A DNA stretch of 48,147 bases. Origin: a virus. Positions within the stretch are counted from its first letter, which is position 1. Each line of letters opens with the position of its first letter. Below, piece by piece: positions 1-48,147 of this stretch. A program made the translations under genes and the position numbers. Location: the IMG/VR virus record IMGVR_UViG_3300017446_000002, positions 1 to 48,147 of that record. One strand, 5' to 3'. Below the pieces are notes generated by a model, which ran no database searches, was not told where the DNA came from, and saw only the letters and a program-made list of their open reading frames with translations.

Positions 1-123
1 AGATTGACCTTGACGGCCGCGCCCAATAGTCCGCTGTCATCGGCGAGTCGCTGGAATGCCGCCACCTTTTGAGCCAAGGTGGAGCCAGTGATGCGCTGCT
101 TCGAGATAGCGGTACGAATCGAG
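1..123. repeat. Terminal direct repeat, copy 1. It is identical to 48025-48147 and is most simply an assembly overlap of a circular or permuted genome with a 48024-bp unit.
   Basis: Base-by-base comparison of the first 123 nt (agattgaccttgacggcc...ggtacgaatcgag) with the last 123 nt found no mismatch. Confidence 0.9.
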
Positions 124-1913
124 TCGTCGGTGTACAAGAGGATGCACTTCTCGCTGGCGCGGGTGATCGCCGTATAGAGCCACTCGCGAAAGTGCATGGA
201 TTTGTGCGCGGAGTGAAGGACGATGACGACGACCGGCGATTCGCCACCCTGCATCTTGTGGCAAGTCACGACGTAGGCAGTCATCAGCGAGGCGACTTCG
301 GCAAGAGTCGCGAATGAGATATCGAAAGCGTGTGTGCCTTCGCCGAACGTCACCGTAACGATATGACTCGCTGGGCCACGATCCTTCTTCTCGGCCGCAG
401 CTGCCTTTCCAGCCTCTTGCGCGCCATACGTCGACATCATATCTTCGAGGGAAATCTCGACTTCTGGCTCGTCCGCGTTCTCTTCGCGCATGTATTCGTT
501 GACGGCTTCGACGGTCCCGAATCGACGGCGATCGCCAGCCCACGCTGCATTCTCGGTAATCGACTTAATGATTCCGGTCATGCCGTTGGTGACTCCGACC
601 TCGTGGTCATTCTTCGTCGCCATGACTTTATCGCCAACCGCAAACTTCTGCCGCTCGCGCCCCGCGTCAATGATGTAGCGAGGATTGTCCTTGTTGAAGA
701 TCATCGCGAACTCACGATTCAAGGGCAACTGCCCAAGAGCGTAGCCGCGAGACTCGTCATGCCCATTGATCGCGGTGATCGTGGTGTCACGAATCGGGTC
801 GTAGATGCCCTTCTCCCAAAGAGTCGGGAGGAACTTGCGGACCTGCTGCGATGCCTTGCCGACGAGTCCGTCGAACTTGACCATCTGGAAGTTGCCCTCG
901 GTCTGCGGCATCTGACCCTTGAGGACTCGCCATGCATTCTCGACGATAGGATTCGCAGTCTCCGAGCCATCCTCGTTCTTCTGGCGATGGACCTTAGTGA
1001 GTTCGAACGACGGCCACACGCCCATTGCGAATCCGAAGATCGAACGACCGTGAACCGGCGGAAGCTGATTGATGTCGCCGATCATGATGATCTTGCAGGT
1101 AGGCTTGAGCGCGAGTCGCAGCTGTTCCCACAAGTCAACGCCGACCATACCCGCTTCGTCGATCAAGATGACGTCCCAAGGCAGTTTATTCAGCGCGTTG
1201 TAAGTCGGCTCGAATCGCATTGTCTTGCGCATGGCTTGAAGTTCGTAATTGAACTTCTCTTCCCATACCGGCATGAACGCCAACAGACGGTGAATCGTCA
1301 TGATGTTGGGATGCCACGAACGCGGGAAGTTCTTCTTAATCATCTGAGTCGAACGACCTGTGAAACCGACCGCAGCAACGGACGGCACCCACTGTTCCTC
1401 ACCGTTCGATTCGCCATCCTCGCGGGCTTGCTGCTCGTCCATGTAATCGTCGTAAGCGGACGTGCCCTTTTCGGGAATCGCTTTGAAATAGGTCTTGAGG
1501 TCGACCATGTTCAGCGAGCCCATATCCATGACTCGATCGATGATCTTCTTAGTGCAAGTGGTTTTACCCGTACCTGCCGCGCCAGTGCCGCAAGCGCCGG
1601 GGTTATCATCTACGAACAAGCCGTTGACGATTCCGTCGATCATTGCGATCTGACTCGGATCGAACGGAAAGTCATCTGCGACGAGCCGATCCAGTTTCAG
1701 CTGCTCGCGAATGCCCGATTCAATCGCAGCTTCCTGCACGTCTGGCGAGGGGCGAGCGACGGTGGCATTCTCAAGCGAGTCCTGCTCTGCCAATGCCTCA
1801 CGCACGGCCAGCTTGATGATCTGCTCGTCTTCCTGCGAATCGGTCAAGATGCGCTGCGTCATAGCGGTGGAAGCGGCGGCCTTGCGAGCCATAAGCGTTT
1901 TGAAGTCAACCAT
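1..1913 (-). CDS. RecD/Dda-like SF1B DNA helicase, 5' part. The ORF leaves the left edge and continues in frame at 48024->47433, giving 834 aa in total.
   Basis: Manual reverse translation from ATG 1913 gives MVDFKTLMARK... Helicase motifs seen: Walker A GAAGTGKTT, motif II ILIDEAGMV, motif III GDINQLPPV, VHRQ, motif V TCHKMQGGE and motif VI LYTAITRA. There is no stop before base 1. The codon phase matches track ORF 47433..48101 across the 123-bp overlap. Confidence 0.9.
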   Translation of the reverse strand, partial: MVDFKTLMARKAAASTAMTQRILTDSQEDEQIIKLAVREALAEQDSLENATVARPSPDVQEAAIESGIREQLKLDRLVADDFPFDPSQIAMIDGIVNGLFVDDNPGACGTGAAGTGKTTCTKKIIDRVMDMGSLNMVDLKTYFKAIPEKGTSAYDDYMDEQQAREDGESNGEEQWVPSVAAVGFTGRSTQMIKKNFPRSWHPNIMTIHRLLAFMPVWEEKFNYELQAMRKTMRFEPTYNALNKLPWDVILIDEAGMVGVDLWEQLRLALKPTCKIIMIGDINQLPPVHGRSIFGFAMGVWPSFELTKVHRQKNEDGSETANPIVENAWRVLKGQMPQTEGNFQMVKFDGLVGKASQQVRKFLPTLWEKGIYDPIRDTTITAINGHDESRGYALGQLPLNREFAMIFNKDNPRYIIDAGRERQKFAVGDKVMATKNDHEVGVTNGMTGIIKSITENAAWAGDRRRFGTVEAVNEYMREENADEPEVEISLEDMMSTYGAQEAGKAAAAEKKDRGPASHIVTVTFGEGTHAFDISFATLAEVASLMTAYVVTCHKMQGGESPVVVIVLHSAHKSMHFREWLYTAITRASEKCILLYTDDSIRTAISKQRITGSTLAQKVAAFQRLADDSGLLGAAVKVN

Positions 1914-1919
1914 GACTCG

Positions 1920-2837
1920 TTATCCTTTGCGGAGGAACGCGGGGGCGCGAGTAACGCCGACCGGCTTGATTGTGGGCTTAGGCTGAATCGCCTTGATGAA
2001 GGTCGGGGTCTTGGAGGGAGTCGCGGCTTTAGCCTCTACCTCTTCCGGTCCAAAAGTCGCATCCAGTTCACGATTCGAGGCGTCGTTTTCAGCTTCTGCC
2101 AAAACCGCGTCGAACAGGTTTGCATACTCGGAAGTCTTCTCTTCCTTGACTCGCTTTGCAGCCTTAGTCTTGGATTCGGGCTTGGCTTCCATGAACGTCG
2201 CGAAGAATGCGGGCTTGGCAAGCGTGTTGCCCTTGAGCCAGCGAGTCTGATCGGCTTCGAGCTTCTGATTCCGGTCGTAAACCTTGATGCAAGCGCGATA
2301 CCATTTCTCAAAGACTTCGGCCGACTTTTCACCAAAGAGGATCATGTCTTCGATTCGCAGATCGATCGTCTGGCGAGTCAGATTCATCTTGGCGTCAATC
2401 TCGATAAGCATGAAATGCAAACCGGAGACGAACTCGGAGTCCTTATTCGATTCGAGATACTGGTAGAGCTTGATTCGCGAATGCAGATCGTTCAGGCGGC
2501 GAGCCAACGGCAGTTTGTAAAAGTCGTTTGGCTGGAACAGACGATTCAGGAGATAGGCGAGCGTCTCAACCGGGCGCTTGTTCTGCATATCCGTCAACGA
2601 GTCGGTACGCATGAGGTTCCAAGCGACGGAAGGACGCATCGAAGCCAAAGTCCGAATCATCAGATCGTCGGCGGCTTCTTCGATGTCGACGGTTTCGTCA
2701 AGGATCGATTCAATCTCGTCCTGATACATGCGGCCGATTGGCTTGCCGGTGAACTGGCAATAGAGCGTCATCGGATTCATGTTCATGTTGTCTTGCATGA
2801 AGGTGACGACGTTGGAGAGGTACGATTCGTTAGTCAT
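1920..2837 (-). CDS. Hypothetical early protein (305 aa) with a K/A/P/E-rich C-terminal tail ending in the FtsZ-CTP-like motif APAFLRKG.
   Basis: Track ORF 1920..3278 was trimmed to ATG 2837 (MTNESYLSNVV...) because the upstream part overlaps the next gene. An AGGAAC SD-like element lies upstream. The last ~100 aa look disordered and carry KPAFFATF, TPTFIKA and a terminal PAFLRKG. Confidence 0.7.
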   Translation of the reverse strand: MTNESYLSNVVTFMQDNMNMNPMTLYCQFTGKPIGRMYQDEIESILDETVDIEEAADDLMIRTLASMRPSVAWNLMRTDSLTDMQNKRPVETLAYLLNRLFQPNDFYKLPLARRLNDLHSRIKLYQYLESNKDSEFVSGLHFMLIEIDAKMNLTRQTIDLRIEDMILFGEKSAEVFEKWYRACIKVYDRNQKLEADQTRWLKGNTLAKPAFFATFMEAKPESKTKAAKRVKEEKTSEYANLFDAVLAEAENDASNRELDATFGPEEVEAKAATPSKTPTFIKAIQPKPTIKPVGVTRAPAFLRKG

Positions 2838-2868
2838 GGCGAGGGTTCCTAATGGAAGGGCCAAAATG

Positions 2869-3600
2869 TTACTTGCGGCGGAGGAAAGAGGGTGCAGCGA
2901 ATCCGGCTGGAACGTGCGGCTTGGCGGCGAGCGGATAGGGCAAAGGCTGATTCTGTGCCTTGTTGGCGTCAACCAATTCGAGGATTCGTTCCTGCACCTT
3001 AGCCGGGGTGCGAACGCGGAACAACATGCCGGTGAGAAAGTCGGGGAGCGATTCGCACTTAGTCCACTTGACGTGATTCTGAAAGAGCTTGTCGGCGGCG
3101 TAATAGCACTGGTACGAATCGATCGGGCCATAGATCGACTTGCAATCTTCCGGCATACAAACGGCGAACTCCGTGTGGTTGAACGCCATATCAGTGAGTC
3201 GACGATCAAGGACCAAAGCGCGCGATTCGTCACGAGTCCACATGCGCTCGCAGCCAGCCAGCTTGCAAGCCGCCGCATAGAAACCCAACGCGACGTTGTA
3301 AGTCTTGTGAGTCTTCTGGAAGCGGCGATGATATTCGGCCAGCAATGCTTCGAGGTGAAGAGTCAACCAAACGAAATTGGCCTTCGACTCGCGCACCCAA
3401 ATGTTGCAGGGATGATTCGCGTGCGTCGGCTTATAGAGGTTTGGCGCATACTGTTCAGGCAATACGGCCATGAATCCGGGGTCAAGATGGCAAGCCGTCG
3501 AAAGCATTTGTGCCGACTCAAGAATCATCTTGATGACGTGGCGATCGTGCTGGAATCGTGCGGCTTCGCGTGGATCGTTAGACAGTGCAAATATGTTCAT
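2869..3600 (-). CDS. Conserved hypothetical protein (243 aa) ending in the FtsZ-CTP-like motif APSFLRRK.
   Basis: Track ORF 2869..3864 was trimmed to ATG 3600 (MNIFALSNDPREAARFQHDRHVIKMILESAQMLSTA...) with GGAG upstream. It contains a Cys/His-bearing HANHPCNIW segment. The N-terminus resembles a family I have seen in phage and giant-virus genomes but cannot name. Confidence 0.7.
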   Translation of the reverse strand: MNIFALSNDPREAARFQHDRHVIKMILESAQMLSTACHLDPGFMAVLPEQYAPNLYKPTHANHPCNIWVRESKANFVWLTLHLEALLAEYHRRFQKTHKTYNVALGFYAAACKLAGCERMWTRDESRALVLDRRLTDMAFNHTEFAVCMPEDCKSIYGPIDSYQCYYAADKLFQNHVKWTKCESLPDFLTGMLFRVRTPAKVQERILELVDANKAQNQPLPYPLAAKPHVPAGFAAPSFLRRK

Positions 3601-3770
3601 GCGACGCACTCCACGTTGACTGACTCGACATCGGCGGAGGTATAGCCAAACGCGCGGACCATTCCTTCGACTCCCTGCATCATAATGCGAAAGGTGGAAT
3701 TGCGGTCCACGTAAACCTGCTGATGGCCATCGTTGAACTTGATTGTGACTCGGTATGGTTGGTATGTCAT
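3597..3770 (-). CDS. Small hypothetical protein (57 aa).
   Basis: Manual translation gives MTYQPYRVTIKFNDGHQQVYVDRNSTFRIMMQGVEGMVRAFGYTSADVESVNVECVA. An AAGGAAC SD lies upstream. Its TGA stop overlaps the ATG of the downstream gene (ATGA). It falls below the track's 60-aa cutoff. Confidence 0.5.
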   Translation of the reverse strand: MTYQPYRVTIKFNDGHQQVYVDRNSTFRIMMQGVEGMVRAFGYTSADVESVNVECVA

Positions 3771-3836
3771 TGATTCGGTTCCTTACTGCTCGGAGGGAAT
3801 CAACCTCGAAAACACCGGAAAAGTCCCGGTCCGCCC

Positions 3837-3864
3837 ACAATACACATTCCGGTAAACTTGTCAA
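3837..3864 (-). promoter_or_regulatory. Sigma70-like promoter candidate on the minus strand (TTGACA-16 nt-TATTGT).
   Basis: The reverse complement reads cTTGACAagtttaccggaatgtgTATTGTgggcgg. It is followed by the hairpin ACCGGgacttttCCGGT and then GTTTTC (about 3808-3830). It sits in the gap between genes 3901..4020 and 3597..3770. Confidence 0.45.
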
Positions 3865-3900
3865 GTGTTTTCTTCGGAGTCGGTGAATTATCTCATCGAT

Positions 3901-4020
3901 TCAGTGAGTCCTCCAATACCACGCAATGCAGCCGATTACGAGCCAACACAAAAGTGTGACGGGCAGACTGATGATTCCGCCGCGGACAGGGCCATCGGTT
4001 CGTTTGTTCTTATGCAACAT
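3901..4020 (-). CDS. Possible small membrane protein (39 aa).
   Basis: This is the ATG 4020 sub-ORF of track ORF 3901..4167, reading MLHKNKRTDGPVRGGIISLPVTLLCWLVIGCIAWYWRTH. It has one hydrophobic helix and starts 1 nt after the stop of the upstream gene. Confidence 0.35.
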   Translation of the reverse strand: MLHKNKRTDGPVRGGIISLPVTLLCWLVIGCIAWYWRTH

Positions 4021-4021
4021 A

Positions 4022-4486
4022 TTAGCGACTCTTCTTCTTGGCTGCGGACAGCGATTGAGGGTATTGCGACTCGTAGTAGTTCCACAAGCGATTATATTCC
4101 TCCGGGCTGGACTCGAAGTTCGATTGGCTTGTGTGCAGGTACGTGAGTCGCTTCCAGCCTTCCTCATTTCGCCACGGGTCCAAGGCCATAGCGGCTATCT
4201 GTGCCTCTTCCTCTTCCGTAGCCGGTCTGACTCCTGCCATCATCTGCGCGTAGGCTGGCATATGTTTGAAGTCTTCCATCGGATCGTCTTTGTTCGACTC
4301 GAATGGCTTGTCGCTGACTCGCAGGTTGATCTGCAACGCGCCGCTGGAGTCCTTCTGAATCTTCTGACTCATGCACCACAGCAGGAACTCGTGAGCCATC
4401 TTCTGTAGTGAGCCCTCAAGCAACGGCACCTCCGCGATTCCGGTTGCGATTACCTTGCCGTATAACTGTCGATTCTTAATGTCCAT
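4022..4486 (-). CDS. Hypothetical early protein (154 aa).
   Basis: Track ORF starting at ATG 4486 (MDIKNRQLYGK...). It is tightly packed with its neighbours. No motif was recognised. Confidence 0.65.
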   Translation of the reverse strand: MDIKNRQLYGKVIATGIAEVPLLEGSLQKMAHEFLLWCMSQKIQKDSSGALQINLRVSDKPFESNKDDPMEDFKHMPAYAQMMAGVRPATEEEEAQIAAMALDPWRNEEGWKRLTYLHTSQSNFESSPEEYNRLWNYYESQYPQSLSAAKKKSR

Positions 4487-4489
4487 GAT

Positions 4490-4753
4490 TCAGTCCACCA
4501 TCTTAGAGTAGTCGAGTTCCCCAAACAGCGAATCAAGCGTTGCTTGCTCCGTCTTCGATTCCCCTCCGAGCCACTGTTCACGTTCTTCCGGTGAGCGAAA
4601 GACTGCAAATTCGATACGGTTGGCGAGAGTCTGACTCAACCAATAATTCATAATGGCGGCGAGGCAAACCCGCATGTCACCTTCTGCGACGGCTGATTCG
4701 TTTGGCTTGCCGACATTCTTCATCGCGACATAACGAATCGTTGTTGCTTTCAT
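4490..4753 (-). CDS. Hypothetical early protein (87 aa), the first gene of the minus-strand arm.
   Basis: Track ORF starting at ATG 4753 (MKATTIRYVAMKN...). It lies immediately downstream of the divergent intergenic region. Confidence 0.6.
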   Translation of the reverse strand: MKATTIRYVAMKNVGKPNESAVAEGDMRVCLAAIMNYWLSQTLANRIEFAVFRSPEEREQWLGGESKTEQATLDSLFGELDYSKMVD

Positions 4754-5479
4754 GAGGGGATATCCTGTTGTTTTGGGGAATCAAGAGATTAGACCGCGAT
4801 GCGGGCCAGTTAGAAGGTAGCACAAGGTTTGATGTAATGTTGTGTAAAGTTTTATTTTTATACATATTTCATATCGTACTCATATTGTATTTCATCTTCC
4901 AGACTTTCCAGCGTGAATCCCTGCACCCTCCCGGCTACCCATTGCACAGTCGCATCCTGCGAGTCGCTGCGGGTAGAGTCGGTAGATTATGAGAGGTGTG
5001 TTAGGGGGGTTCAAAAAATTCTCACTAAATACTCGAACCCAGGAATCAGGTACAATGGATATGCGCAGGAATCGTCACAACCTAGAGCGAATCATGGGAA
5101 CCGAATGCGTAACTGGCTGACGGGGAGCGGGAGAGTCGGCTTGAAACTCTGGAAGATGAAATATTAAATGAAATACGGTGTAAAGTATGAATCAAAAGAC
5201 TCGTTTGTGTAATCGGTGCTGCGAGTCTTAGCCGATCGGTCGCCGTGAGCCGAATCACGCAACAATCTAACTGTTCCACGCAACGAATCAATTGTTCCAC
5301 GACTCGGCGACTCGGTTCATCGCAGGAATCACTCGGTTCGTCGCACTTTGACTCAATTTGTCCAGGCATCGCTTGATCCCATCCGGGTTTTGCCTCATTG
5401 AGTCGTTACGGCTTCTAGCCAACACGCACACACGCACATCACGACGCACCCGCCCGCGCAGATCAAGGAGTCTCACCCA
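4754..5479. promoter_or_regulatory. Divergent non-coding control region (726 bp) between the two transcription arms. It is a candidate for early promoters, operators and the origin.
   Basis: Genes leave in opposite directions at 4753 (-) and 5480 (+). An AT-rich block at about 4838-4900 carries short repeats (catatt, atttcat). GCAGGAATC/CAGGAATC occurs 3 times, and there is a phased direct-repeat array at 5264-5339. The only ORFs here are weak ones. Confidence 0.6.
5264..5339. repeat. Iteron- or operator-like direct repeats with 21-bp phasing.
   Basis: TGTTCCACG occurs at 5272 and 5293, inside AATCTAACTGTTCCACG and AATCAATTGTTCCACG. GACTCGG occurs at 5301 and 5309. ACTCGGTTC occurs at 5310 and 5331. 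Both main pairs are spaced 21 bp apart. Confidence 0.55.
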
Positions 5480-5779
5480 ATGTTCCCAAGCATGACTGGA
5501 TCGGACCGACTAGAGGCAGCCCGCAACGCGGCAGTTGCAGCATGGATCAAACTGAATCCTTTGCCCTTGATCCCCAACGCTAAGGACATCGCAGCAATCG
5601 AATCGCTCGCGTCTGACATCGTACCTTATTCGCACACCTTCCGGGTTCATGGTTCGACTGTTTCGGTTCAGATCATCGCCAATGATGACGGTTGCGTGAA
5701 TCAAGGCCATACGCTCGCGGAGGCTTGGACCGAGTACGATTCCGCCCGTAACGAATACTACTTTTATTGGGAGTCCTAA
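5480..5779 (+). CDS. Hypothetical protein (99 aa).
   Basis: Track ORF starting at ATG 5480, with a strong AAGGAG SD 8 nt upstream. Confidence 0.7.
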   Translation: MFPSMTGSDRLEAARNAAVAAWIKLNPLPLIPNAKDIAAIESLASDIVPYSHTFRVHGSTVSVQIIANDDGCVNQGHTLAEAWTEYDSARNEYYFYWES

Positions 5780-5781
5780 TC

Positions 5782-5931
5782 ATGGTTCTAGTTTCAATCG
5801 TCGGCTTTACCCTTTGGCTTGGACTCGTGGTAATAGCTGAATGTGTCCTCCCTCGCGTCCGTCGCGTTGGTGGCCTAATCTTTTTTCGGTTTGGTCGGTT
5901 CGGCGGATCGTTTTATATCTCCGGACGTTGA
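5782..5931 (+). CDS. Possible small membrane protein (49 aa).
   Basis: Manual translation gives MVLVSIVGFTLWLGLVVIAECVLPRVRRVGGLIFFRFGRFGGSFYISGR. A GGGAG SD lies upstream. It starts 3 nt after the previous stop and has a hydrophobic N-terminal helix. Confidence 0.45.
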   Translation: MVLVSIVGFTLWLGLVVIAECVLPRVRRVGGLIFFRFGRFGGSFYISGR

Positions 5932-6012
5932 TCCAATAGGCGTTGACAGTCACGCTAAGTTTTGAGACTGTAGCAACAGGCCAGATGGCCGCACACACAA
6001 AGGAAACGAATC

Positions 6013-6984
6013 ATGCGTACCACTTTCGCCACGCTCGCAGCTTCCACGATTCTTTCGCAGGCAACCGACACCGCGCCCGCAGACACCGGCAGCACCGCAG
6101 CCCCCGAATCGCCCAAGGCAGACGCCAAGCCCAAGACCACGCTTGAGGGCATGACGGGTTATCGCACGTTCGACTCGACCGAAGACGCAATGGCCTATCT
6201 CCAGAAGTGCGGCGAGGACTTCTCGGACTTCGGTGAGCAGCCGTTCGCAATGGTCGGAATCGATGACGCGGGCAATTTCGACCCCGAAATCTATACCCCG
6301 GAAATGCGCGTTCGAGTCGCCGTGCTGCGTAACGTCCCGCGTACCACGACCGTCAACGGCAAGCCGGTTCGCGATCCGACGACCATCAAGGCGATCGTCG
6401 TTACGCCGGTTCCCACGCTCGAATCGCTGATGGCCGACGAGGCAGGGCAGTCGTGGTTGCTCAAGGTACTCGACAAGGAACTGAATCACGTTGCGGTTCG
6501 TCCGTTGCGCGATGCCGAGAATCTCGAAACGGCAATGTCGCAGATGCCGACGACGCGCGCCGGGTTCATCGAGTCGACCCGCGATGGCGGCGGAATCATG
6601 GACACGTTCAACGACCTGCACCAGATCATCAACGACCAGCTCAAGAAGTCGGTGCCGATCTGGAACAAGGCCAAGCTCATCAAGGCCGAACTCAAGAAGG
6701 CGATGGAATCGAAGGCATACGCCACCGAGTATTACCCCGCCCTCGAAGATCGCGGCGACAAGCCTTCGCTGTTCGTCCTCGCGCTCCAGTTCGGCCAGAA
6801 GGTCGCGAAGAATAAGGGACTCGCGCCCGACATCTTCGACAAGTGGCTGGCGACTCGCGATGCACAGACGCTCAAGGGTGCGACCGCCGAGGACGACAAT
6901 GACGTCAGCCTTGACGATCTGACCGCCGACCTCTTCGGCTCGGACGACTCGACCGAGAAGACGGACAACACCGCCGCAGCCTAA
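6013..6984 (+). CDS. Hypothetical protein (323 aa) with a signal-peptide-like N-terminus and an acidic C-terminus.
   Basis: Track ORF with an AAGGAA SD. The N-terminus is MRTTFATLAASTILSQA followed by a T/P/A-rich linker. The C-terminus is DDNDVSLDDLTADLFGSDDSTEK. A strong terminator follows. Confidence 0.75.
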   Translation: MRTTFATLAASTILSQATDTAPADTGSTAAPESPKADAKPKTTLEGMTGYRTFDSTEDAMAYLQKCGEDFSDFGEQPFAMVGIDDAGNFDPEIYTPEMRVRVAVLRNVPRTTTVNGKPVRDPTTIKAIVVTPVPTLESLMADEAGQSWLLKVLDKELNHVAVRPLRDAENLETAMSQMPTTRAGFIESTRDGGGIMDTFNDLHQIINDQLKKSVPIWNKAKLIKAELKKAMESKAYATEYYPALEDRGDKPSLFVLALQFGQKVAKNKGLAPDIFDKWLATRDAQTLKGATAEDDNDVSLDDLTADLFGSDDSTEKTDNTAAA

Positions 6985-7003
6985 CAGCACCGCGACAGAC
7001 TCA

Positions 7004-7038
7004 CCCCGGCTTGCAATCACGCGAGCCGGGGTTTTTTT
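7004..7038 (+). terminator. Rho-independent terminator.
   Basis: The stem CCCCGGCT (7004-7011) pairs with AGCCGGGG (7024-7031) and is followed by T7 (7032-7038). Confidence 0.85.
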
Positions 7039-7070
7039 GCGTCCACGATTCGTCGTTAACCATACCCTTA

Positions 7071-7101
7071 AAAAAATTTTTTTCTTTGTTCCAAAGAAAA
7101 A
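7071..7101. repeat. AT-only palindrome or hairpin.
   Basis: aaaaaaatttttttctttg ttc caaagaaaaa. The arms tttttctttg and caaagaaaaa are a perfect inverted repeat. An A7T7 palindrome immediately precedes it. Confidence 0.7.
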
Positions 7102-7109
7102 GTTGATTG

Positions 7110-7193
7110 ATGAGTGCCTAGTCGGCACAGAGTCATTGGACTAATATAGCAGTTTGTTTGGACGCTTCGCTTTGAAATGAGTGCTAGTCGCAC
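7110..7193 (+). repeat. Two copies of a small hairpin element, ATGAGTGC(C)TAGTCG(G)CAC.
   Basis: Copy 1 is at 7110-7128 (atgagtgcctagtcggcac) and copy 2 at 7177-7193 (atgagtgctagtcgcac). Each has a GTGC(C)/(G)GCAC stem around a conserved TAGTC loop. Confidence 0.7.
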
Positions 7194-7450
7194 GATAGGC
7201 TGCCACGAACATGAGTCTATATATAGTAACTGTAACCGGAGGGGTAGTGATTCAGGCAACCTCACCCCGAGCATACCCACCATCTAAGGCCCACCCTCTC
7301 GGATTCGTGTAAGCGACTGTTCAGTAGGCGACGTTGAATCCTTGGGGTGATCTTTGAATCAACAACACTAAACATTACTCGCGGTACTGTTGAGTCAGAG
7401 AAAGGCGGGGGGCTATCCCCCCATTCGTTTCGTGTCCCGATGGGCTTAAT

Positions 7451-7502
7451 ATGAGTCACACATAGGGCGCCCAAAAATTCAAATTAGCCCCCATGAGTCA
7501 CA
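7451..7502 (+). repeat. Two copies of ATGAGTCACA spaced 42 bp apart.
   Basis: The copies are at 7451-7460 and 7493-7502. A related ATGAGTCTAT lies at 7211 and TTGAGTCAG at about 7390. A G6/C6 hairpin at 7407-7422 lies between them. Confidence 0.6.
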
Positions 7503-7590
7503 AAGCCGGGGACAATAACCGCAGTTTACCGAATGAGGCGTTGACAGAGGCGAGTCGATCGGGCAGAGTCAGCAATGAAAGGACTCCGAA

Positions 7591-8235
7591 GTGTATCTAG
7601 GCAAGTTGGATCAAGCTGAATTGACTCGCCAGTGCGGTGAGGAAGTCCCAGAGATTCTGATCATCGTCGCGAAGCACGCGGTGTTGGACATGGACTCGAA
7701 GACTATCGCCGAGTTGATCGGGGTCAGTCAGGAAGAGATCGAGTCGTTACAGGACGATCCACTCTACAAAAACGTCCACCTTCTCTTGAAGGCCGCGACG
7801 AGTGGGGCACGGGTTGATTCGGAGCTGGGTTGGGACTCGCTGGAGCAGATGGCGGTCTCGAGATTGCTGGAACGAGTCCCCATGGAACGCGATGCGGACT
7901 TCTTATTGAAGGTAGCTGCTATGGCGAATCGTGCAACAAGACGGACCAAGCCGGAAGCGCTCGACCCCAGCAAGGTTGGGACGCGGGTTCCGCTCACGCT
8001 TACGGCACGAGTCGTTCGGCGGCTGCATGGGGACGGGAGTCAGGAGGAGGCCAGCGAGGTCAGCATCACGGGGAATCACACGAATCCTACGTTTGCGGAT
8101 GTCGATGGTTTGCTTTCGGTGAGTCAGAAGCCGTTCATGGACAAGCCGATGCAGATCGCGACTCACTCCACGGCTGACCCCACGGCGGACGAGTTGTACG
8201 CTGGCTTCGACAACGATTCGAGCTGGGCAGAGTAA
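7591..8235 (+). CDS. Putative small terminase subunit or HTH DNA-binding protein (214 aa).
   Basis: GTG start at 7591 with a GAAAGGA SD 7 nt upstream. It has an HTH-like segment, DSKTIAELIGVSQEEIESL. It is the first gene of the morphogenesis arm and lies two small genes upstream of the large terminase. The function is inferred from position only. Confidence 0.45.
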   Translation: MYLGKLDQAELTRQCGEEVPEILIIVAKHAVLDMDSKTIAELIGVSQEEIESLQDDPLYKNVHLLLKAATSGARVDSELGWDSLEQMAVSRLLERVPMERDADFLLKVAAMANRATRRTKPEALDPSKVGTRVPLTLTARVVRRLHGDGSQEEASEVSITGNHTNPTFADVDGLLSVSQKPFMDKPMQIATHSTADPTADELYAGFDNDSSWAE

Positions 8236-8298
8236 GCCCTAATCCCGCTTGCGGTCCAGCCAATCGAGCCGCAAAAGACAAAGACGAGGAATCAGCCG

Positions 8299-8469
8299 AT
8301 GAATCCCGAAGACTTCCTGAACAGCCTCCTCGCCCCGCAGCAGATGGCGCAGGTCAAGAGTCCTAGCCCGATGATGGCTGGCGATTCGGAGATGGGTGGA
8401 CCCAAGCCCCAGGGGCAGGGCGGGTTGCTCGAGTCGGTCATGAAGGTGGTCGGGAGTCTTGTGTTGTGA
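8299..8469 (+). CDS. Small hypothetical protein (56 aa).
   Basis: Manual translation gives MNPEDFLNSLLAPQQMAQVKSPSPMMAGDSEMGGPKPQGQGGLLESVMKVVGSLVL. A GAGGA SD lies 8 nt upstream. Confidence 0.5.
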   Translation: MNPEDFLNSLLAPQQMAQVKSPSPMMAGDSEMGGPKPQGQGGLLESVMKVVGSLVL

Positions 8470-8696
8470 AACAGCGGAATGACTCGGTCTATGAAGGTGC
8501 GACTCAAAAGGTTTCACCGGAGGCCCTCGCGGCATTCTACCGTCAGCGTTCCGAGTCGTTGCGCCGTGAGCAGCAGCAACATCTGAATGCGCAGATGGAC
8601 GAATCGCAGAAGAAACAGGACCTTCAGCCCGCGCGCCATGAGGCTGCGAAGGGTTGGATTCAGACCATCATCGACGCGTTGAATGTAGGCGATTAA
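8466..8696 (+). CDS. Small hypothetical protein (76 aa).
   Basis: Track ORF with a GTG start that overlaps the previous stop (GTGA). It is charged and looks coiled-coil-like. Confidence 0.5.
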   Translation: MKQRNDSVYEGATQKVSPEALAAFYRQRSESLRREQQQHLNAQMDESQKKQDLQPARHEAAKGWIQTIIDALNVGD

Positions 8697-10250
8697 GTGG
8701 CACTCGGCTCGGACATTGACGAACTCGAACGACTCGAACGTGAGGCGGAACGGGACAACGGCGTAGAGACTCTAGATGTCTCCGCCGATCCTAGAGAGGT
8801 ACGTCAGCGACTCAAGACCGACGCCGAGTTCTTCATCGAGTTCTTCCTCTCGGATCAGCTCGATATGCCTGTGCCCGGATTCCATAAGGAGATTTGGGCA
8901 CGACTCACGGACGCCGAGCAAGAGCGTTCCCTGCTTGCGATCCCACGCGACCACGCGAAGACGACTCTGGCCAAGCTGGCAGTCGTTTGGCATTGGCTTT
9001 TCACGGCGCAGCGATTCTGCGTCTACCTGTCCAACACCAACGCGATCGCAAAGGGCGCGTGCAAGGATATCATCGAGTTCCTGAATCATCCGAACTTCAT
9101 TTCGGTGTTCGGTAAGGTCGTAATGATTAAGGCCAGTGAGCAGGAATCGCTCTGGGTCTTCGATCTGCCACTTCCGGGCGGCCGCAAAAAGCGTTGCATC
9201 CTGCGAGCCATTGGTCAGGGCCAGCAGATGCGAGGAATCAACATCGACAACCAACGTCCTGACTTTGCAGTTGTGGATGACGTCGAGGACAACGAGAACA
9301 CCGAGTCGGAGGGCCTTCAGAAGAAGCTCGATCGCTGGATTTTCGGTCCGTTCATTAAGGCTCTTGCCCGGAAGAAGAAGATCGTATGGCTTGGCAACAT
9401 GCTGCAAAAGACCTCCCTCTTGGCACGTCTGAGTCGGAACCCCAAGTGGAATCCAGTCGTGTTCGGTTCCTTGGTGAAGGACTCCGCTACTGGCGCTTTG
9501 AAGCCGCTGTGGCCCGGCAAATGGTCCGTCTCCGCGCTCCAAGAGGACTTTAAGGAGTATAAGGATCTAGGACTCGTTGAGACCTGGATGTGCGAGATGA
9601 TGAACATGCCGGGTCACGGCGAGAACGGATTCACGCAGGACCAGATCAACTACCAAGCCGTTCCAACACCAGATGGAATCAAAGCAGCATGGATTACAAT
9701 CGATCCGGCATTCGGCCAAAACGCTCACAACGACGAAACGGCAATCAGCGTCCACGTGATTCCCGACGTCGGTGTTCCGATGACAGTCCAGTGTGTCCAC
9801 GGCCACTTCGACGAGAATCGGATGTTCAGCGAGACTCTGGCACTTGCCCAGTATTGGGGTGCTTGGACTTGGGGAATCGAAGCGGTTGCTGCGCAGCGTG
9901 TTTTAATTCCTTTCTTCAACGTCCTGCTGGCTCAGCGGCAACTGAATCATCACGTCGAAATCCTCCCACTGATGGCGGGCCGGAGCGACTCGAAGATTGG
10001 CCGCATCCGCGCGTTCGCTTCTCTGATGTCGAACAATGAGTGGGCGATTCCAGATGACGACGTAGACATCACGACTCAGATGCTTGGCCTCTCCTTCGTC
10101 AAGAAAGAGCAGGCGGACGACATTGTTGACTCGTGCGCGTACGGACCGACCATGATGGAGCTTTATCTGGCTATCATCATGATTCAATTCAACGGCGGGA
10201 CTTTCGATGCTGGAGTCGCGCAATACGGGATGGAGGTTTCAAGTGTTTAA
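8697..10250 (+). CDS. terL: Terminase large subunit (517 aa).
   Basis: Walker A-like IPRDHAKTT, Walker B FAVVDDVED, and RNaseH-like nuclease acidic motifs WITIDPAFG and DDIVDSCAYG. It lies directly upstream of the portal gene. Confidence 0.85.
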   Translation: MALGSDIDELERLEREAERDNGVETLDVSADPREVRQRLKTDAEFFIEFFLSDQLDMPVPGFHKEIWARLTDAEQERSLLAIPRDHAKTTLAKLAVVWHWLFTAQRFCVYLSNTNAIAKGACKDIIEFLNHPNFISVFGKVVMIKASEQESLWVFDLPLPGGRKKRCILRAIGQGQQMRGINIDNQRPDFAVVDDVEDNENTESEGLQKKLDRWIFGPFIKALARKKKIVWLGNMLQKTSLLARLSRNPKWNPVVFGSLVKDSATGALKPLWPGKWSVSALQEDFKEYKDLGLVETWMCEMMNMPGHGENGFTQDQINYQAVPTPDGIKAAWITIDPAFGQNAHNDETAISVHVIPDVGVPMTVQCVHGHFDENRMFSETLALAQYWGAWTWGIEAVAAQRVLIPFFNVLLAQRQLNHHVEILPLMAGRSDSKIGRIRAFASLMSNNEWAIPDDDVDITTQMLGLSFVKKEQADDIVDSCAYGPTMMELYLAIIMIQFNGGTFDAGVAQYGMEVSSV

Positions 10251-10251
10251 C

Positions 10252-12207
10252 ATGGCAGACAAGGTGGTTCACGCCACGGTCAAACCAGCGAAGACTGCGG
10301 TTCACGCCCAGCATCCTTTTCGCTCGGAAAAGAATCACGAGAAGCTCCTGAACTACTTGCAGCAGCGGCTGATGGTGGGCAAGGAACAGCGCGATCACAA
10401 GCTCGATCGATTCGCGCAGATCGACCGCAACGTCTCCGGCTGGCAGAAGCTGTCCGAGGAAGACAAGAAGCGGAAGGCCGCGCAGGAAAAGAACGGCAAT
10501 CCGCAAGCGATTCAGATGAACCTGCCGCTGTCGTTCGTGCATCTGGACGACATGATGACGTATTTCGCGGCTACGTTCAGCCCGAATCGTGGCATGTTCT
10601 ACCACAACGGCAAGCCCGACGAGGCAAGCGAGGCGAATCAGATCGTCACGTTGATGAACAATCACGCGATCTACGCCGGCTACTACCGCGAGACGCTTCA
10701 GGCCATCTGGTCGACTCTGAAGTACAACATCGGCGGATTCTACTGCTACTGGGCGCGCGACGAAGGCCCGAAGCTGACCAAGAACGCCCAGAATCAGGAC
10801 GTGCTCTCGGTCGACGTTAAGTGGCAGGGCAACAAATTGGAGGCGTTGGACAACTACAACACCTTCTACGATCCGACCGTTCACCCGACCAAGCTGAGTC
10901 AGGAAGGTGAGTGGTGCGCGCGAGCCAAGATGATCTCGCACTACCAGCTTCGTCACAAGGCGAATCGTGGCGTGTACTTCAACGTCGACGAAGCGCTGGC
11001 CAACGACGTCGGAGTCACGGAATGCGTGTACTACCGGAACCCGCCGGCCGAAGCCATGCTCGATATCGACGAGTCGAAGGCTGGCACGGACTATATGGAA
11101 TGGTTCGGCGCCGCCCCCGACTATGCGACGAACTCAGGATTCGAGCTGGTCGAGGTCTTCATCCGGATCAACCCGCTGGACTTCGGACTCTTGGCAGGTT
11201 CTGCGTCGGAAAACGCCAATCGGAACGGTTACGAGGTATGGCGATTCACCATCCTCAACGACAAGACGATCATCGACGCGACGTACATGAACAACATCCA
11301 TGGACTCCTGCCGTTCTTCTTCGGCGTCATCAACGATGATCTGATGGGCCAGAGTCAGAAGGCCGTGTCGGAAATCCTCCAGCCGTTGCAGGACTTCGCG
11401 TCGTTCCTCCTGAACATTCACGTCCAGGCGAGTCGCAAGAACGTATGGGGCACGACCTTCTACGATCCTACGGTCGTCGATATGGGCGCGATTCCCAAGG
11501 GAGAGGTATCTGCCCGCGTCCCGATCAAGGCTTCCGGCTACGGCAAGGATCTGCGGCAGTCGATCGTCCACGACTCGAACAACCTCGACACGAAGCAGAC
11601 CTTGCAGGACTTGCAGGGCGTGATCGGAATCATCGACCAGTTCTTCCCGACTCAGTCGATGCCCAGCCAGATCGCTTCGATCGATCGCGCTGTTGATTCC
11701 CAAGTCGCGGCGGTTCAGCAGGGCGCGAACCGCCGCATGCACAAGACTGCACGACTCCTGGATGACACGCTGTTCCGTGGCATGCGATTCTGCTGCTACT
11801 ACAACATCGTGCAATACCAGCCGGACAATGTCAGCGTCGAGGACTTCTACGGCCGCAAGGTTGTGATCGACTTGAACAAGCTCCGCGAGACCGATTTGCC
11901 GTTTATCATTGGCCAAGGACTCAAGGCGATCGATCGTCAGGCCGCGGCGGGTGCATTGCAGCAGATCATCTTCGCGCTCGTTCAGAATCCACAGGCCGCT
12001 CAGCGAATCGATATGATCGGGCTGATCGACTACTGGACGAACATGATCGATATCGACGTCGACATGACCAAGTTCCACCTTGAGCCGCAAGCTCCGAGTC
12101 AGGCTGGCCCGAACGCCGGCTTGAACGAAGAGCAGATGGCTGCGGCGAACGCGGGTGCAGCCCCTGAACAGGTGCCGGGAGCGATTCCGGAACAGGTGGC
12201 GGCATGA
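10252..12207 (+). CDS. Portal protein (651 aa).
   Basis: Track ORF 10207..12207 was trimmed to ATG 10252 (MADKVVHATVK...). The call rests on its size and its position between terL and the scaffold and capsid genes. Confidence 0.7.
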   Translation: MADKVVHATVKPAKTAVHAQHPFRSEKNHEKLLNYLQQRLMVGKEQRDHKLDRFAQIDRNVSGWQKLSEEDKKRKAAQEKNGNPQAIQMNLPLSFVHLDDMMTYFAATFSPNRGMFYHNGKPDEASEANQIVTLMNNHAIYAGYYRETLQAIWSTLKYNIGGFYCYWARDEGPKLTKNAQNQDVLSVDVKWQGNKLEALDNYNTFYDPTVHPTKLSQEGEWCARAKMISHYQLRHKANRGVYFNVDEALANDVGVTECVYYRNPPAEAMLDIDESKAGTDYMEWFGAAPDYATNSGFELVEVFIRINPLDFGLLAGSASENANRNGYEVWRFTILNDKTIIDATYMNNIHGLLPFFFGVINDDLMGQSQKAVSEILQPLQDFASFLLNIHVQASRKNVWGTTFYDPTVVDMGAIPKGEVSARVPIKASGYGKDLRQSIVHDSNNLDTKQTLQDLQGVIGIIDQFFPTQSMPSQIASIDRAVDSQVAAVQQGANRRMHKTARLLDDTLFRGMRFCCYYNIVQYQPDNVSVEDFYGRKVVIDLNKLRETDLPFIIGQGLKAIDRQAAAGALQQIIFALVQNPQAAQRIDMIGLIDYWTNMIDIDVDMTKFHLEPQAPSQAGPNAGLNEEQMAAANAGAAPEQVPGAIPEQVAA

Positions 12208-12458
12208 TCGACATCGACTCTATCCGGGCACTAGACCCCGGAATTGATCAAGCGGTGGCCAATGCAGTCTTGGTCATCGCTAACTCCGGTGTGGTCGCGA
12301 TTCAGGTTGCGACCAACATGGAAAGAATTCTGTCAGGACCTTCGGAAGAACCCGTTGAGGAACTGGCGAATCGTATCCTTGAGCATAGAAAGCGCCAGTA
12401 TGCTCTGGACGAATTTATGAATCTGGCACAACAACTGAAGGATATGAACGATGCGTAA
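12204..12458 (+). CDS. Hypothetical head-module protein (84 aa).
   Basis: Track ORF whose ATG overlaps the portal stop (ATGA). Confidence 0.6.
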   Translation: MIDIDSIRALDPGIDQAVANAVLVIANSGVVAIQVATNMERILSGPSEEPVEELANRILEHRKRQYALDEFMNLAQQLKDMNDA

Positions 12459-13296
12459 GCAGAACCGCATGACTCACGCTCCCCTCGGCGCAGTCTCCCT
12501 CCGCATGATCGAGCCTTGGCAGCGCGGCTACCGTCGCATGAAGCAAGACTCGGGTCAGCACGGTGGCACCGACTCGGGCGGCGGTCAACAGCAGCAGGGT
12601 AATGGCCAGGAAAATAACCAGGGTGGTAATGGCGGCCAGTCTGGCGGAAATGGCGAATCGGGCGGAAATAACGGTGGCGGCGGCTTCGATCCCTCGTCAT
12701 TCTGGAATGAGCCCGCTCCCGACGGTGGGGCCGCTAATGGCGGGACTGCCCCCAACAACGGGAATCAGGGTGGCGGACAGTCCGGTGGGCAGCAGGATGA
12801 TGGCAATGCCTTCGCTCAGCGACTCACCGGACTGACGTTCGGGGACAATGTGTTTACCCCCGATGCCGTCGAGGCGATGAACAACTCGGACCCGTCGAAG
12901 TTCAACGAGAACATGACGAAGTTCGGTCGTTCGGCTGTCAAGGAATCGGTCGTCATGGCTGCGCAGTTGATGCAGCGGAATAACGAACTGCTTCAGACTC
13001 AGTTCAAGCAGATGTTGGACGAGCGATTCGGCCAGCGTGACGCGGAATCCGATCTGGGCAAGTCGTTCCCGTCGTACAACGAGCCGGGCATGAAGCCGGT
13101 GATCGACGGAATCTTCGCTCAGGCCATGCGGCTGACGAAGGGGAATCGCCAGGGTGCGGTGGACATGACCAAGGAAATGCTGAAGCACACGTCGACTCGT
13201 GTCAGCAAGGACTTGAACATCAACCAGCCCCCCGGCGGTGCAGGTGACGGGCAGATCGTCACGAATTGGGAAGAAGAACTACTCGGTCGCTCCTGA
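12451..13296 (+). CDS. Putative scaffolding protein (281 aa).
   Basis: It lies between the portal and major capsid genes. It has a long G/N/Q/S low-complexity segment followed by a helical, charged C-terminal half. A GAAGGA SD lies upstream of ATG 12451. Confidence 0.6.
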   Translation: MRKQNRMTHAPLGAVSLRMIEPWQRGYRRMKQDSGQHGGTDSGGGQQQQGNGQENNQGGNGGQSGGNGESGGNNGGGGFDPSSFWNEPAPDGGAANGGTAPNNGNQGGGQSGGQQDDGNAFAQRLTGLTFGDNVFTPDAVEAMNNSDPSKFNENMTKFGRSAVKESVVMAAQLMQRNNELLQTQFKQMLDERFGQRDAESDLGKSFPSYNEPGMKPVIDGIFAQAMRLTKGNRQGAVDMTKEMLKHTSTRVSKDLNINQPPGGAGDGQIVTNWEEELLGRS

Positions 13297-13306
13297 CCGG
13301 TAGCAT

Positions 13307-14518
13307 TTGAAGGGAATCGACGACGTGATCCAGGGTATCTTTGCATCCAACCAGGGAATCGTGGGGGATCGCGTCGGCGACTTCTCCTCGGTCATCCTCC
13401 GAATGAATCCGACGGGCACCGCGCTGATGCTGGCCCTTTCGAGCGGCATGAACAAGTCGGGCGCTTCCGACACCGTGTTCACGTGGTTCGAGGACTCGCA
13501 TCAGTCCGGTCGTTCGACCGCAACGGGCGGCGGCACCACCACGGCTCTGACCGTCGACGAGGGCTCGTTCTACATCCCCGGCACCGTGCTGATGTGCGAG
13601 GAATCGGGTGAGCACATGCTCGTCACCGCGGTCGCAGGCAATGCGATCACCGTGATTCGCGGGCTCGCCGGCACCAACGTCGTCGCGATCAGCAACGGGA
13701 ATCATCTCCAGCAGATCGGCAACGCGCACGAGGAAGCTTCGGGTATGCCCGTTGCTGTGACTCAGCAGGGTGCGCCGCGGATGAACTATGTTCAGATTTT
13801 CCGCAACGGCTGGGCAATCTCCGGCACCGCCAAGGCTGTGAGTTACCGGACGGGCAACAAGCTCGCTCGCAACAAGCAGGACTGCGCGACTTATCACGCC
13901 GAGGATATGGAGCGGGCGTTCCTCTGGGGCCGCAAGCACATCGGGAATCTGAACGGCAAGCAGTTCCGCATGACGGACGGAGTCGTGGCCCAGATCGAGA
14001 ACTACGGCGGCACGGTCGAATCGGCTGCGACCGGCGGGACTCCTGGCGACTACTCGCGGCTCGACTTCGAGGACTTCATCCGGCGTCTGTTCGCGATCGG
14101 AATCAAGGGCCAGCCCAACGAGCGAATCGCACTCGGCGGCGATCAGGTCTTGCAGGTCCTCAACCAGATGACCATGCTCGACTCGACCTACAACATCTCG
14201 GCCGGCGAATCGAAGGTCGGCATCGCCGTGACGAAGATCATGACTCCGTTCGGCTCGCTCTCGCTCATGACGCACCCGCTCATGAACGAGAACCCGATGT
14301 GGCAGAAGGAACTCTACTGCATGCATCCGGGCGCGATTCGGAAGCGCGTGCTGCGCGAAACCTTCAACGAGGGCTACGACAGCAACGGCAATCGAATCCA
14401 GGGCAAGGACGCCGACGAGGGCGTGATGACCACGGAAGCCGGCATGGAAGTCGGCGGCGCCAAGACGATGGGGATTCTTCGGAACGTCCGTCGCGCGGTG
14501 AAGTCGGTCGCAGAATAA
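13307..14518 (+). CDS. Major capsid protein (about 400 aa; the start is uncertain, either TTG 13307 or GTG 13325).
   Basis: It follows the scaffold gene and is followed by a strong terminator, and its size is typical of HK97-fold coat proteins. The N-terminus reads ...IQGIFASNQGIVGDRVGDF...TWFEDS. GTG 13325 has a GAAGGGA SD 10 nt upstream. Confidence 0.75.
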   Translation: MKGIDDVIQGIFASNQGIVGDRVGDFSSVILRMNPTGTALMLALSSGMNKSGASDTVFTWFEDSHQSGRSTATGGGTTTALTVDEGSFYIPGTVLMCEESGEHMLVTAVAGNAITVIRGLAGTNVVAISNGNHLQQIGNAHEEASGMPVAVTQQGAPRMNYVQIFRNGWAISGTAKAVSYRTGNKLARNKQDCATYHAEDMERAFLWGRKHIGNLNGKQFRMTDGVVAQIENYGGTVESAATGGTPGDYSRLDFEDFIRRLFAIGIKGQPNERIALGGDQVLQVLNQMTMLDSTYNISAGESKVGIAVTKIMTPFGSLSLMTHPLMNENPMWQKELYCMHPGAIRKRVLRETFNEGYDSNGNRIQGKDADEGVMTTEAGMEVGGAKTMGILRNVRRAVKSVAE

Positions 14519-14546
14519 GTTTCGGTCTCCGCCGGAATCAACCTAA

Positions 14547-14577
14547 GGGGGAGGGTTAAACTCCTCCCCTGTTTTTT
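14547..14577 (+). terminator. Rho-independent terminator after the capsid gene.
   Basis: GGGGGAGG (14547-14554) pairs with CCTCCCC (14563-14569) and is followed by TGTTTTTT. Confidence 0.8.
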
Positions 14578-14595
14578 GGAAGTGGACGATTCAAG

Positions 14596-15258
14596 ATGAA
14601 CACCAACACTGGTGGATTCAAGGGCTTCGCTGCCCTGAACAAGACGGCCGAGTCGCAGAAGACCGATGACCAGAAGGTCCAGGAAGCCCGCGACAACTCG
14701 AAGAACGAGCCGCTCGACTCGAAGCAGAAGGGCTCGGTCCTGGCAGACGATTCGGTCGGCGTCTCGGCGGCCAACAACGTTGCCTCGGAAGAGCAGGTCA
14801 ATCGGGCCGCCGCGCTGTTCACGTCGCATCCGATCATGCGACTCAAGCTCGGCAAGTTCCAGTTCGACCGCGGCCTCCTGACGATCGAGGACTCGGAAGA
14901 CGCCGCCGAGTTCAAGAAGATGCTCGACAAGCTGCCGGCGCGTGACCGGAATCAGATTCGCGAGATTTCGGTCGATGCGGCCGAGCGTCTGGTGCGTCCG
15001 ATCGAGCCCGGTGTCACGACGCAGTTCGATTCGTCGGTCGGCCGTCAGCGCGAGACCCTTGCAACCGGCGACAAGACGGTCGGCACCGAGCCGCTCGAAG
15101 GTCTGAATCGTGAGCAGTTCGCGAAGGGCGCCCAGACCGACAACAACGCACCGATCGCCGGCACCGCGGACAAGCAGGTGGTGAACGAATCGAACCAGGG
15201 CGACGTGCAAACCCAGGAAAAGGTCGACGAGCAGAAGAAGATCAACGAGCAGGGCTGA
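14596..15258 (+). CDS. Hypothetical virion-module protein (220 aa).
   Basis: Track ORF starting at ATG 14596. It is hydrophilic. Its N-terminus, MNTNTGGFKGFAALNK, shares KGFAAL with the C-terminus of the ATPase at 41059..42135. Confidence 0.65.
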   Translation: MNTNTGGFKGFAALNKTAESQKTDDQKVQEARDNSKNEPLDSKQKGSVLADDSVGVSAANNVASEEQVNRAAALFTSHPIMRLKLGKFQFDRGLLTIEDSEDAAEFKKMLDKLPARDRNQIREISVDAAERLVRPIEPGVTTQFDSSVGRQRETLATGDKTVGTEPLEGLNREQFAKGAQTDNNAPIAGTADKQVVNESNQGDVQTQEKVDEQKKINEQG

Positions 15259-15298
15259 TCTGCGGTACGACTTTTGATTCGGTAAGGTAGGGTTCGGT

Positions 15299-16012
15299 AT
15301 GACGACGTTTTCGCAGATCGTGGATGCAATGGTGTTCGAGTCCAAGCGATTCGACCTCCGTGCGGAAATCTGCGCCTACGTCAACCAGTCGGTTCGGGAG
15401 GTTCACTTCCGTTCCGACACCGGTTCGATTCTCTTCTACTTGAGCAACTTGAAAGAGCTTGCTTTGGTGACGACGGTCGACTCCGGCTTTGGTTGGGACA
15501 TGCCGAATCCTGCCGTTTTTCAGGCCATGCAGGCCGTCCAGTACCCCGACGTTTGGGACCGTGACTCGCAAGGGTATGGTCAGTGGGCGCGTGAGTCGAT
15601 CCCAGGCCGGAACCTCAACGCCAACCAATATTTCTTCTACCGCATGGGCAACCGATTCGTCTTCGGCGGATATGGTGCCGCGCAGAGTCGTATCAACATC
15701 GCGTACTACGAGTACCCACGCGACCTCAAGTACTACAAACCGGAAGAGCGCCCCGCAACGTGGGATGACGCCGAGGGATGGAAGTACCTGCCCGCGTATG
15801 ATGTCGATGAAACGACTCGCGAGCTTGCGCGTAACCTAGTTAGTAACTGGCTCCTGCAACGCTGGCACTTGGTGCTGGAAGAAGGAATCCGTGCCAAGAT
15901 TTACAAGCGAGTCAGTGATGAGGTTCGGGGCCGGACCGCGTATTCGCTGTACTCGACGTTGCGGCAGGGACTCTGGACGAGTGAGGTAGCCGATCTCGGG
16001 GGTCCCTTGTGA
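15299..16012 (+). CDS. Putative head-tail adaptor or tail structural protein (237 aa).
   Basis: Track ORF. The function is inferred only from its position downstream of the capsid gene. Confidence 0.6.
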   Translation: MTTFSQIVDAMVFESKRFDLRAEICAYVNQSVREVHFRSDTGSILFYLSNLKELALVTTVDSGFGWDMPNPAVFQAMQAVQYPDVWDRDSQGYGQWARESIPGRNLNANQYFFYRMGNRFVFGGYGAAQSRINIAYYEYPRDLKYYKPEERPATWDDAEGWKYLPAYDVDETTRELARNLVSNWLLQRWHLVLEEGIRAKIYKRVSDEVRGRTAYSLYSTLRQGLWTSEVADLGGPL

Positions 16013-16303
16013 ATGGACGGAATCACGGCAAGCAGCATAGCCAAACTCGTTGGTGAGGGCGGCATTTATGGACTCGGTTGGGTCCTTTTCCTATTCATGA
16101 TGTTCCGCGAGATTCGAGAGCGCAAGCGTTACTCCGATCTAGTGATTCATATCATATCCTATTTCACGAAAGTGAACATGGTTGCGAGGCAAGACGATGA
16201 TATTCCTTCGATCCCTGAAGCCCTCTTCGGAATCCCAGACACAACTCGAAAGGGCAAACGCTCGACTCGACGAAGTGCTGGTCAACATGACGATGAAGTC
16301 TGA
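16013..16303 (+). CDS. Small membrane protein (96 aa). Its 3' third overlaps the next gene.
   Basis: ATG 16013 abuts the previous stop. It has a TM-like segment, GGIYGLGWVLFLFMMF. By hand count, third-position GC is about 61% up to 16196 and about 37% in the overlap. Confidence 0.45.
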   Translation: MDGITASSIAKLVGEGGIYGLGWVLFLFMMFREIRERKRYSDLVIHIISYFTKVNMVARQDDDIPSIPEALFGIPDTTRKGKRSTRRSAGQHDDEV

Positions 16304-16406
16304 AGGGATCGATCGGCCCCGCGCCGAATTGCTCGTGAAGAAGCGAGTCGAGAAGGCGGTGGCTAAGGCTGTCGACGGATTCAAGCTAACCCAGAGGATG
16401 ATCTGA
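16197..16406 (+). CDS. Small hypothetical protein (69 aa).
   Basis: Track ORF 16182..16406 was trimmed to ATG 16197 (MIFLRSLKPSSE...), which has a GAGG SD 7 nt upstream. Third-position GC is about 63% in the overlap, so this frame looks like the coding one there. Confidence 0.5.
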   Translation: MIFLRSLKPSSESQTQLERANARLDEVLVNMTMKSEGIDRPRAELLVKKRVEKAVAKAVDGFKLTQRMI

Positions 16407-17446
16407 TGCCGATCGGTATGATCGAGGGATTCGACTACTACCCTGACTACGCCTACGCGGCCGGCATCGGGGTTGCGAGTACGTGGATCGGGGACGACAT
16501 TCAGCGCCATCTGATGCGGCCGGGTCGATTCGAGGGCAAGAGCCTAGGCTACTACGGTGCGGGCGGCAGCTATTCGACGGCCACTCGAATCCTCCAGCCC
16601 ACCACCAAGTGCGGCATCGGATTCGCATTCCGGACCTCTCTCCTGTCGCGTTACAACGACGGGCGGCGAATCTTTGGTATGTCGGCTCCGGATTCGTCGG
16701 CGCTCAATGCAGTCGCGTTCCACCTCTGGATCAACAACGTCGGCATCGCCTTCATCATCGTGAACGGTGTTGAGGTAGCGCGCTCGACTCGGCAGGTCTT
16801 GCAGAGCACCTGGGTCTATTTCGAGATTGAACTGGACATCGAAGCCAAGCGCGTCCGGCTACTGATGGATGGACTCGAACAGTTCAACGTCACGAATCCA
16901 GCTTTGCCCTTCCCTCGTCCGACGGTCGGCCGTATGCTGATCTGCGGCGATGACCGACTCTCGCACGGCGATAACTCTGACAACATCTACGACGACATGT
17001 ACTACGTCTATGATGAAGCTCGGACACTGGGCGAGTCGCGCATCCAGCTGGGTGAAGCTCTGGCCAACGACACGGTGGAATGGACTCCGCTGGCTGGTCA
17101 GAACTGGGAAAACATCGACGAGATTTCAGTCGACTCGGACACGACCTATAATGCCACTAACACGGTCGGCGCCAAGGACCTGTTCAAGTTCACGGACATC
17201 GTGGTGAATCCGGACGTGATCCATGCAGTCGGCATCGTTTACGCCGCCCGAAAGGAAGACTCGGGCACGCGAACGGTCCAGTCGGTCGTCAAGTCGGGTG
17301 GGGTCGAGCAGAACGGATTCGCCCAGAACATGACCACCGACTACATTTGGACTCGCGACGTCCTGAACCTTGATCCACAGGGCAATGTTCCGTGGACCAA
17401 GGCGCGAGTCAACGCTCTGCGGATCGGGTATAGGCTGGTTCTCTGA
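16406..17446 (+). CDS. Putative tail structural protein (346 aa).
   Basis: Track ORF whose start overlaps the previous stop (TGATG). No motif was recognised. Confidence 0.65.
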   Translation: MPIGMIEGFDYYPDYAYAAGIGVASTWIGDDIQRHLMRPGRFEGKSLGYYGAGGSYSTATRILQPTTKCGIGFAFRTSLLSRYNDGRRIFGMSAPDSSALNAVAFHLWINNVGIAFIIVNGVEVARSTRQVLQSTWVYFEIELDIEAKRVRLLMDGLEQFNVTNPALPFPRPTVGRMLICGDDRLSHGDNSDNIYDDMYYVYDEARTLGESRIQLGEALANDTVEWTPLAGQNWENIDEISVDSDTTYNATNTVGAKDLFKFTDIVVNPDVIHAVGIVYAARKEDSGTRTVQSVVKSGGVEQNGFAQNMTTDYIWTRDVLNLDPQGNVPWTKARVNALRIGYRLVL

Positions 17447-18858
17447 TGGTCGAAGTCCGGGTCACATCGGTCAAGTACGAGTACGCGAGGGCTCTTGCAG
17501 GTCCGAGTCGGGTCACGCGCGCGCAGGTAGGTTATCTGCTTGCGTCGCGGGACAAGGCTGTCCGTATGACTCGCGTTCAGTTCCAAGCGTTCTTCGCTGA
17601 CCGAACCAAGCCTGTCCGTGTGACCCGATTCCAGGTCCAGCTGTTTCAGGCTGTGTCCCAGCTGCAAGACCCGGTCGATCCGACCAAGGCTGTGGTCATT
17701 CCGAATCGTGAATCGAACCCCTACAAGCCAACGCTTCCTAGCGAGGTTGAGGCGGTCGATCCGATTCTTTACGACTACCTGCGGGACCAGGCCGAGACTG
17801 TTCGCAAGCAGCACGATACCACGCAGGCTGGCGACTCGACGTTCGGCTGGGAATGGCTCACCAAGATCGGGCCGCAGCAACTCTACACCCTTGGCAGTTT
17901 GGGAAGGTTCTATCATGACTCGTACGGCATCATCCTCGCGCGGTACTGCAAGTTCACGCAATGGACAGCAAGCGATTTCGTCTGCTGCCCCGTCGGACGA
18001 CTCGCCGCTGACGAAGCTGTTAGCTGGACGGTCACTAACGACTTCACCCTTTCGGGGCCGGACAAGGTTCTTGGAATCCTCGGCTCACGCACCGCCCCCA
18101 ATGAAGGGGAGTACGGGTGGGTACTGACGCAGGGGGCCAACCACTTCGCGATTCAGATCCCGGACGGGACTGCGGGAATCGAAAAGGGCACGGCTTTAGT
18201 CTGGTCTGGGACGGGCCGGATTTCTGGGGGCGGGAAGGGATTGGTGCTGGGTCGGGCCTATGCTCCGAGTCACTACGTCCTCGAACGTCAGAGCCAGATG
18301 GACGCGGGTACAGTCTATTTGGCAGCCGAAGGGCCAAGCATCGACTCAATCAAGGCACTACTGCCTGATTATTCTGACCTGCCGGGCCGGATCAAGGAGT
18401 TGGAGTCGACTGTTACGGGTGGGCTGGTCGGTGGAATCAAGAAAGCCATTGATGAACTGACCGAAACCGTCGAACGGCTGGACGATCGGGAGGCGCTGAC
18501 CAGTGAGGGCCTAACCAGCCGAATCGTAGAGCTTGAAGAGGCCATTGCCAAGCTGATGAAGGCTTCTGGCGGCGACCAGCTGGAGGAATTGTACCTCCGA
18601 ATCATCGCAGAGGTGGAGCGGCTCGACGAAATCCAGGATCGGGCTGTCGAAAAGGCGGCGAATCTGGCTCAAGACGCCTTAACGATTGCAAGAAAGCTCG
18701 AAGGGGCTGATTATCAGAGGCAGATAGACGCTTTGCGCGCTGGACTCGGCCAAGTACCGGCCAACACGTCACTGATTCCTTTGGTGACGGGCAAAATCCC
18801 GCCAGAGTTCGTCTATCAGCCCGATGGCAGCCTCGTTTTCGTAAGGATTGAATCATGA
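17446..18858 (+). CDS. Putative tail fibre or appendage protein (470 aa) with N-terminal tandem repeats and a C-terminal coiled coil.
   Basis: Four repeats of about 18 aa (RVTRxQ-type) span residues 2-77. The C-terminal segment is heptad-like (IKELESTV...LEEAIAKLMK...). Confidence 0.6.
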   Translation: MVEVRVTSVKYEYARALAGPSRVTRAQVGYLLASRDKAVRMTRVQFQAFFADRTKPVRVTRFQVQLFQAVSQLQDPVDPTKAVVIPNRESNPYKPTLPSEVEAVDPILYDYLRDQAETVRKQHDTTQAGDSTFGWEWLTKIGPQQLYTLGSLGRFYHDSYGIILARYCKFTQWTASDFVCCPVGRLAADEAVSWTVTNDFTLSGPDKVLGILGSRTAPNEGEYGWVLTQGANHFAIQIPDGTAGIEKGTALVWSGTGRISGGGKGLVLGRAYAPSHYVLERQSQMDAGTVYLAAEGPSIDSIKALLPDYSDLPGRIKELESTVTGGLVGGIKKAIDELTETVERLDDREALTSEGLTSRIVELEEAIAKLMKASGGDQLEELYLRIIAEVERLDEIQDRAVEKAANLAQDALTIARKLEGADYQRQIDALRAGLGQVPANTSLIPLVTGKIPPEFVYQPDGSLVFVRIES

Positions 18859-20876
18859 CCGGCCTTCTGACCAACTATCTCGGCCAAGGATTGCTGGCGG
18901 ACCGTCCGGCTGTGCCTGAAATCTTCGTGGGCTCGCTCGCTTTCTATCGCGATGAGTCGGGTAACGTGTCGGTGTGGGACGAAGACGAAGAAGTCTGGGT
19001 CGACTTGATTCCGGAGCCCGAACCGTTTCCGGACCTCAGTGGATTCGTGACTGACGCGCCGGATGACGCGTTTTTGTACGTCCGCGGCCAGAAGAAGTGG
19101 GTGATTCTGCCTGCGTACCCGGAAATGCCGGATGTACCCGTGCAGGAAGCGCCGGCTGATGGGAATCAGTACGTTCGGAAGGATGGCGGCTGGACTGCGT
19201 TCGTTCTGCCCGAGATTCCTGACGCGGGTATTCCCGAGGCCCCGAATGACGGGAAGCTGTACGGCAGGAAGAACGAATCGTGGGCAGAGATTTCGTTCCC
19301 GGCGGATGCAGTCGGTGAGGCGCCGGTCGATGGACTCGCATACTGGCGCAAGGGCGGTGCGTGGGTTGCAGCTGAAAAGCTGGGCGCGATTGTGCCGCAC
19401 CGTTACTGGCGACTCCGTGGTACCGAGTGGGCGGGCAATAACTCGCACATGCTCAACGACATCGCCTGGCTTGACGACAAAGGAGACCCGATTCCTTTGG
19501 TCGGCAACTCACCTGATGGCGGTGCTGTGTTCGACGGGAATCCAAACAGCTACACGCAGAACAACAATGCTACCTGGGTCTTTGACACGGCGCAGGGAGT
19601 CAGGGGGCTCACGCTCCAAGCCTACGCAAACAACGATGGCTGGTGGGATCGGACTCCGACGGGCTTTGCAATCGAGTGGAGCGACGACGGGGCGGGCTGG
19701 ACTCAGGCGTTTGCCGTCACTGGCCAGCCTGTGTTCGGTCGCGGCGAGAAGAGGACGTTCAACGATCCTGTGCCTGATCGACTCCCGCTGGTGACGTACA
19801 CCGAGGAAGCGCCGGACGATGGAAAGCAATACGCGCGCAAGAATAAGGCGTGGGCTGAAGTCGTTGCTGGTGGGGGCGGGGCTAACTTCGGACTCGTTAA
19901 GCTCGGGCAAGTAGTCCTCGGGGCCGCCGCTGCATCGTTTGACTTCGCGGGAATCGACCAGAACTACGAAGATTTGCTCGTGGTGGTTGCGGGCAAGCTG
20001 ACTGGTGCAGACAGTGATGTCGCGATTCGATTCAACGGCGATAGCGGTGGCAACTACAGCTCGGCATACTGGAACCAGTACGGAGCCAGCGGACTCGCGA
20101 ATACCAACGGCATCGTGATCGCCAGCGGTACGGTAAATTCGATCGGCGGAATCGGGGAGGTGTTGAATTATCGGCGTCCGCTCCGTCGCCCGGTCGTCAT
20201 GCAGAATCAATACAATGGGGCTGGCGGCTCAAGCTTCGGCAACTTCGGTGGCGGTTTCTGGGGCAACGAGGTCGATCCGATAACGAGTCTCTCAGTGTAC
20301 GCCAAGACTGGCGGCACGTTCGCTGCTGGTTCGGTCGTGACTCTTTACGGGCGCGGCGGACCGGCTCCGATCGCAGTCGAAGATGCCCCCGCTGATGGCA
20401 AGCCGTACATTCGCCGTGATGGTGCGTGGGTTGCGCTGACTGGGGTTCCCGGCCGCTATCGACTCCGGACCACGGCCGTACCAGCTGGCGGTTATACGTC
20501 GGTGGCAGAGCTTCGATTCCTCAATGCAAGCGGCGTCATCGTCCCGAATCCGGCACAGGCGTTTGCTTCCGGTTCGTTCAGCGGCGAATACCTGCCTGCC
20601 AAGACGGTCGACGGTGACAACGCCACGTTCTGGATCAGCAACTCACAGGCCGCTGGAGTCACGATTGGTTACGCCGAGCAGACCATCTTTGGCTCCGCTG
20701 ACCCCACCGGCGTGCGAATCAAGGCGTCGCCAAACGGTGGAGAGTCCACCCGAGTCCCGCTGTCGTTCGTAGTCGAGAAGTCGGAGGATGGGGGGTCGAC
20801 GTGGACCACGCTTTGGGAGGTCGCCGGGATTCCTGCCTTTGGTGCGGCCGAACAAAGAGACATCTACCCAGCTTAA
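18855..20876 (+). CDS. Tail fibre or receptor-binding protein (673 aa).
   Basis: Six copies of (E/D)APxDGxxYxRKxxxW. Two discoidin/galactose-binding-like segments are present (HRYWRLRGTEWAGNNSH..., GRYRLRTTAVPAGGYTSVAELRF...). Confidence 0.7.
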   Translation: MTGLLTNYLGQGLLADRPAVPEIFVGSLAFYRDESGNVSVWDEDEEVWVDLIPEPEPFPDLSGFVTDAPDDAFLYVRGQKKWVILPAYPEMPDVPVQEAPADGNQYVRKDGGWTAFVLPEIPDAGIPEAPNDGKLYGRKNESWAEISFPADAVGEAPVDGLAYWRKGGAWVAAEKLGAIVPHRYWRLRGTEWAGNNSHMLNDIAWLDDKGDPIPLVGNSPDGGAVFDGNPNSYTQNNNATWVFDTAQGVRGLTLQAYANNDGWWDRTPTGFAIEWSDDGAGWTQAFAVTGQPVFGRGEKRTFNDPVPDRLPLVTYTEEAPDDGKQYARKNKAWAEVVAGGGGANFGLVKLGQVVLGAAAASFDFAGIDQNYEDLLVVVAGKLTGADSDVAIRFNGDSGGNYSSAYWNQYGASGLANTNGIVIASGTVNSIGGIGEVLNYRRPLRRPVVMQNQYNGAGGSSFGNFGGGFWGNEVDPITSLSVYAKTGGTFAAGSVVTLYGRGGPAPIAVEDAPADGKPYIRRDGAWVALTGVPGRYRLRTTAVPAGGYTSVAELRFLNASGVIVPNPAQAFASGSFSGEYLPAKTVDGDNATFWISNSQAAGVTIGYAEQTIFGSADPTGVRIKASPNGGESTRVPLSFVVEKSEDGGSTWTTLWEVAGIPAFGAAEQRDIYPA

Positions 20877-20889
20877 CACTCGCGTGTAA

Positions 20890-20912
20890 ACTTTACTGTG
20901 ATAATGTAAAGT
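20890..20912 (+). promoter_or_regulatory. Inverted repeat enclosing an extended -10-like element (TGTGATAAT).
   Basis: ACTTTAC (20890-20896) tgtgataat GTAAAGT (20906-20912). It lies in the 69-bp gap upstream of gene 20946. Confidence 0.4.
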
Positions 20913-20945
20913 GGCTCACAACGGGCACCCAAACAGGAGTGACTC

Positions 20946-21428
20946 ATGGACCCCTACGAACAGGCGTTGAATGCGGTGGCTCACGCTACCGGACTCGACC
21001 CCATCACGATCGTCGGCATTTTGCCCGTGGTCGTTATCGCACTCAATCTCCTCGGCCGCGCGATTCCGGACGACAAGACCGGCTTCCTGGGCTACGTTCG
21101 CATGATCGCCAAGATCGGCGGACTTTATCTGTCGAACCGAGTCGCATCGGGTATCTCGACCAACTCGGTCGTCAAGGTGGCGGCGGGGCTCAAACCCGTC
21201 GCCGAGGTTCCCGAACTGTTCGATCGACTCGTGGACGCACCGTCGCCTGCGCTGGAGCTGACGGAGGACCTGACGCCGGAGAATCAGAAGCCGATGTTTC
21301 CCGGCGTTACTCGCGGCGCAGACGGCAAGTTCGTCTCGGCCAAAGCCAAGCTGGAATCGCCGATCTGGACGGGGCTGGTAGCGCTCGGACTCATCCTGTA
21401 CCTGTCCAGCTGCACGGTGCTGGCATGA
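20946..21428 (+). CDS. Membrane protein (160 aa).
   Basis: AGGAG SD upstream. It has hydrophobic segments ITIVGILPVVVIALNLL and IWTGLVALGLILYL. Confidence 0.65.
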   Translation: MDPYEQALNAVAHATGLDPITIVGILPVVVIALNLLGRAIPDDKTGFLGYVRMIAKIGGLYLSNRVASGISTNSVVKVAAGLKPVAEVPELFDRLVDAPSPALELTEDLTPENQKPMFPGVTRGADGKFVSAKAKLESPIWTGLVALGLILYLSSCTVLA

Positions 21429-21877
21429 AGCTCCGCGGCGAGTTCATCAGGGGCGACGGTCTGGTGATTCCGAACAACGTTAGCTTGGCTGGAAAGCAGA
21501 TGATGCTGACCGCTGCCCTGCGCAATACGGTTCCGGCGTTCTCGGTCGGACTCGTGGACGCTGAACCCGCCGCGGTTGTCGACTTGGCTGGCAAGGAGCC
21601 CTCGGCCGCCGGTGGATATGCGCGCAAGCCGTTGACTCGTGACGTGGCAGGCTGGCCGGGCATGGGGGTTCTGAACGGACAGCCCTGGCTCGAGTCGGAC
21701 TGGCTGGAATGGGCTGCGGTCGGCGTTAAGTTCGACAAGATCGTTCGACGACTCGCTCTGATCGGGGCGGGTGATGTGGTATACGCTCTGTCCGGCGCCA
21801 TGCCCGAGGACTTGGAGATTACTCCGACTCTCGAAGCACAGTATCGCCGGTTCAAGTATCGAATCTACGGAGCATAA
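21425..21877 (+). CDS. Hypothetical tail-module protein (150 aa).
   Basis: ATG 21425 overlaps the previous stop (ATGA). The sequence reads MKLRGEFIRGDGLVIPNN... It was trimmed from track ORF 20801..21877. Confidence 0.6.
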   Translation: MKLRGEFIRGDGLVIPNNVSLAGKQMMLTAALRNTVPAFSVGLVDAEPAAVVDLAGKEPSAAGGYARKPLTRDVAGWPGMGVLNGQPWLESDWLEWAAVGVKFDKIVRRLALIGAGDVVYALSGAMPEDLEITPTLEAQYRRFKYRIYGA

Positions 21878-21878
21878 G

Positions 21879-23624
21879 ATGGCGCAGGAAGTATATCGTT
21901 TGGCGGACTTGCAGGGGCTGACTCCTGCGGTTGACCCGACTCGTTCGGAAAAGCAGTTTGCGCTCAACGGGCGGAACTACCTCTTCGATGCGATCGGGCC
22001 GAAGTCGCCGTTCGGGAATCGCTTCCTGCTGCCACACTCGATCCAGGCCCCGCAGTTCATCCAGGATATTCGCCTGAAGCTGCGGGGCGTCGATCGAGTC
22101 TTTACCATCACGACTCAAGCAATCATGGAATGGCAAGAGGACCCGGGCGCATGGCGGATCATTCAGGTGATTCCGGACACGTCTACTGCGCCCTTCCGGT
22201 GGAGTTGGGGCTATCTGTCCGGAGCGATGTTCTTCTGTCATCCAAGGACAGGAATCATCTTCTACTCCCTCGACAACGACATTGCCGGGAGTCTCACCGG
22301 ACCGGGAGTCCCTACGGATGCCTTGTCGATCGTCGTCAACAATGGCATTCTCGTCGCGTTGACTCCCGAGTATCTCATGTGGAGCGATCCGAGTGATGGC
22401 ACTAACTTCGCACCTAAGCTTGGAGGCGCTGGTTTCCAGCTTATCAGCGCGCGAATCCCAGGATACCCCGTTTGCGTTACTGCGTATGCTGGCGGAGTCC
22501 TCACTTGGACAAACGGGGGAGTCCTCCGTTCCGAGTTTTCGGGCGGACAGGAAGTGTTCCGCCATCGTGCCCTTAACACCGAGTACCGACCGATCAATTC
22601 CTTTTGTACGTTTAAGGCAGACGACGATACCGTTGTCATCCTTGACGAACGAGGACTCTTTCAGTCCAAGGGAGAAGCGCCGACTGCATTCACTCCTTTG
22701 TTCAACGAGTTCCTGATCGAATGGATGAAGGACTCAGGTGCCAAGTACGGGAACAACGTCCGACTCGAATGGGATGAGTTGCAGCGCCATCTGTACCTGT
22801 CGTACTCGGCGAGTCGCTACGATCCCATCTACGAGAAGACCTTTGTCCTGTACCCAGCGACGGACAAATGGGGCGAGTTCAACGAACCTCACTACGGAAT
22901 CGGGCCGGTCAAGATTGCATCCGGCGAGCGGGAAGGCGACTACTATGGATTCACCGACATCAACGGCCGGAAAAAGTATTGGACAGCAACGGGGAGTCGG
23001 GAGGTTCCTGGGCTCCACCGGACTGATGACCTCCATTACCCCGTCGTCCAGATTCCTTTCCACGCAGATGACGGGGGTACGGGAACGGTACTCGCTTCCG
23101 TTGTGGGCTTCGGAACGGTCCCTGCACGAGTCGGAAGGGCAGGTTACTATCCCCTGGACGGGAACAACGTCGTTCCGAGCGCCGTTACTGGACTTGACGC
23201 ACTGATTCAGTTCGGCCTGTTCCGCACGAGCAAGGACATGAGCCACGATGAACTGTCCGAAATGTCGCAGGTTCTGGTACGTTCGAATCAGTCTGGGCCT
23301 ACCGATCGAGTTAGCGGAGAGTTTAGCTTATCGCTGCCCAATCCGCAGGGCTATGATTATTCGATCAATGAATCGCAGTACTATCGTCTCGAAGAGCTTA
23401 ACTATGTTAACCATAAGCTGCGACTCATCGCCTCGAACGACGGAACTACGGAATTCATGTCTGCTGAACCCGAACTAGTTGGATTCAGCCGGTCCGCTCG
23501 CCATTACGCTTGCTCTGTCGTGGGTATTTGGCATATTGTTGAATTGTCGGCGATCGAGGTCGGTGAGGCATTCCACCTCCGGACTCTCGAATTGACCGGT
23601 GTCAGCGCAGGACGACTCATGTGA
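21879..23624 (+). CDS. Putative tail tube or nozzle structural protein (581 aa).
   Basis: Track ORF 21771..23624 was trimmed to ATG 21879 (MAQEVYRLADLQ...) with a GGAG SD. The function is inferred from size and position only. Confidence 0.6.
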   Translation: MAQEVYRLADLQGLTPAVDPTRSEKQFALNGRNYLFDAIGPKSPFGNRFLLPHSIQAPQFIQDIRLKLRGVDRVFTITTQAIMEWQEDPGAWRIIQVIPDTSTAPFRWSWGYLSGAMFFCHPRTGIIFYSLDNDIAGSLTGPGVPTDALSIVVNNGILVALTPEYLMWSDPSDGTNFAPKLGGAGFQLISARIPGYPVCVTAYAGGVLTWTNGGVLRSEFSGGQEVFRHRALNTEYRPINSFCTFKADDDTVVILDERGLFQSKGEAPTAFTPLFNEFLIEWMKDSGAKYGNNVRLEWDELQRHLYLSYSASRYDPIYEKTFVLYPATDKWGEFNEPHYGIGPVKIASGEREGDYYGFTDINGRKKYWTATGSREVPGLHRTDDLHYPVVQIPFHADDGGTGTVLASVVGFGTVPARVGRAGYYPLDGNNVVPSAVTGLDALIQFGLFRTSKDMSHDELSEMSQVLVRSNQSGPTDRVSGEFSLSLPNPQGYDYSINESQYYRLEELNYVNHKLRLIASNDGTTEFMSAEPELVGFSRSARHYACSVVGIWHIVELSAIEVGEAFHLRTLELTGVSAGRLM

Positions 23625-24745
23625 TTACTCTCGACGGCAACAGCTATAGCTACGCGATCAAGTTCGTTGGACTTGAGGGTGAGCTGCGATTCGACTCGTC
23701 CAATTGGGACCTGCTCCTGCACGACGGGACAACGCCTGGTGGCCGTCGATTCCTGAACATGACCAACTCGGATGCCCGGTATCAGGCCCGGTCAGTCGAG
23801 TTGGACGGACTCCTTGACTTCGAGCCACAGCAGAAAGGATTCTTGGTACGGTTGGGGGCGTCCAGTTACCGGATTCGCAAGATGACGGTGGACACGGACA
23901 ATTTGGTAATCGAGAATCCGCAAGGTTATGCGGGCGACACCAAGTTCGGCCTGAAGCCCCAGATCGATTCGAAGCATACGTGGGCGGAATCGCAGTCGTT
24001 CCTAAAAGAGATTGATGCAAAAGGGGGCGTACGTGGAAAAGTTACTGGCGATGTCACTGGCAACGTCACTGGGAATCTCACTGGCAACTCTTCCGGTACC
24101 CACACGGGTGCGGTTGATGCTCGTGGCAAAACTCTACTGGTCGATGACGATTCGATCCATCTGGCCTCGCTCAATGAAGACGTAGGCGAGTTCATCCTTG
24201 CGCGCGGGGTACCGTACGGTGGAATCATTATGTGGTCGGGTGCGGCCAATAAGATTCCGCAGTACTGGTACCTCTGCGACGGACAGAACTCGACACCCGA
24301 TCTTCGCGGGCGATTCATCATTGGTGCTGGCGGCGACTACGCTGTCAACGCAACAGGTGGTGCCGCGAGTCGCGACGTTCAGGTAGCCATCAAACAGGGC
24401 GGCGCGCATACCCATACGGGTGAGGTCGATCCGCACGCACTGACTCTGGAGCAAATGCCGCCTCACCATCATGGCAACGGGCTGGCAGATGACAACAAGG
24501 AATCGGGCAACCGCTACCCCTATGGCGTCGTCAATATTCCGGGCGGTGGTGGCGAGCCGTTGCAGGATGCCAAGTCCGGGCAGGGCACGATTCAAGGCCT
24601 AACAGAGGACGTGGGCGGTGGCGAGGCCCATAGCCATGGACTCCAGCTCGAACAGGGTGGCGCCCACACCCACGAATCCGACGCGGTTGCCGTTGACTTG
24701 CGGCCGCCGTACTACGCCCTTTGCTACATCATGAAAGGAGTCTGA
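23621..24745 (+). CDS. Tail fibre protein with a phage tail-collar domain (374 aa).
   Basis: It carries the collar motif NSTPDLRGRFIIGAG and His-rich repeats (GGAHTH, MPPHHHG, EAHSHG). The N-terminus reads ...LLLHDGTTPGG. The GTG start overlaps the previous stop. Confidence 0.75.
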   Translation: MITLDGNSYSYAIKFVGLEGELRFDSSNWDLLLHDGTTPGGRRFLNMTNSDARYQARSVELDGLLDFEPQQKGFLVRLGASSYRIRKMTVDTDNLVIENPQGYAGDTKFGLKPQIDSKHTWAESQSFLKEIDAKGGVRGKVTGDVTGNVTGNLTGNSSGTHTGAVDARGKTLLVDDDSIHLASLNEDVGEFILARGVPYGGIIMWSGAANKIPQYWYLCDGQNSTPDLRGRFIIGAGGDYAVNATGGAASRDVQVAIKQGGAHTHTGEVDPHALTLEQMPPHHHGNGLADDNKESGNRYPYGVVNIPGGGGEPLQDAKSGQGTIQGLTEDVGGGEAHSHGLQLEQGGAHTHESDAVAVDLRPPYYALCYIMKGV

Positions 24746-24748
24746 CTC

Positions 24749-25627
24749 ATGTTCGGGCTAAGCTTCGGCAAGAACAAAGAAAAGACGAACCAGACTCAGA
24801 CTGGTACGCAAACCCAGACGGGCACCCAGGCTACGACGGGGACCACGGCGACTCAAGGTACGACGACCACCAGCGGTCAGCAGAATACCTCGTCGACTGG
24901 CTCGTCCACCACCTCGGGCTCGACCACGGGCACGACCGGCACCAAGGGCACGACTCAGCAGACCGGTACCACCAACCAGTTCGGCGATCAGCTGAGTCAG
25001 TTGCTGGGCGGGTCGAGCGTCGCGAACTTTATCGGCAAGATTTTCGACTCGCCAGCCAACGGTGGCACGGCGATGGGCGCGCTGGGTGACTTCGACGCCG
25101 AGCAATTCGTCAATTCGACTATGTTGGCCGCTCGCAACACGCAGGAAACCAACCTGGGTGAAGTGATTCGCGGCGTGACGGGCCTGATCGGCGGGAACTC
25201 CAAGGAGAACTCGGCCTCGGCTCTGCTGTCGGAGAAGGCAACCAATGATTCGGCAGCTACCCTCGCCGGTGTTCAAGCCAACGCGGTCAAGACTGCGGCG
25301 GACATCCAAGGTAGCCGCGCAGCCAGCATTTCGGGAATCGCGAACGGTGAGACAAATGCTCTCGCGCAGTTCCTGAACGCCATCAAGGGTGGCACCACGA
25401 CGACCTCCACGACCGGAGTCAGCGATCAGGCGCAGACCACGACCGGGACTCAGACTGGGACCACCAACACGGCGGAGAACTCCGGCACGTCCACGCAATC
25501 GACTCAGATGCAGGACGTGTTGGAGACCATCAACCAGTTGTTGAAGAACAACTCGACCACCAACTCGGCTGCGACTACGACGGGCAGTACGTCGAAGACC
25601 GGCGGCGGCGTTAGCTTGGGAATCTAA
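24749..25627 (+). CDS. T/G/Q-rich low-complexity internal virion (ejection) protein (292 aa).
   Basis: Strong AAAGGAG SD upstream. The sequence has long TQTGTQ.../TTGTTGT... tracts at both ends. It lies directly upstream of the SLT-domain protein. Confidence 0.65.
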   Translation: MFGLSFGKNKEKTNQTQTGTQTQTGTQATTGTTATQGTTTTSGQQNTSSTGSSTTSGSTTGTTGTKGTTQQTGTTNQFGDQLSQLLGGSSVANFIGKIFDSPANGGTAMGALGDFDAEQFVNSTMLAARNTQETNLGEVIRGVTGLIGGNSKENSASALLSEKATNDSAATLAGVQANAVKTAADIQGSRAASISGIANGETNALAQFLNAIKGGTTTTSTTGVSDQAQTTTGTQTGTTNTAENSGTSTQSTQMQDVLETINQLLKNNSTTNSAATTTGSTSKTGGGVSLGI

Positions 25628-25628
25628 C

Positions 25629-28619
25629 ATGGCAGGTGCAGCGGACCAATTTCTGGCAGGTGTGCTCGGCGGATTCAAGCCGACCAACCTGCCTGCGAGT
25701 CAGATCCAGCAGGAGTCTGGCGGGCAGCAGAAGGACAAGAACGGTCAGACTCTCGTTGGTCATTACCGCGATGGTTCGATGCCTGCACCTGCCCAGCGTG
25801 CATACGGAGTCGCCCAGATACAGGTCGGCACCGCGCGCGAGACAGCCCAGAAGCACGGGATTCCCTGGGACGAGAACAAACTGATGAACGACCGGGACTA
25901 CAATCTCCGGCTCGGCGATCTTCATCAGGGCGATCTGAATCAATACTACAAGGGCGACACGGTTAAGGCCAAGGCAGCGTATCACTCGGGCATCGGCAAT
26001 GTCGACAGGGCGATTCGGCAGCATGGCGACAACTGGGCGCAGGGACTCGGCCCTCACGGTCGGGATTATATCGGTCAAGGAGGCGGTGGCGTGGCAGGTG
26101 CAAGTGGTACGGTGTTTCAGGCACCGCCGATTCCGGGGGTCCTGCGGGACCAAGGCTCGACGACTCTGCCTTCTGGCAACGGTCCGGCGACGATCAAGAA
26201 CCCGTTTGACACGGCGAGTCTTCCGGCTGACTTGCAGACGTCGGATAATCGTGCGCGGGCCGCTGACACGATGCTTCAGAATGTCATCGAACAGACGAGT
26301 CTTTTGCAGGGCGATCGCAAGCAGGCGCTGGAAGACCGGAACAACGCTGTCGAGGCCATTTCGAGCGAGCAACGCGACCAGACTGCGAATCTTCTCGAAA
26401 AGGTGAAGCCGCTTTTCCAGCAGAAGCAGGCAATCGCCGACCGGATGACCGAAGTCACGACGATGAATCCGCTCAAGCGTGGGTTCATGAGTCTGTTCGA
26501 CGCCAGCTATGACCGGAAGCATCTGGCCGAGGTAGGCGGCGCGATCGACAATCAGCTGTCCGTCGCTGGCAACGAATACAAGACTATGCTGGACGCGCAA
26601 TCGACGCTGTTGCAGGTGGTGAATCACAACTTCGAGGGTGACGATGCCGAGGCAACGCTGAACCAGTCGTTCCTGACGCAGAATCTTGACCTTGCCAGCC
26701 AGTCGTTCGCGGCCAGTGATCTGATCGTGAATCAGACGCTGAAGGGTGTCGGCGCGCAGAGTCAGGTGCTGGCAGCGCAGAATCAGCTCAAGGACACGGT
26801 CATCACTGGCCTGACTCCTGGCCAGCGTGCAACTGCGCTCGAACAGATCAAGGCCAACAAGGGCCAGCCAATCACGATCAATGGCGCGCAGTTCACCGAA
26901 GGCGATATGCTGGCTGCGAGTCAGAACGACGCCCAACAGCAGGTCCGACTGGACGAGATGGTCATCAGTCGTGAGACGGCTGCAATGAATCGGTCGGCTA
27001 CCGCACAGCGCATGGCTGACGATGCCGAGGATCGCCTGATTCAGGGCATGACGACGGCCCAGCAGCGTCTGGCGATTCAGAACGGCGGCGAATATATGGG
27101 CAAGAAGCTGAATCTTGCCAAGCTCGGCGAGGGCCTGCAACGGTCGACTCAGCGCGATGCCCAGTTTGTCGAGGGTTCCACGATGGCTGGGGCGCTGGGC
27201 GGCTGGCGTGACTCGGTCAAGGCTACGGCCAACTCGATGGCTCTTGCAGGTCAGCGAATCAAGGGCCTGACCGGCGAGCAACCCCCTGCGATGAAGGCTT
27301 TGGCTGGGCAGATCAGCCGCGAAGTCTACGACATGGGGAATCAGCTCAACGCAGAGAAGGACCCGAGTCGTCAGCAGATGCTGGCAGCCAAGTTCCAGCC
27401 CCGTATCGCGCAGCTTTACAAGCAGCAGCAGGATCAGATCACGACCGAAGCGAATCGCTGGGCAGGTGGCAACAAGAAGCTGTTGCCGCTCGCACAGTCG
27501 TACCTCACCGGATCGAGTCTTTCGTCTGCACCTGCCGTCCAGGGTCTGATCGAGCTGGCGCGTACGGGTGGCTCGTTCGGCAAGGGCATGAGTCCTGCTG
27601 CCAACGCCGCGCTCGAAGCCACGAAGCAGGTTCTGGCCCAAAGCTCGCAGTCGCAGGGTGGCGTGTCGATCGAATCGTTGATGTCTGACGCATCGCCGAA
27701 GGGCAAGGCCAAGCAGGAAGCACTCGAAGCGGCAGTTGCTGCAAAGGTCGGTGAGGTCTACCTCAACTCGACGTTCGACTCGATGGTCAAGAACGCTCCG
27801 GCAATCGCCAAGCAGATCGGCCATATCGGGCAGAACCTGAACGGCGACATTCTGAACAACGCGATTCAGAACGGTGACGACGCTGGCTTCGCGGCAATCG
27901 GTGCCCAGATCGGTGGACTCAATGCCGACGAGACCCGCGCGCTGTTTGCTGGTGACAAGGCTGCGACTCAGAAGGCTGACCTCAAGGGCAAGTCAGTAGC
28001 CCAGTGGCAGTCGGCTCTTTCGGTGGCGCAGCTGCAATCCACGTACAAGATTCTGGATGCGACTCACCCGAAGATTCAGGGGCACAATGCGGGCGCGGTC
28101 TATGCGAATCTCTTGGGCAACCAGAAGTTTGCAACCACGGCGGGCGCATTGTCCACCGCGCAGGGTCAGGGCTCGTTCGGCGACTCGGTGATCGGTACGG
28201 TCGGGCAGGGCAACCTGACAGCGAACGTCAACGGCTACGGCCAGATGGCGCTCAAGGCATACTCGGGGATGCAGCATCAGGCGCTGATGAAACGAGTCGC
28301 AGTTCAGAACTCCTACGGCAATGATCCGAATGTCCGCATGGCGGCGGTGCTGGGAGCGACTCCCGACATCACGGCCGACGAACGACGGATGCTGCTTCAG
28401 CACTTCAAGCAGGTGCCGACAGCTCCGAGTCGCTATGTCGGGTCGATCGGTCCGGAGGGTGACAATCAGGAACGATTCAAGCAGCTCCGTACCATTTTGC
28501 TTGACACAAAGTTCCAAGACCCTAAACTGGAACGGATCAGGTCGAAAGCCGCTCGTAACTTCGATGCAGTCGCGAAGCAAGCGGATGATGCGGTCGCCGC
28601 AATGTCCGAGCACGAATAG
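25629..28619 (+). CDS. Internal virion protein with an N-terminal lytic transglycosylase (SLT) domain (996 aa).
   Basis: SLT pattern: IQQESGG (catalytic Glu), ...AYGVAQIQVGTARE..., ...AAYHSGIGNV. The remainder is long and Q/A-rich. Confidence 0.8.
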   Translation: MAGAADQFLAGVLGGFKPTNLPASQIQQESGGQQKDKNGQTLVGHYRDGSMPAPAQRAYGVAQIQVGTARETAQKHGIPWDENKLMNDRDYNLRLGDLHQGDLNQYYKGDTVKAKAAYHSGIGNVDRAIRQHGDNWAQGLGPHGRDYIGQGGGGVAGASGTVFQAPPIPGVLRDQGSTTLPSGNGPATIKNPFDTASLPADLQTSDNRARAADTMLQNVIEQTSLLQGDRKQALEDRNNAVEAISSEQRDQTANLLEKVKPLFQQKQAIADRMTEVTTMNPLKRGFMSLFDASYDRKHLAEVGGAIDNQLSVAGNEYKTMLDAQSTLLQVVNHNFEGDDAEATLNQSFLTQNLDLASQSFAASDLIVNQTLKGVGAQSQVLAAQNQLKDTVITGLTPGQRATALEQIKANKGQPITINGAQFTEGDMLAASQNDAQQQVRLDEMVISRETAAMNRSATAQRMADDAEDRLIQGMTTAQQRLAIQNGGEYMGKKLNLAKLGEGLQRSTQRDAQFVEGSTMAGALGGWRDSVKATANSMALAGQRIKGLTGEQPPAMKALAGQISREVYDMGNQLNAEKDPSRQQMLAAKFQPRIAQLYKQQQDQITTEANRWAGGNKKLLPLAQSYLTGSSLSSAPAVQGLIELARTGGSFGKGMSPAANAALEATKQVLAQSSQSQGGVSIESLMSDASPKGKAKQEALEAAVAAKVGEVYLNSTFDSMVKNAPAIAKQIGHIGQNLNGDILNNAIQNGDDAGFAAIGAQIGGLNADETRALFAGDKAATQKADLKGKSVAQWQSALSVAQLQSTYKILDATHPKIQGHNAGAVYANLLGNQKFATTAGALSTAQGQGSFGDSVIGTVGQGNLTANVNGYGQMALKAYSGMQHQALMKRVAVQNSYGNDPNVRMAAVLGATPDITADERRMLLQHFKQVPTAPSRYVGSIGPEGDNQERFKQLRTILLDTKFQDPKLERIRSKAARNFDAVAKQADDAVAAMSEHE

Positions 28620-28629
28620 GAATCAGTCC

Positions 28630-31600
28630 ATGCCTTTCATTTCCACCGCAGCCAACGCTGACCTTTCGCCGAATCGCTTTGCAGCGGCGAACACCTCGGA
28701 CGCTGACATCCAGCGCGTGACCAACATGACGAATCGCCAGGACCATGGCTTCATGGCGACTGCGGCGGGCGTGGCTGGACTGGGTGCGGTGGACTTGGTC
28801 GATACGATCTCGTCGTCGATTCCCATCCTGTCCAAGGCAGCTGGGATTCAGCGCGGCGACTTCAATTCGGCGGCTCTGCGGGCGCTGGATATGCCCGGAC
28901 TCACGCGCTTTTCGCAGGAGTACAAGGGCGGCATCGAGGCAACGTCGGGTATCGCCGGAATCGTGGCTGCGGAATTGACCGTGCGTCGACTCTCGCGTCC
29001 GGCTGGTCTGCTGATGTCGGGCTTGAAGGCACTTCCGTTCGCTCGTCGAGTCGCGTCGCTGGATGCCGAGTACGCAACGGCTATGGCTACGGTTCGTCAG
29101 GCCGATCGCGAGTTGGCCAAGCGTGGTGCCATGGGAATCGAGCAGTACATCGGCAAGGTTGGTGTGCAGGAAGGCGGCATGGGCGGGCTCCTGGGGGCGG
29201 CCGAAACCGGGGCGAATCTGGGTCGCAATCAGCTGCGGACCAAGGCCAGCGGACTCGCCTTTTTGAGCGGAGCCAAGCACGCGGCTGCCACGGAAGCGGT
29301 GATGGCCACGACTCTGAATCAGAACGACTTCCTCTATACCGACGATATGAGCCACAACCTGATGTGGATGGCTCTCGGCGTGGCAGGGGCAGGAGTCTTC
29401 GAGAAGGTGGCTGCTGGCTACCAGATTCGCAAGTACGTCAACTCGGATGAAGTTCGCCGGACGTTTGCCGACGCGCTCGATCCGGACGGCTACGAACACG
29501 CGCGACTCCTTTGGAAGGACAATGCCGGAAAGAAGTTCGGCCCCAACATCGATCCGAAGGTGGCCGAAAGCGAGGGATTCCTCGGCGGCAAGTACACCGA
29601 CTACGTCACGAATCTGCTGGTTGGCTCGCGCTCGAAGCAGAAGACGGAGCTTGGCTTGAGTGAATCGGGCCAGGCTCTACGGCGCAACCGTGGCGACTTG
29701 GCCTCGCAGGAGCTTCAGATGGCTCGCGAGGAAATGAACAAGGTCACGGTCAAGGGAATCACCACGAACGGTGACACTCGCTTCGACATGACTTCCAAGG
29801 GCTACGGGAATCACGTCGAGCAGATCATGCACCGTGATCCGGCTGCGTTCATGGGCGCGGAGATGGTCGGCGGTGTCCCCGAGACTCGTCTGGCCGAGGA
29901 GGTCGTCACGTCGCACTTCAACCGTCTGGACGAGCGAATCGCCGAGGCACGTGCAGCTGCGGACGAAGCGACTGCCAACGGCGGCAAGACCAAGGCTGGC
30001 AAGAAGTTCGATATGGATGCGAACGATGGCTTGCTGCGTCGACTCGACTACGAGAAGAAGCTCAACGCCCAGTTCTACATCGACGGCGAAGCAGCGACTC
30101 TCACCGATGCCAAGGTGCTCGACGGCTGGCAGGAGCCGAACATCTACTCGAACAAGGTGGATGACGAGACGGAGCTGTTCGAATCGTTCAGCAAGGACAA
30201 CAAGTCCCACGGCGTCGGCGTCGATACCAACCTCGATCTGACTCTGCCCGGCGGCAAGACGATGGCGAACGCGGATCACTACGATGTTCTGCGCGCGTAC
30301 CGTACTGCCGGCCGCGTGATTCAGAAGCTGAAGAACGGTGTCCCCGAGGCAATCTCGCTGCCCAAGGACGCCAGCTTCTTCCAGCTCGATATGGCAGAGC
30401 AGCTGATTCGCGAGAGCGGCGGCAAGGTCCAGGTGAACTTCCCGAACGGGCTGACTCGCGACCAAGCGATGGTGGAGAGCTTTGCCCAGAAGGCTCAAAT
30501 CCTGCGCGACGAGACTCGGAAGTTCCAGTTCAAGGCGGTGCAGGAGGCCAAGAAGGGCAACGACTTCGACGTGGCGACGGAAATCTCCAAGCTGCGAGTC
30601 CGCCTGAACATGCCGAAGCTGACGGCGTATGAGCGTGGTGTGCTGGGCGAGTCCGAGCATCCCCTGATGCGCCTGTTGCGGGGTGCCGCAGAGTTTGGTC
30701 CGGACGAGATTCGGAATATGACTCGACAGGACTTGATGAAGGCGGCGGCCGAGACGAAGCGAATCGGAGACTTCGCTCCTTCGGCCGCCAGTGACTTCGA
30801 CGATCTGACGGGCAACAGCTTCCGGTACATGCTGGATGAGTCCGGCAACGCCACGAAGCCGCTGGTTGTGATGAAGCGGAATTTGCAGCCGCACGACTGG
30901 ATGCCGGACAATCTGGCCGATCGGCTCGCGACGCAGAAGATGTACGCCACGAATCAGCTGATGAAGCCGGTCACGCGGAAGGTCGGCGGGCAGACGGTCG
31001 AGGTTGAGACCCTGACGAATCGACTCAGCAAGGCGATCTTTGGCTCGGAGGAGTTCAATACTGCGGCGCGGACGTCGGAGTTGATGGACACGCAGATTCA
31101 GGGCAGTCTCCTTGGCACCGCGAATCAGTCCGCCGCAGGTGGCTTCTTCAAGTCGCTCAAGTCGCGTGACTGGATCGGCCGCGACAACCCTGCGCTCTTG
31201 GCCGCGAGTCGTGTGCAGGAAATGGTGCAGCGTGTGACTCGCGATATGTTCCAGACCGAGGCCAAAGGCTTGCAGGAAGTTGCAGGCGTTTTGAACTCGC
31301 CGCGGAATGCCTCGACCAAGATGCTGCTGAATCAGTTCATCGCGTATCGGCCGGGCTGGGAGTTGGCGATCGACAAGCGCAAGGCTTTGATGGATAGCCT
31401 GGGCCAGCTGACTCTGCCGAATGGCAAGCCGGGGTACAAGTTTATCCTCCAGAACACGGAGGGTAACAAGAATCGCTGGCGTCAGATGTTCAACGAGGAA
31501 ATGCCACAGAACGCCGTGATGCCGACTCCGGACGGCCGCGATATGGTGCTCGACGACATGGGCTTGGACTTCATGCAGCGGTTCAATGCCATGACCGACT

Positions 31601-34164
31601 CGCTGATGGACAACAAGAACCAGCTCCTGAAGGCCAATGGCTTGCAGGGAATCGAGAAGATGGACTTCTACGTTCCGCCCGCGAACATCGACGGCAAGTT
31701 CATCGGATTCACGCTCGACGCCGAGAACAAGGTGGTGCCGGGTATGACGGTTATCGCCAATACGCCGGAAGAGTTCGCTCGCCAGCAGGAGAAGATCACG
31801 GGGCTGATCGAATCCGAGGGCAAGTACGGGCATCGCTTCGTGACGCGTGATCAGATCAAGCGATTCGCGAACATCTGGGACGATGCGCAGATGGACATGA
31901 TCGACCCCGGCACCACGGCGATTCAGCCTGGCAAGCGAGCCGGTGGTGGTCTGGCTGGCGTCACGATCGATCCGCAGGGAGTCGACGGTATCCTGTCCAC
32001 GCTCCGCAGCCAATACTTCCGCCACTCGAACGACGTGGTTGGGACGATGTTCCGCGAGCAGATTCGTTCGGCTACGGCCCGCGCGGAAGTCAGCTCTGGT
32101 GTGACTCGCAACAAGGCTGGGTTCTTCCGCGACGATAAGAATCGCTCGATCCACGACTACTACCTGGAGAATCTGCTGGGCCGCAGTCCGCTGGATTCGC
32201 CGGGCTCGATGGTCGGTCGTTTGTACAACACGATCGAAGGCAACATCGACAAGTTCCTGGCCCAAGGCGCACCTAGCGTGAGTCGGACATGGCACGCTAC
32301 CAACGCCTATCTGGATCGCATCAAGCCGTGGGACAAGTCGGGCGTGGCCAAGCGCGATTTCGAGTCGCTGACCAATGCCTTGGGCGAGCACATGCCGTTC
32401 AAGAACGCAGCTGAAATGCTGGAGTCGCAGGGCGCTGGCTCGATGCCGCCGCAGCTGAAGGACGCTATGGGCGCGATGAATCGGTTCACGGCGGCTACCA
32501 TGCTGCGTGTGTTCGAGCCGATGATGGCCGTCATGAATCTGGCTGGTGTGGTCAACGCCATGCCAGCTGTGATTCGGTCTATGGCCCAGCGCGAGGGTGA
32601 GACTGCCGCAGAGTTCGCTGCACGACTCGGACACATTGGCTCGATCTTCCCCGACGTGGGTCGCGAGGGCCAGTCGGTCGGAGTCCTGGATATGTCCAAG
32701 GTCATGGGCAAGGCATTCAAGCGGGCATGGTCGAAGGAGAGTCATGTCGACTACGACTTCATGCGCCGCAATGGATACCTGAGCCAGGAGGTCGCGGAGT
32801 TCCAGAAGCAGTTCGGAGCCATCGAAACCAAGGCCGATTGGCAGCGTGCGATGTTCGGCGACAAGGCGAATCCGACCAAGGTGTTCGGCGAGAAGGGTCT
32901 GCTGGGGCATGTCTCGATTCTAACCGACAAGTCGGAAGATTTCAGCCGCAGCTGGGGTCACATGGCCGGACTCGAAGTTGCGAACCATCTTGGCGTGACC
33001 GGACTCGAAGCGCGCAACATGTTCGCCCACGACTTCGCGAACAAGATGATCGCAAACTACAATCCGCTGAATCGGCCGGAGGTATTTCAGGGGGCATTGG
33101 GCGCACCGATCGGGCTGTTCCAATCGTTCATCATGCAGTACTATCAGCGACTCTTCCGCTATGCAGAGACGAAGGACTTTGCATCGCTCGGTGTCCAGTA
33201 TGCCACGCAGGGTTCGCTGTTCGGAGTCACGACTGTGCCGGGCTGGTCGGAAATGAACAAGCTGTTCTTCGACCACTCCAAGGGTGACATCGATCCGCAA
33301 GATTCGATTCGCGAGAAGTACGGTCAGGCAGCTGGCGACATCATCGCGAACGGGACTCTCGGCAATATCCCCAAGCTGTTCGGTCTGCCGGGGATGGACC
33401 TGTCGAGTCGTGGCGATACCGCCGTGAAGGTGCCGGGCTTTGGTTCGGGCGAGTTCTCGATCACGAATCTTCCGGCCTTCAACGCCGCGGGCAAGGTGAT
33501 TACGGGTGTGGCACAGGGACTCAAGGCTCTGACCAGCTCGCCCGCTCTCACGATGCAGCAGCTGGCGGAGATCGCGGGCAACACGATTCCGAATCGTCCG
33601 ATCGCAGGCTTGATCGAGCAGGTGTTTCAGGGCGGTGACGACGTTGATGCAATCGGCCAGATCGCGAGCGAGACTCAAGGCTATGCCGAGGGTGCGTACC
33701 GAATGATGGGTGTGCGGTCGCTTCGCCAGAGTCAGGAACTGAATGCGTTCTACGCGAATCGTAGTCAGATGGAACTCAAAGCGTCTGCCGACGACAATCT
33801 CCGCACGGCAACGCGATCGGCCATCCGAGGCGAAAACTACGATGTCCTGCCCGACCTCTTCGCCAAGTACGTCGAAAACGGGCATGATCCCCGTCACTTC
33901 AAAAGGTGGCTGAAAGGCAACTATGAGGCCGCCACAGAGACTCGGGGCACCCGCCAGCTTGACGAGATGCTCAAGAACCCGGAGAAGATGGGATACGTCG
34001 CAAGGCTCTTAGACGCCGGTGTATCGATAGGCAGCGACGAGAACACCGAGGACTATGCCACATCACTCGATCAGCCCTCAAATTTTGACTCAGTCAATAC
34101 CGATATGCCAGACTACGGCACAGCTGGTACAGCCAATATGACTCAAGACCAGCTAGTCCAGTAA
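28630..34164 (+). CDS. Giant internal virion or ejection protein (1844 aa), function unknown.
   Basis: Track ORF 28321..34164 was trimmed to ATG 28630 (MPFISTAANADL...) because the upstream part overlaps the previous gene. It is the last gene of the plus arm. Confidence 0.75.
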   Translation: MPFISTAANADLSPNRFAAANTSDADIQRVTNMTNRQDHGFMATAAGVAGLGAVDLVDTISSSIPILSKAAGIQRGDFNSAALRALDMPGLTRFSQEYKGGIEATSGIAGIVAAELTVRRLSRPAGLLMSGLKALPFARRVASLDAEYATAMATVRQADRELAKRGAMGIEQYIGKVGVQEGGMGGLLGAAETGANLGRNQLRTKASGLAFLSGAKHAAATEAVMATTLNQNDFLYTDDMSHNLMWMALGVAGAGVFEKVAAGYQIRKYVNSDEVRRTFADALDPDGYEHARLLWKDNAGKKFGPNIDPKVAESEGFLGGKYTDYVTNLLVGSRSKQKTELGLSESGQALRRNRGDLASQELQMAREEMNKVTVKGITTNGDTRFDMTSKGYGNHVEQIMHRDPAAFMGAEMVGGVPETRLAEEVVTSHFNRLDERIAEARAAADEATANGGKTKAGKKFDMDANDGLLRRLDYEKKLNAQFYIDGEAATLTDAKVLDGWQEPNIYSNKVDDETELFESFSKDNKSHGVGVDTNLDLTLPGGKTMANADHYDVLRAYRTAGRVIQKLKNGVPEAISLPKDASFFQLDMAEQLIRESGGKVQVNFPNGLTRDQAMVESFAQKAQILRDETRKFQFKAVQEAKKGNDFDVATEISKLRVRLNMPKLTAYERGVLGESEHPLMRLLRGAAEFGPDEIRNMTRQDLMKAAAETKRIGDFAPSAASDFDDLTGNSFRYMLDESGNATKPLVVMKRNLQPHDWMPDNLADRLATQKMYATNQLMKPVTRKVGGQTVEVETLTNRLSKAIFGSEEFNTAARTSELMDTQIQGSLLGTANQSAAGGFFKSLKSRDWIGRDNPALLAASRVQEMVQRVTRDMFQTEAKGLQEVAGVLNSPRNASTKMLLNQFIAYRPGWELAIDKRKALMDSLGQLTLPNGKPGYKFILQNTEGNKNRWRQMFNEEMPQNAVMPTPDGRDMVLDDMGLDFMQRFNAMTDSLMDNKNQLLKANGLQGIEKMDFYVPPANIDGKFIGFTLDAENKVVPGMTVIANTPEEFARQQEKITGLIESEGKYGHRFVTRDQIKRFANIWDDAQMDMIDPGTTAIQPGKRAGGGLAGVTIDPQGVDGILSTLRSQYFRHSNDVVGTMFREQIRSATARAEVSSGVTRNKAGFFRDDKNRSIHDYYLENLLGRSPLDSPGSMVGRLYNTIEGNIDKFLAQGAPSVSRTWHATNAYLDRIKPWDKSGVAKRDFESLTNALGEHMPFKNAAEMLESQGAGSMPPQLKDAMGAMNRFTAATMLRVFEPMMAVMNLAGVVNAMPAVIRSMAQREGETAAEFAARLGHIGSIFPDVGREGQSVGVLDMSKVMGKAFKRAWSKESHVDYDFMRRNGYLSQEVAEFQKQFGAIETKADWQRAMFGDKANPTKVFGEKGLLGHVSILTDKSEDFSRSWGHMAGLEVANHLGVTGLEARNMFAHDFANKMIANYNPLNRPEVFQGALGAPIGLFQSFIMQYYQRLFRYAETKDFASLGVQYATQGSLFGVTTVPGWSEMNKLFFDHSKGDIDPQDSIREKYGQAAGDIIANGTLGNIPKLFGLPGMDLSSRGDTAVKVPGFGSGEFSITNLPAFNAAGKVITGVAQGLKALTSSPALTMQQLAEIAGNTIPNRPIAGLIEQVFQGGDDVDAIGQIASETQGYAEGAYRMMGVRSLRQSQELNAFYANRSQMELKASADDNLRTATRSAIRGENYDVLPDLFAKYVENGHDPRHFKRWLKGNYEAATETRGTRQLDEMLKNPEKMGYVARLLDAGVSIGSDENTEDYATSLDQPSNFDSVNTDMPDYGTAGTANMTQDQLVQ

Positions 34165-34170
34165 GCGGGC

Positions 34171-34213
34171 AAAGAAAAACCCCGGTAAGGTTGATTCCTT
34201 ACCGGGGTTTTTT
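34171..34213. terminator. Bidirectional rho-independent terminator at the convergence of the two arms.
   Basis: AAAGAAAAA, then CCCCGGTAAGG (34180-34190), loop ttgatt, CCTTACCGGGG (34197-34207), then TTTTTT. There is an A-run on one side and a T-run on the other. Confidence 0.85.
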
Positions 34214-34218
34214 ATTGT

Positions 34219-34440
34219 CTAGTCGCCTTGCAGACTAAGCCAGGCTTCCCATTCAGCCCACCAGTCCTCGATTGTGCCGACTTGCGAATCCGGATACTGT
34301 GTCCGCATGTGCTCGCCGAATCGGACTGTGGCGCCAGTCAGGATGTTGAGGTAATTGGCGAACGGGATCAGAACCTCGGTGCCCTCACCAATGGTGATGT
34401 CCGAATCGCCGACCTTGTTGGGGTTCTCCGGCTCGCTCAC
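34219..34440 (-). CDS. Hypothetical protein (73 aa).
   Basis: Track ORF whose GTG start overlaps the upstream stop. It is the last gene of the minus arm. Confidence 0.55.
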   Translation of the reverse strand: MSEPENPNKVGDSDITIGEGTEVLIPFANYLNILTGATVRFGEHMRTQYPDSQVGTIEDWWAEWEAWLSLQGD

Positions 34441-35012
34441 GACCGGGCCCGCAGGTGCTTCATCGACTCGGAGTAGCAGAGCAGCTGGTAGCGGGCATCT
34501 GCGTCGGCGTCGTGCTGAGGGTACAGCGCTTCGTCACGAATCACGTCCTTCTTGGTGACGCCCGCGGCCGACATCAGGGTGCGCAGATCGCGGACTGCAT
34601 CATAGCGCCACGGTGCCACGAGTCCCAGGTCGGCGAACAGGCTGTTGAGGATCGCGATGTCGAAGTCGGAGCCGCGCGCCCATACCTCGCAGCCGTCATT
34701 GCCGACGATGTTGCCGAACGAACGAATCAGATGACGGACCAGCGCCGGCAGTTCGTCGAAGTCGTCGCCGTTCGAGAGAATCAGCAGGTCCTGGAAGTTC
34801 GGCTGACCGGCCCAGAACTGGAGGGTCGAAGCGCCGACGGTACGATTCAGGGCGAGCTGGGCATCGATCGGAAGGTGAACCACGACCGACTTGATGATCG
34901 TCTCGGGATCGTCGGCGGGCACGAATACGAATGCGACCTGCATCACGACTGCCTTCGATGTGGTGTTCAGCGTCTCGGAATCGACCATGCAGATGAATTT
35001 GGGATCAGTCAT
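34437..35012 (-). CDS. DnaQ-like 3'-5' exonuclease, DEDDh type (191 aa).
   Basis: Exo I MVDSET, Exo II GSDFDIAILN, Exo III YPQHDADADA (H-x4-D). Confidence 0.75.
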   Translation of the reverse strand: MTDPKFICMVDSETLNTTSKAVVMQVAFVFVPADDPETIIKSVVVHLPIDAQLALNRTVGASTLQFWAGQPNFQDLLILSNGDDFDELPALVRHLIRSFGNIVGNDGCEVWARGSDFDIAILNSLFADLGLVAPWRYDAVRDLRTLMSAAGVTKKDVIRDEALYPQHDADADARYQLLCYSESMKHLRARS

Positions 35013-36328
35013 TTCTTGTCTCCGCGTTTTGAAAGAATCTTAAGCATCTCGTCTTCGATGTTATGCTTAGAGAAGTTGGCGCTAATATGAACTTGACCAT
35101 CGCGCTGCTGAATCAAGTTTACCTGTCCGCTCTGTTTCAGATCATTGATTATCTCCATGATGTCTATGGCTCTGGCGTCACGCGTGAACATGGCGGTCAG
35201 GGCGTTTACGGGAATCGGTCCTAGCTGCTGGCGAAGGGCCTCAAGGACCTCCTGCTTAACAACAGCCAAAGGATTCATGCCGAACTCACCAAGCGCGTCG
35301 GGCATCCCGGACTCGGTGGCGCGAAGGATCGTGTGGGCTTCCTCAACGTCGACTTCCTCGATCACCATCGTGCCGCGACTCGCAGCTACGGCCATCGACA
35401 GTTTGATAAGGTGGGTGTAACGTCGTTCAGCGTAGTATCCAAAGCGCGAATCAGCGATGTCAATTTTATATTCGTAGAGTTCACGCGATCTGCGCTCTGC
35501 TGCCGCTGTTTCCGAGAAAGCTCCTGCCATCTTGTAATAGATGTCATTGAGTCGTTGTCCAACGCGATCTGTGAGTTCAACGGGCGGAACTGTAGGTCGA
35601 GGAACAGATTTATATTTACGCGCTCCATACACAAGTATGATTCGAGATAGAAAGCCCTGTCCGCCAGCCGCAGGTGGCATTGAATTTGCAATACTAGTCG
35701 GAGTCGTGCAGCCAACGATGTTAAGTAGAGGATTCTTAAGCTCGGTCTTTGAGCTTTTGAGCTGATACTCATAATCGTCTCCATCCCACATCGTTGCCAG
35801 AAAGTCCAGCATCTGCAAATTGTTCTGCCCGATGAATCGCGAGAACTCCTGACTGACCACGGCTAGGTGGTGCTTGTCGGCTTCGCTGATGAACTGGGCC
35901 TCTTCCGACTCGGGTTGATTCGTGACTTCCATGATGTCCGTAATCGACAGCATGGATTTGTCACGACCCGCGACTTCGACGTTATCGAGAAACTCTTTGG
36001 ATGGATTCTCTTCCCCCTGCATTGCAGCTACCAAACCCTGCCGCTGGCCCGCCGTATCCTGTGGTGCGAATCGTACACCCGTGTTCCCCTTGAGACTCTT
36101 CTTGCCCATGCTTGCGGCGGTGGACTTGCGAGTGCCGGGCGTACCGACGAACAGGATGTACTGATTCGGGAATATCTGCATCGGACCAAATGGGAAGTAA
36201 CACCGCCGCCCCAACGCGCAGCTTACGTTGAACAACGCTTGCCAGACGTGGTAGAGTCGGGGTGATTCCGTCTCTTCCACCATCTGCAAGTAGTCGTTCA
36301 GATAATCGGAATTGAATTGAAGGTCCAC
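35009..36328 (-). CDS. DUF3987-like P-loop replicative helicase or NTPase (439 aa). No primase domain was seen.
   Basis: Walker A GTPGTRKST, a Walker B-like LAVVSQEF, and then NIVGCTTP. The start (GTG 36328 or a downstream ATG) is uncertain. Confidence 0.6.
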   Translation of the reverse strand: MDLQFNSDYLNDYLQMVEETESPRLYHVWQALFNVSCALGRRCYFPFGPMQIFPNQYILFVGTPGTRKSTAASMGKKSLKGNTGVRFAPQDTAGQRQGLVAAMQGEENPSKEFLDNVEVAGRDKSMLSITDIMEVTNQPESEEAQFISEADKHHLAVVSQEFSRFIGQNNLQMLDFLATMWDGDDYEYQLKSSKTELKNPLLNIVGCTTPTSIANSMPPAAGGQGFLSRIILVYGARKYKSVPRPTVPPVELTDRVGQRLNDIYYKMAGAFSETAAAERRSRELYEYKIDIADSRFGYYAERRYTHLIKLSMAVAASRGTMVIEEVDVEEAHTILRATESGMPDALGEFGMNPLAVVKQEVLEALRQQLGPIPVNALTAMFTRDARAIDIMEIINDLKQSGQVNLIQQRDGQVHISANFSKHNIEDEMLKILSKRGDKK

Positions 36329-36335
36329 GTCTGAC

Positions 36336-36911
36336 TCAGCGCAGGAAGCCGTTGCGCTTCAGACCGTCCATGACCATAATGGCCGTGTCCGCGATCGAGA
36401 TATTCTGGAGGAACATCGACCAGCTTTGGTCCGACTCGACGTAGCGGCGGGAGTCGTTGGCCCAGTCGATCTTCGGGCGGGAGAGTCGCACAGTCACGAC
36501 CTGATCCGGGCCGACCAGATGCTCGATATACCGCAGCTCATCCGGGAATCCCAGGTCCGGGATGAAGATGACGCCGGGCTTCTCGCGGGTGATCTGATTC
36601 GCATTGGCGACGCAGCGGCCCCAGAAGTCAGAGCCGTACCGCGCCTTCATAAAGTTTTCGGACAGGCCGATCATCAGCTCACGAATCGTGCCGCCGTTCA
36701 GGACCGAAAGGCCGGTGTCCTTGATCGAGTTGTAGAGCGCGAAATCCTTGGGATCGTATCCGGCGAGATTCATTGCAGCTTCCCGCATCGGGCGCGCAAA
36801 ATGATCCATCAGCGTCGGAACGTCGGTCTCGTTGTCGATCAAGGTGCGAACTGCTTGAGCGACGGAATCCTTGCCGACCTTGGGTGGGCCGGAGAACATT
36901 ACTACGAACAT
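36336..36911 (-). CDS. dNMP kinase-like protein, T4 gp1-type (191 aa), ending in GFLR.
   Basis: P-loop FSGPPKVGKDS, then GSDFWGR, IFIPDLGFPDE and VTVRLSRP, in the same order as in T4 gp1. An AAGGGA SD lies upstream. Confidence 0.6.
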   Translation of the reverse strand: MFVVMFSGPPKVGKDSVAQAVRTLIDNETDVPTLMDHFARPMREAAMNLAGYDPKDFALYNSIKDTGLSVLNGGTIRELMIGLSENFMKARYGSDFWGRCVANANQITREKPGVIFIPDLGFPDELRYIEHLVGPDQVVTVRLSRPKIDWANDSRRYVESDQSWSMFLQNISIADTAIMVMDGLKRNGFLR

Positions 36912-36946
36912 GTCGATTCCCTTACTGCGCGGGATGGAAGAGGAAA

Positions 36947-36978
36947 CTGCGGGGACCCGAAAGTCCGAATCCCCGCAG
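36947..36978 (-). other. Perfect 9-bp stem hairpin in an intergenic gap, possibly an attenuator or terminator.
   Basis: CTGCGGGGA (36947-36955) pairs with TCCCCGCAG (36970-36978). The downstream tract on the minus strand is only weakly T-rich. Confidence 0.4.
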
Positions 36979-36983
36979 AGTAA

Positions 36984-37205
36984 TCAGGCGGCGAGCGATG
37001 CGCGGAGTGCGGCCAGCTCGACTCGAATCTGCACCGCGGCGGGCGGCGACATCTCGTCGAGGAAACCACCGCCGGCGACTGCACCGCTGGACGACGTCGA
37101 ATCGGGATTCGGGATCAGCGCCAAGAGGACATCGACCTTCGCCTGTGCGTTCGCTGCACCTGCGTAGTTGCCGAGGACCTGGACTCCCTGCCCAGAGTTA
37201 GCCAT
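36984..37205 (-). CDS. Hypothetical protein (73 aa).
   Basis: Track ORF. It overlaps the DNA polymerase stop by 8 nt. Confidence 0.5.
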   Translation of the reverse strand: MANSGQGVQVLGNYAGAANAQAKVDVLLALIPNPDSTSSSGAVAGGGFLDEMSPPAAVQIRVELAALRASLAA

Positions 37206-39834
37206 GTTGAAGTACCTTTCGGGTATTGAGGGACGTTACGATTCGGTCCAAGTCATAGGGATCGCGGCCATCCCAGTCCGTCATGTGCTTGTGGCCCCAA
37301 CGGAGTCCGATTCCTGCCTCGGCCTTGACCCTGACCTCTCGCCCATGAATGATAACCGGGCGGTTCATTACATGCAAGAGGTTATGGGCGGCCTCCTTCC
37401 AGCGCGGGTGCTTGATCGACAGCTGACTCAGGAAGTTGTCGTGAACCTGAAGGTGGAATCGGAAGCCGTGAGACTCAAGGTCCATGCGAAGCGGCGTTGC
37501 ACCTGCGTCTGGATTCGGGCCGTCACGGAAGGTCGGCGGGATATAGCCCCAGTCGACTTCGTACATAACCCGATTCATGTTAGACGCAGTATCGGACTGT
37601 CCGATAAAAGCTGTAGCTTCGCGCTGAGTCCCATTGTCAGTGTGGCTACCGAGGAAAGTTCTAGTGAGGCCGAAAGCATTAGTGATTCGTCCGGAATCCT
37701 TAAGCATCTTGGCAATCTCAGCGTAGTACTCCTTCGGCGTGAGTCGCTTGTACTTCTTCCGGTACACGGCCATGAGACCATTACAAAAGTGGACAAGTTT
37801 CTCTTGCTCCCAAGTCTCGGCGTCTTTGAATCCCAAGAGTTCGGCGGCGGCGACGACGGCTTCGCGACCCATCGTGACATACAATGTCATCGCGGCCATC
37901 TGGAAGTTCGTGCCGTGAACGATTCGCTTGCTTAGCTGCCGAACGCCAGTGAGCGGATGAACGACGAGCGGGTCATGCGCCTTTTTGCCCGCGACGATCC
38001 AGTCGTAAGGTCGCTTGAAGAACAGTTCCCCGTTGACGGCGTGGGCATCTGCACCTGATTCCACAACCCTGATCTTTTCGGGGTCCTGGGATTCGTAAGC
38101 GATGAAGACGTCATCAGACTGGCTATAGTCGATGTCGAGCATGACGCAATCTTCATCGGCGACGAGCCAGTCTCGATAGGAGTCACGAATATTCTGGACG
38201 TTCGACCCGTCCCAAAAATTAGACGACTTGGAGGAGTAGCGACCAGTCTCGGTTCCGGCTGCATTGAACGACGTCCTGAATCGATCCGTGAAAAGCTTGA
38301 TGTTGCAGACGTTGGCGATCTGCTTGGCCGGGACCATTGCCTCTTCCATTGCCTCGATGATGACTCGGAAGAATGGATGATCTGTCTTAGCAAGCTTAAG
38401 TGCCAAGGAGCCAGAAGAGGGAGTCTTTCCCTCACCCTTACCGTGGCGTTCGACGAATCGGCCTCTAGCATTTCGTGGGCGAATTCCAAGAAAGTCGTAA
38501 AGCAGCTGGATTTTCTGCTGGGGAGACTCGACGTTGAAGTCGGGATCATCGATCATGTACCTCAAAAGATCGAGCTTGTCGACTCGTTCAGCGGTCAGGG
38601 CTTCGCGGTGTTCATCCCGGCGGCGGAAGTCTGCCTTGACTCCGCGCATCGACATACGCATCCCGGAGAACATACGCAGCAATACGTCGTTGTAGTTGTA
38701 TTGCATGGTCGGATTGTTCGCCATGATTCGGATAAGGTAGAGCGTGTTGAACAGGGTGTAGTAGCAGTCCAGCGCATTGTAGCGCCAATACTGTTCCATG
38801 TCTCCGCCGACTCCGGACTCTTCCTTAGCCTTGATGTCGTCCTTCCAATACTGGTAGTTGTCCAGAAGAATCGAACTGATGAAGTCGAGCGACTTGGGCA
38901 ACTCAGCGTAGAGCGAATACCACAGGAGCATCGAATCGAGGAACCAGTTCTTCGCGGGAATACGGTCGCGGATATTGTACGCGTTATCGTATGCCCCGTT
39001 CTGGAACGTCTTTATCGAAGGCGAGTCGTTGATACGCCGCATGCAAAGGTACGCTGCGATATGGTCGTCTTCCGAATCCCAATATACGCCACCCGTTTTG
39101 TACTCGTCGTAGAAAGGTATAACGAACGACCGGACGGTTCCGTCCCGGCTGAGTCCAGTATAGCCGCTGCAAGTGATTTGTGCTGGGTAGCAACCGGTTT
39201 CAATATCGGCAGCCACAAGCACACAGTCAACGAGGAATCGTTCTGCTGCCAGACAATCCTCAACGGTCCGACAAATCGAATATGTAAAGGCGGGGAGTCG
39301 ACGCTGCTTACCGTGGTAAAGTCTTCCGACCTTAGCCCAATCATTTGAAAGAATCCAGGAACCCTGCTGAACGCGATACGGTTCCTGCTGATCCGATTCT
39401 CCGTCCTCGTTTTGAACCAGGCGCGTATCCAGTTTCTGATGAATCGCGGTGATAGGGTACGTAATGACGACAGGAATCCCTTGATAGTCATAGACACCTC
39501 CACGCATTTTATCGAGCGACGCCGAACGCACGTCCCACTTGGCAAAGATTCCTGCGCAAGCGGGGTCCGCGATTACGATCAGCGTTGGCTTGATGATGTT
39601 GAGTCGATTCTGGAACGCGGCCTCAATCTCGGCAGTCTTCTCGTTGTTGAACTTCCACGACTTCTCGTTCCCGTACCGCTTGATCGGGTCCTTCACGAGA
39701 TTGTAGATGTCCGCGGTTGCGACAGCCGAACGATTCAACCCAGCCTTCTGCAAGAGCTTGGTGAACGCGGGCTCGTAACCCTGACTGACTTTATACTTGT
39801 CAGTCATCAAAAGAATCTTGCCGGTGCCGCTCAC
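37198..39834 (-). CDS. Family A DNA polymerase with a 3'-5' exonuclease domain and an extra N-terminal domain (878 aa).
   Basis: Exo motifs VAADIETG, FQNGAYDNAY and YNALDCYYT. Pol motif A MLDIDYSQSDD, motif B RQLSKRIVHGTNF and motif C LQVHDNF. Confidence 0.9.
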   Translation of the reverse strand: MSGTGKILLMTDKYKVSQGYEPAFTKLLQKAGLNRSAVATADIYNLVKDPIKRYGNEKSWKFNNEKTAEIEAAFQNRLNIIKPTLIVIADPACAGIFAKWDVRSASLDKMRGGVYDYQGIPVVITYPITAIHQKLDTRLVQNEDGESDQQEPYRVQQGSWILSNDWAKVGRLYHGKQRRLPAFTYSICRTVEDCLAAERFLVDCVLVAADIETGCYPAQITCSGYTGLSRDGTVRSFVIPFYDEYKTGGVYWDSEDDHIAAYLCMRRINDSPSIKTFQNGAYDNAYNIRDRIPAKNWFLDSMLLWYSLYAELPKSLDFISSILLDNYQYWKDDIKAKEESGVGGDMEQYWRYNALDCYYTLFNTLYLIRIMANNPTMQYNYNDVLLRMFSGMRMSMRGVKADFRRRDEHREALTAERVDKLDLLRYMIDDPDFNVESPQQKIQLLYDFLGIRPRNARGRFVERHGKGEGKTPSSGSLALKLAKTDHPFFRVIIEAMEEAMVPAKQIANVCNIKLFTDRFRTSFNAAGTETGRYSSKSSNFWDGSNVQNIRDSYRDWLVADEDCVMLDIDYSQSDDVFIAYESQDPEKIRVVESGADAHAVNGELFFKRPYDWIVAGKKAHDPLVVHPLTGVRQLSKRIVHGTNFQMAAMTLYVTMGREAVVAAAELLGFKDAETWEQEKLVHFCNGLMAVYRKKYKRLTPKEYYAEIAKMLKDSGRITNAFGLTRTFLGSHTDNGTQREATAFIGQSDTASNMNRVMYEVDWGYIPPTFRDGPNPDAGATPLRMDLESHGFRFHLQVHDNFLSQLSIKHPRWKEAAHNLLHVMNRPVIIHGREVRVKAEAGIGLRWGHKHMTDWDGRDPYDLDRIVTSLNTRKVLQHG

Positions 39835-40073
39835 AGATCGAGAGCCTTCTGCGCGCGCAGCTTGCCGACGTAATACTTAACGAGGTCCGTGCGACTCGCA
39901 GGCATCGACAGGTTGTTGGCCTTGGGAAGCGGGAAGCCGACGCGAGCGCAATCGTCCTGCCACATCTTGTTGATCTCGTCGCGAGTCACGCCCTCGGGCA
40001 GCTTCTCACCGTTCATCACGTCCGGAGTCGCGACCGGCACGTGGGCGAACTTGGTCTGCGTGGTGTTGGTCAC
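39831..40073 (-). CDS. Hypothetical protein (80 aa).
   Basis: Track ORF 39831..40163 was trimmed to GTG 40073. That start has an AAGGAAG SD 7 nt upstream and overlaps the upstream stop (GTGA). Confidence 0.5.
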   Translation of the reverse strand: MTNTTQTKFAHVPVATPDVMNGEKLPEGVTRDEINKMWQDDCARVGFPLPKANNLSMPASRTDLVKYYVGKLRAQKALDL

Positions 40074-40345
40074 TTGATTACTTCCTTGCCAAAGTCCAGG
40101 AGGATCTGATTCATCTCCTGCTTGTTGCCCACGAAGATCGGGACCACAGCGGTGCCGGTCCAAGTGCTGACGTAGGTGGTCTGGTCCGAGTCGAGCATCC
40201 GCTGCAACTCTTCCTTAGTGAACTTCCATGCCGAGACGACTTGCGATCCGTTCATGAGAACGTCGAGTCGTCCCTGCCTTTCTTCTTCGCCGCGAGCCGG
40301 ACCAAAGTTATGGGTCTGGCCTGCGAATGGTACTGGTTCTGCCAT
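40070..40345 (-). CDS. Hypothetical protein (91 aa).
   Basis: Track ORF with a strong AAGGAG SD upstream of ATG 40345. Confidence 0.65.
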   Translation of the reverse strand: MAEPVPFAGQTHNFGPARGEEERQGRLDVLMNGSQVVSAWKFTKEELQRMLDSDQTTYVSTWTGTAVVPIFVGNKQEMNQILLDFGKEVIK

Positions 40346-40432
40346 CGGAATGACTCCTTAGTAGAGCCGTGCGAGCCACAGGGGGGCTGCTTTAGGAGGG
40401 GCTTAAAGCCGACTCGCACGACTCAACTAAAG

Positions 40433-40453
40433 GGAGGGGATCGCACCCCCTCC
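40433..40453 (-). terminator. Candidate terminator hairpin on the minus strand.
   Basis: The minus strand reads GGAGGGG gtgcgat CCCCTCC CTTTAGTT. It lies directly after gene 40461..41024, and the U-tract is weak. Confidence 0.45.
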
Positions 40454-40460
40454 GCAGTAG

Positions 40461-41024
40461 TTACTTCGCGGCCTTCTCGAAACGAAGACGCGCGTACTTG
40501 ATCGACGGATCGTTCTTGTCGGTCTGAGTCACGACCTTCGCACGGAAGCGATGATCCTTCAGACCGGCGACGATCGCGCCGAGCTTGCCAGCCGAGTCCA
40601 TGCCGACGTCCGAGACGAAAGCGCGGATTCGACCGATGCCGGTTTCAGCGTCCGCCGGCTCGATGTTCTGGCGGTGGTTGTGAATCTTGCCCTTGAGCGC
40701 CTCGGGATCGCCGCCTTCCAGGAGACTCACGCACTCTTCGACTTCGCACTTGCACGAGAAGTAGAAGATTTTGTCGCCTTCCTTGTTCGTGCCCTCGGCC
40801 ATGTCGGGGTCCTTGATGATGAAGTCAAAGATTCCCGAAGGCAGCTGCTCGAAACGAATCTCGTCGATGCCGGAAACGTCGAGGTCCATCAGGTCGGACA
40901 GCGCGAAGCCACCCGACTCGGCACCGTCGTCGATCGACATCATGCCGAAGTTCTGCTCGGCGCCGAATGCTGCGTGTGCGGTCATTGCGGTTGCAGCGAG
41001 GAGTGCGGTACGTGCGATATTCAT
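40461..41024 (-). CDS. Hypothetical protein (187 aa) with a Sec-signal-like N-terminus.
   Basis: MNIARTALLAATAMTAHAAFGAEQ... has a basic n-region, a hydrophobic core and an AHA-A site. The rest is acidic. Confidence 0.6.
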   Translation of the reverse strand: MNIARTALLAATAMTAHAAFGAEQNFGMMSIDDGAESGGFALSDLMDLDVSGIDEIRFEQLPSGIFDFIIKDPDMAEGTNKEGDKIFYFSCKCEVEECVSLLEGGDPEALKGKIHNHRQNIEPADAETGIGRIRAFVSDVGMDSAGKLGAIVAGLKDHRFRAKVVTQTDKNDPSIKYARLRFEKAAK

Positions 41025-41058
41025 GATTCGTTACTTTCTGTTGTGTGCGTTGTGTTTG

Positions 41059-42135
41059 TTAGCTTGCCTTCTTGGCCATCAATGCAGCGAACCCTTTCGG
41101 GGCCTGAATCGCACTGGTGGTATTCCCCGCGGCTACGGGGGAATCTGTGGTCGAGTCGGAGTTCTGCAACACCTTGGCTTCCGCCGGGGCGAACGATCCG
41201 TTCTCGTGAATTACTAGCGCCGGTTCGAGTGGCGCATTCTCGGTCGGTATGAATCCGCCGACCAGAGCGATCAGTTTGGCGAAGGAATATTCCTCCATCT
41301 TCTTCACGTCGGTCCAGTGTCCACCGCTGATTCGCTCGGGGGACAGCTTGAAGTTGAGGCGACGCTCGGTGCCGGCAGGATTCGTTTCCATCCATGCGAC
41401 ATCGGTAAAGAACTTGGCCATCGTCAGGGCGTGTGGCTTGGAGCATGACTTCGGAATCATCTTGGTCCAGAGAACGCGCATGTCGGTCTCTTTGATGTCC
41501 TTGACTCGGACGCCTTCCGGACGCTCCTGCTTCACGAACTCGTCGGGGTGAGCGATGACGATGACGTGGCACTGGATTCGCTGGATGATGACGAGGAACT
41601 GAGTCAGCTTCTGCCCTGCACCCGCATAGACGGCACGCATCTGCGCGGACGACGCGGCCGAAATGTCGACTCCCTCGGCGCGAGCCACCATCATCATGGC
41701 CGACTGAACCAGCGAGGTCCACGAGTCGATCACGAGGACCCAATTGTAATTGAGCTTGGACGGGAAGATTTCCCACACGTCCTTGCCGACGATTCCCTCA
41801 CCGACGAGGTCCTTGTTCGTCAGGATTTTCGAGTCGGTGTCATTCCACAAGACCTTGATCTTGCCGAAGAACTCCATCATGAACTGGACGAACTGAGTCC
41901 CGATCGCACCGCCATCCTGGAGTCGATCGCCGACGTTCATGACGAGCAGGTTCTGCTTGGCCTTGTCGGGCAGCTGCTGAATCGTCTCGTTGGCAACGTC
42001 GCCGTTGAGATAGAGGACATTGAATCCGGACTCTGCGGGGAGCCCCGCGTAGTACGTCTTGCCGATCTTGCCATCGCCGATCAGAAGGAGTCGGGCGAAG
42101 TTGTTGGTGGTGACAGCGTTGCTTGCGCGGGGCAT
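41059..42135 (-). CDS. AAA_24/Sak4-like RecA-fold ATPase (358 aa).
   Basis: Walker A LLLIGDGKIGKT and Walker B WVLVIDSWTSL. A GAAGGA SD lies upstream. The C-terminal tail ends APKGFAALMAKKAS. Confidence 0.6.
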   Translation of the reverse strand: MPRASNAVTTNNFARLLLIGDGKIGKTYYAGLPAESGFNVLYLNGDVANETIQQLPDKAKQNLLVMNVGDRLQDGGAIGTQFVQFMMEFFGKIKVLWNDTDSKILTNKDLVGEGIVGKDVWEIFPSKLNYNWVLVIDSWTSLVQSAMMMVARAEGVDISAASSAQMRAVYAGAGQKLTQFLVIIQRIQCHVIVIAHPDEFVKQERPEGVRVKDIKETDMRVLWTKMIPKSCSKPHALTMAKFFTDVAWMETNPAGTERRLNFKLSPERISGGHWTDVKKMEEYSFAKLIALVGGFIPTENAPLEPALVIHENGSFAPAEAKVLQNSDSTTDSPVAAGNTTSAIQAPKGFAALMAKKAS

Positions 42136-42139
42136 TGAG

Positions 42140-42361
42140 TTATCCTTCGTTGAGTCGGTAGCGTGCGTCTAAGATGTATGTGTCTGGCTCGTAATGTTTT
42201 ACAACCCTAGCATGAAGTAACCTATATGTCAATCCCTTATATCTGATTCGATATTTTATTTCTGCGCCAGCCCCGATCAAAAAGCGAACTTCTCGTGCGA
42301 TTCGATGATCCTTGGGCTTGCCTCTGTAAGTGTTGGACTTACGACCACGACTCACCGGCAT
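42140..42361 (-). CDS. Small basic protein (73 aa) in a locally AT-rich segment.
   Basis: Track ORF whose start overlaps the upstream stop (TGATG). It is visibly lower in GC than its neighbours. Confidence 0.5.
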   Translation of the reverse strand: MPVSRGRKSNTYRGKPKDHRIAREVRFLIGAGAEIKYRIRYKGLTYRLLHARVVKHYEPDTYILDARYRLNEG

Positions 42362-42738
42362 CAGGTATAGACCACCTTGCCGGGCTCGACGCTCCAGTAT
42401 TCTTCGGCGGGCTCGGGGAATCCGAGTCGTGCGATTTCGAGTCGGACCTGCTGCTTAATCTCGTCTTTGAGGAACTCACCGGGGTCGACGAGTCCGTAGC
42501 GTACCGCCGTGCCGCGAGCAATGTTTGCGTAAGGCTTGTCCATCCAGCGAGCGTCATCATAGATGATCTGGTCGCGCTCGGCATTCGTACCAGCCTTCTC
42601 CAAGAGCTTCTGGCACAAAAGGTAGTAGTGGAAAAGCGCATGAGTCCGCTTGTCGAGAGTCAGGAATCCCTTGGGCAGGACCTGATCCTCGTAGTACGGG
42701 AACTCGTACGTCATCTTGATTCCGGCGTGCTTAGTCAT
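42361..42738 (-). CDS. Hypothetical protein (125 aa).
   Basis: Track ORF starting at ATG 42738. Confidence 0.6.
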   Translation of the reverse strand: MTKHAGIKMTYEFPYYEDQVLPKGFLTLDKRTHALFHYYLLCQKLLEKAGTNAERDQIIYDDARWMDKPYANIARGTAVRYGLVDPGEFLKDEIKQQVRLEIARLGFPEPAEEYWSVEPGKVVYT

Positions 42739-42741
42739 GAC

Positions 42742-42960
42742 TCAATACACCTTGTTGATGATGGTGTGCAGCAGGTTGTACTGCTTGCGACTCGGCGACC
42801 ACATCGGGCGATCCTCGTTACGGAAGAGCATGTTCGCAACGAACTCGCGCTCGTAGTCCGTAAAGACACCGGCATCGATTTGATTCGCCTTTGCGATAAG
42901 GTTGTCCCAAAGCCGGGCATTGCCAAGCTCGGACAAATCCATGCGACCGTTATGCGGCAT
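42742..42960 (-). CDS. Hypothetical protein (about 72 aa; start uncertain).
   Basis: Track ORF 42742..42984 starts at TTG. I prefer ATG 42960 (MPHNGRMDLSELG...), although it has no clear SD. Confidence 0.45.
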   Translation of the reverse strand: MPHNGRMDLSELGNARLWDNLIAKANQIDAGVFTDYEREFVANMLFRNEDRPMWSPSRKQYNLLHTIINKVY

Positions 42961-43204
42961 TGGCCCGAATCGTCTGCAAGGCAACGGTCAGCGCGCGGAG
43001 CTGAACCCACGTGATGCACTCGGCCTCCGTGTTGAACTGCTCGCTCACATAGGCGCGATCGGAAAGCTGCACGCTAGGGGTGTCACGCCACGAGTCGTGT
43101 GCTATCCACAAGCCACCCGTCGTCCGCGGCTTCTGCATCCGCCACTGGGCAATCTCGTGCTTGTAAGCGGCGAGCAGTTGAATCGCTTCCTCTGATATGT
43201 TCAT
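42950..43204 (-). CDS. Hypothetical protein (84 aa).
   Basis: Track ORF whose ATG overlaps the upstream stop (TGATG). Confidence 0.55.
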   Translation of the reverse strand: MNISEEAIQLLAAYKHEIAQWRMQKPRTTGGLWIAHDSWRDTPSVQLSDRAYVSEQFNTEAECITWVQLRALTVALQTIRANAA

Positions 43205-43830
43205 CAGATGACCCCCTTGATCTTGTGCGGCGAGTCCAGCCCGCGCTTGTCGGTGAGCGCCGAGACCAAGTCGTTGGTGTCACGAGCCGAGTCGTGATAC
43301 TCCACGAAGTAGTCGATCGACGGGGCCTTGTGATCCGTGGACTGCGCGAGTCCCAAGCAAAGCCGGTGAATGTTGTCGAGCTTGGTCGTCCTCGACTTGC
43401 GGAACTTGTCCGTCTGCGACTCACGCTTGCGCAACACAGCCTCGGAAGCGCAGTTGATAAGGTGCAGAACCGTGACGTGTGCATCGGTGTGATTGCACAG
43501 CTGAAGAATGAACGACTGGTTGCCGAGTCGATCGCCCTCCATGATGAAGTCCCGGTTGGGATTCCGCTTGATGAAGTCGAGCGCGTGAGCCTGACAGGCC
43601 ATCGACATGCGATCGGTGCCGGGGAACGGATGCTTCGAGTCATCGTACCTACCGAGGACGATGCTGGGCCGATAGTTGGAGTAGTGCATCGGCAAATACT
43701 TCGTAGTATTGTCGAAGCGCCACGGATTCGTGACCTCCATCAGATGCCGCATCAACGTGGACTTCCCCGTCGCAGGCATCCCAATAATAATAGTGACCGT
43801 TTGGACTCGGTGTCCACGACGCTCTGTCAC
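43204..43830 (-). CDS. P-loop NTPase or nucleotide-kinase-like protein (208 aa).
   Basis: Track ORF 43204..43860 was trimmed to GTG 43830, which has an AAGGAGAG SD 8 nt upstream. Walker A is IIIGMPATGKSTL. Confidence 0.55.
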   Translation of the reverse strand: MTERRGHRVQTVTIIIGMPATGKSTLMRHLMEVTNPWRFDNTTKYLPMHYSNYRPSIVLGRYDDSKHPFPGTDRMSMACQAHALDFIKRNPNRDFIMEGDRLGNQSFILQLCNHTDAHVTVLHLINCASEAVLRKRESQTDKFRKSRTTKLDNIHRLCLGLAQSTDHKAPSIDYFVEYHDSARDTNDLVSALTDKRGLDSPHKIKGVI

Positions 43831-43902
43831 GTGCCTCTCTCCTTCTCTCTGTACGCTCAAGATTCTTGAGGTAGTGGTAATACTTATTCGTGGGGTCGCC
43901 CG

Positions 43903-44937
43903 CTATCCAAACGGGTTTATCGTGGTGACTACCCACGGCTCCCACGATTCCGGCTTGGCCTCGTCCTTGCCCATCGTGAACCAGTCGTTCAGGACCTTTT
44001 GGTCGCGACTCATACAAGGCTCCAAGTAGCGACATGGACGGTTGTAGAACATGCACCCGCCCGACGTCCTTGGAAAGAAATCCATTTCGGCGTAGCGTTG
44101 CATCTGCTGAAGTTGCATGACTCTTGAGAGTAGCCATTCTTGGATATCCGACTGGCGTTTCAGGAACGAGTACAGCTTGACTCGCGGCTCGATGATGTCG
44201 ATCTTGGCGTCGTAGTACAAGACCTCGAAAGAATCCTGTGGCTTGCCGGCGATATGGTCGACGACGATTCCGTACGGAACCTGCTGCGTGTCGAACTTAT
44301 ACTTTGCCGTTCGATCGTTGATGTTGTCGCGGTGAGTCTTGATGTCCGTCGTCCGGTACATGTCCGTCAGGAGGTTGCGCATGATCGCATCCATGTAGCC
44401 GACGAAACTGACTCCGCACCCGGTCGGGTACTTGGGCGTGGGCGGAAGCTTGATCCCCTCGAATCGAATCTCGAACGGGACTTCGATCGCGGGCACAACG
44501 ATTCCACCTTCGGGGTAAAGCAAGGCATTGCCCTGCTCGTACCGCAGATGATTCTCGGCCTTCTCATCCTGTGTAAGCGGACGTTTAATCTCGGCGATCT
44601 TGTAGTCACCCATCGAATGACTCACCATCATCTCTTCGAGCGTGGCAAGGCTGGCTTCGCAGGAGCGGAAATCGTTCTGCTCCATGAACTCCAGCTTGAA
44701 GGGATACTTCTCAAGGAACGCCCAGATGGCTTTCTCTTCGCTCTGAGTCACCAGATAGTTCTGATACCCAGCGTGAAGAGCCGTGCCGACATCGGCCGCG
44801 AACGCATCATCCCGCGCGCGGCCGTGATCGTAAAGCTTGTCCAGCTCGAACTTCCGCGGACACGACTCGAAGACATTGCCAGACGAGTACGACATGCGGA
44901 GGTACTGTTCCTCGACATAGTCTTGAGTCGTGATCAT
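43903..44937 (-). CDS. PD-(D/E)XK exonuclease, Cas4/RecB-like, with a 4-Cys cluster (344 aa).
   Basis: One N-terminal Cys (FESCPRKF) and three C-terminal Cys (GGCMFYNRPCRYLEPC). Nuclease core candidates are GYMDAI and TTDIKTH. The start was chosen at ATG 44937 (MITTQDYVEEQ...). Confidence 0.65.
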   Translation of the reverse strand: MITTQDYVEEQYLRMSYSSGNVFESCPRKFELDKLYDHGRARDDAFAADVGTALHAGYQNYLVTQSEEKAIWAFLEKYPFKLEFMEQNDFRSCEASLATLEEMMVSHSMGDYKIAEIKRPLTQDEKAENHLRYEQGNALLYPEGGIVVPAIEVPFEIRFEGIKLPPTPKYPTGCGVSFVGYMDAIMRNLLTDMYRTTDIKTHRDNINDRTAKYKFDTQQVPYGIVVDHIAGKPQDSFEVLYYDAKIDIIEPRVKLYSFLKRQSDIQEWLLSRVMQLQQMQRYAEMDFFPRTSGGCMFYNRPCRYLEPCMSRDQKVLNDWFTMGKDEAKPESWEPWVVTTINPFG

Positions 44938-45022
44938 GAGCCGAACCACACAAGCAAGAGGATAACCGGCCACATCAGGACGATGTAGCGTTGAATCGGG
45001 ATGGTCCCGCGGAGCCACTGAA

Positions 45023-45784
45023 TCATGAGAAGTCCATCCCTTCCAACGCTTCCAGCACCGCCAGATCATTGATTTCGGTCTTCTTGGCCTTCGGCGAACG
45101 CTTGGCCTTCGACTCTTCCTTCTTGATCCGAGCCAGACCCATCGACTCGCGCATACCGCGAACCATCGTGTGCATGTCGGAAGGCGCGATCAGCTTGCGA
45201 TACTCCGGATGATTCTGGAGTTCGATCATGATGCCGCGAACGACTCCGCCCAGCAAGTCCGGCTCGTGGATGACGCGGTAGATCGAGTCTAGCGAATCGA
45301 CGAATGCTTTACCGGCCGGTTCCAACTCCGGGGGTAAGTCGCGAGCTGGCCCCGTAGCAGGAATCTCGTCCTGAAAGCGGGACTTGTGAGTCGGCTGCTC
45401 GCTGTTGAGCAAGCGGTCGAGGTCGCCCATCGGTTCGGCTTTGCCGGTAACGGCTTGACTCGGAGTGGCCACCGGAGTCTTGGGCTCTGGCGTAAGTACC
45501 GATACGCGCTTCTCTTGAGTCGGCGCGCTTGACCCGATCCGATTTTTGAGGAACCCAAGCCCAGCGGCCGGGACAACCGCCGGAACTCCTCCGGATTCCT
45601 TTGCAGGTGCAGCCACCTCCGCAGGTTTGTTTGCAGCCTTGAGGAAGGCGAGTCCGGTCTTAGGCGGCGAAACCGATTCGCTACCAGTTTCCACTTGAGC
45701 GGCAGGTGCGCTGGGCGTTTCCGTTGGGACATCGGGCGATTCCTTCTTGGCCTTTTGGGCCGCGAGTAGAGCTTGTAGACTCAT
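45023..45784 (-). CDS. Hypothetical protein (253 aa) with a disordered P/A-rich N-terminal half carrying two GLxFLK motifs.
   Basis: Track ORF. The motifs are KTGLAFLKAANK and AAGLGFLKNRIG. The N-terminus is MSLQALLAAQKAKK. Confidence 0.7.
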   Translation of the reverse strand: MSLQALLAAQKAKKESPDVPTETPSAPAAQVETGSESVSPPKTGLAFLKAANKPAEVAAPAKESGGVPAVVPAAGLGFLKNRIGSSAPTQEKRVSVLTPEPKTPVATPSQAVTGKAEPMGDLDRLLNSEQPTHKSRFQDEIPATGPARDLPPELEPAGKAFVDSLDSIYRVIHEPDLLGGVVRGIMIELQNHPEYRKLIAPSDMHTMVRGMRESMGLARIKKEESKAKRSPKAKKTEINDLAVLEALEGMDFS

Positions 45785-46107
45785 GAGCGGAGCAAGTCCT
45801 CTAGCATTTCGGCGTGTTCATGCGACTCGGAACGTGTGGACCAAATGACCACAGCGTCGAATCGATGCCCATCTTCCGTGTGTGGGTGGACGGTGTGATG
45901 CACCTTGAAGTGCTGAATCTTTTTGTTCTGGTTCCGAAGCTTCTTCCGGACCCGCGACATCATGACTCGGATGCGCTGGACGATATTCTCGCCTTCGGTC
46001 TTCGGGCACAGGAACAAGACTCGTTCCCCCTGTTTGACCAATGGCATGATTCGCGCCATCAGCGCCCGCGTGTCATCTATGGGCAGGTCGTCGATTCGTA
46101 TTGCCAT
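45781..46107 (-). CDS. Hypothetical protein (108 aa).
   Basis: Track ORF with a strong AAGGAGG SD 7 nt upstream of ATG 46107. Confidence 0.65.
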   Translation of the reverse strand: MAIRIDDLPIDDTRALMARIMPLVKQGERVLFLCPKTEGENIVQRIRVMMSRVRKKLRNQNKKIQHFKVHHTVHPHTEDGHRFDAVVIWSTRSESHEHAEMLEDLLRS

Positions 46108-46126
46108 CGTGAGTCCTCCTTTCTAC

Positions 46127-46161
46127 GTAATAAGTGTGACACATTACATAGCCACTGTCAA
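46127..46161 (-). promoter_or_regulatory. Imperfect palindrome plus a TTGACA hexamer upstream of gene 45781..46107.
   Basis: GTAATAAGTGTGACACATTAC at 46127-46147 has outer arms GTAAT/ATTAC and inner arms GTGT/ACAC. A minus-strand TTGACA lies at 46156-46161. I found no good -10 at canonical spacing. Confidence 0.3.
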
Positions 46162-46433
46162 TAGATACATTTCGAGTCGTCAAGATAGTACCACGGATAA
46201 CCGCCTTCTGCACTCTTGAGTCCCCAAATCATGAAGCCGTGATGCTCGAACGAATCGACTCGCTTACCGCAGAGGATCATGAGATCAACGGCTATTGGAT
46301 TATTGGTGAGTCCCTCTTGATCGAGGATCGCCAGAAAGTCCCGAGCGCAGGTCCAGCACAAAGCCGCACCCACGCTCGTTACCTTGATCGGCAGTTTGCG
46401 TTCACCGCAAGAACCACAGACCGATTGAGTCAT
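46158..46433 (-). CDS. Small zinc-ribbon-like protein (91 aa).
   Basis: Track ORF with CGSCG...CWTC (CxxC-x17-CxxC) near the N-terminus. Confidence 0.55.
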   Translation of the reverse strand: MTQSVCGSCGERKLPIKVTSVGAALCWTCARDFLAILDQEGLTNNPIAVDLMILCGKRVDSFEHHGFMIWGLKSAEGGYPWYYLDDSKCIY

Positions 46434-47078
46434 TTACTTGAGCCACTCGAAGTGCGGGCCGTCGATGAAGTCAGGGCCGGGATGGCGACTCACGTAGGCG
46501 TCGACTTCTGCCTTATATGCGGTCGAATCACCACCGAAATCGGCGAGAGTGCGATCCCAAGCACCGCCCCATCGAATCCGGTTAGCGACACCCAATTCCG
46601 TCGCTGCGGAATCCATAGCCAGTGCGATCCGGTAACAGCCGTTCCAATCCCAAGTCGGTTTGCCGCCGATATATGGAACGAGGTCGACGGCGAGTCCATC
46701 AAGATGTTTGGACGCCATCGTCTTTGAGGTGCCGTTACGAACATGCTGCTGCTGCTCCTTATAGGTGCGAATCCCGTCGAACACCACGAAGTCGATGTCG
46801 CAGAGTTCGAGCGCACGCCGAGTCACCTTGACCAGCGTTTCGTTGACGCCGACCAGCTCCTTCTCGGAACCCTTGCCGAATCGGAAGCCGCTGACCTTGG
46901 GACCGGCCGATGCGGTATTCTGCGGAAGCGGCGCGGGCGACTTAGTGTTGGTCAGCGGAAGTTCAGGCGCGATTCCCGGTGCGGCGAACACCAAGATATT
47001 GTGGATGATCTGATCCATCTGGAGTCGATTGAACGACGTGCCGAGCAGATAGTCTTCGAGTTCTGCGTGAGTCTTCAT
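46434..47078 (-). CDS. Endolysin, a peptidase M15 (VanY / L-Ala-D-Glu peptidase-like) (214 aa).
   Basis: Zn-ligand pattern SKHLDGLAVDL and RWGGAWD...DGPHFEW. It is adjacent to two small membrane-protein genes. Confidence 0.75.
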   Translation of the reverse strand: MKTHAELEDYLLGTSFNRLQMDQIIHNILVFAAPGIAPELPLTNTKSPAPLPQNTASAGPKVSGFRFGKGSEKELVGVNETLVKVTRRALELCDIDFVVFDGIRTYKEQQQHVRNGTSKTMASKHLDGLAVDLVPYIGGKPTWDWNGCYRIALAMDSAATELGVANRIRWGGAWDRTLADFGGDSTAYKAEVDAYVSRHPGPDFIDGPHFEWLK

Positions 47079-47335
47079 GGTATCATGTATCCTGCTTTAG
47101 TGATGACGGGCTGCGGGGTGCCTGATTCACAGGCTTCTAACTTGGCTTCAAGCGCCGCCACTCGCTTGTCCAAGTATTCGATACGCTTCTGGCGATGATC
47201 GCCCACCAGATTCGTATAAGTGCGGACGCCGTTGACTGCGATGGCAATCACTGCAAGAATCGCGATGAAGAATATTCGCATACTCAACCGATGTTCGACG
47301 TCGTGCAATTTCTGCACCATAGCCATGTCTACCAT
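47075..47335 (-). CDS. Lysis-associated membrane protein, either an Rz-like i-spanin or a holin (86 aa).
   Basis: A single TM segment, IFFIAILAVIAIAV, is followed by a coiled-coil-like segment, RIEYLDKRVAALEAKLEA. Its stop overlaps the endolysin start (ATGA). Confidence 0.55.
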   Translation of the reverse strand: MVDMAMVQKLHDVEHRLSMRIFFIAILAVIAIAVNGVRTYTNLVGDHRQKRIEYLDKRVAALEAKLEACESGTPQPVITKAGYMIP

Positions 47336-47436
47336 AAGTGAATCGCTCCTGTCATGAAGAGGTAGAGGAATCGGATCACGACCATCGGAATGATGATGGC
47401 CGCGAATCCAATGAGACAGCCAACGGGGCTATTCAT
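47329..47436 (-). CDS. Possible small holin-like membrane protein (35 aa).
   Basis: Manual translation gives MNSPVGCLIGFAAIIIPMVVIRFLYLFMTGAIHLW. Its ATG overlaps the helicase stop (ATGA), and its end overlaps the next start by 7 nt. Confidence 0.4.
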   Translation of the reverse strand: MNSPVGCLIGFAAIIIPMVVIRFLYLFMTGAIHLW

Positions 47437-48147
47437 TTCTTGTTCTGCGCCAAGAGCCAAGCCAGCGACTTCTTAGCAGGAGTCGCAACAGGCTTCTCAC
47501 CTTTGCTCGGAGTCTCAAGCGGCTTCTGGTCCGGATTCATTCCGCGGATCATCTGCAACATCGATTCCTTCTTGGGGGCGGGGAGGCGAAGGATGGTGGG
47601 GTCGGGGCGCTTCGCTTGGTAATGAGTCACAACCGGACCAGACGCCACGACCGCGGTATTCGCGGCTTTGACCAGCCTTTCAGCAATAAGCGGGGCGGGT
47701 TCAGGCGCTTTGCCGACCAAAGACGCCATTGCCTGTTCCAAGCCAGCTTTCCGATTCTCCGCCGCCGTCGGCATCGGCTGCTTTGCGAACAGCTTGGAGA
47801 GACCCTTGAGTACGATAGCCCCCTGCTCCGGACTCCCATGGTGGTGGTGATGCTCATGCTTTATCTCGACCTTGTTGATGTTGATCTGAGTCGCGGACTT
47901 GAGGAAGGAGGGGCGTTGGGGTGGAGGTGCAATCGGCTCCGCCTTCGATTCCTCCTCACTGTCCAACAAACGATCAAGTGCGGAATCGGCCCGCTCAACG
48001 ATAGCCGTGTTGCCGCCCCACCGCAGATTGACCTTGACGGCCGCGCCCAATAGTCCGCTGTCATCGGCGAGTCGCTGGAATGCCGCCACCTTTTGAGCCA
48101 AGGTGGAGCCAGTGATGCGCTGCTTCGAGATAGCGGTACGAATCGAG
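47433..48147 (-). CDS. 3' part of the same RecD/Dda-like helicase gene. It encodes a non-helicase C-terminal extension; 48025-48147 duplicates 1-123.
   Basis: Track ORF 47433..48101 (…QKVAAFQRLADDSGLLGAAVKVNLRWGG...) is the in-frame continuation of the ORF that leaves the window at base 1. It contains PSFLKSA and HEHHHHH and ends SLAWLLAQNKK. Confidence 0.85.
   Translation of the reverse strand, partial: SIRTAISKQRITGSTLAQKVAAFQRLADDSGLLGAAVKVNLRWGGNTAIVERADSALDRLLDSEEESKAEPIAPPPQRPSFLKSATQININKVEIKHEHHHHHGSPEQGAIVLKGLSKLFAKQPMPTAAENRKAGLEQAMASLVGKAPEPAPLIAERLVKAANTAVVASGPVVTHYQAKRPDPTILRLPAPKKESMLQMIRGMNPDQKPLETPSKGEKPVATPAKKSLAWLLAQNKK
48025..48147. repeat. Terminal direct repeat, copy 2, identical to 1-123.
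   Basis: Direct comparison of the two ends found them identical. Confidence 0.9.

Follow-up and report, generated by a model that had tools for sequence, protein, structure and literature searches.

A quasi-regular, genome-wide array of GANTC sites in an uncultivated podophage and its relatives

Short palindromes are commonly purged from phage genomes. GANTC is the specificity of the CcrM/HinfI family of enzymes (PMC3973325), and the word is under-represented in those Alphaproteobacteria and their phages that have been described to date (PMC3973325) as well as in pelagiphages (PMC9516812). In the CcrM/GcrA system of Alphaproteobacteria, methylated GANTC is read by GcrA. Literature searches yielded reports of GANTC depletion in phages only, with no report of enrichment or of regular spacing. 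The clade of phages described here does the reverse of palindrome purging for this one word. No precedent for the resulting array was found in the literature.

IMGVR_UViG_3300017446_000002 is a record of 48,147 bp (the whole stretch of DNA that was analysed, termed the window). It comes from an uncultivated podophage, whose ~48.0-kb genome is complete and was assembled as a circle. The capsid is of the SU10 type, and the phage is remotely related to Bruynoghevirus, Caulobacter phage Kuura and Polaromonas phage Tiera. Removal of the terminal overlap (Table 1) gives a unique circle of 48,024 bp, and a Dda/RecD-like helicase gene spans the circle junction. An exonuclease gene is also present, and many core genes are without known function. 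No tRNA and no Rfam families were found in the window, and megablast with 22 kb of the window against a phage database gave no match. The greedy open reading frame map misassigned the left arm: ORF 5950-7128(-) is a shadow of a real gene on the opposite strand, and an 840-aa "+" ORF at 330-2852, listed in an earlier reading of this DNA (the sequence-only reading), turned out to be a shadow of "-" strand genes. A refined gene map was used for the synonymous shuffles described below.

Table 1. Positions of features in the window.
Feature	Position	Remarks
Exact 123-bp repeat of bases 1-123	48025..48147	Circular assembly overlap; two GANTC sites duplicated
Divergent non-coding control region	4754..5491	Between "-" and "+" gene arms; contains a 33-nt inverted repeat and 21-bp tandem repeats, the latter themselves carrying GANTC
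Second large non-coding region	6985..7590	Upstream of putative small terminase gene
Site-free gap, 186 bp (joint longest)	5822..6008	Intergenic, just upstream of gene 6013-6984
Site-free gap, 186 bp (joint longest)	13759..13945	Within major capsid gene
Abutting double sites, example GAATCGAGTC	116..125	
Core protein without known function	1920-2837	One of the two best conserved
Core protein without known function	6013-6984	One of the two best conserved
Pyr_excise/PHROG 624 protein	2869-3600	
Weak ribbon-helix-helix match	8466-8696	E 3.4e-4
dNMP-kinase-like protein	36336-36911	PHROG 139
P-loop nucleotide kinase3-like protein	43204-43779	Pfam E 1.7e-5, 24.9 bits vs cutoff 27 (sub-threshold)

An exact count gives 827 GANTC sites in the window, or one per 58.2 bp (825 in the unique circle), made up of GAATC 237, GATTC 196, GACTC 216 and GAGTC 178. 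All four variants are enriched (3.3-6.1×), and the overall excess is 4.6-fold over the 180 sites predicted by composition. The sequence-only reading had claimed such a genome-wide excess from hand counts in six blocks (9, 20, 13, 7, 9 and 10 sites). The exact counts are 9, 19, 13, 7, 9 and 9, thus the hand counts were right to within one, and the excess is stronger than was noted. Every full kb of the genome carries 13-24 sites, and the signal is the same on both gene arms. The density is 21.5 sites/kb in non-coding and 16.7 sites/kb in coding DNA, with a 5-6-fold enrichment in non-coding regions (19 sites vs 2.9 expected in the control region, 14 vs 2.4 in the second region). Flank preferences around GANTC are palindromic, there is no strand bias, and all four central bases are used equally.

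The excess could be a by-product of composition, codon usage or mutational bias, or could reflect an RNA-level signal (GANUC). GA, TC, CGA and TCG are over-represented, and the Markov expectation for GANTC rises from 180 (order 0) to 310 (order 1), 330 (order 2) and 631 (order 3). The order-3 model is an unfair null because the GANT and ANTC counts themselves enter into it (C follows 68% of all GANT in the window). Synonymous-codon shuffles, which preserve the protein sequence, give 364±10 GANTC sites and dinucleotide-preserving synonymous shuffles 507±9. The earlier view that codon usage does not explain the excess, which is seen in every codon phase, on either arm and between genes, is thus borne out. 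In both shuffles the GANTC pentamers hold the top four z-scores among 1,024 pentamers (z 11-22), and the other high-scoring pentamers all overlap GANTC. One-base variants are ordinary (GANTT 164, GANTG 138, GANTA 87, CANTC 158) and therefore a generic TCG/CGA bias, which had been raised as a possible cause, is not the source; the CGA and TCG excess is largely a consequence of the GANTC motif. In addition, the enrichment is equal in non-coding DNA, and an RNA signal would need neither a palindromic word nor equal behaviour on oppositely transcribed arms. With the flat reversed dipeptide control and the under-dispersed, multimodal spacing described below also against it, a by-product or RNA-level origin is extremely unlikely.

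GANTC is maintained at about one per 58 bp by selection on the DNA itself, and this selection acts through context-dependent synonymous codons, amino-acid choice and non-coding DNA. The arginine codon CGA is used in 51% of cases ahead of F/L/I/V and in 5% elsewhere, and the same split for the glycine codon GGA is 42% vs 9%. The dipeptides [DE]S number 180, compared with 104±9 in shuffles, whereas the reversed control S[DE] is flat (104 observed, 102 in shuffles).

The spacing of the sites, which was missing from the sequence-only reading, is their most informative feature. Spacings in the window have a mean of 58.2 bp and an SD of 28.7 (largest gap 186 bp), and their CV is 0.49 vs 0.84-1.14 in shuffles. 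Counts per 100-200-bp interval display a variance/mean of 0.32-0.36, and no 200-bp stretch of the genome is without GANTC. In an unbiased scan of ~7,000 patterns, GANTC alone has a spacing CV <0.7. Pairs less than ~23 bp apart occur at 0.33× expectation, and the preferred spacings are 24-27, 33-36, 48-54, 57-61, 75-78 and 84-87 bp. GANTC thus forms a quasi-regular array whose centre-to-centre bands follow an ~8.6-bp comb under a ~26-bp envelope. Rayleigh power in the window is 13 at 8.5 bp, 35 at 25.7 bp and 0.1 at 10.5 bp, i.e. there is no helical phasing of the spacings at 10.5 bp; 3-nt phasing is weak. The spacing histogram departs from a gamma-renewal null in the window (p=4e-18) and across 21 independent relative loci (p=1e-132), where the peaks and troughs match those of the window. 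A minor class of 43 pairs lies 5-12 bp apart, above the smooth gamma model of spacing.

The central base, used as a proxy for orientation, is unrelated to spacing class (p=0.75) and was ruled out as the cause of the classes. No second "filler" motif was found at the midpoints of 48-62-bp intervals, where there is only a mild GC-rich tendency. Around GANTC the only compositional pattern is a 3-nt codon periodicity, and the absolute site positions show no long-range periodicity. The quasi-regular spacing argues for site-occupying factors that interact along the DNA, and against sites that act independently. To our knowledge, no DNA-binding lattice with a constant of ~8.6 or 26 bp has been described.

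The density and spacing of the array are found in 30 relative loci, with MCP identity down to 48%. In 28 relative loci the GANTC o/e is 2.75-4.94 and the spacing CV 0.47-0.75. The array-bearing clade spans a GC content of 48-59%, and the array is retained in the more distant L034 and L035. Between the window and its closest relatives, 35-43% of the window sites have GANTC at the aligned position, vs 21-32% for control words; single sites turn over between relatives, and density and spacing persist. The density of pairs 5-22 bp apart is 0.33× within genomes and ~0.9× baseline between aligned genomes, and the short-range exclusion operates only between sites of one molecule (in cis). The window and one group of relatives have a strong 8.6-bp fine structure, which is weak in several other groups. 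The array is absent from Kuura, Tiera, L016 and L033, and no analogous array of a different word was found in L033 or the outgroups. GANTC is depleted in the Caulobacter phage Kuura (o/e 0.31), therefore CcrM hosts do not generally favour GANTC enrichment.

Other palindromes are treated differently. Those of 6 bp are strongly avoided in the window: CTGCAG is present 0 times vs 20 expected, and CTGCAG, GGATCC, CTCGAG and others stand at 0-0.3× of the maximal-order Markov expectation. The avoidance is clade-wide (0.15-0.5×). Thus the DNA is not broadly shielded from type II enzymes. The earlier suggestion that GANTC enrichment points to a positive function is strongly supported, as the enrichment is clade-conserved, reshapes codons and dipeptides, and coexists with this avoidance.

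No methyltransferase was detected in Pfam/PHROG scans of all called ORFs, and the [DNS]PP[YFW] motif is absent from the real ORFs of the window and relatives, in agreement with the sequence-only reading. The called ORFs yielded neither an element-encoded N6-adenine methyltransferase cognate to GANTC nor any other modification enzyme. This bears on phage-directed post-replicative hypermodification at GANTC (of thymine, adenine or guanine), in which dense, even coverage would serve against nucleases. The kinase3-like, dNMP-kinase-like and Pyr_excise/PHROG 624 proteins are consistent with such a process, and a T-dioxygenase characterised from a phage has a preference for NTC contexts (PMC13229309). 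However, the kinase3-like and Pyr_excise-like genes are accessory and turned up in no more than one to three relative contigs (one for the kinase3-like gene). The Pfam/PHROG scans gave no match for an hmU source (neither thymidylate-synthase-like nor TET/JBP), aGPT-Pplase, DpdA/TGT or Mom-like proteins, or a TGT-like transglycosylase or preQ0 synthesis of the 7-deazaguanine pathway. The 5-HMUDK pathways call for a 5-hmU source (dUMP hydroxymethylase or 5mYOX/TET-JBP), a DNA kinase and a transferase, and of their families nothing came up beyond the sub-threshold Ploopntkinase3 match. Moreover, independent modification events predict no spacing comb. Broad protective hypermodification is disfavoured because 6-bp palindromes are avoided and the pathway genes were not found, and modification of this type at GANTC is improbable.

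GANTC could also be a sequence-specific nick site, comparable to the localized single-strand breaks known from T5 and LUZ24/tf-type phages. LUZ24 and tf belong to the Bruynoghevirus group, to which the window phage is distantly related, and have consensus-associated nicks; GAGTC is a known nickase site. On the other hand, ~825 palindromic sites cut on both strands would fragment the genome, and the equal use of central bases and lack of strand bias do not fit nicking. The LUZ24-type consensus TACTRTGMC, which such phages would carry at a few tens of sites, has 0 exact matches in the window, and its one-mismatch matches are at chance level (19 vs 15±4). No nickase or HNH protein was found among the called ORFs. 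A nicking function is therefore highly improbable. Of the four options left unranked by the sequence-only reading, nicking at all sites is unlikely and broad hypermodification is disfavoured; a CcrM-type reader from the host or an array for a binding protein may each be right.

A phage-encoded, GANTC-specific protein of unrecognised fold may coat or mark the chromosome, with the array providing in-register nucleation sites. It could form a chromatin-like coat or give a self-identity signal for phage nuclease, replication or packaging machinery. Lattice-like spacing and exclusion in cis suit stoichiometric binding better than catalysis, and the trait is stable over a deep clade with a GC range of 48-59%. 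Many core genes are without known function; two of these (Table 1) gave confident AF2 models (pLDDT 85-86) with no match by Foldseek against PDB and BFVD or in profile searches against PDB sequences. The dNMP-kinase-like and exonuclease genes suggest nucleotide salvage from degraded host DNA, which would require telling phage from host DNA, and there is a weak ribbon-helix-helix match.

Against a phage protein, no candidate has a detectable DNA-binding or enzymatic signature, and a compact palindrome of 5 bp is what restriction-modification-type enzymes typically recognise, and few other DNA binders do. Furthermore, the array-less L033 carries homologues of both best-conserved function-less families. 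The trait therefore does not track those genes, and the two were dropped as sufficient determinants, although L033 was sampled as 11.7 kb only and a phage determinant may lie beyond the sampled part. A phage-encoded reader is considered somewhat unlikely.

The host may be alphaproteobacterial, a weak assignment made from the endolysin. In a pattern-limited scan of genome contigs, 4/5 of the endolysin relatives are alphaproteobacterial, the nearest cellular relatives being in Brevundimonas (two), Sphingobium and Acidimangrovimonas; the DNA flanking these alphaproteobacterial genes has a GANTC o/e of 0.40. Against this assignment, the neighbours of the endolysin in the phage database belong to phages that infect beta- and gammaproteobacteria, and its similarity to these is about as high. 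A scan of the capsid protein against bacterial genome contigs gave no match.

The reading tentatively put forward here is that a symmetric factor docks at GANTC all along the chromosome, and that units of it, once bound, exclude or abut one another. The CcrM/GcrA module of the host would be the leading candidate for the reader, and a phage protein of unrecognised fold its main rival. A two-fold-symmetric, GANTC-specific factor would dock on duplex DNA and occupy or mark the whole chromosome; the palindromic flanks, the irrelevance of the central base and the likeness of the two arms point to a symmetric duplex reader. Each bound unit would cover ~24-26 bp, shutting out its neighbours and abutting on them, so that the array would be a stoichiometric coat or self-mark rather than a set of isolated regulatory or restriction sites.

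That the factor is host-supplied is the weaker step. It is suggested by the lack of detected modification genes, by L033, by the CcrM specificity of GANTC and by the endolysin relatives, and the factor would most likely be CcrM, the methyltransferase conserved in Alphaproteobacteria, acting together with its reader GcrA or alone. In that case the phage DNA would serve as a substrate, sink or mark, with sites ~14-fold denser than in sampled alphaproteobacterial DNA. The phage could gain by recruiting host machinery, by having its DNA told apart from that of the host, or by protection. Several points speak against this reading: the lack of a known lattice with such constants, the weak 8.6-bp fine structure in several groups of relatives and the depletion of GANTC in Kuura. 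Moreover, a methyltransferase that acts catalytically and then departs from its site would not alone produce a spacing comb. More broadly, and just as tentatively, the array may represent a near-crystalline positioning code for a candidate DNA-coating or marking factor ("phage chromatin" or a genome-wide self-barcode) with units in an 8.6/26-bp register, in a clade that inverts site avoidance, possibly via host CcrM/GcrA.

For the array the clade pays with skewed codon usage and changed proteins. This cost together with the ruler-like arrangement points to a protein-DNA interaction along the entire chromosome, of a kind for which no description in phages was found. Should the reader be a CcrM/GcrA-type module of the host, the virus would be exploiting a cell-cycle epigenetic system in a new way; should it be a phage protein, that protein would define a new class of DNA coat, or of self/non-self mark, positioned by sequence. 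The CV of word spacing offers a simple screen for similar systems elsewhere.

The CcrM/HinfI system shares with the array the word GANTC with a free central base and symmetric duplex recognition; an alphaproteobacterial host may be a further likeness. It differs in that GANTC is scarce there (o/e 0.31 in Kuura, 0.40 in the alphaproteobacterial flanks) and 4.6-fold enriched here, that CcrM sites are not known to be regularly spaced, and that no methyltransferase gene was found in the window phage. Restriction-site avoidance is likewise a word-frequency signature set by DNA-recognising enzymes of the host, and is strong here for 6-bp palindromes, but for GANTC the sign is opposite and the sites are evenly distributed. 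Short consensus words also define DNA features of phages in the nicks of T5 and LUZ24/tf and in the Mom, DpdA ("GA") and 5mYOX ("NTC") systems. Neither their consensus, nor their copy number, nor the enzymes that they require were found in the window; we know of no case among them in which the genome of the phage is enriched in the target word or carries it at even spacing. DUS/USS, Chi and KOPS/AIMS are short words over-represented throughout a replicon, whose copies turn over and which presumably mark "self" for a protein machine. They are, though, asymmetric words of 7-12 nt, often with a strand skew, that come once per ~1-5 kb, whereas GANTC is a 5-bp palindrome found once per 58 bp, with a spacing comb and no effect of central base or arm. 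SeqA-GATC resembles the array in having a methylatable palindrome of 4-5 bp and spacing that matters to an oligomeric reader (SeqA forms filaments and binds hemimethylated GATC pairs). However, SeqA spacing tracks the helical repeat, while the GANTC spacings follow ~8.6 and 26 bp with no 10.5-bp signal, and the density of GANTC is far higher.

The GANTC motif (GAATC, GATTC, GACTC or GAGTC) is found 827 times in the window and 825 times in the unique circle that is left when the terminal overlap is removed, one site per 58.2 bp. (The last 123 bp of the window exactly repeat its start; the window is thus a circular assembly and the genome is ~48,024 bp.) The six block counts from which a sequence-only reading had claimed a genome-wide excess are each within one of the exact count. 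Base composition (order 0) predicts 180 sites, and Markov models of order 1 and 2 predict 310 and 330. An order-3 model predicts 631; this is an unfair null, because its input counts of GANT and ANTC are already raised by the motif. GANT is followed by C in 827 of 1,216 cases. Shuffling synonymous codons gives 364±10 sites, and a dinucleotide-preserving synonymous shuffle gives 507±9. The excess is specific: in both protein-preserving shuffles the top four z-scores among 1,024 pentamers are the GANTC variants (z 11–22), the pentamers ranked just below are words that overlap GANTC, and one-base variants of GANTC have ordinary counts. Non-coding DNA carries 21.5 sites per kb vs 16.7 in coding DNA, and the two large intergenic regions have 19 sites (2.9 expected) and 14 sites (2.4 expected). 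The shuffles, pentamer ranks, one-base variants and non-coding counts therefore bear out the claimed excess, as opposed to a codon effect or a generic oligonucleotide bias.

The coding sequence has been reshaped by selection for GANTC at the DNA level. Before F/L/I/V, 51% of arginine codons are CGA and 42% of glycine codons are GGA, vs 5% and 9% elsewhere; serine codons are TCN in 93% of cases after D/E vs 71% elsewhere. Amino acid order is affected as well. [DE]S dipeptides occur 180 times, vs 104±9 after protein shuffling (z 8.2), while the reversed control S[DE] gives 104 vs 102; [RG][FLIV] dipeptides number 560 vs 471 (z 5.0), again with a flat reversed control. About 48% of the synonymous GANTC positions permitted by the protein sequence are occupied (first, greedy gene map).

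The sites are also quasi-regularly spaced. The mean distance between neighbours is 58.2 bp (SD 28.7), a coefficient of variation (CV) of 0.49 vs 0.84–1.14 in shuffles, and the longest site-free gap is 186 bp vs 428–1,666 bp. GANTC is present in every 200-bp window and in 95% of 90-bp windows, and site counts per 100–200-bp window have a variance/mean ratio of 0.32–0.36. A scan of ~7,000 words with 4–7 positions each yields GANTC alone with a spacing CV <0.7; this holds for the window and also for L035, a distant relative. The signal is present on both gene arms.

The histogram of spacings has several sharp-edged modes. Bands are found at 24–27, 33–36, 48–54, 57–61, 75–78 and 84–87 bp and troughs at 29–30, 37–46, 56, 63–66 and 89–97 bp; at one such edge the pooled counts are 113 at 61 bp and 47 at 63 bp. 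A gamma-renewal null of equal mean and CV is rejected in the window (p=4e-18) and in 21 independent relative loci (p=1e-132), and the high and low bins of the two coincide. Pooled pair density, observed over expected (o/e), is 0.33 at lags of 5–22 bp, 0.86 at 24–27 bp, 0.44 at 29–30 bp, 1.38 at 48–54 bp, 1.43 at 57–61 bp and 0.69 at 63–66 bp. Abutting pairs 5–12 bp apart form a minor class that lies above the smooth gamma model. The spectrum displays a period of ~8.55–8.6 bp beneath an envelope of ~26 bp (window Rayleigh power of 13.4 at 8.5 bp against at most 7.3 under the null, and of 35.4 at 25.7 bp against at most 15.4), with no signal of helical-repeat phasing at 10.5 bp. Most relative groups share the envelope. 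The finer 8.6-bp structure stands out in the window and one such group but is weak in others, and is therefore taken as tentative. No second motif occurs at the midpoints of long intervals, and codon periodicity is the only composition pattern flanking GANTC. Preferences for flanking bases are slight and palindromic (A is disfavoured at −1 and T at +1), and which central base a site has bears no relation to its spacing class (p=0.75).

Relatives were found with capsid, polymerase and helicase queries of IMG/VR and by homologue look-ups for two core proteins. The resulting clade sample comprises 30 loci on contigs up to ~50 kb, spanning 48–81% major capsid protein identity and 48–59% GC. Samples with clade members include IMG 3300005459 and 3300034025, SRR31724268 and GCA_040384165.1. 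The array is conserved in all 30, with GANTC o/e of 2.75–4.94 (median 4.29) and spacing CV of 0.47–0.75 (median 0.52), ranges given for 28 loci with the distant L034 and L035 listed separately. The outgroups lack it: o/e is 0.31 in Caulobacter phage Kuura, 1.14 in Polaromonas phage Tiera and 0.51 in L016, with CV of 0.84–1.06. The trait is thus natural, old and lineage-wide, and not an artefact of a single assembly. The ~7,000-word scan shows no evenly spaced word in Kuura, Tiera, L016 or L033. The last is a relative (11.7-kb Logan contig, SRR29078143, 41% GC) at a distance similar to that of L035, which carries the array; L033 has the helicase, TerL and both unannotated core families, and no array of GANTC or any other word. 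GCCGC/GCGGC is ~4× enriched in L033, yet clustered (CV 1.8), and forms no array.

Individual sites turn over and are conserved only modestly. In the closest relatives GANTC is at the codon-aligned position for 35–43% of window sites, vs 21–32% for control words. Exact coincidence aside, site offsets between genomes are near-unstructured: offsets of 5–22 bp are at ~0.9× baseline between genomes vs 0.33× within a genome. Selection therefore targets the relative arrangement of sites on a shared molecule, i.e. in cis, and not fixed positions.

The two-arm gene map, from coding-potential scoring, is summarized in the table. Recognisable genes of the "+" arm are the large terminase, portal, SU10-type major capsid protein, the fibritin/F5-8C tail fibre and an SLT-domain virion protein. 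Those of the "−" arm include family-A DNA polymerase, DUF3987 primase, a Sak4-like ATPase, PD-(D/E)XK and Rv2179c-like exonucleases, a dNMP-kinase-like protein and an M15 peptidase. The closest cultured phages (Bruynoghevirus PaP2 and 119X, Kuura, Tiera and EBPR podovirus 3) display only 24–32% identity in recognisable proteins, and there is no nucleotide-level match to phages. The control-region repeats may represent early promoters in mirror arrangement and iteron- or operator-like elements. Three "−" arm proteins have similar short basic-hydrophobic C-terminal tails, which together with the related motifs of 45023–45694 may represent a common docking peptide.

Coordinates of genes, repeats and rejected frames in the window
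Feature	Position	Strand	Remarks
Terminal repeat	1-123; 48025-48147		exact
"−" arm genes	34219-48146, then 3-4753	−	
"+" arm genes	5492-34164	+	
Large non-coding regions	4754-5491; 6985-7590		first is the divergent control region
Dda/RecD-like helicase	3-1913, continuing over circle junction into ORF called 47433-48146	−	C-terminal extension with His run HEHHHHH; tail ...SLAWLLAQNKK (47433-48146)
Clade-core unannotated protein	1920-2837	−	AF2 pLDDT 85.9; tail ...APAFLRKG
Pyr_excise/PHROG 624 protein	2869-3600	−	tail ...APSFLRRK
Inverted repeat, 33 nt	4880-4912; 5139-5171		85% complementary, 226 nt apart, brackets AT-rich core
Tandem repeats	5256-5300; 5310-5345		21-bp spacing
Clade-core unannotated protein	6013-6984	+	AF2 pLDDT 85.1; disordered N-terminus; acidic, SSB-like C-terminal tail (DDLTADLF)
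Tail fibre	18855-20876	+	fibritin C-terminal (foldon-like) segment joined with F5/8 type C (discoidin) domain
dNMP-kinase-like protein	36336-36911	−	PHROG 139
Ploopntkinase3-like protein (P-loop nucleotide kinase3)	43204-43779	−	below Pfam threshold
Motif-bearing protein	45023-45694		G(L/F)xFLK motifs
Rejected frame, 840 aa	330-2852	+	shadow; coding potential and tblastn identities to relatives favour "−"
Rejected frame, 392 aa	5950-7128	−	shadow; coding potential and tblastn identities to relatives favour "+"

The sequence-only reading had found no methyltransferase gene, and this holds: no called ORF encodes a methyltransferase, TET/JBP, thymidylate-synthase-like, TGT/DpdA or Mom-like protein or a nickase, and amino-methyltransferase motif IV is absent from the real ORFs of the window and its relatives. 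The dNMP-kinase-like, Ploopntkinase3-like and Pyr_excise genes may be involved in chemistry of nucleotides or DNA; nucleotide salvage is a possible role. The latter two are accessory, found in just one to three relative contigs. The two core unannotated proteins belong to large families (463 clusters at 50% identity for 6013–6984) that occur, among members checked, solely on phage-like metagenome contigs, and their AF2 models, though confident, have no match in PDB or BFVD. As both families are present in the array-less L033, these genes are insufficient for the array, which may track the host. In species-representative bacterial genomes the closest relatives of the endolysin (38–54% identity) are from two Brevundimonas, Sphingobium, Acidimangrovimonas and one unclassified Pseudomonadota MAG, and the DNA flanking them is depleted in GANTC (o/e 0.40). 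This suggests, with weak to moderate strength, an alphaproteobacterial host; the grade is so set because phage-database endolysins of comparable similarity are from phages of beta- and gammaproteobacteria.

The best explanation is that GANTC may serve as a duplex-DNA docking site for a factor, symmetric and specific to GANTC, that would occupy or mark the entire chromosome in a packed, register-sensitive manner, as units of ~24–26 bp abutting or interacting along the DNA. Such bound units would predict the exclusion zone, the sharp favoured distances and the interaction in cis; independent catalytic events predict none of these. A role at the RNA level would require neither a palindrome nor the same behaviour on oppositely transcribed arms. 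If the sites served for nicking, the genome would be broken up by cuts at ~825 palindromes, and the LUZ24-type nick consensus is absent from the window. General protective hypermodification is opposed by a strong avoidance of 6-bp palindromes (observed vs expected: CTGCAG 0 vs 20, GGATCC 0 vs 8, CTCGAG 3 vs 23, TTCGAA 4 vs 23). Clade-wide ratios are 0.15–0.5, with CTGCAG, GGATCC, CTCGAG and CCCGGG at 0.15–0.21×. In the window CCWGG is depleted too. Avoidance of this kind marks DNA that faces type II restriction enzymes, and makes it very unlikely that the hosts direct a GANTC endonuclease against an unprotected phage.

As reader of the putative docking sites, the leading candidate is CcrM, the host methyltransferase, perhaps together with GcrA, which reads methylated GANTC. 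CcrM/HinfI-family enzymes recognise GANTC. CcrM leads because these are the known readers of the word, the phage is without an enzyme of its own, a host-conserved factor could maintain the trait through a deep clade, and the host is probably alphaproteobacterial. The phage DNA would then offer ~14× as many sites per kb as the sampled alphaproteobacterial flanking DNA. A point against CcrM is Kuura, whose host has CcrM and whose genome is depleted in GANTC. Nearly as likely a reader is an unrecognised phage-encoded coat or self-marking protein, which suits the lattice better than CcrM.

A full-text literature search gave no report of GANTC enrichment, or of a short word regularly spaced in a phage genome; GANTC is reported as depleted in phages (PMC9516812) and under-represented in Caulobacter (PMC3973325). 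Restriction-site avoidance is the opposite of the GANTC trait. CcrM/HinfI systems share the word and differ in that no methyltransferase is encoded here, the one defining feature decisively tested. As with SeqA-GATC arrays, spacing matters to a presumed oligomeric reader, here without helical phasing. Uptake sequences, Chi and KOPS resemble the array in being replicon-wide signature words with turnover; the array, however, is a 5-bp palindrome, ~20–100× denser, orientation-free and regularly spaced.

What the first reader, a model, noticed from the sequence alone, without database searches (positions are those of the whole stretch)
1920..2895. Two adjacent early proteins end in a near-exact copy of the FtsZ conserved C-terminal peptide (PAFLRK / PSFLRRK)
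The 305-aa product of 1920..2837 ends ...GVTRAPAFLRKG* (codons 1923-1946). The 243-aa product of 2869..3600 ends ...GFAAPSFLRRK* (codons 2872-2895).

The conserved C-terminal peptide of bacterial FtsZ is D-[IV]-P-x-F-[LMI]-R-[KRN]. Examples are E. coli ...DIPAFLRKQAD and B. subtilis ...DIPTFLRNR. This peptide is the docking site for FtsA, ZipA, ZapD, MinC, SlmA, SepF, EzrA and ClpX. PAFLRK is a 6/6 match to the E. coli core.

The first protein also mimics FtsZ architecture. It has a roughly 100-aa K/A/P/E-rich, apparently disordered linker (1920-2231) with two degenerate copies (KPAFFATF and TPTFIKA) before the terminal motif. More copies sit on other early and replication proteins, covered in the findings at 36336, 45545 and 47433.

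My inference is that this phage decorates several proteins with an FtsZ-tail mimic. That could titrate the divisome FtsZ-binding proteins and so block division, or it could dock phage proteins onto them for membrane or mid-cell localisation of replication. The known phage division inhibitors I am aware of (lambda Kil, T7 Gp0.4) act on FtsZ itself. I know of no described multi-protein FtsZ-tail mimicry. Together with the GANTC excess, this hints at an alphaproteobacterial-style cell-cycle hijack.
Basis: partly seen in the sequence, partly recalled or inferred. Interest (0 to 1): 0.9.

Follow-up and report, generated by a model that had tools for sequence, protein, structure and literature searches.

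The report
Shared docking tails on phage replication proteins
Two neighbouring phage proteins do end in a peptide that looks like the tail of the bacterial division protein FtsZ, but related phages show it is one local version of a fast-changing docking tag shared by several replication and repair proteins, so it is probably not an FtsZ mimic.

Summary
The 305-aa protein gpA (1920-2837, minus strand) ends in APAFLRKG*, and the 243-aa protein gpB (2869-3600, minus strand) ends in APSFLRRK*. P[AS]FL[KR] occurs 3 times in the early proteome against 0.014 expected.

The FtsZ reading does not survive comparison with relatives.
- Among 209 gpA-family proteins a basic-hydrophobic C-terminal tail is nearly universal. 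Only 2 keep a strict FtsZ core, none has the FtsZ "D-I/V-P" start, and 47% read [FW]G, as in MPxRFGVKK.
- Other lineages use NPFARR or RLGRIKL.
- Within each genome the same lineage-specific version recurs on gpA, gpB, the RecD-like helicase (N-terminus and C-terminus) and the disordered region of a 253-aa protein.
- The gpA and gpB tails co-vary (exact permutation p = 3e-4), and their codons differ at synonymous sites.
- gpB is a DenV-like glycosylase whose homologues outside this phage group lack the linker and tail.

My best reading is a modular docking peptide on a flexible tether. It would recruit replication, recombination and repair enzymes to one co-evolving receptor, probably phage-encoded, which I did not identify. 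The principle resembles the T4 gp45-binding tails and the T7 acidic tails. It is a new variant of a known kind, of moderate interest.

The parts
1920..2837 (-). gpA: a 305-aa orphan protein. It has an all-helical folded domain (residues 1-256), a disordered linker (about 257-297) and a basic-hydrophobic C-terminal tail. Its gene lies immediately upstream of the helicase gene.
   Evidence: ORF. AF2 model with pLDDT 87. No Pfam or PHROG family. No Foldseek or PDB relative. 90 homologues and 216 representatives, all stand-alone proteins of about 270-350 aa.
1923..1946 (-). gpA C-terminal docking tail, APAFLRKG*. This is the class I motif in the version used by this lineage.
   Evidence: The position is conserved in homologues while the sequence is lineage-specific.
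1947..2069 (-). gpA flexible linker, residues 257-297, rich in P, K, A and T. It contains TPTFIKA (1989-2009), which is not conserved.
   Evidence: pLDDT of 47-61. Variable alignment columns. Coordinates.
2187..2222 (-). LAKPAFFATFME, a conserved helix inside the folded gpA domain. It is not a copy of the tail.
   Evidence: Helix 207-218 at high pLDDT. A210 and P220 are nearly invariant in all lineages.
2869..3600 (-). gpB: a DenV-like (Pyr_excise) pyrimidine-dimer DNA glycosylase domain (residues 1 to about 198), followed by a Pro-rich extension and the tail.
   Evidence: Pfam PF03013 at E = 1.7e-5, 25.6 bits against a cut-off of 23. Homologues in cultured phages cover only residues 1-171 to 1-211. 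Homologues of 137-199 aa lack the extension, and most of the 224-268 aa versions (several on 45-49 kb contigs of this phage group) carry it.
2872..2895 (-). gpB C-terminal docking tail, APSFLRRK*.
   Evidence: It co-varies with the gpA tail of the same contig.
1..1913 (-). N-terminal 637 aa of the RecD/Dda-like SF1 helicase, 834 aa in total. The gene runs off the window start and continues at the window end, because the window ends carry a 123-nt direct repeat. An N-terminal motif, VDFKTLMARK, is encoded at 1881-1910.
   Evidence: Pfam AAA_19, AAA_30, SH3_13 and UvrD_C_2.
47433..48024 (-). C-terminal disordered region of the same helicase. It carries RPSFLKS (47895-47915), KGLSKLFAKQ (47778-47807) and the terminal SLAWLLAQNKK* (47436-47468).
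   Evidence: Relatives carry their own lineage's version at the helicase N-terminus and C-terminus.
45023..45784 (-). 253-aa adaptor-like protein. Its N-terminal disordered region holds three motif copies: SLQALLAAQKAKK (45743-45781), GLAFLKAANK (45626-45655) and GLGFLKNRIG (45533-45562). A small helical domain and an acidic C-terminal tail, INDLAVLEALEGMDFS* (45026-45073), follow.
   Evidence: The internal copies follow the lineage type: NPFA in L002 and L003, GLRFGTK in L006, GFKFGAK in L009 and GLGGLKLAK in L004.
41059..42135 (-). AAA_24 (Sak4-like, RecA-core) protein with a disordered linker and the class II tail KGFAALMAKKAS* (41062-41097).
   Evidence: Pfam hit. AF2 gives the core 1-320 at pLDDT above 90, a disordered linker and a tail helix 350-357 at about 65. 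Nearly all of the 120 listed homologues end in a short hydrophobic-basic tail of the KG[LMF][AS]xL[MFL]xKK kind.

Best explanation
The two tails are instances of a modular docking peptide, a short linear motif on a flexible tether. An uncultured group of roughly 48-kb phages attaches it to the N-termini, C-termini or disordered regions of several DNA-metabolism proteins. These are gpA (an orphan helical protein encoded next to the helicase), gpB (a DenV-like glycosylase), the RecD/Dda-like helicase and a 253-aa adaptor-like protein. A related, more conserved variant sits on the Sak4-like recombinase.

The peptide has a hydrophobic or aromatic anchor followed by two basic residues. I infer that it binds a groove on one common receptor and so concentrates these enzymes at the phage replication and recombination machinery. 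The sequence changes from lineage to lineage, but changes together on all carriers within a genome. The receptor must therefore co-evolve with it, which points to a phage-encoded partner rather than a conserved host hub. Candidates are the tail-less PolA, the DUF3987 primase-helicase, the helicase core and the gpA domain itself.

The match to the FtsZ C-terminal peptide in this lineage is best read as convergence on a generic docking shape: hydrophobic residue, Pro, any residue, Phe, hydrophobic residue, then two basic residues.

- **Shown:** the motif, its positions, its enrichment, its co-variation, and its modular gain by gpB.
- **Inferred:** that it binds a protein groove, and that the receptor is phage-encoded.
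- **Unknown:** which protein the receptor is.
For: 1. **Conserved in place, not in sequence.** Nearly all full-length gpA homologues end in such a tail. The net charge of the last 10 residues averages +2.3, against -0.4 per 10 residues in the folded domain.
2. **Same version on different proteins of one genome.**
   - L003: NPFARRQA* on gpA, MSNNPFAKK... and ...NPFARRA* on the helicase, MVGINPFAKR... on a small ORF, and PANPFAG in the homologue of the 253-aa protein.
   - L006: KMPLRFGVKRS* on gpA, KMPTRFGVKKS* on gpB, MKFGVRK... on the helicase, and GLRFGTK in the homologue of the 253-aa protein.
   - L004: RLGKLNL, RLGRIKL and LKLGIKR.
   - L005: PAWLRKK and PSWLKRS.
3. **Co-variation is significant.** Over 9 same-contig pairs of gpA and gpB tails, the exact permutation test gives p = 3.1e-4. 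Four pairs were verified on fetched DNA (the window).
4. **Selection acts on the peptide.** The tail codons differ at synonymous sites, so this is not recent gene conversion.
5. **The tail is modular.** DenV-like proteins outside this phage group (137-199 aa) lack the linker and tail, while most of the 224-268 aa versions, several on 45-49 kb contigs of this group, have it.
6. **Tether architecture.** AF2 shows a confident domain, then a low-pLDDT linker, then a short terminal helix, in both gpA and Sak4.
7. **Enrichment.** 3 against 0.014 and 6 against 0.17 in early proteins, none in late proteins, and replicated in L007.
8. **Who lacks it.** PolA, the DUF3987 primase-helicase and the PD-(D/E)XK nuclease have no tails in four lineages.
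9. **Precedent.** T4 gp43, gp33 and gp55 share interchangeable C-terminal clamp-binding epitopes on unstructured linkers (PMC2988020). T7 replication proteins dock acidic C-terminal tails on the polymerase (PMC12339929).
Against: - No receptor was identified and no binding was tested.
- AF2 monomer models give only pLDDT 65-71 for the tails, so they provide no sign of docking onto the protein's own domain.
- The co-variation test rests on 9 pairs that are phylogenetically non-independent (6 belong to the PxFL clade). Five of the pairings rest on matching contig lengths only.
- The lineage-specific patterns were chosen after seeing the data, except for L007.
- If the lineages infect very different hosts, a host receptor could also differ between them. 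The hosts are unknown.
Confidence: 0.6

Rival explanations
1. FtsZ C-terminal-peptide mimicry. The tails would bind host proteins that recognise the FtsZ CTP (FtsA, ZipA, SepF, MinC, ZapD and others). They would either titrate those proteins and block division, or dock phage proteins at the membrane or mid-cell.
For: The core matches PxF[LMI][RK][KRN] at 6 of 6 positions in gpA and gpB, sits at the extreme C-terminus and follows a disordered linker. A third copy, RPSFLKS, lies in the helicase tail. Close relatives read [ILV]P[AS]FL[ILR][KR], very like IPAFLRK. The FtsZ CTP is a known multi-partner docking site (PMC5832921). The GANTC excess is real and is compatible with a host that has CcrM.
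Against: A strict FtsZ core is kept in only 2 of 209 family members, and the acidic D/E-[IVL]-P start in none. In the window the equivalent residues are R-A-P and A-A-P. Homologous tails in sister lineages read RFGVKK, NPFARR or RLGRIKL, and they co-vary within genomes. This is not what I would expect for a ligand of receptors that read a near-invariant host peptide. The GANTC excess is equally strong in all lineages. The carriers are DNA replication, recombination and repair enzymes, and nothing in the genome points to cell division. Other copies in the same phage lack the Pro (GLAFLK, GLGFLK, SLAWLL).
Confidence: 0.07
2. Host sliding-clamp (DnaN) recruitment. The tails would be unorthodox clamp-binding peptides, like APIM or the T4 clamp epitopes. 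They would load phage helicase, recombinase and glycosylase onto the host beta clamp.
For: The carriers are replication and repair proteins, the motifs sit at extreme termini on flexible linkers, and several copies occur per protein. That is the typical pattern for clamp clients (PMC11139829). APIM, [KR][FYW][LIVA][LIVA][KR], has been reported to bind the bacterial beta clamp (PMC7261172; PMC11139829). RFGVK and AFLLK each miss APIM at one position. From memory, unverified here, the T4 gp43 tail reads approximately SLDFLF, close to the SLAFLM and SLAWLL found here.
Against: The canonical CBM, Q-aliphatic-x-[LM]-[FL], is found in 0 of 209 tails and strict APIM in 1 of 209. Gln at position 1 is almost universal in natural clamp ligands. 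The polymerase, the archetypal clamp client, has no tail. No clamp or clamp-loader family was hit in any early protein of 80 aa or more. The beta-clamp pocket is highly conserved, so the lineage-specific drift and co-variation are as awkward for this reading as for FtsZ partners.
Confidence: 0.12
3. Non-specific electrostatic and hydrophobic anchor. The basic-aromatic tails would bind the anionic membrane, like the MinD, FtsA or Noc targeting helices, or bind DNA directly, raising local concentration without any specific protein receptor.
For: The tails average +2.3 net charge with an aromatic or Leu anchor. They occur at N-termini and C-termini and in several copies, which suits avidity. The class II versions (SLAWLLAQNKK, GFAALMAKK) could form short amphipathic helices.
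Against: Such binding needs no exact sequence. Yet 12 of the last 14 residues are identical between the tails of two unrelated proteins in L006 (PS[TM]KMPxRFGVK[RK]S). The lineage-specific co-variation also implies a sequence-reading partner. The class I tails contain Pro and Gly and offer only 6-7 residues, which is too short for a classical membrane-targeting helix.
Confidence: 0.1
4. Recognition tag for a host chaperone or protease (DnaK-type hydrophobic-basic sites, or ClpX N-domain or degron motifs), or a cargo-loading peptide for a protein shell, as in encapsulin or capsid targeting.
For: The general style is similar: a hydrophobic core flanked by basic residues at the termini, after a flexible linker. 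This comparison rests on my own knowledge and no tool tested it.
Against: Internal multi-copy arrays in disordered regions and the co-variation across proteins do not fit a generic degron or chaperone site. The carriers are early DNA enzymes, not virion or cargo proteins.
Confidence: 0.05

Closest known systems
T4-type clamp-binding C-terminal epitopes on gp43, gp33 and gp55
   Same: Several unrelated phage proteins share one short terminal peptide. [quoted passage not shown]
   Different: The T4 epitope is hydrophobic and acidic and binds the phage's own gp45 clamp. Here the peptide is hydrophobic and basic. It also occurs at N-termini and as internal repeats. No clamp gene was found, the polymerase lacks the tag, and the receptor is unknown.
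T7 acidic C-terminal tails of gp2.5 and gp4, which dock on the gp5 polymerase
   Same: Replisome proteins share a terminal tail that docks on a phage-encoded partner (PMC12339929). The acidic ...EGMDFS* tail of the 253-aa protein fits this type.
   Different: The gpA and gpB tails carry the opposite charge. More kinds of protein carry the tag here, including a glycosylase and a recombinase.
FtsZ conserved C-terminal peptide (CTP)
   Same: The core P-x-F-L-[RK]-[RK] sits at the extreme C-terminus after a disordered linker. By analogy it may form a short amphipathic docking helix.
   Different: The acidic D-[IV] start is missing. The sequence is not conserved among homologues (2 of 209). It sits on DNA enzymes. 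It co-varies with other phage proteins instead of staying fixed like the FtsZ CTP.
APIM, PIP-box and CBM sliding-clamp motifs
   Same: These are short hydrophobic motifs, often flanked by basic residues, found at the termini of replication and repair proteins (PMC11139829).
   Different: The defining positions are not met. No Gln is present, and strict APIM occurs in 1 of 209 tails.

Membership tests
FtsZ C-terminal peptide mimic | Core P-x-F-[LMI]-[RK]-[KRN] at or near the C-terminus | tested here: met
   gpA has PAFLRK and gpB has PSFLRR.
FtsZ C-terminal peptide mimic | An acidic residue and an aliphatic residue before the Pro (D-[IV]-P) | tested here: not met
   gpA has R-A-P and gpB has A-A-P. 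[DE][IVL]P.F[LMI] is found in 0 of 209 family tails.
FtsZ C-terminal peptide mimic | The motif is held constant among homologues, as expected for a ligand of receptors that read the FtsZ CTP | tested here: not met
   A strict core is present in 2 of 209 tails and a loose P.[FW][LMI] in 19 of 209. Most tails read [FW]G, NPFA or LKLN types.
FtsZ C-terminal peptide mimic | Long disordered linker before the peptide | tested here: inconclusive
   A linker exists but is only about 40 aa in gpA, not about 100. gpB has a Pro-rich extension of about 45 aa that I did not model.
FtsZ C-terminal peptide mimic | Binds FtsA, ZipA, SepF, MinC, ZapD or other CTP partners | not testable with these tools
   No complex prediction or binding assay was available, and the host is unknown.
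Beta-clamp binding motif (CBM) | Q-aliphatic-x-[LM]-[FL], or the hexameric variant (PMC11139829) | tested here: not met
   Found in 0 of 209 gpA-family tails. None of the window copies has Gln at position 1.
APIM | [KR]-[FYW]-[LIVA]-[LIVA]-[KR] | tested here: not met
   AFLRK and SFLRR fail at positions 1 and 4. The motif is present in 1 of 209 tails. RFGVK fails at position 3.
Shared terminal hub-docking peptide of a phage replisome (T4 and T7 principle) | The same short peptide on several different replication proteins of one phage | tested here: met
   It is on gpA, gpB, the helicase and the 253-aa protein in the window, and in its lineage-specific form in L003, L004, L006 and L009; L007 has no gpB and shows it on the other three, and L005 shows the W version on gpA and gpB.
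Shared terminal hub-docking peptide of a phage replisome (T4 and T7 principle) | Joined to the folded domain by a divergent, unstructured linker | tested here: met
   AF2 shows low-pLDDT linkers in gpA and Sak4. The corresponding alignment columns are variable.
Shared terminal hub-docking peptide of a phage replisome (T4 and T7 principle) | An identified hub that binds the peptide | not testable with these tools
   No clamp or clamp-loader family was hit in the early proteins. The tails are not confidently docked onto their own domains. Complexes could not be predicted.
Membrane-targeting amphipathic helix (MinD or FtsA type) | An amphipathic helix of at least about 8-10 residues, with tolerance for sequence change as long as amphipathicity is kept | tested here: inconclusive
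   The class I tails are 6-7 residues and contain Pro or Gly. The near-identical tails within genomes argue for sequence-specific reading. No lipid binding could be tested.
Pyr_excise / DenV-like glycosylase (gpB N-terminal domain) | Pfam PF03013 match above the gathering score | tested here: met
   25.6 bits against a cut-off of 23, E = 1.7e-5, residues 1-99. 599 phage records match residues 1 to about 171-211.

The most novel reading that the evidence does not exclude
In the PxFL[RK] lineage to which this window belongs, the shared tag may have converged on the FtsZ C-terminal peptide because it really does dock the phage helicase, glycosylase and gpA onto host FtsZ-CTP receptors such as FtsA, ZipA, SepF or FzlC. 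That would tether phage replication to the membrane or divisome, or titrate those proteins. It would be multi-protein FtsZ-tail mimicry, which to my knowledge has not been described.

A second, more likely novel reading is also open. The complementary basic and acidic tails could form a self-contained, fast-evolving peptide address code that assembles a multivalent replication and recombination factory around an orphan phage hub.
Probability: 0.07. Interest if true: 0.85.

Novelty: new variant of a known kind. Interest (0 to 1): 0.5.

Why it matters
If this reading is right, an abundant uncultured phage group organises its replication, recombination and repair enzymes with a short peptide address. 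That address evolves quickly but in concert on at least four proteins, and it can be bolted onto newly acquired enzymes such as the DenV-like glycosylase.

This would be a clean natural system for studying how docking motifs and their receptors co-evolve. It gives a direct way to find the hub of an unknown replisome: screen the tails against the roughly 25 early proteins. It also offers a general rule for annotating orphan phage proteins by their terminal tags.

The case is a caution as well. A 6-of-6 match to a famous host motif can be a chance point on a continuum of variants.

Tried and rejected
- **Relatives of gpA.**
  - tblastn of gpA against 50,697 phage records found no match.
  - Scans of viral contigs and GTDB genome contigs with gpA patterns found no relative, so I have no host clue.
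  - The nearest cultured PolA is only 24-28% identical (Pseudomonas 119X/PaP2-like phages, Polaromonas phage Tiera).
- **Function of gpA.**
  - Pfam and PHROGs found no family.
  - Foldseek of the confident AF2 model against the PDB and BFVD gave nothing below E = 0.2.
  - An HMM profile against PDB sequences found nothing.
  - A profile search of 1.84 billion representatives returned only stand-alone homologues, with no informative domain fusions.
- **Tail peptides against PDB sequences.** No hit, because the queries are too short.
- **Phage-encoded clamp or clamp loader.** I looked in all early proteins of 80 aa or more and found none.
- **Tail docking onto its own domain.** I looked for a high pLDDT in the tails of gpA and Sak4 and saw only 71 and 65. 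This says nothing about the receptor.
- **Charge of the early proteins.** Net charge and pI did not single out an acidic receptor candidate.
- **Gene conversion as the cause of the similar tails.** Rejected, because the codons differ at synonymous sites.
- **A broad pattern, [FWL][LM].{0,2}[KR][KR].** It is not enriched (5 against 3.9), so only the specific patterns carry signal.
- **The dNMP-kinase ending NGFLR* as a copy.** Rejected, because relatives end in ...RSFI*...GWSFN* or ...GWGI*.
- **Literature.** Searches found no description of FtsZ-CTP mimicry by phages or of this motif.
Full report
**1. The observation**

The window is a phage-like genome of about 48 kb and 57% G+C. Early and replication genes lie on the minus strand (1-5,400 and 34,400-48,147). 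Structural genes lie on the plus strand. The window ends repeat 123 nt, so it is a circular or terminally redundant assembly.

- gpA (1920-2837, minus strand, 305 aa) ends ...GVTRAPAFLRKG*.
- gpB (2869-3600, minus strand, 243 aa) ends ...GFAAPSFLRRK*.

The motif is far more frequent than chance in 26 curated early proteins. P[AS]FL[KR] occurs three times against 0.014 in shuffles. The broader [PL][AGS][FW]L[KRLM] occurs six times against 0.17 (0 of 5000 shuffles in both cases). The broader pattern has no hit in 8,505 aa of late ORFs. Applied unchanged to an independent relative, L007, it hits gpA, the helicase and the homologue of the 253-aa protein: 3 hits against 0.15.

**2. Anatomy of the two proteins**

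gpA has no Pfam or PHROG family.
- With an 88-sequence alignment, AlphaFold2 gives a confident model (pLDDT 87). Residues 1-256 form an all-helical domain, residues 257-297 or so are disordered, and the last residues form a short helix at pLDDT 71.
- The model has no relative in the PDB or BFVD.
- The true linker is about 40 aa, not about 100.

gpB is a DenV-like pyrimidine-dimer glycosylase (PF03013, above the cut-off) followed by a Pro-rich extension and the tail.
- Homologues in cultured phages align only to residues 1-171 up to 1-211.
- In the large protein collection, the ordinary 137-199 aa family members have no extension. Most of the 224-268 aa versions, several of which sit on 45-49 kb contigs, carry a linker plus tail.
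- The tail is therefore a module added to an accessory repair enzyme in this phage group.

**3. Homologues keep the tail but not its sequence**

The search returned 90 gpA homologues and 216 representatives at 50% clustering, all stand-alone proteins. Nearly all end in a basic-hydrophobic peptide.
- Close relatives read [ILV]P[AS]FL[ILR][KR], which is very like FtsZ.
- The commonest form is [ST]KMPx[RK]FG[VG]KK.
- Other forms are NPFARR, xLKLGKLNLAKK, GMLFKKKES and GFKFGGxK.

Counts over 209 full-length proteins:

| Feature in the tail | Count |
|---|---|
| Strict FtsZ core | 2 |
| Loose P.[FW][LMI] | 19 |
| Acidic D/E-[IVL]-P start | 0 |
| [FW]G type | 98 |
| Strict APIM | 1 |
| Canonical clamp-binding motif | 0 |

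The net charge of the last 10 residues averages +2.3.

**4. The same version recurs on several proteins of one genome**

I fetched nine related loci and read the termini of their genes.

| Genome | gpA | gpB | Helicase | 253-aa protein or its homologue |
|---|---|---|---|---|
| Window | PAFLRKG* | PSFLRRK* | MVDFKTLMARK..., RPSFLKS, GLSKLFAKQ, SLAWLLAQNKK* | SLQALLAAQKAKK, GLAFLKAANK, GLGFLKNRIG |
| L003 | NPFARRQA* | no gpB called | MSNNPFAKK..., ...NPFARRA* | PANPFAG |
| L006 | KMPLRFGVKRS* | KMPTRFGVKKS* | MKFGVRK... | GLRFGTK |
| L004/L008 | RLGKLNLAKKG* | RLGRIKL* | ...KLALKLGIKR* | GLGGLKLAK |
| L005 | PAWLRKK... | PSWLKRSV* | not read | not in the locus |
| L009 | RFGGKK* | RFGSSN* | MNPFAKK..., ...NPWARKLGKG* | GFKFGAK |

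L003 also has a small ORF that starts MVGINPFAKR.

- For nine gpA and gpB pairs from the same contig, tail similarity exceeds random pairing (exact permutation p = 3.1e-4).
- The pairs are phylogenetically non-independent, and five rest on matching contig length only.
- The tail codons differ at synonymous positions, so selection acts on the peptide.

A second, more uniform variant, class II, reads KG[LMF][AS]xL[MFL]xKK or close to it. Tails of this kind end nearly all 120 listed Sak4-like proteins. It also starts the 253-aa protein and recurs in the helicase tail. PolA, the DUF3987 primase-helicase and the PD-(D/E)XK nuclease carry no such tails in four lineages. The dNMP-kinase ending NGFLR* is not conserved.

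**5. Mechanism**

- **Shown:** a short, enriched peptide that is positionally conserved, lineage-specific and co-varying. It sits on flexible tethers at the termini or in disordered regions of at least four replication, recombination and repair proteins, and accessory enzymes have gained it as a module.
- **Inferred:** it is a docking motif for one common receptor. Because the peptide changes in concert across carriers, the receptor must change with it. That favours a phage-encoded partner over a conserved host hub.
- **Candidates:** the tail-less PolA or DUF3987 helicase-primase (T7-like logic), the helicase core, or the orphan gpA domain. gpB, gpA and the helicase are encoded side by side.
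- **Unknown:** the receptor itself. AF2 monomer models do not show the tails docked on their own domains.

**6. Rival explanations**

- **FtsZ-CTP mimicry (about 7%).** It is supported only by the local 6-of-6 core match. Against it stand the missing acidic start, the drift in sister lineages, the co-variation and the DNA-enzyme carriers. But it is 2.5-3.1-fold in every lineage whatever the tail type.
- **Host beta clamp (about 12%).** This is attractive by analogy with APIM and the T4 epitopes. But no tail has the Gln of the CBM, the polymerase is untagged, no clamp or clamp loader was found, and a conserved pocket does not explain the drift.
- **Non-specific membrane or DNA anchoring (about 10%).** It cannot explain 12 of the last 14 residues being identical between the tails of unrelated proteins in one genome.
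- **Degron, chaperone or cargo tags (about 5%).** These fit poorly with internal multi-copy arrays.

**7. Comparison with known systems**

The principle matches T4, where gp43, gp33 and gp55 share interchangeable clamp-binding C-terminal epitopes on unstructured linkers (PMC2988020). It also matches T7, where acidic tails dock on the polymerase (PMC12339929).

The differences are:
- the chemistry, which is basic rather than acidic;
- the placement, which includes N-termini and repeats;
- the set of carriers;
- the rapid lineage-specific co-variation;
- the absence of a recognisable hub.

Membership of the FtsZ-CTP, CBM and APIM motif classes fails on defining positions.

**8. Verdict**

The FtsZ interpretation is only partly supported: the multi-protein tag is real, but mimicry is unlikely. 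I rate this a new variant of a known kind, of moderate interest. The decisive work is tail-versus-proteome complex prediction or pull-downs, and identification of the host.

Noticed in passing
whole window; also L001-L009: GANTC occurs 827 times against 311 ± 17 expected, about 17 per kb. The spacing is unusually regular: mean 58 bp, CV 0.49 where a random process gives about 1, and a mode of 50-59 bp. In the long plus-strand genes the site prefers one codon phase. The same 2.5-3.1-fold excess is present in every related locus, so it is a trait of the whole phage group.
   Followed up: partly
window 1-123 and 48025-48147: There is a 123-nt direct repeat at the two window ends, which indicates a circular or terminally redundant assembly. 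As a result the 834-aa RecD-like helicase gene is split across the window ends (1913 down to 1, then 48024 down to 47433).
   Followed up: yes
window 45026-45073 and 40860-40913: Two proteins carry a similar acidic amphipathic tail. One is the C-terminus of the 253-aa protein (INDLAVLEALEGMDFS*). The other is the N-terminal region of the 187-aa protein encoded just after Sak4 (GGFALSDLMDLDVSGIDE). Both are conserved in relatives, as D.DML[AS]DL[DE].[LM] and F[SA]L[AS]DL[AM]DLDV. This may be a second, SSB-like or T7-like docking motif, complementary in charge to the basic tails.
   Followed up: partly
window 47838-47858; helicase tails in L002, L004, L006 and L009: The helicase C-terminal disordered region contains a His-rich or alternating-His stretch in five of the seven lineages whose helicase tails I read. 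Examples are HEHHHHH in the window, VHVHVHVTEHHTHT in L006 and VVHIHTHTV in L009. It could be a metal-binding or beta-strand element.
   Followed up: no
window 41062-41097; P0211-P0330: Nearly all of the 120 listed AAA_24 (Sak4-like) homologues of this phage group end in a short hydrophobic-basic tail, most often close to KG[LMF][AS]xL[MFL]xKK, after a conserved KVLDGT linker motif. The same motif starts the 253-aa protein (for example MANGLAGLIKKQK in L009). It could be a recombinase-docking or polymerisation peptide analogous to the RAD51/BRC FxxA motif. That idea is speculative.
   Followed up: partly
window 46434-47078: A Peptidase_M15_4 (endolysin-like) gene sits inside the early replication operon. 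In L004 and L006 the corresponding position holds an SLT-like gene instead.
   Followed up: no
window 1920-2837 (gpA): The folded gpA domain has invariant residues (C27, T30-G31-K32, R62, R68-P69-S70, N74, Y95) within YCQxTGKPIG, ASMRPSxxWN and ETLAYLLNRLF. This suggests a catalytic or specific binding site in an orphan fold with no structural relatives.
   Followed up: partly
window 36336-36911: The dNMP-kinase-like protein ends NGFLR*. Relatives end ...WLRTRSFI*, ...LGWSFN* or ...LGWGI*. This is a different aromatic C-terminal ending that lacks the dibasic part, so it is probably not a copy of the docking tag.
   Followed up: yes
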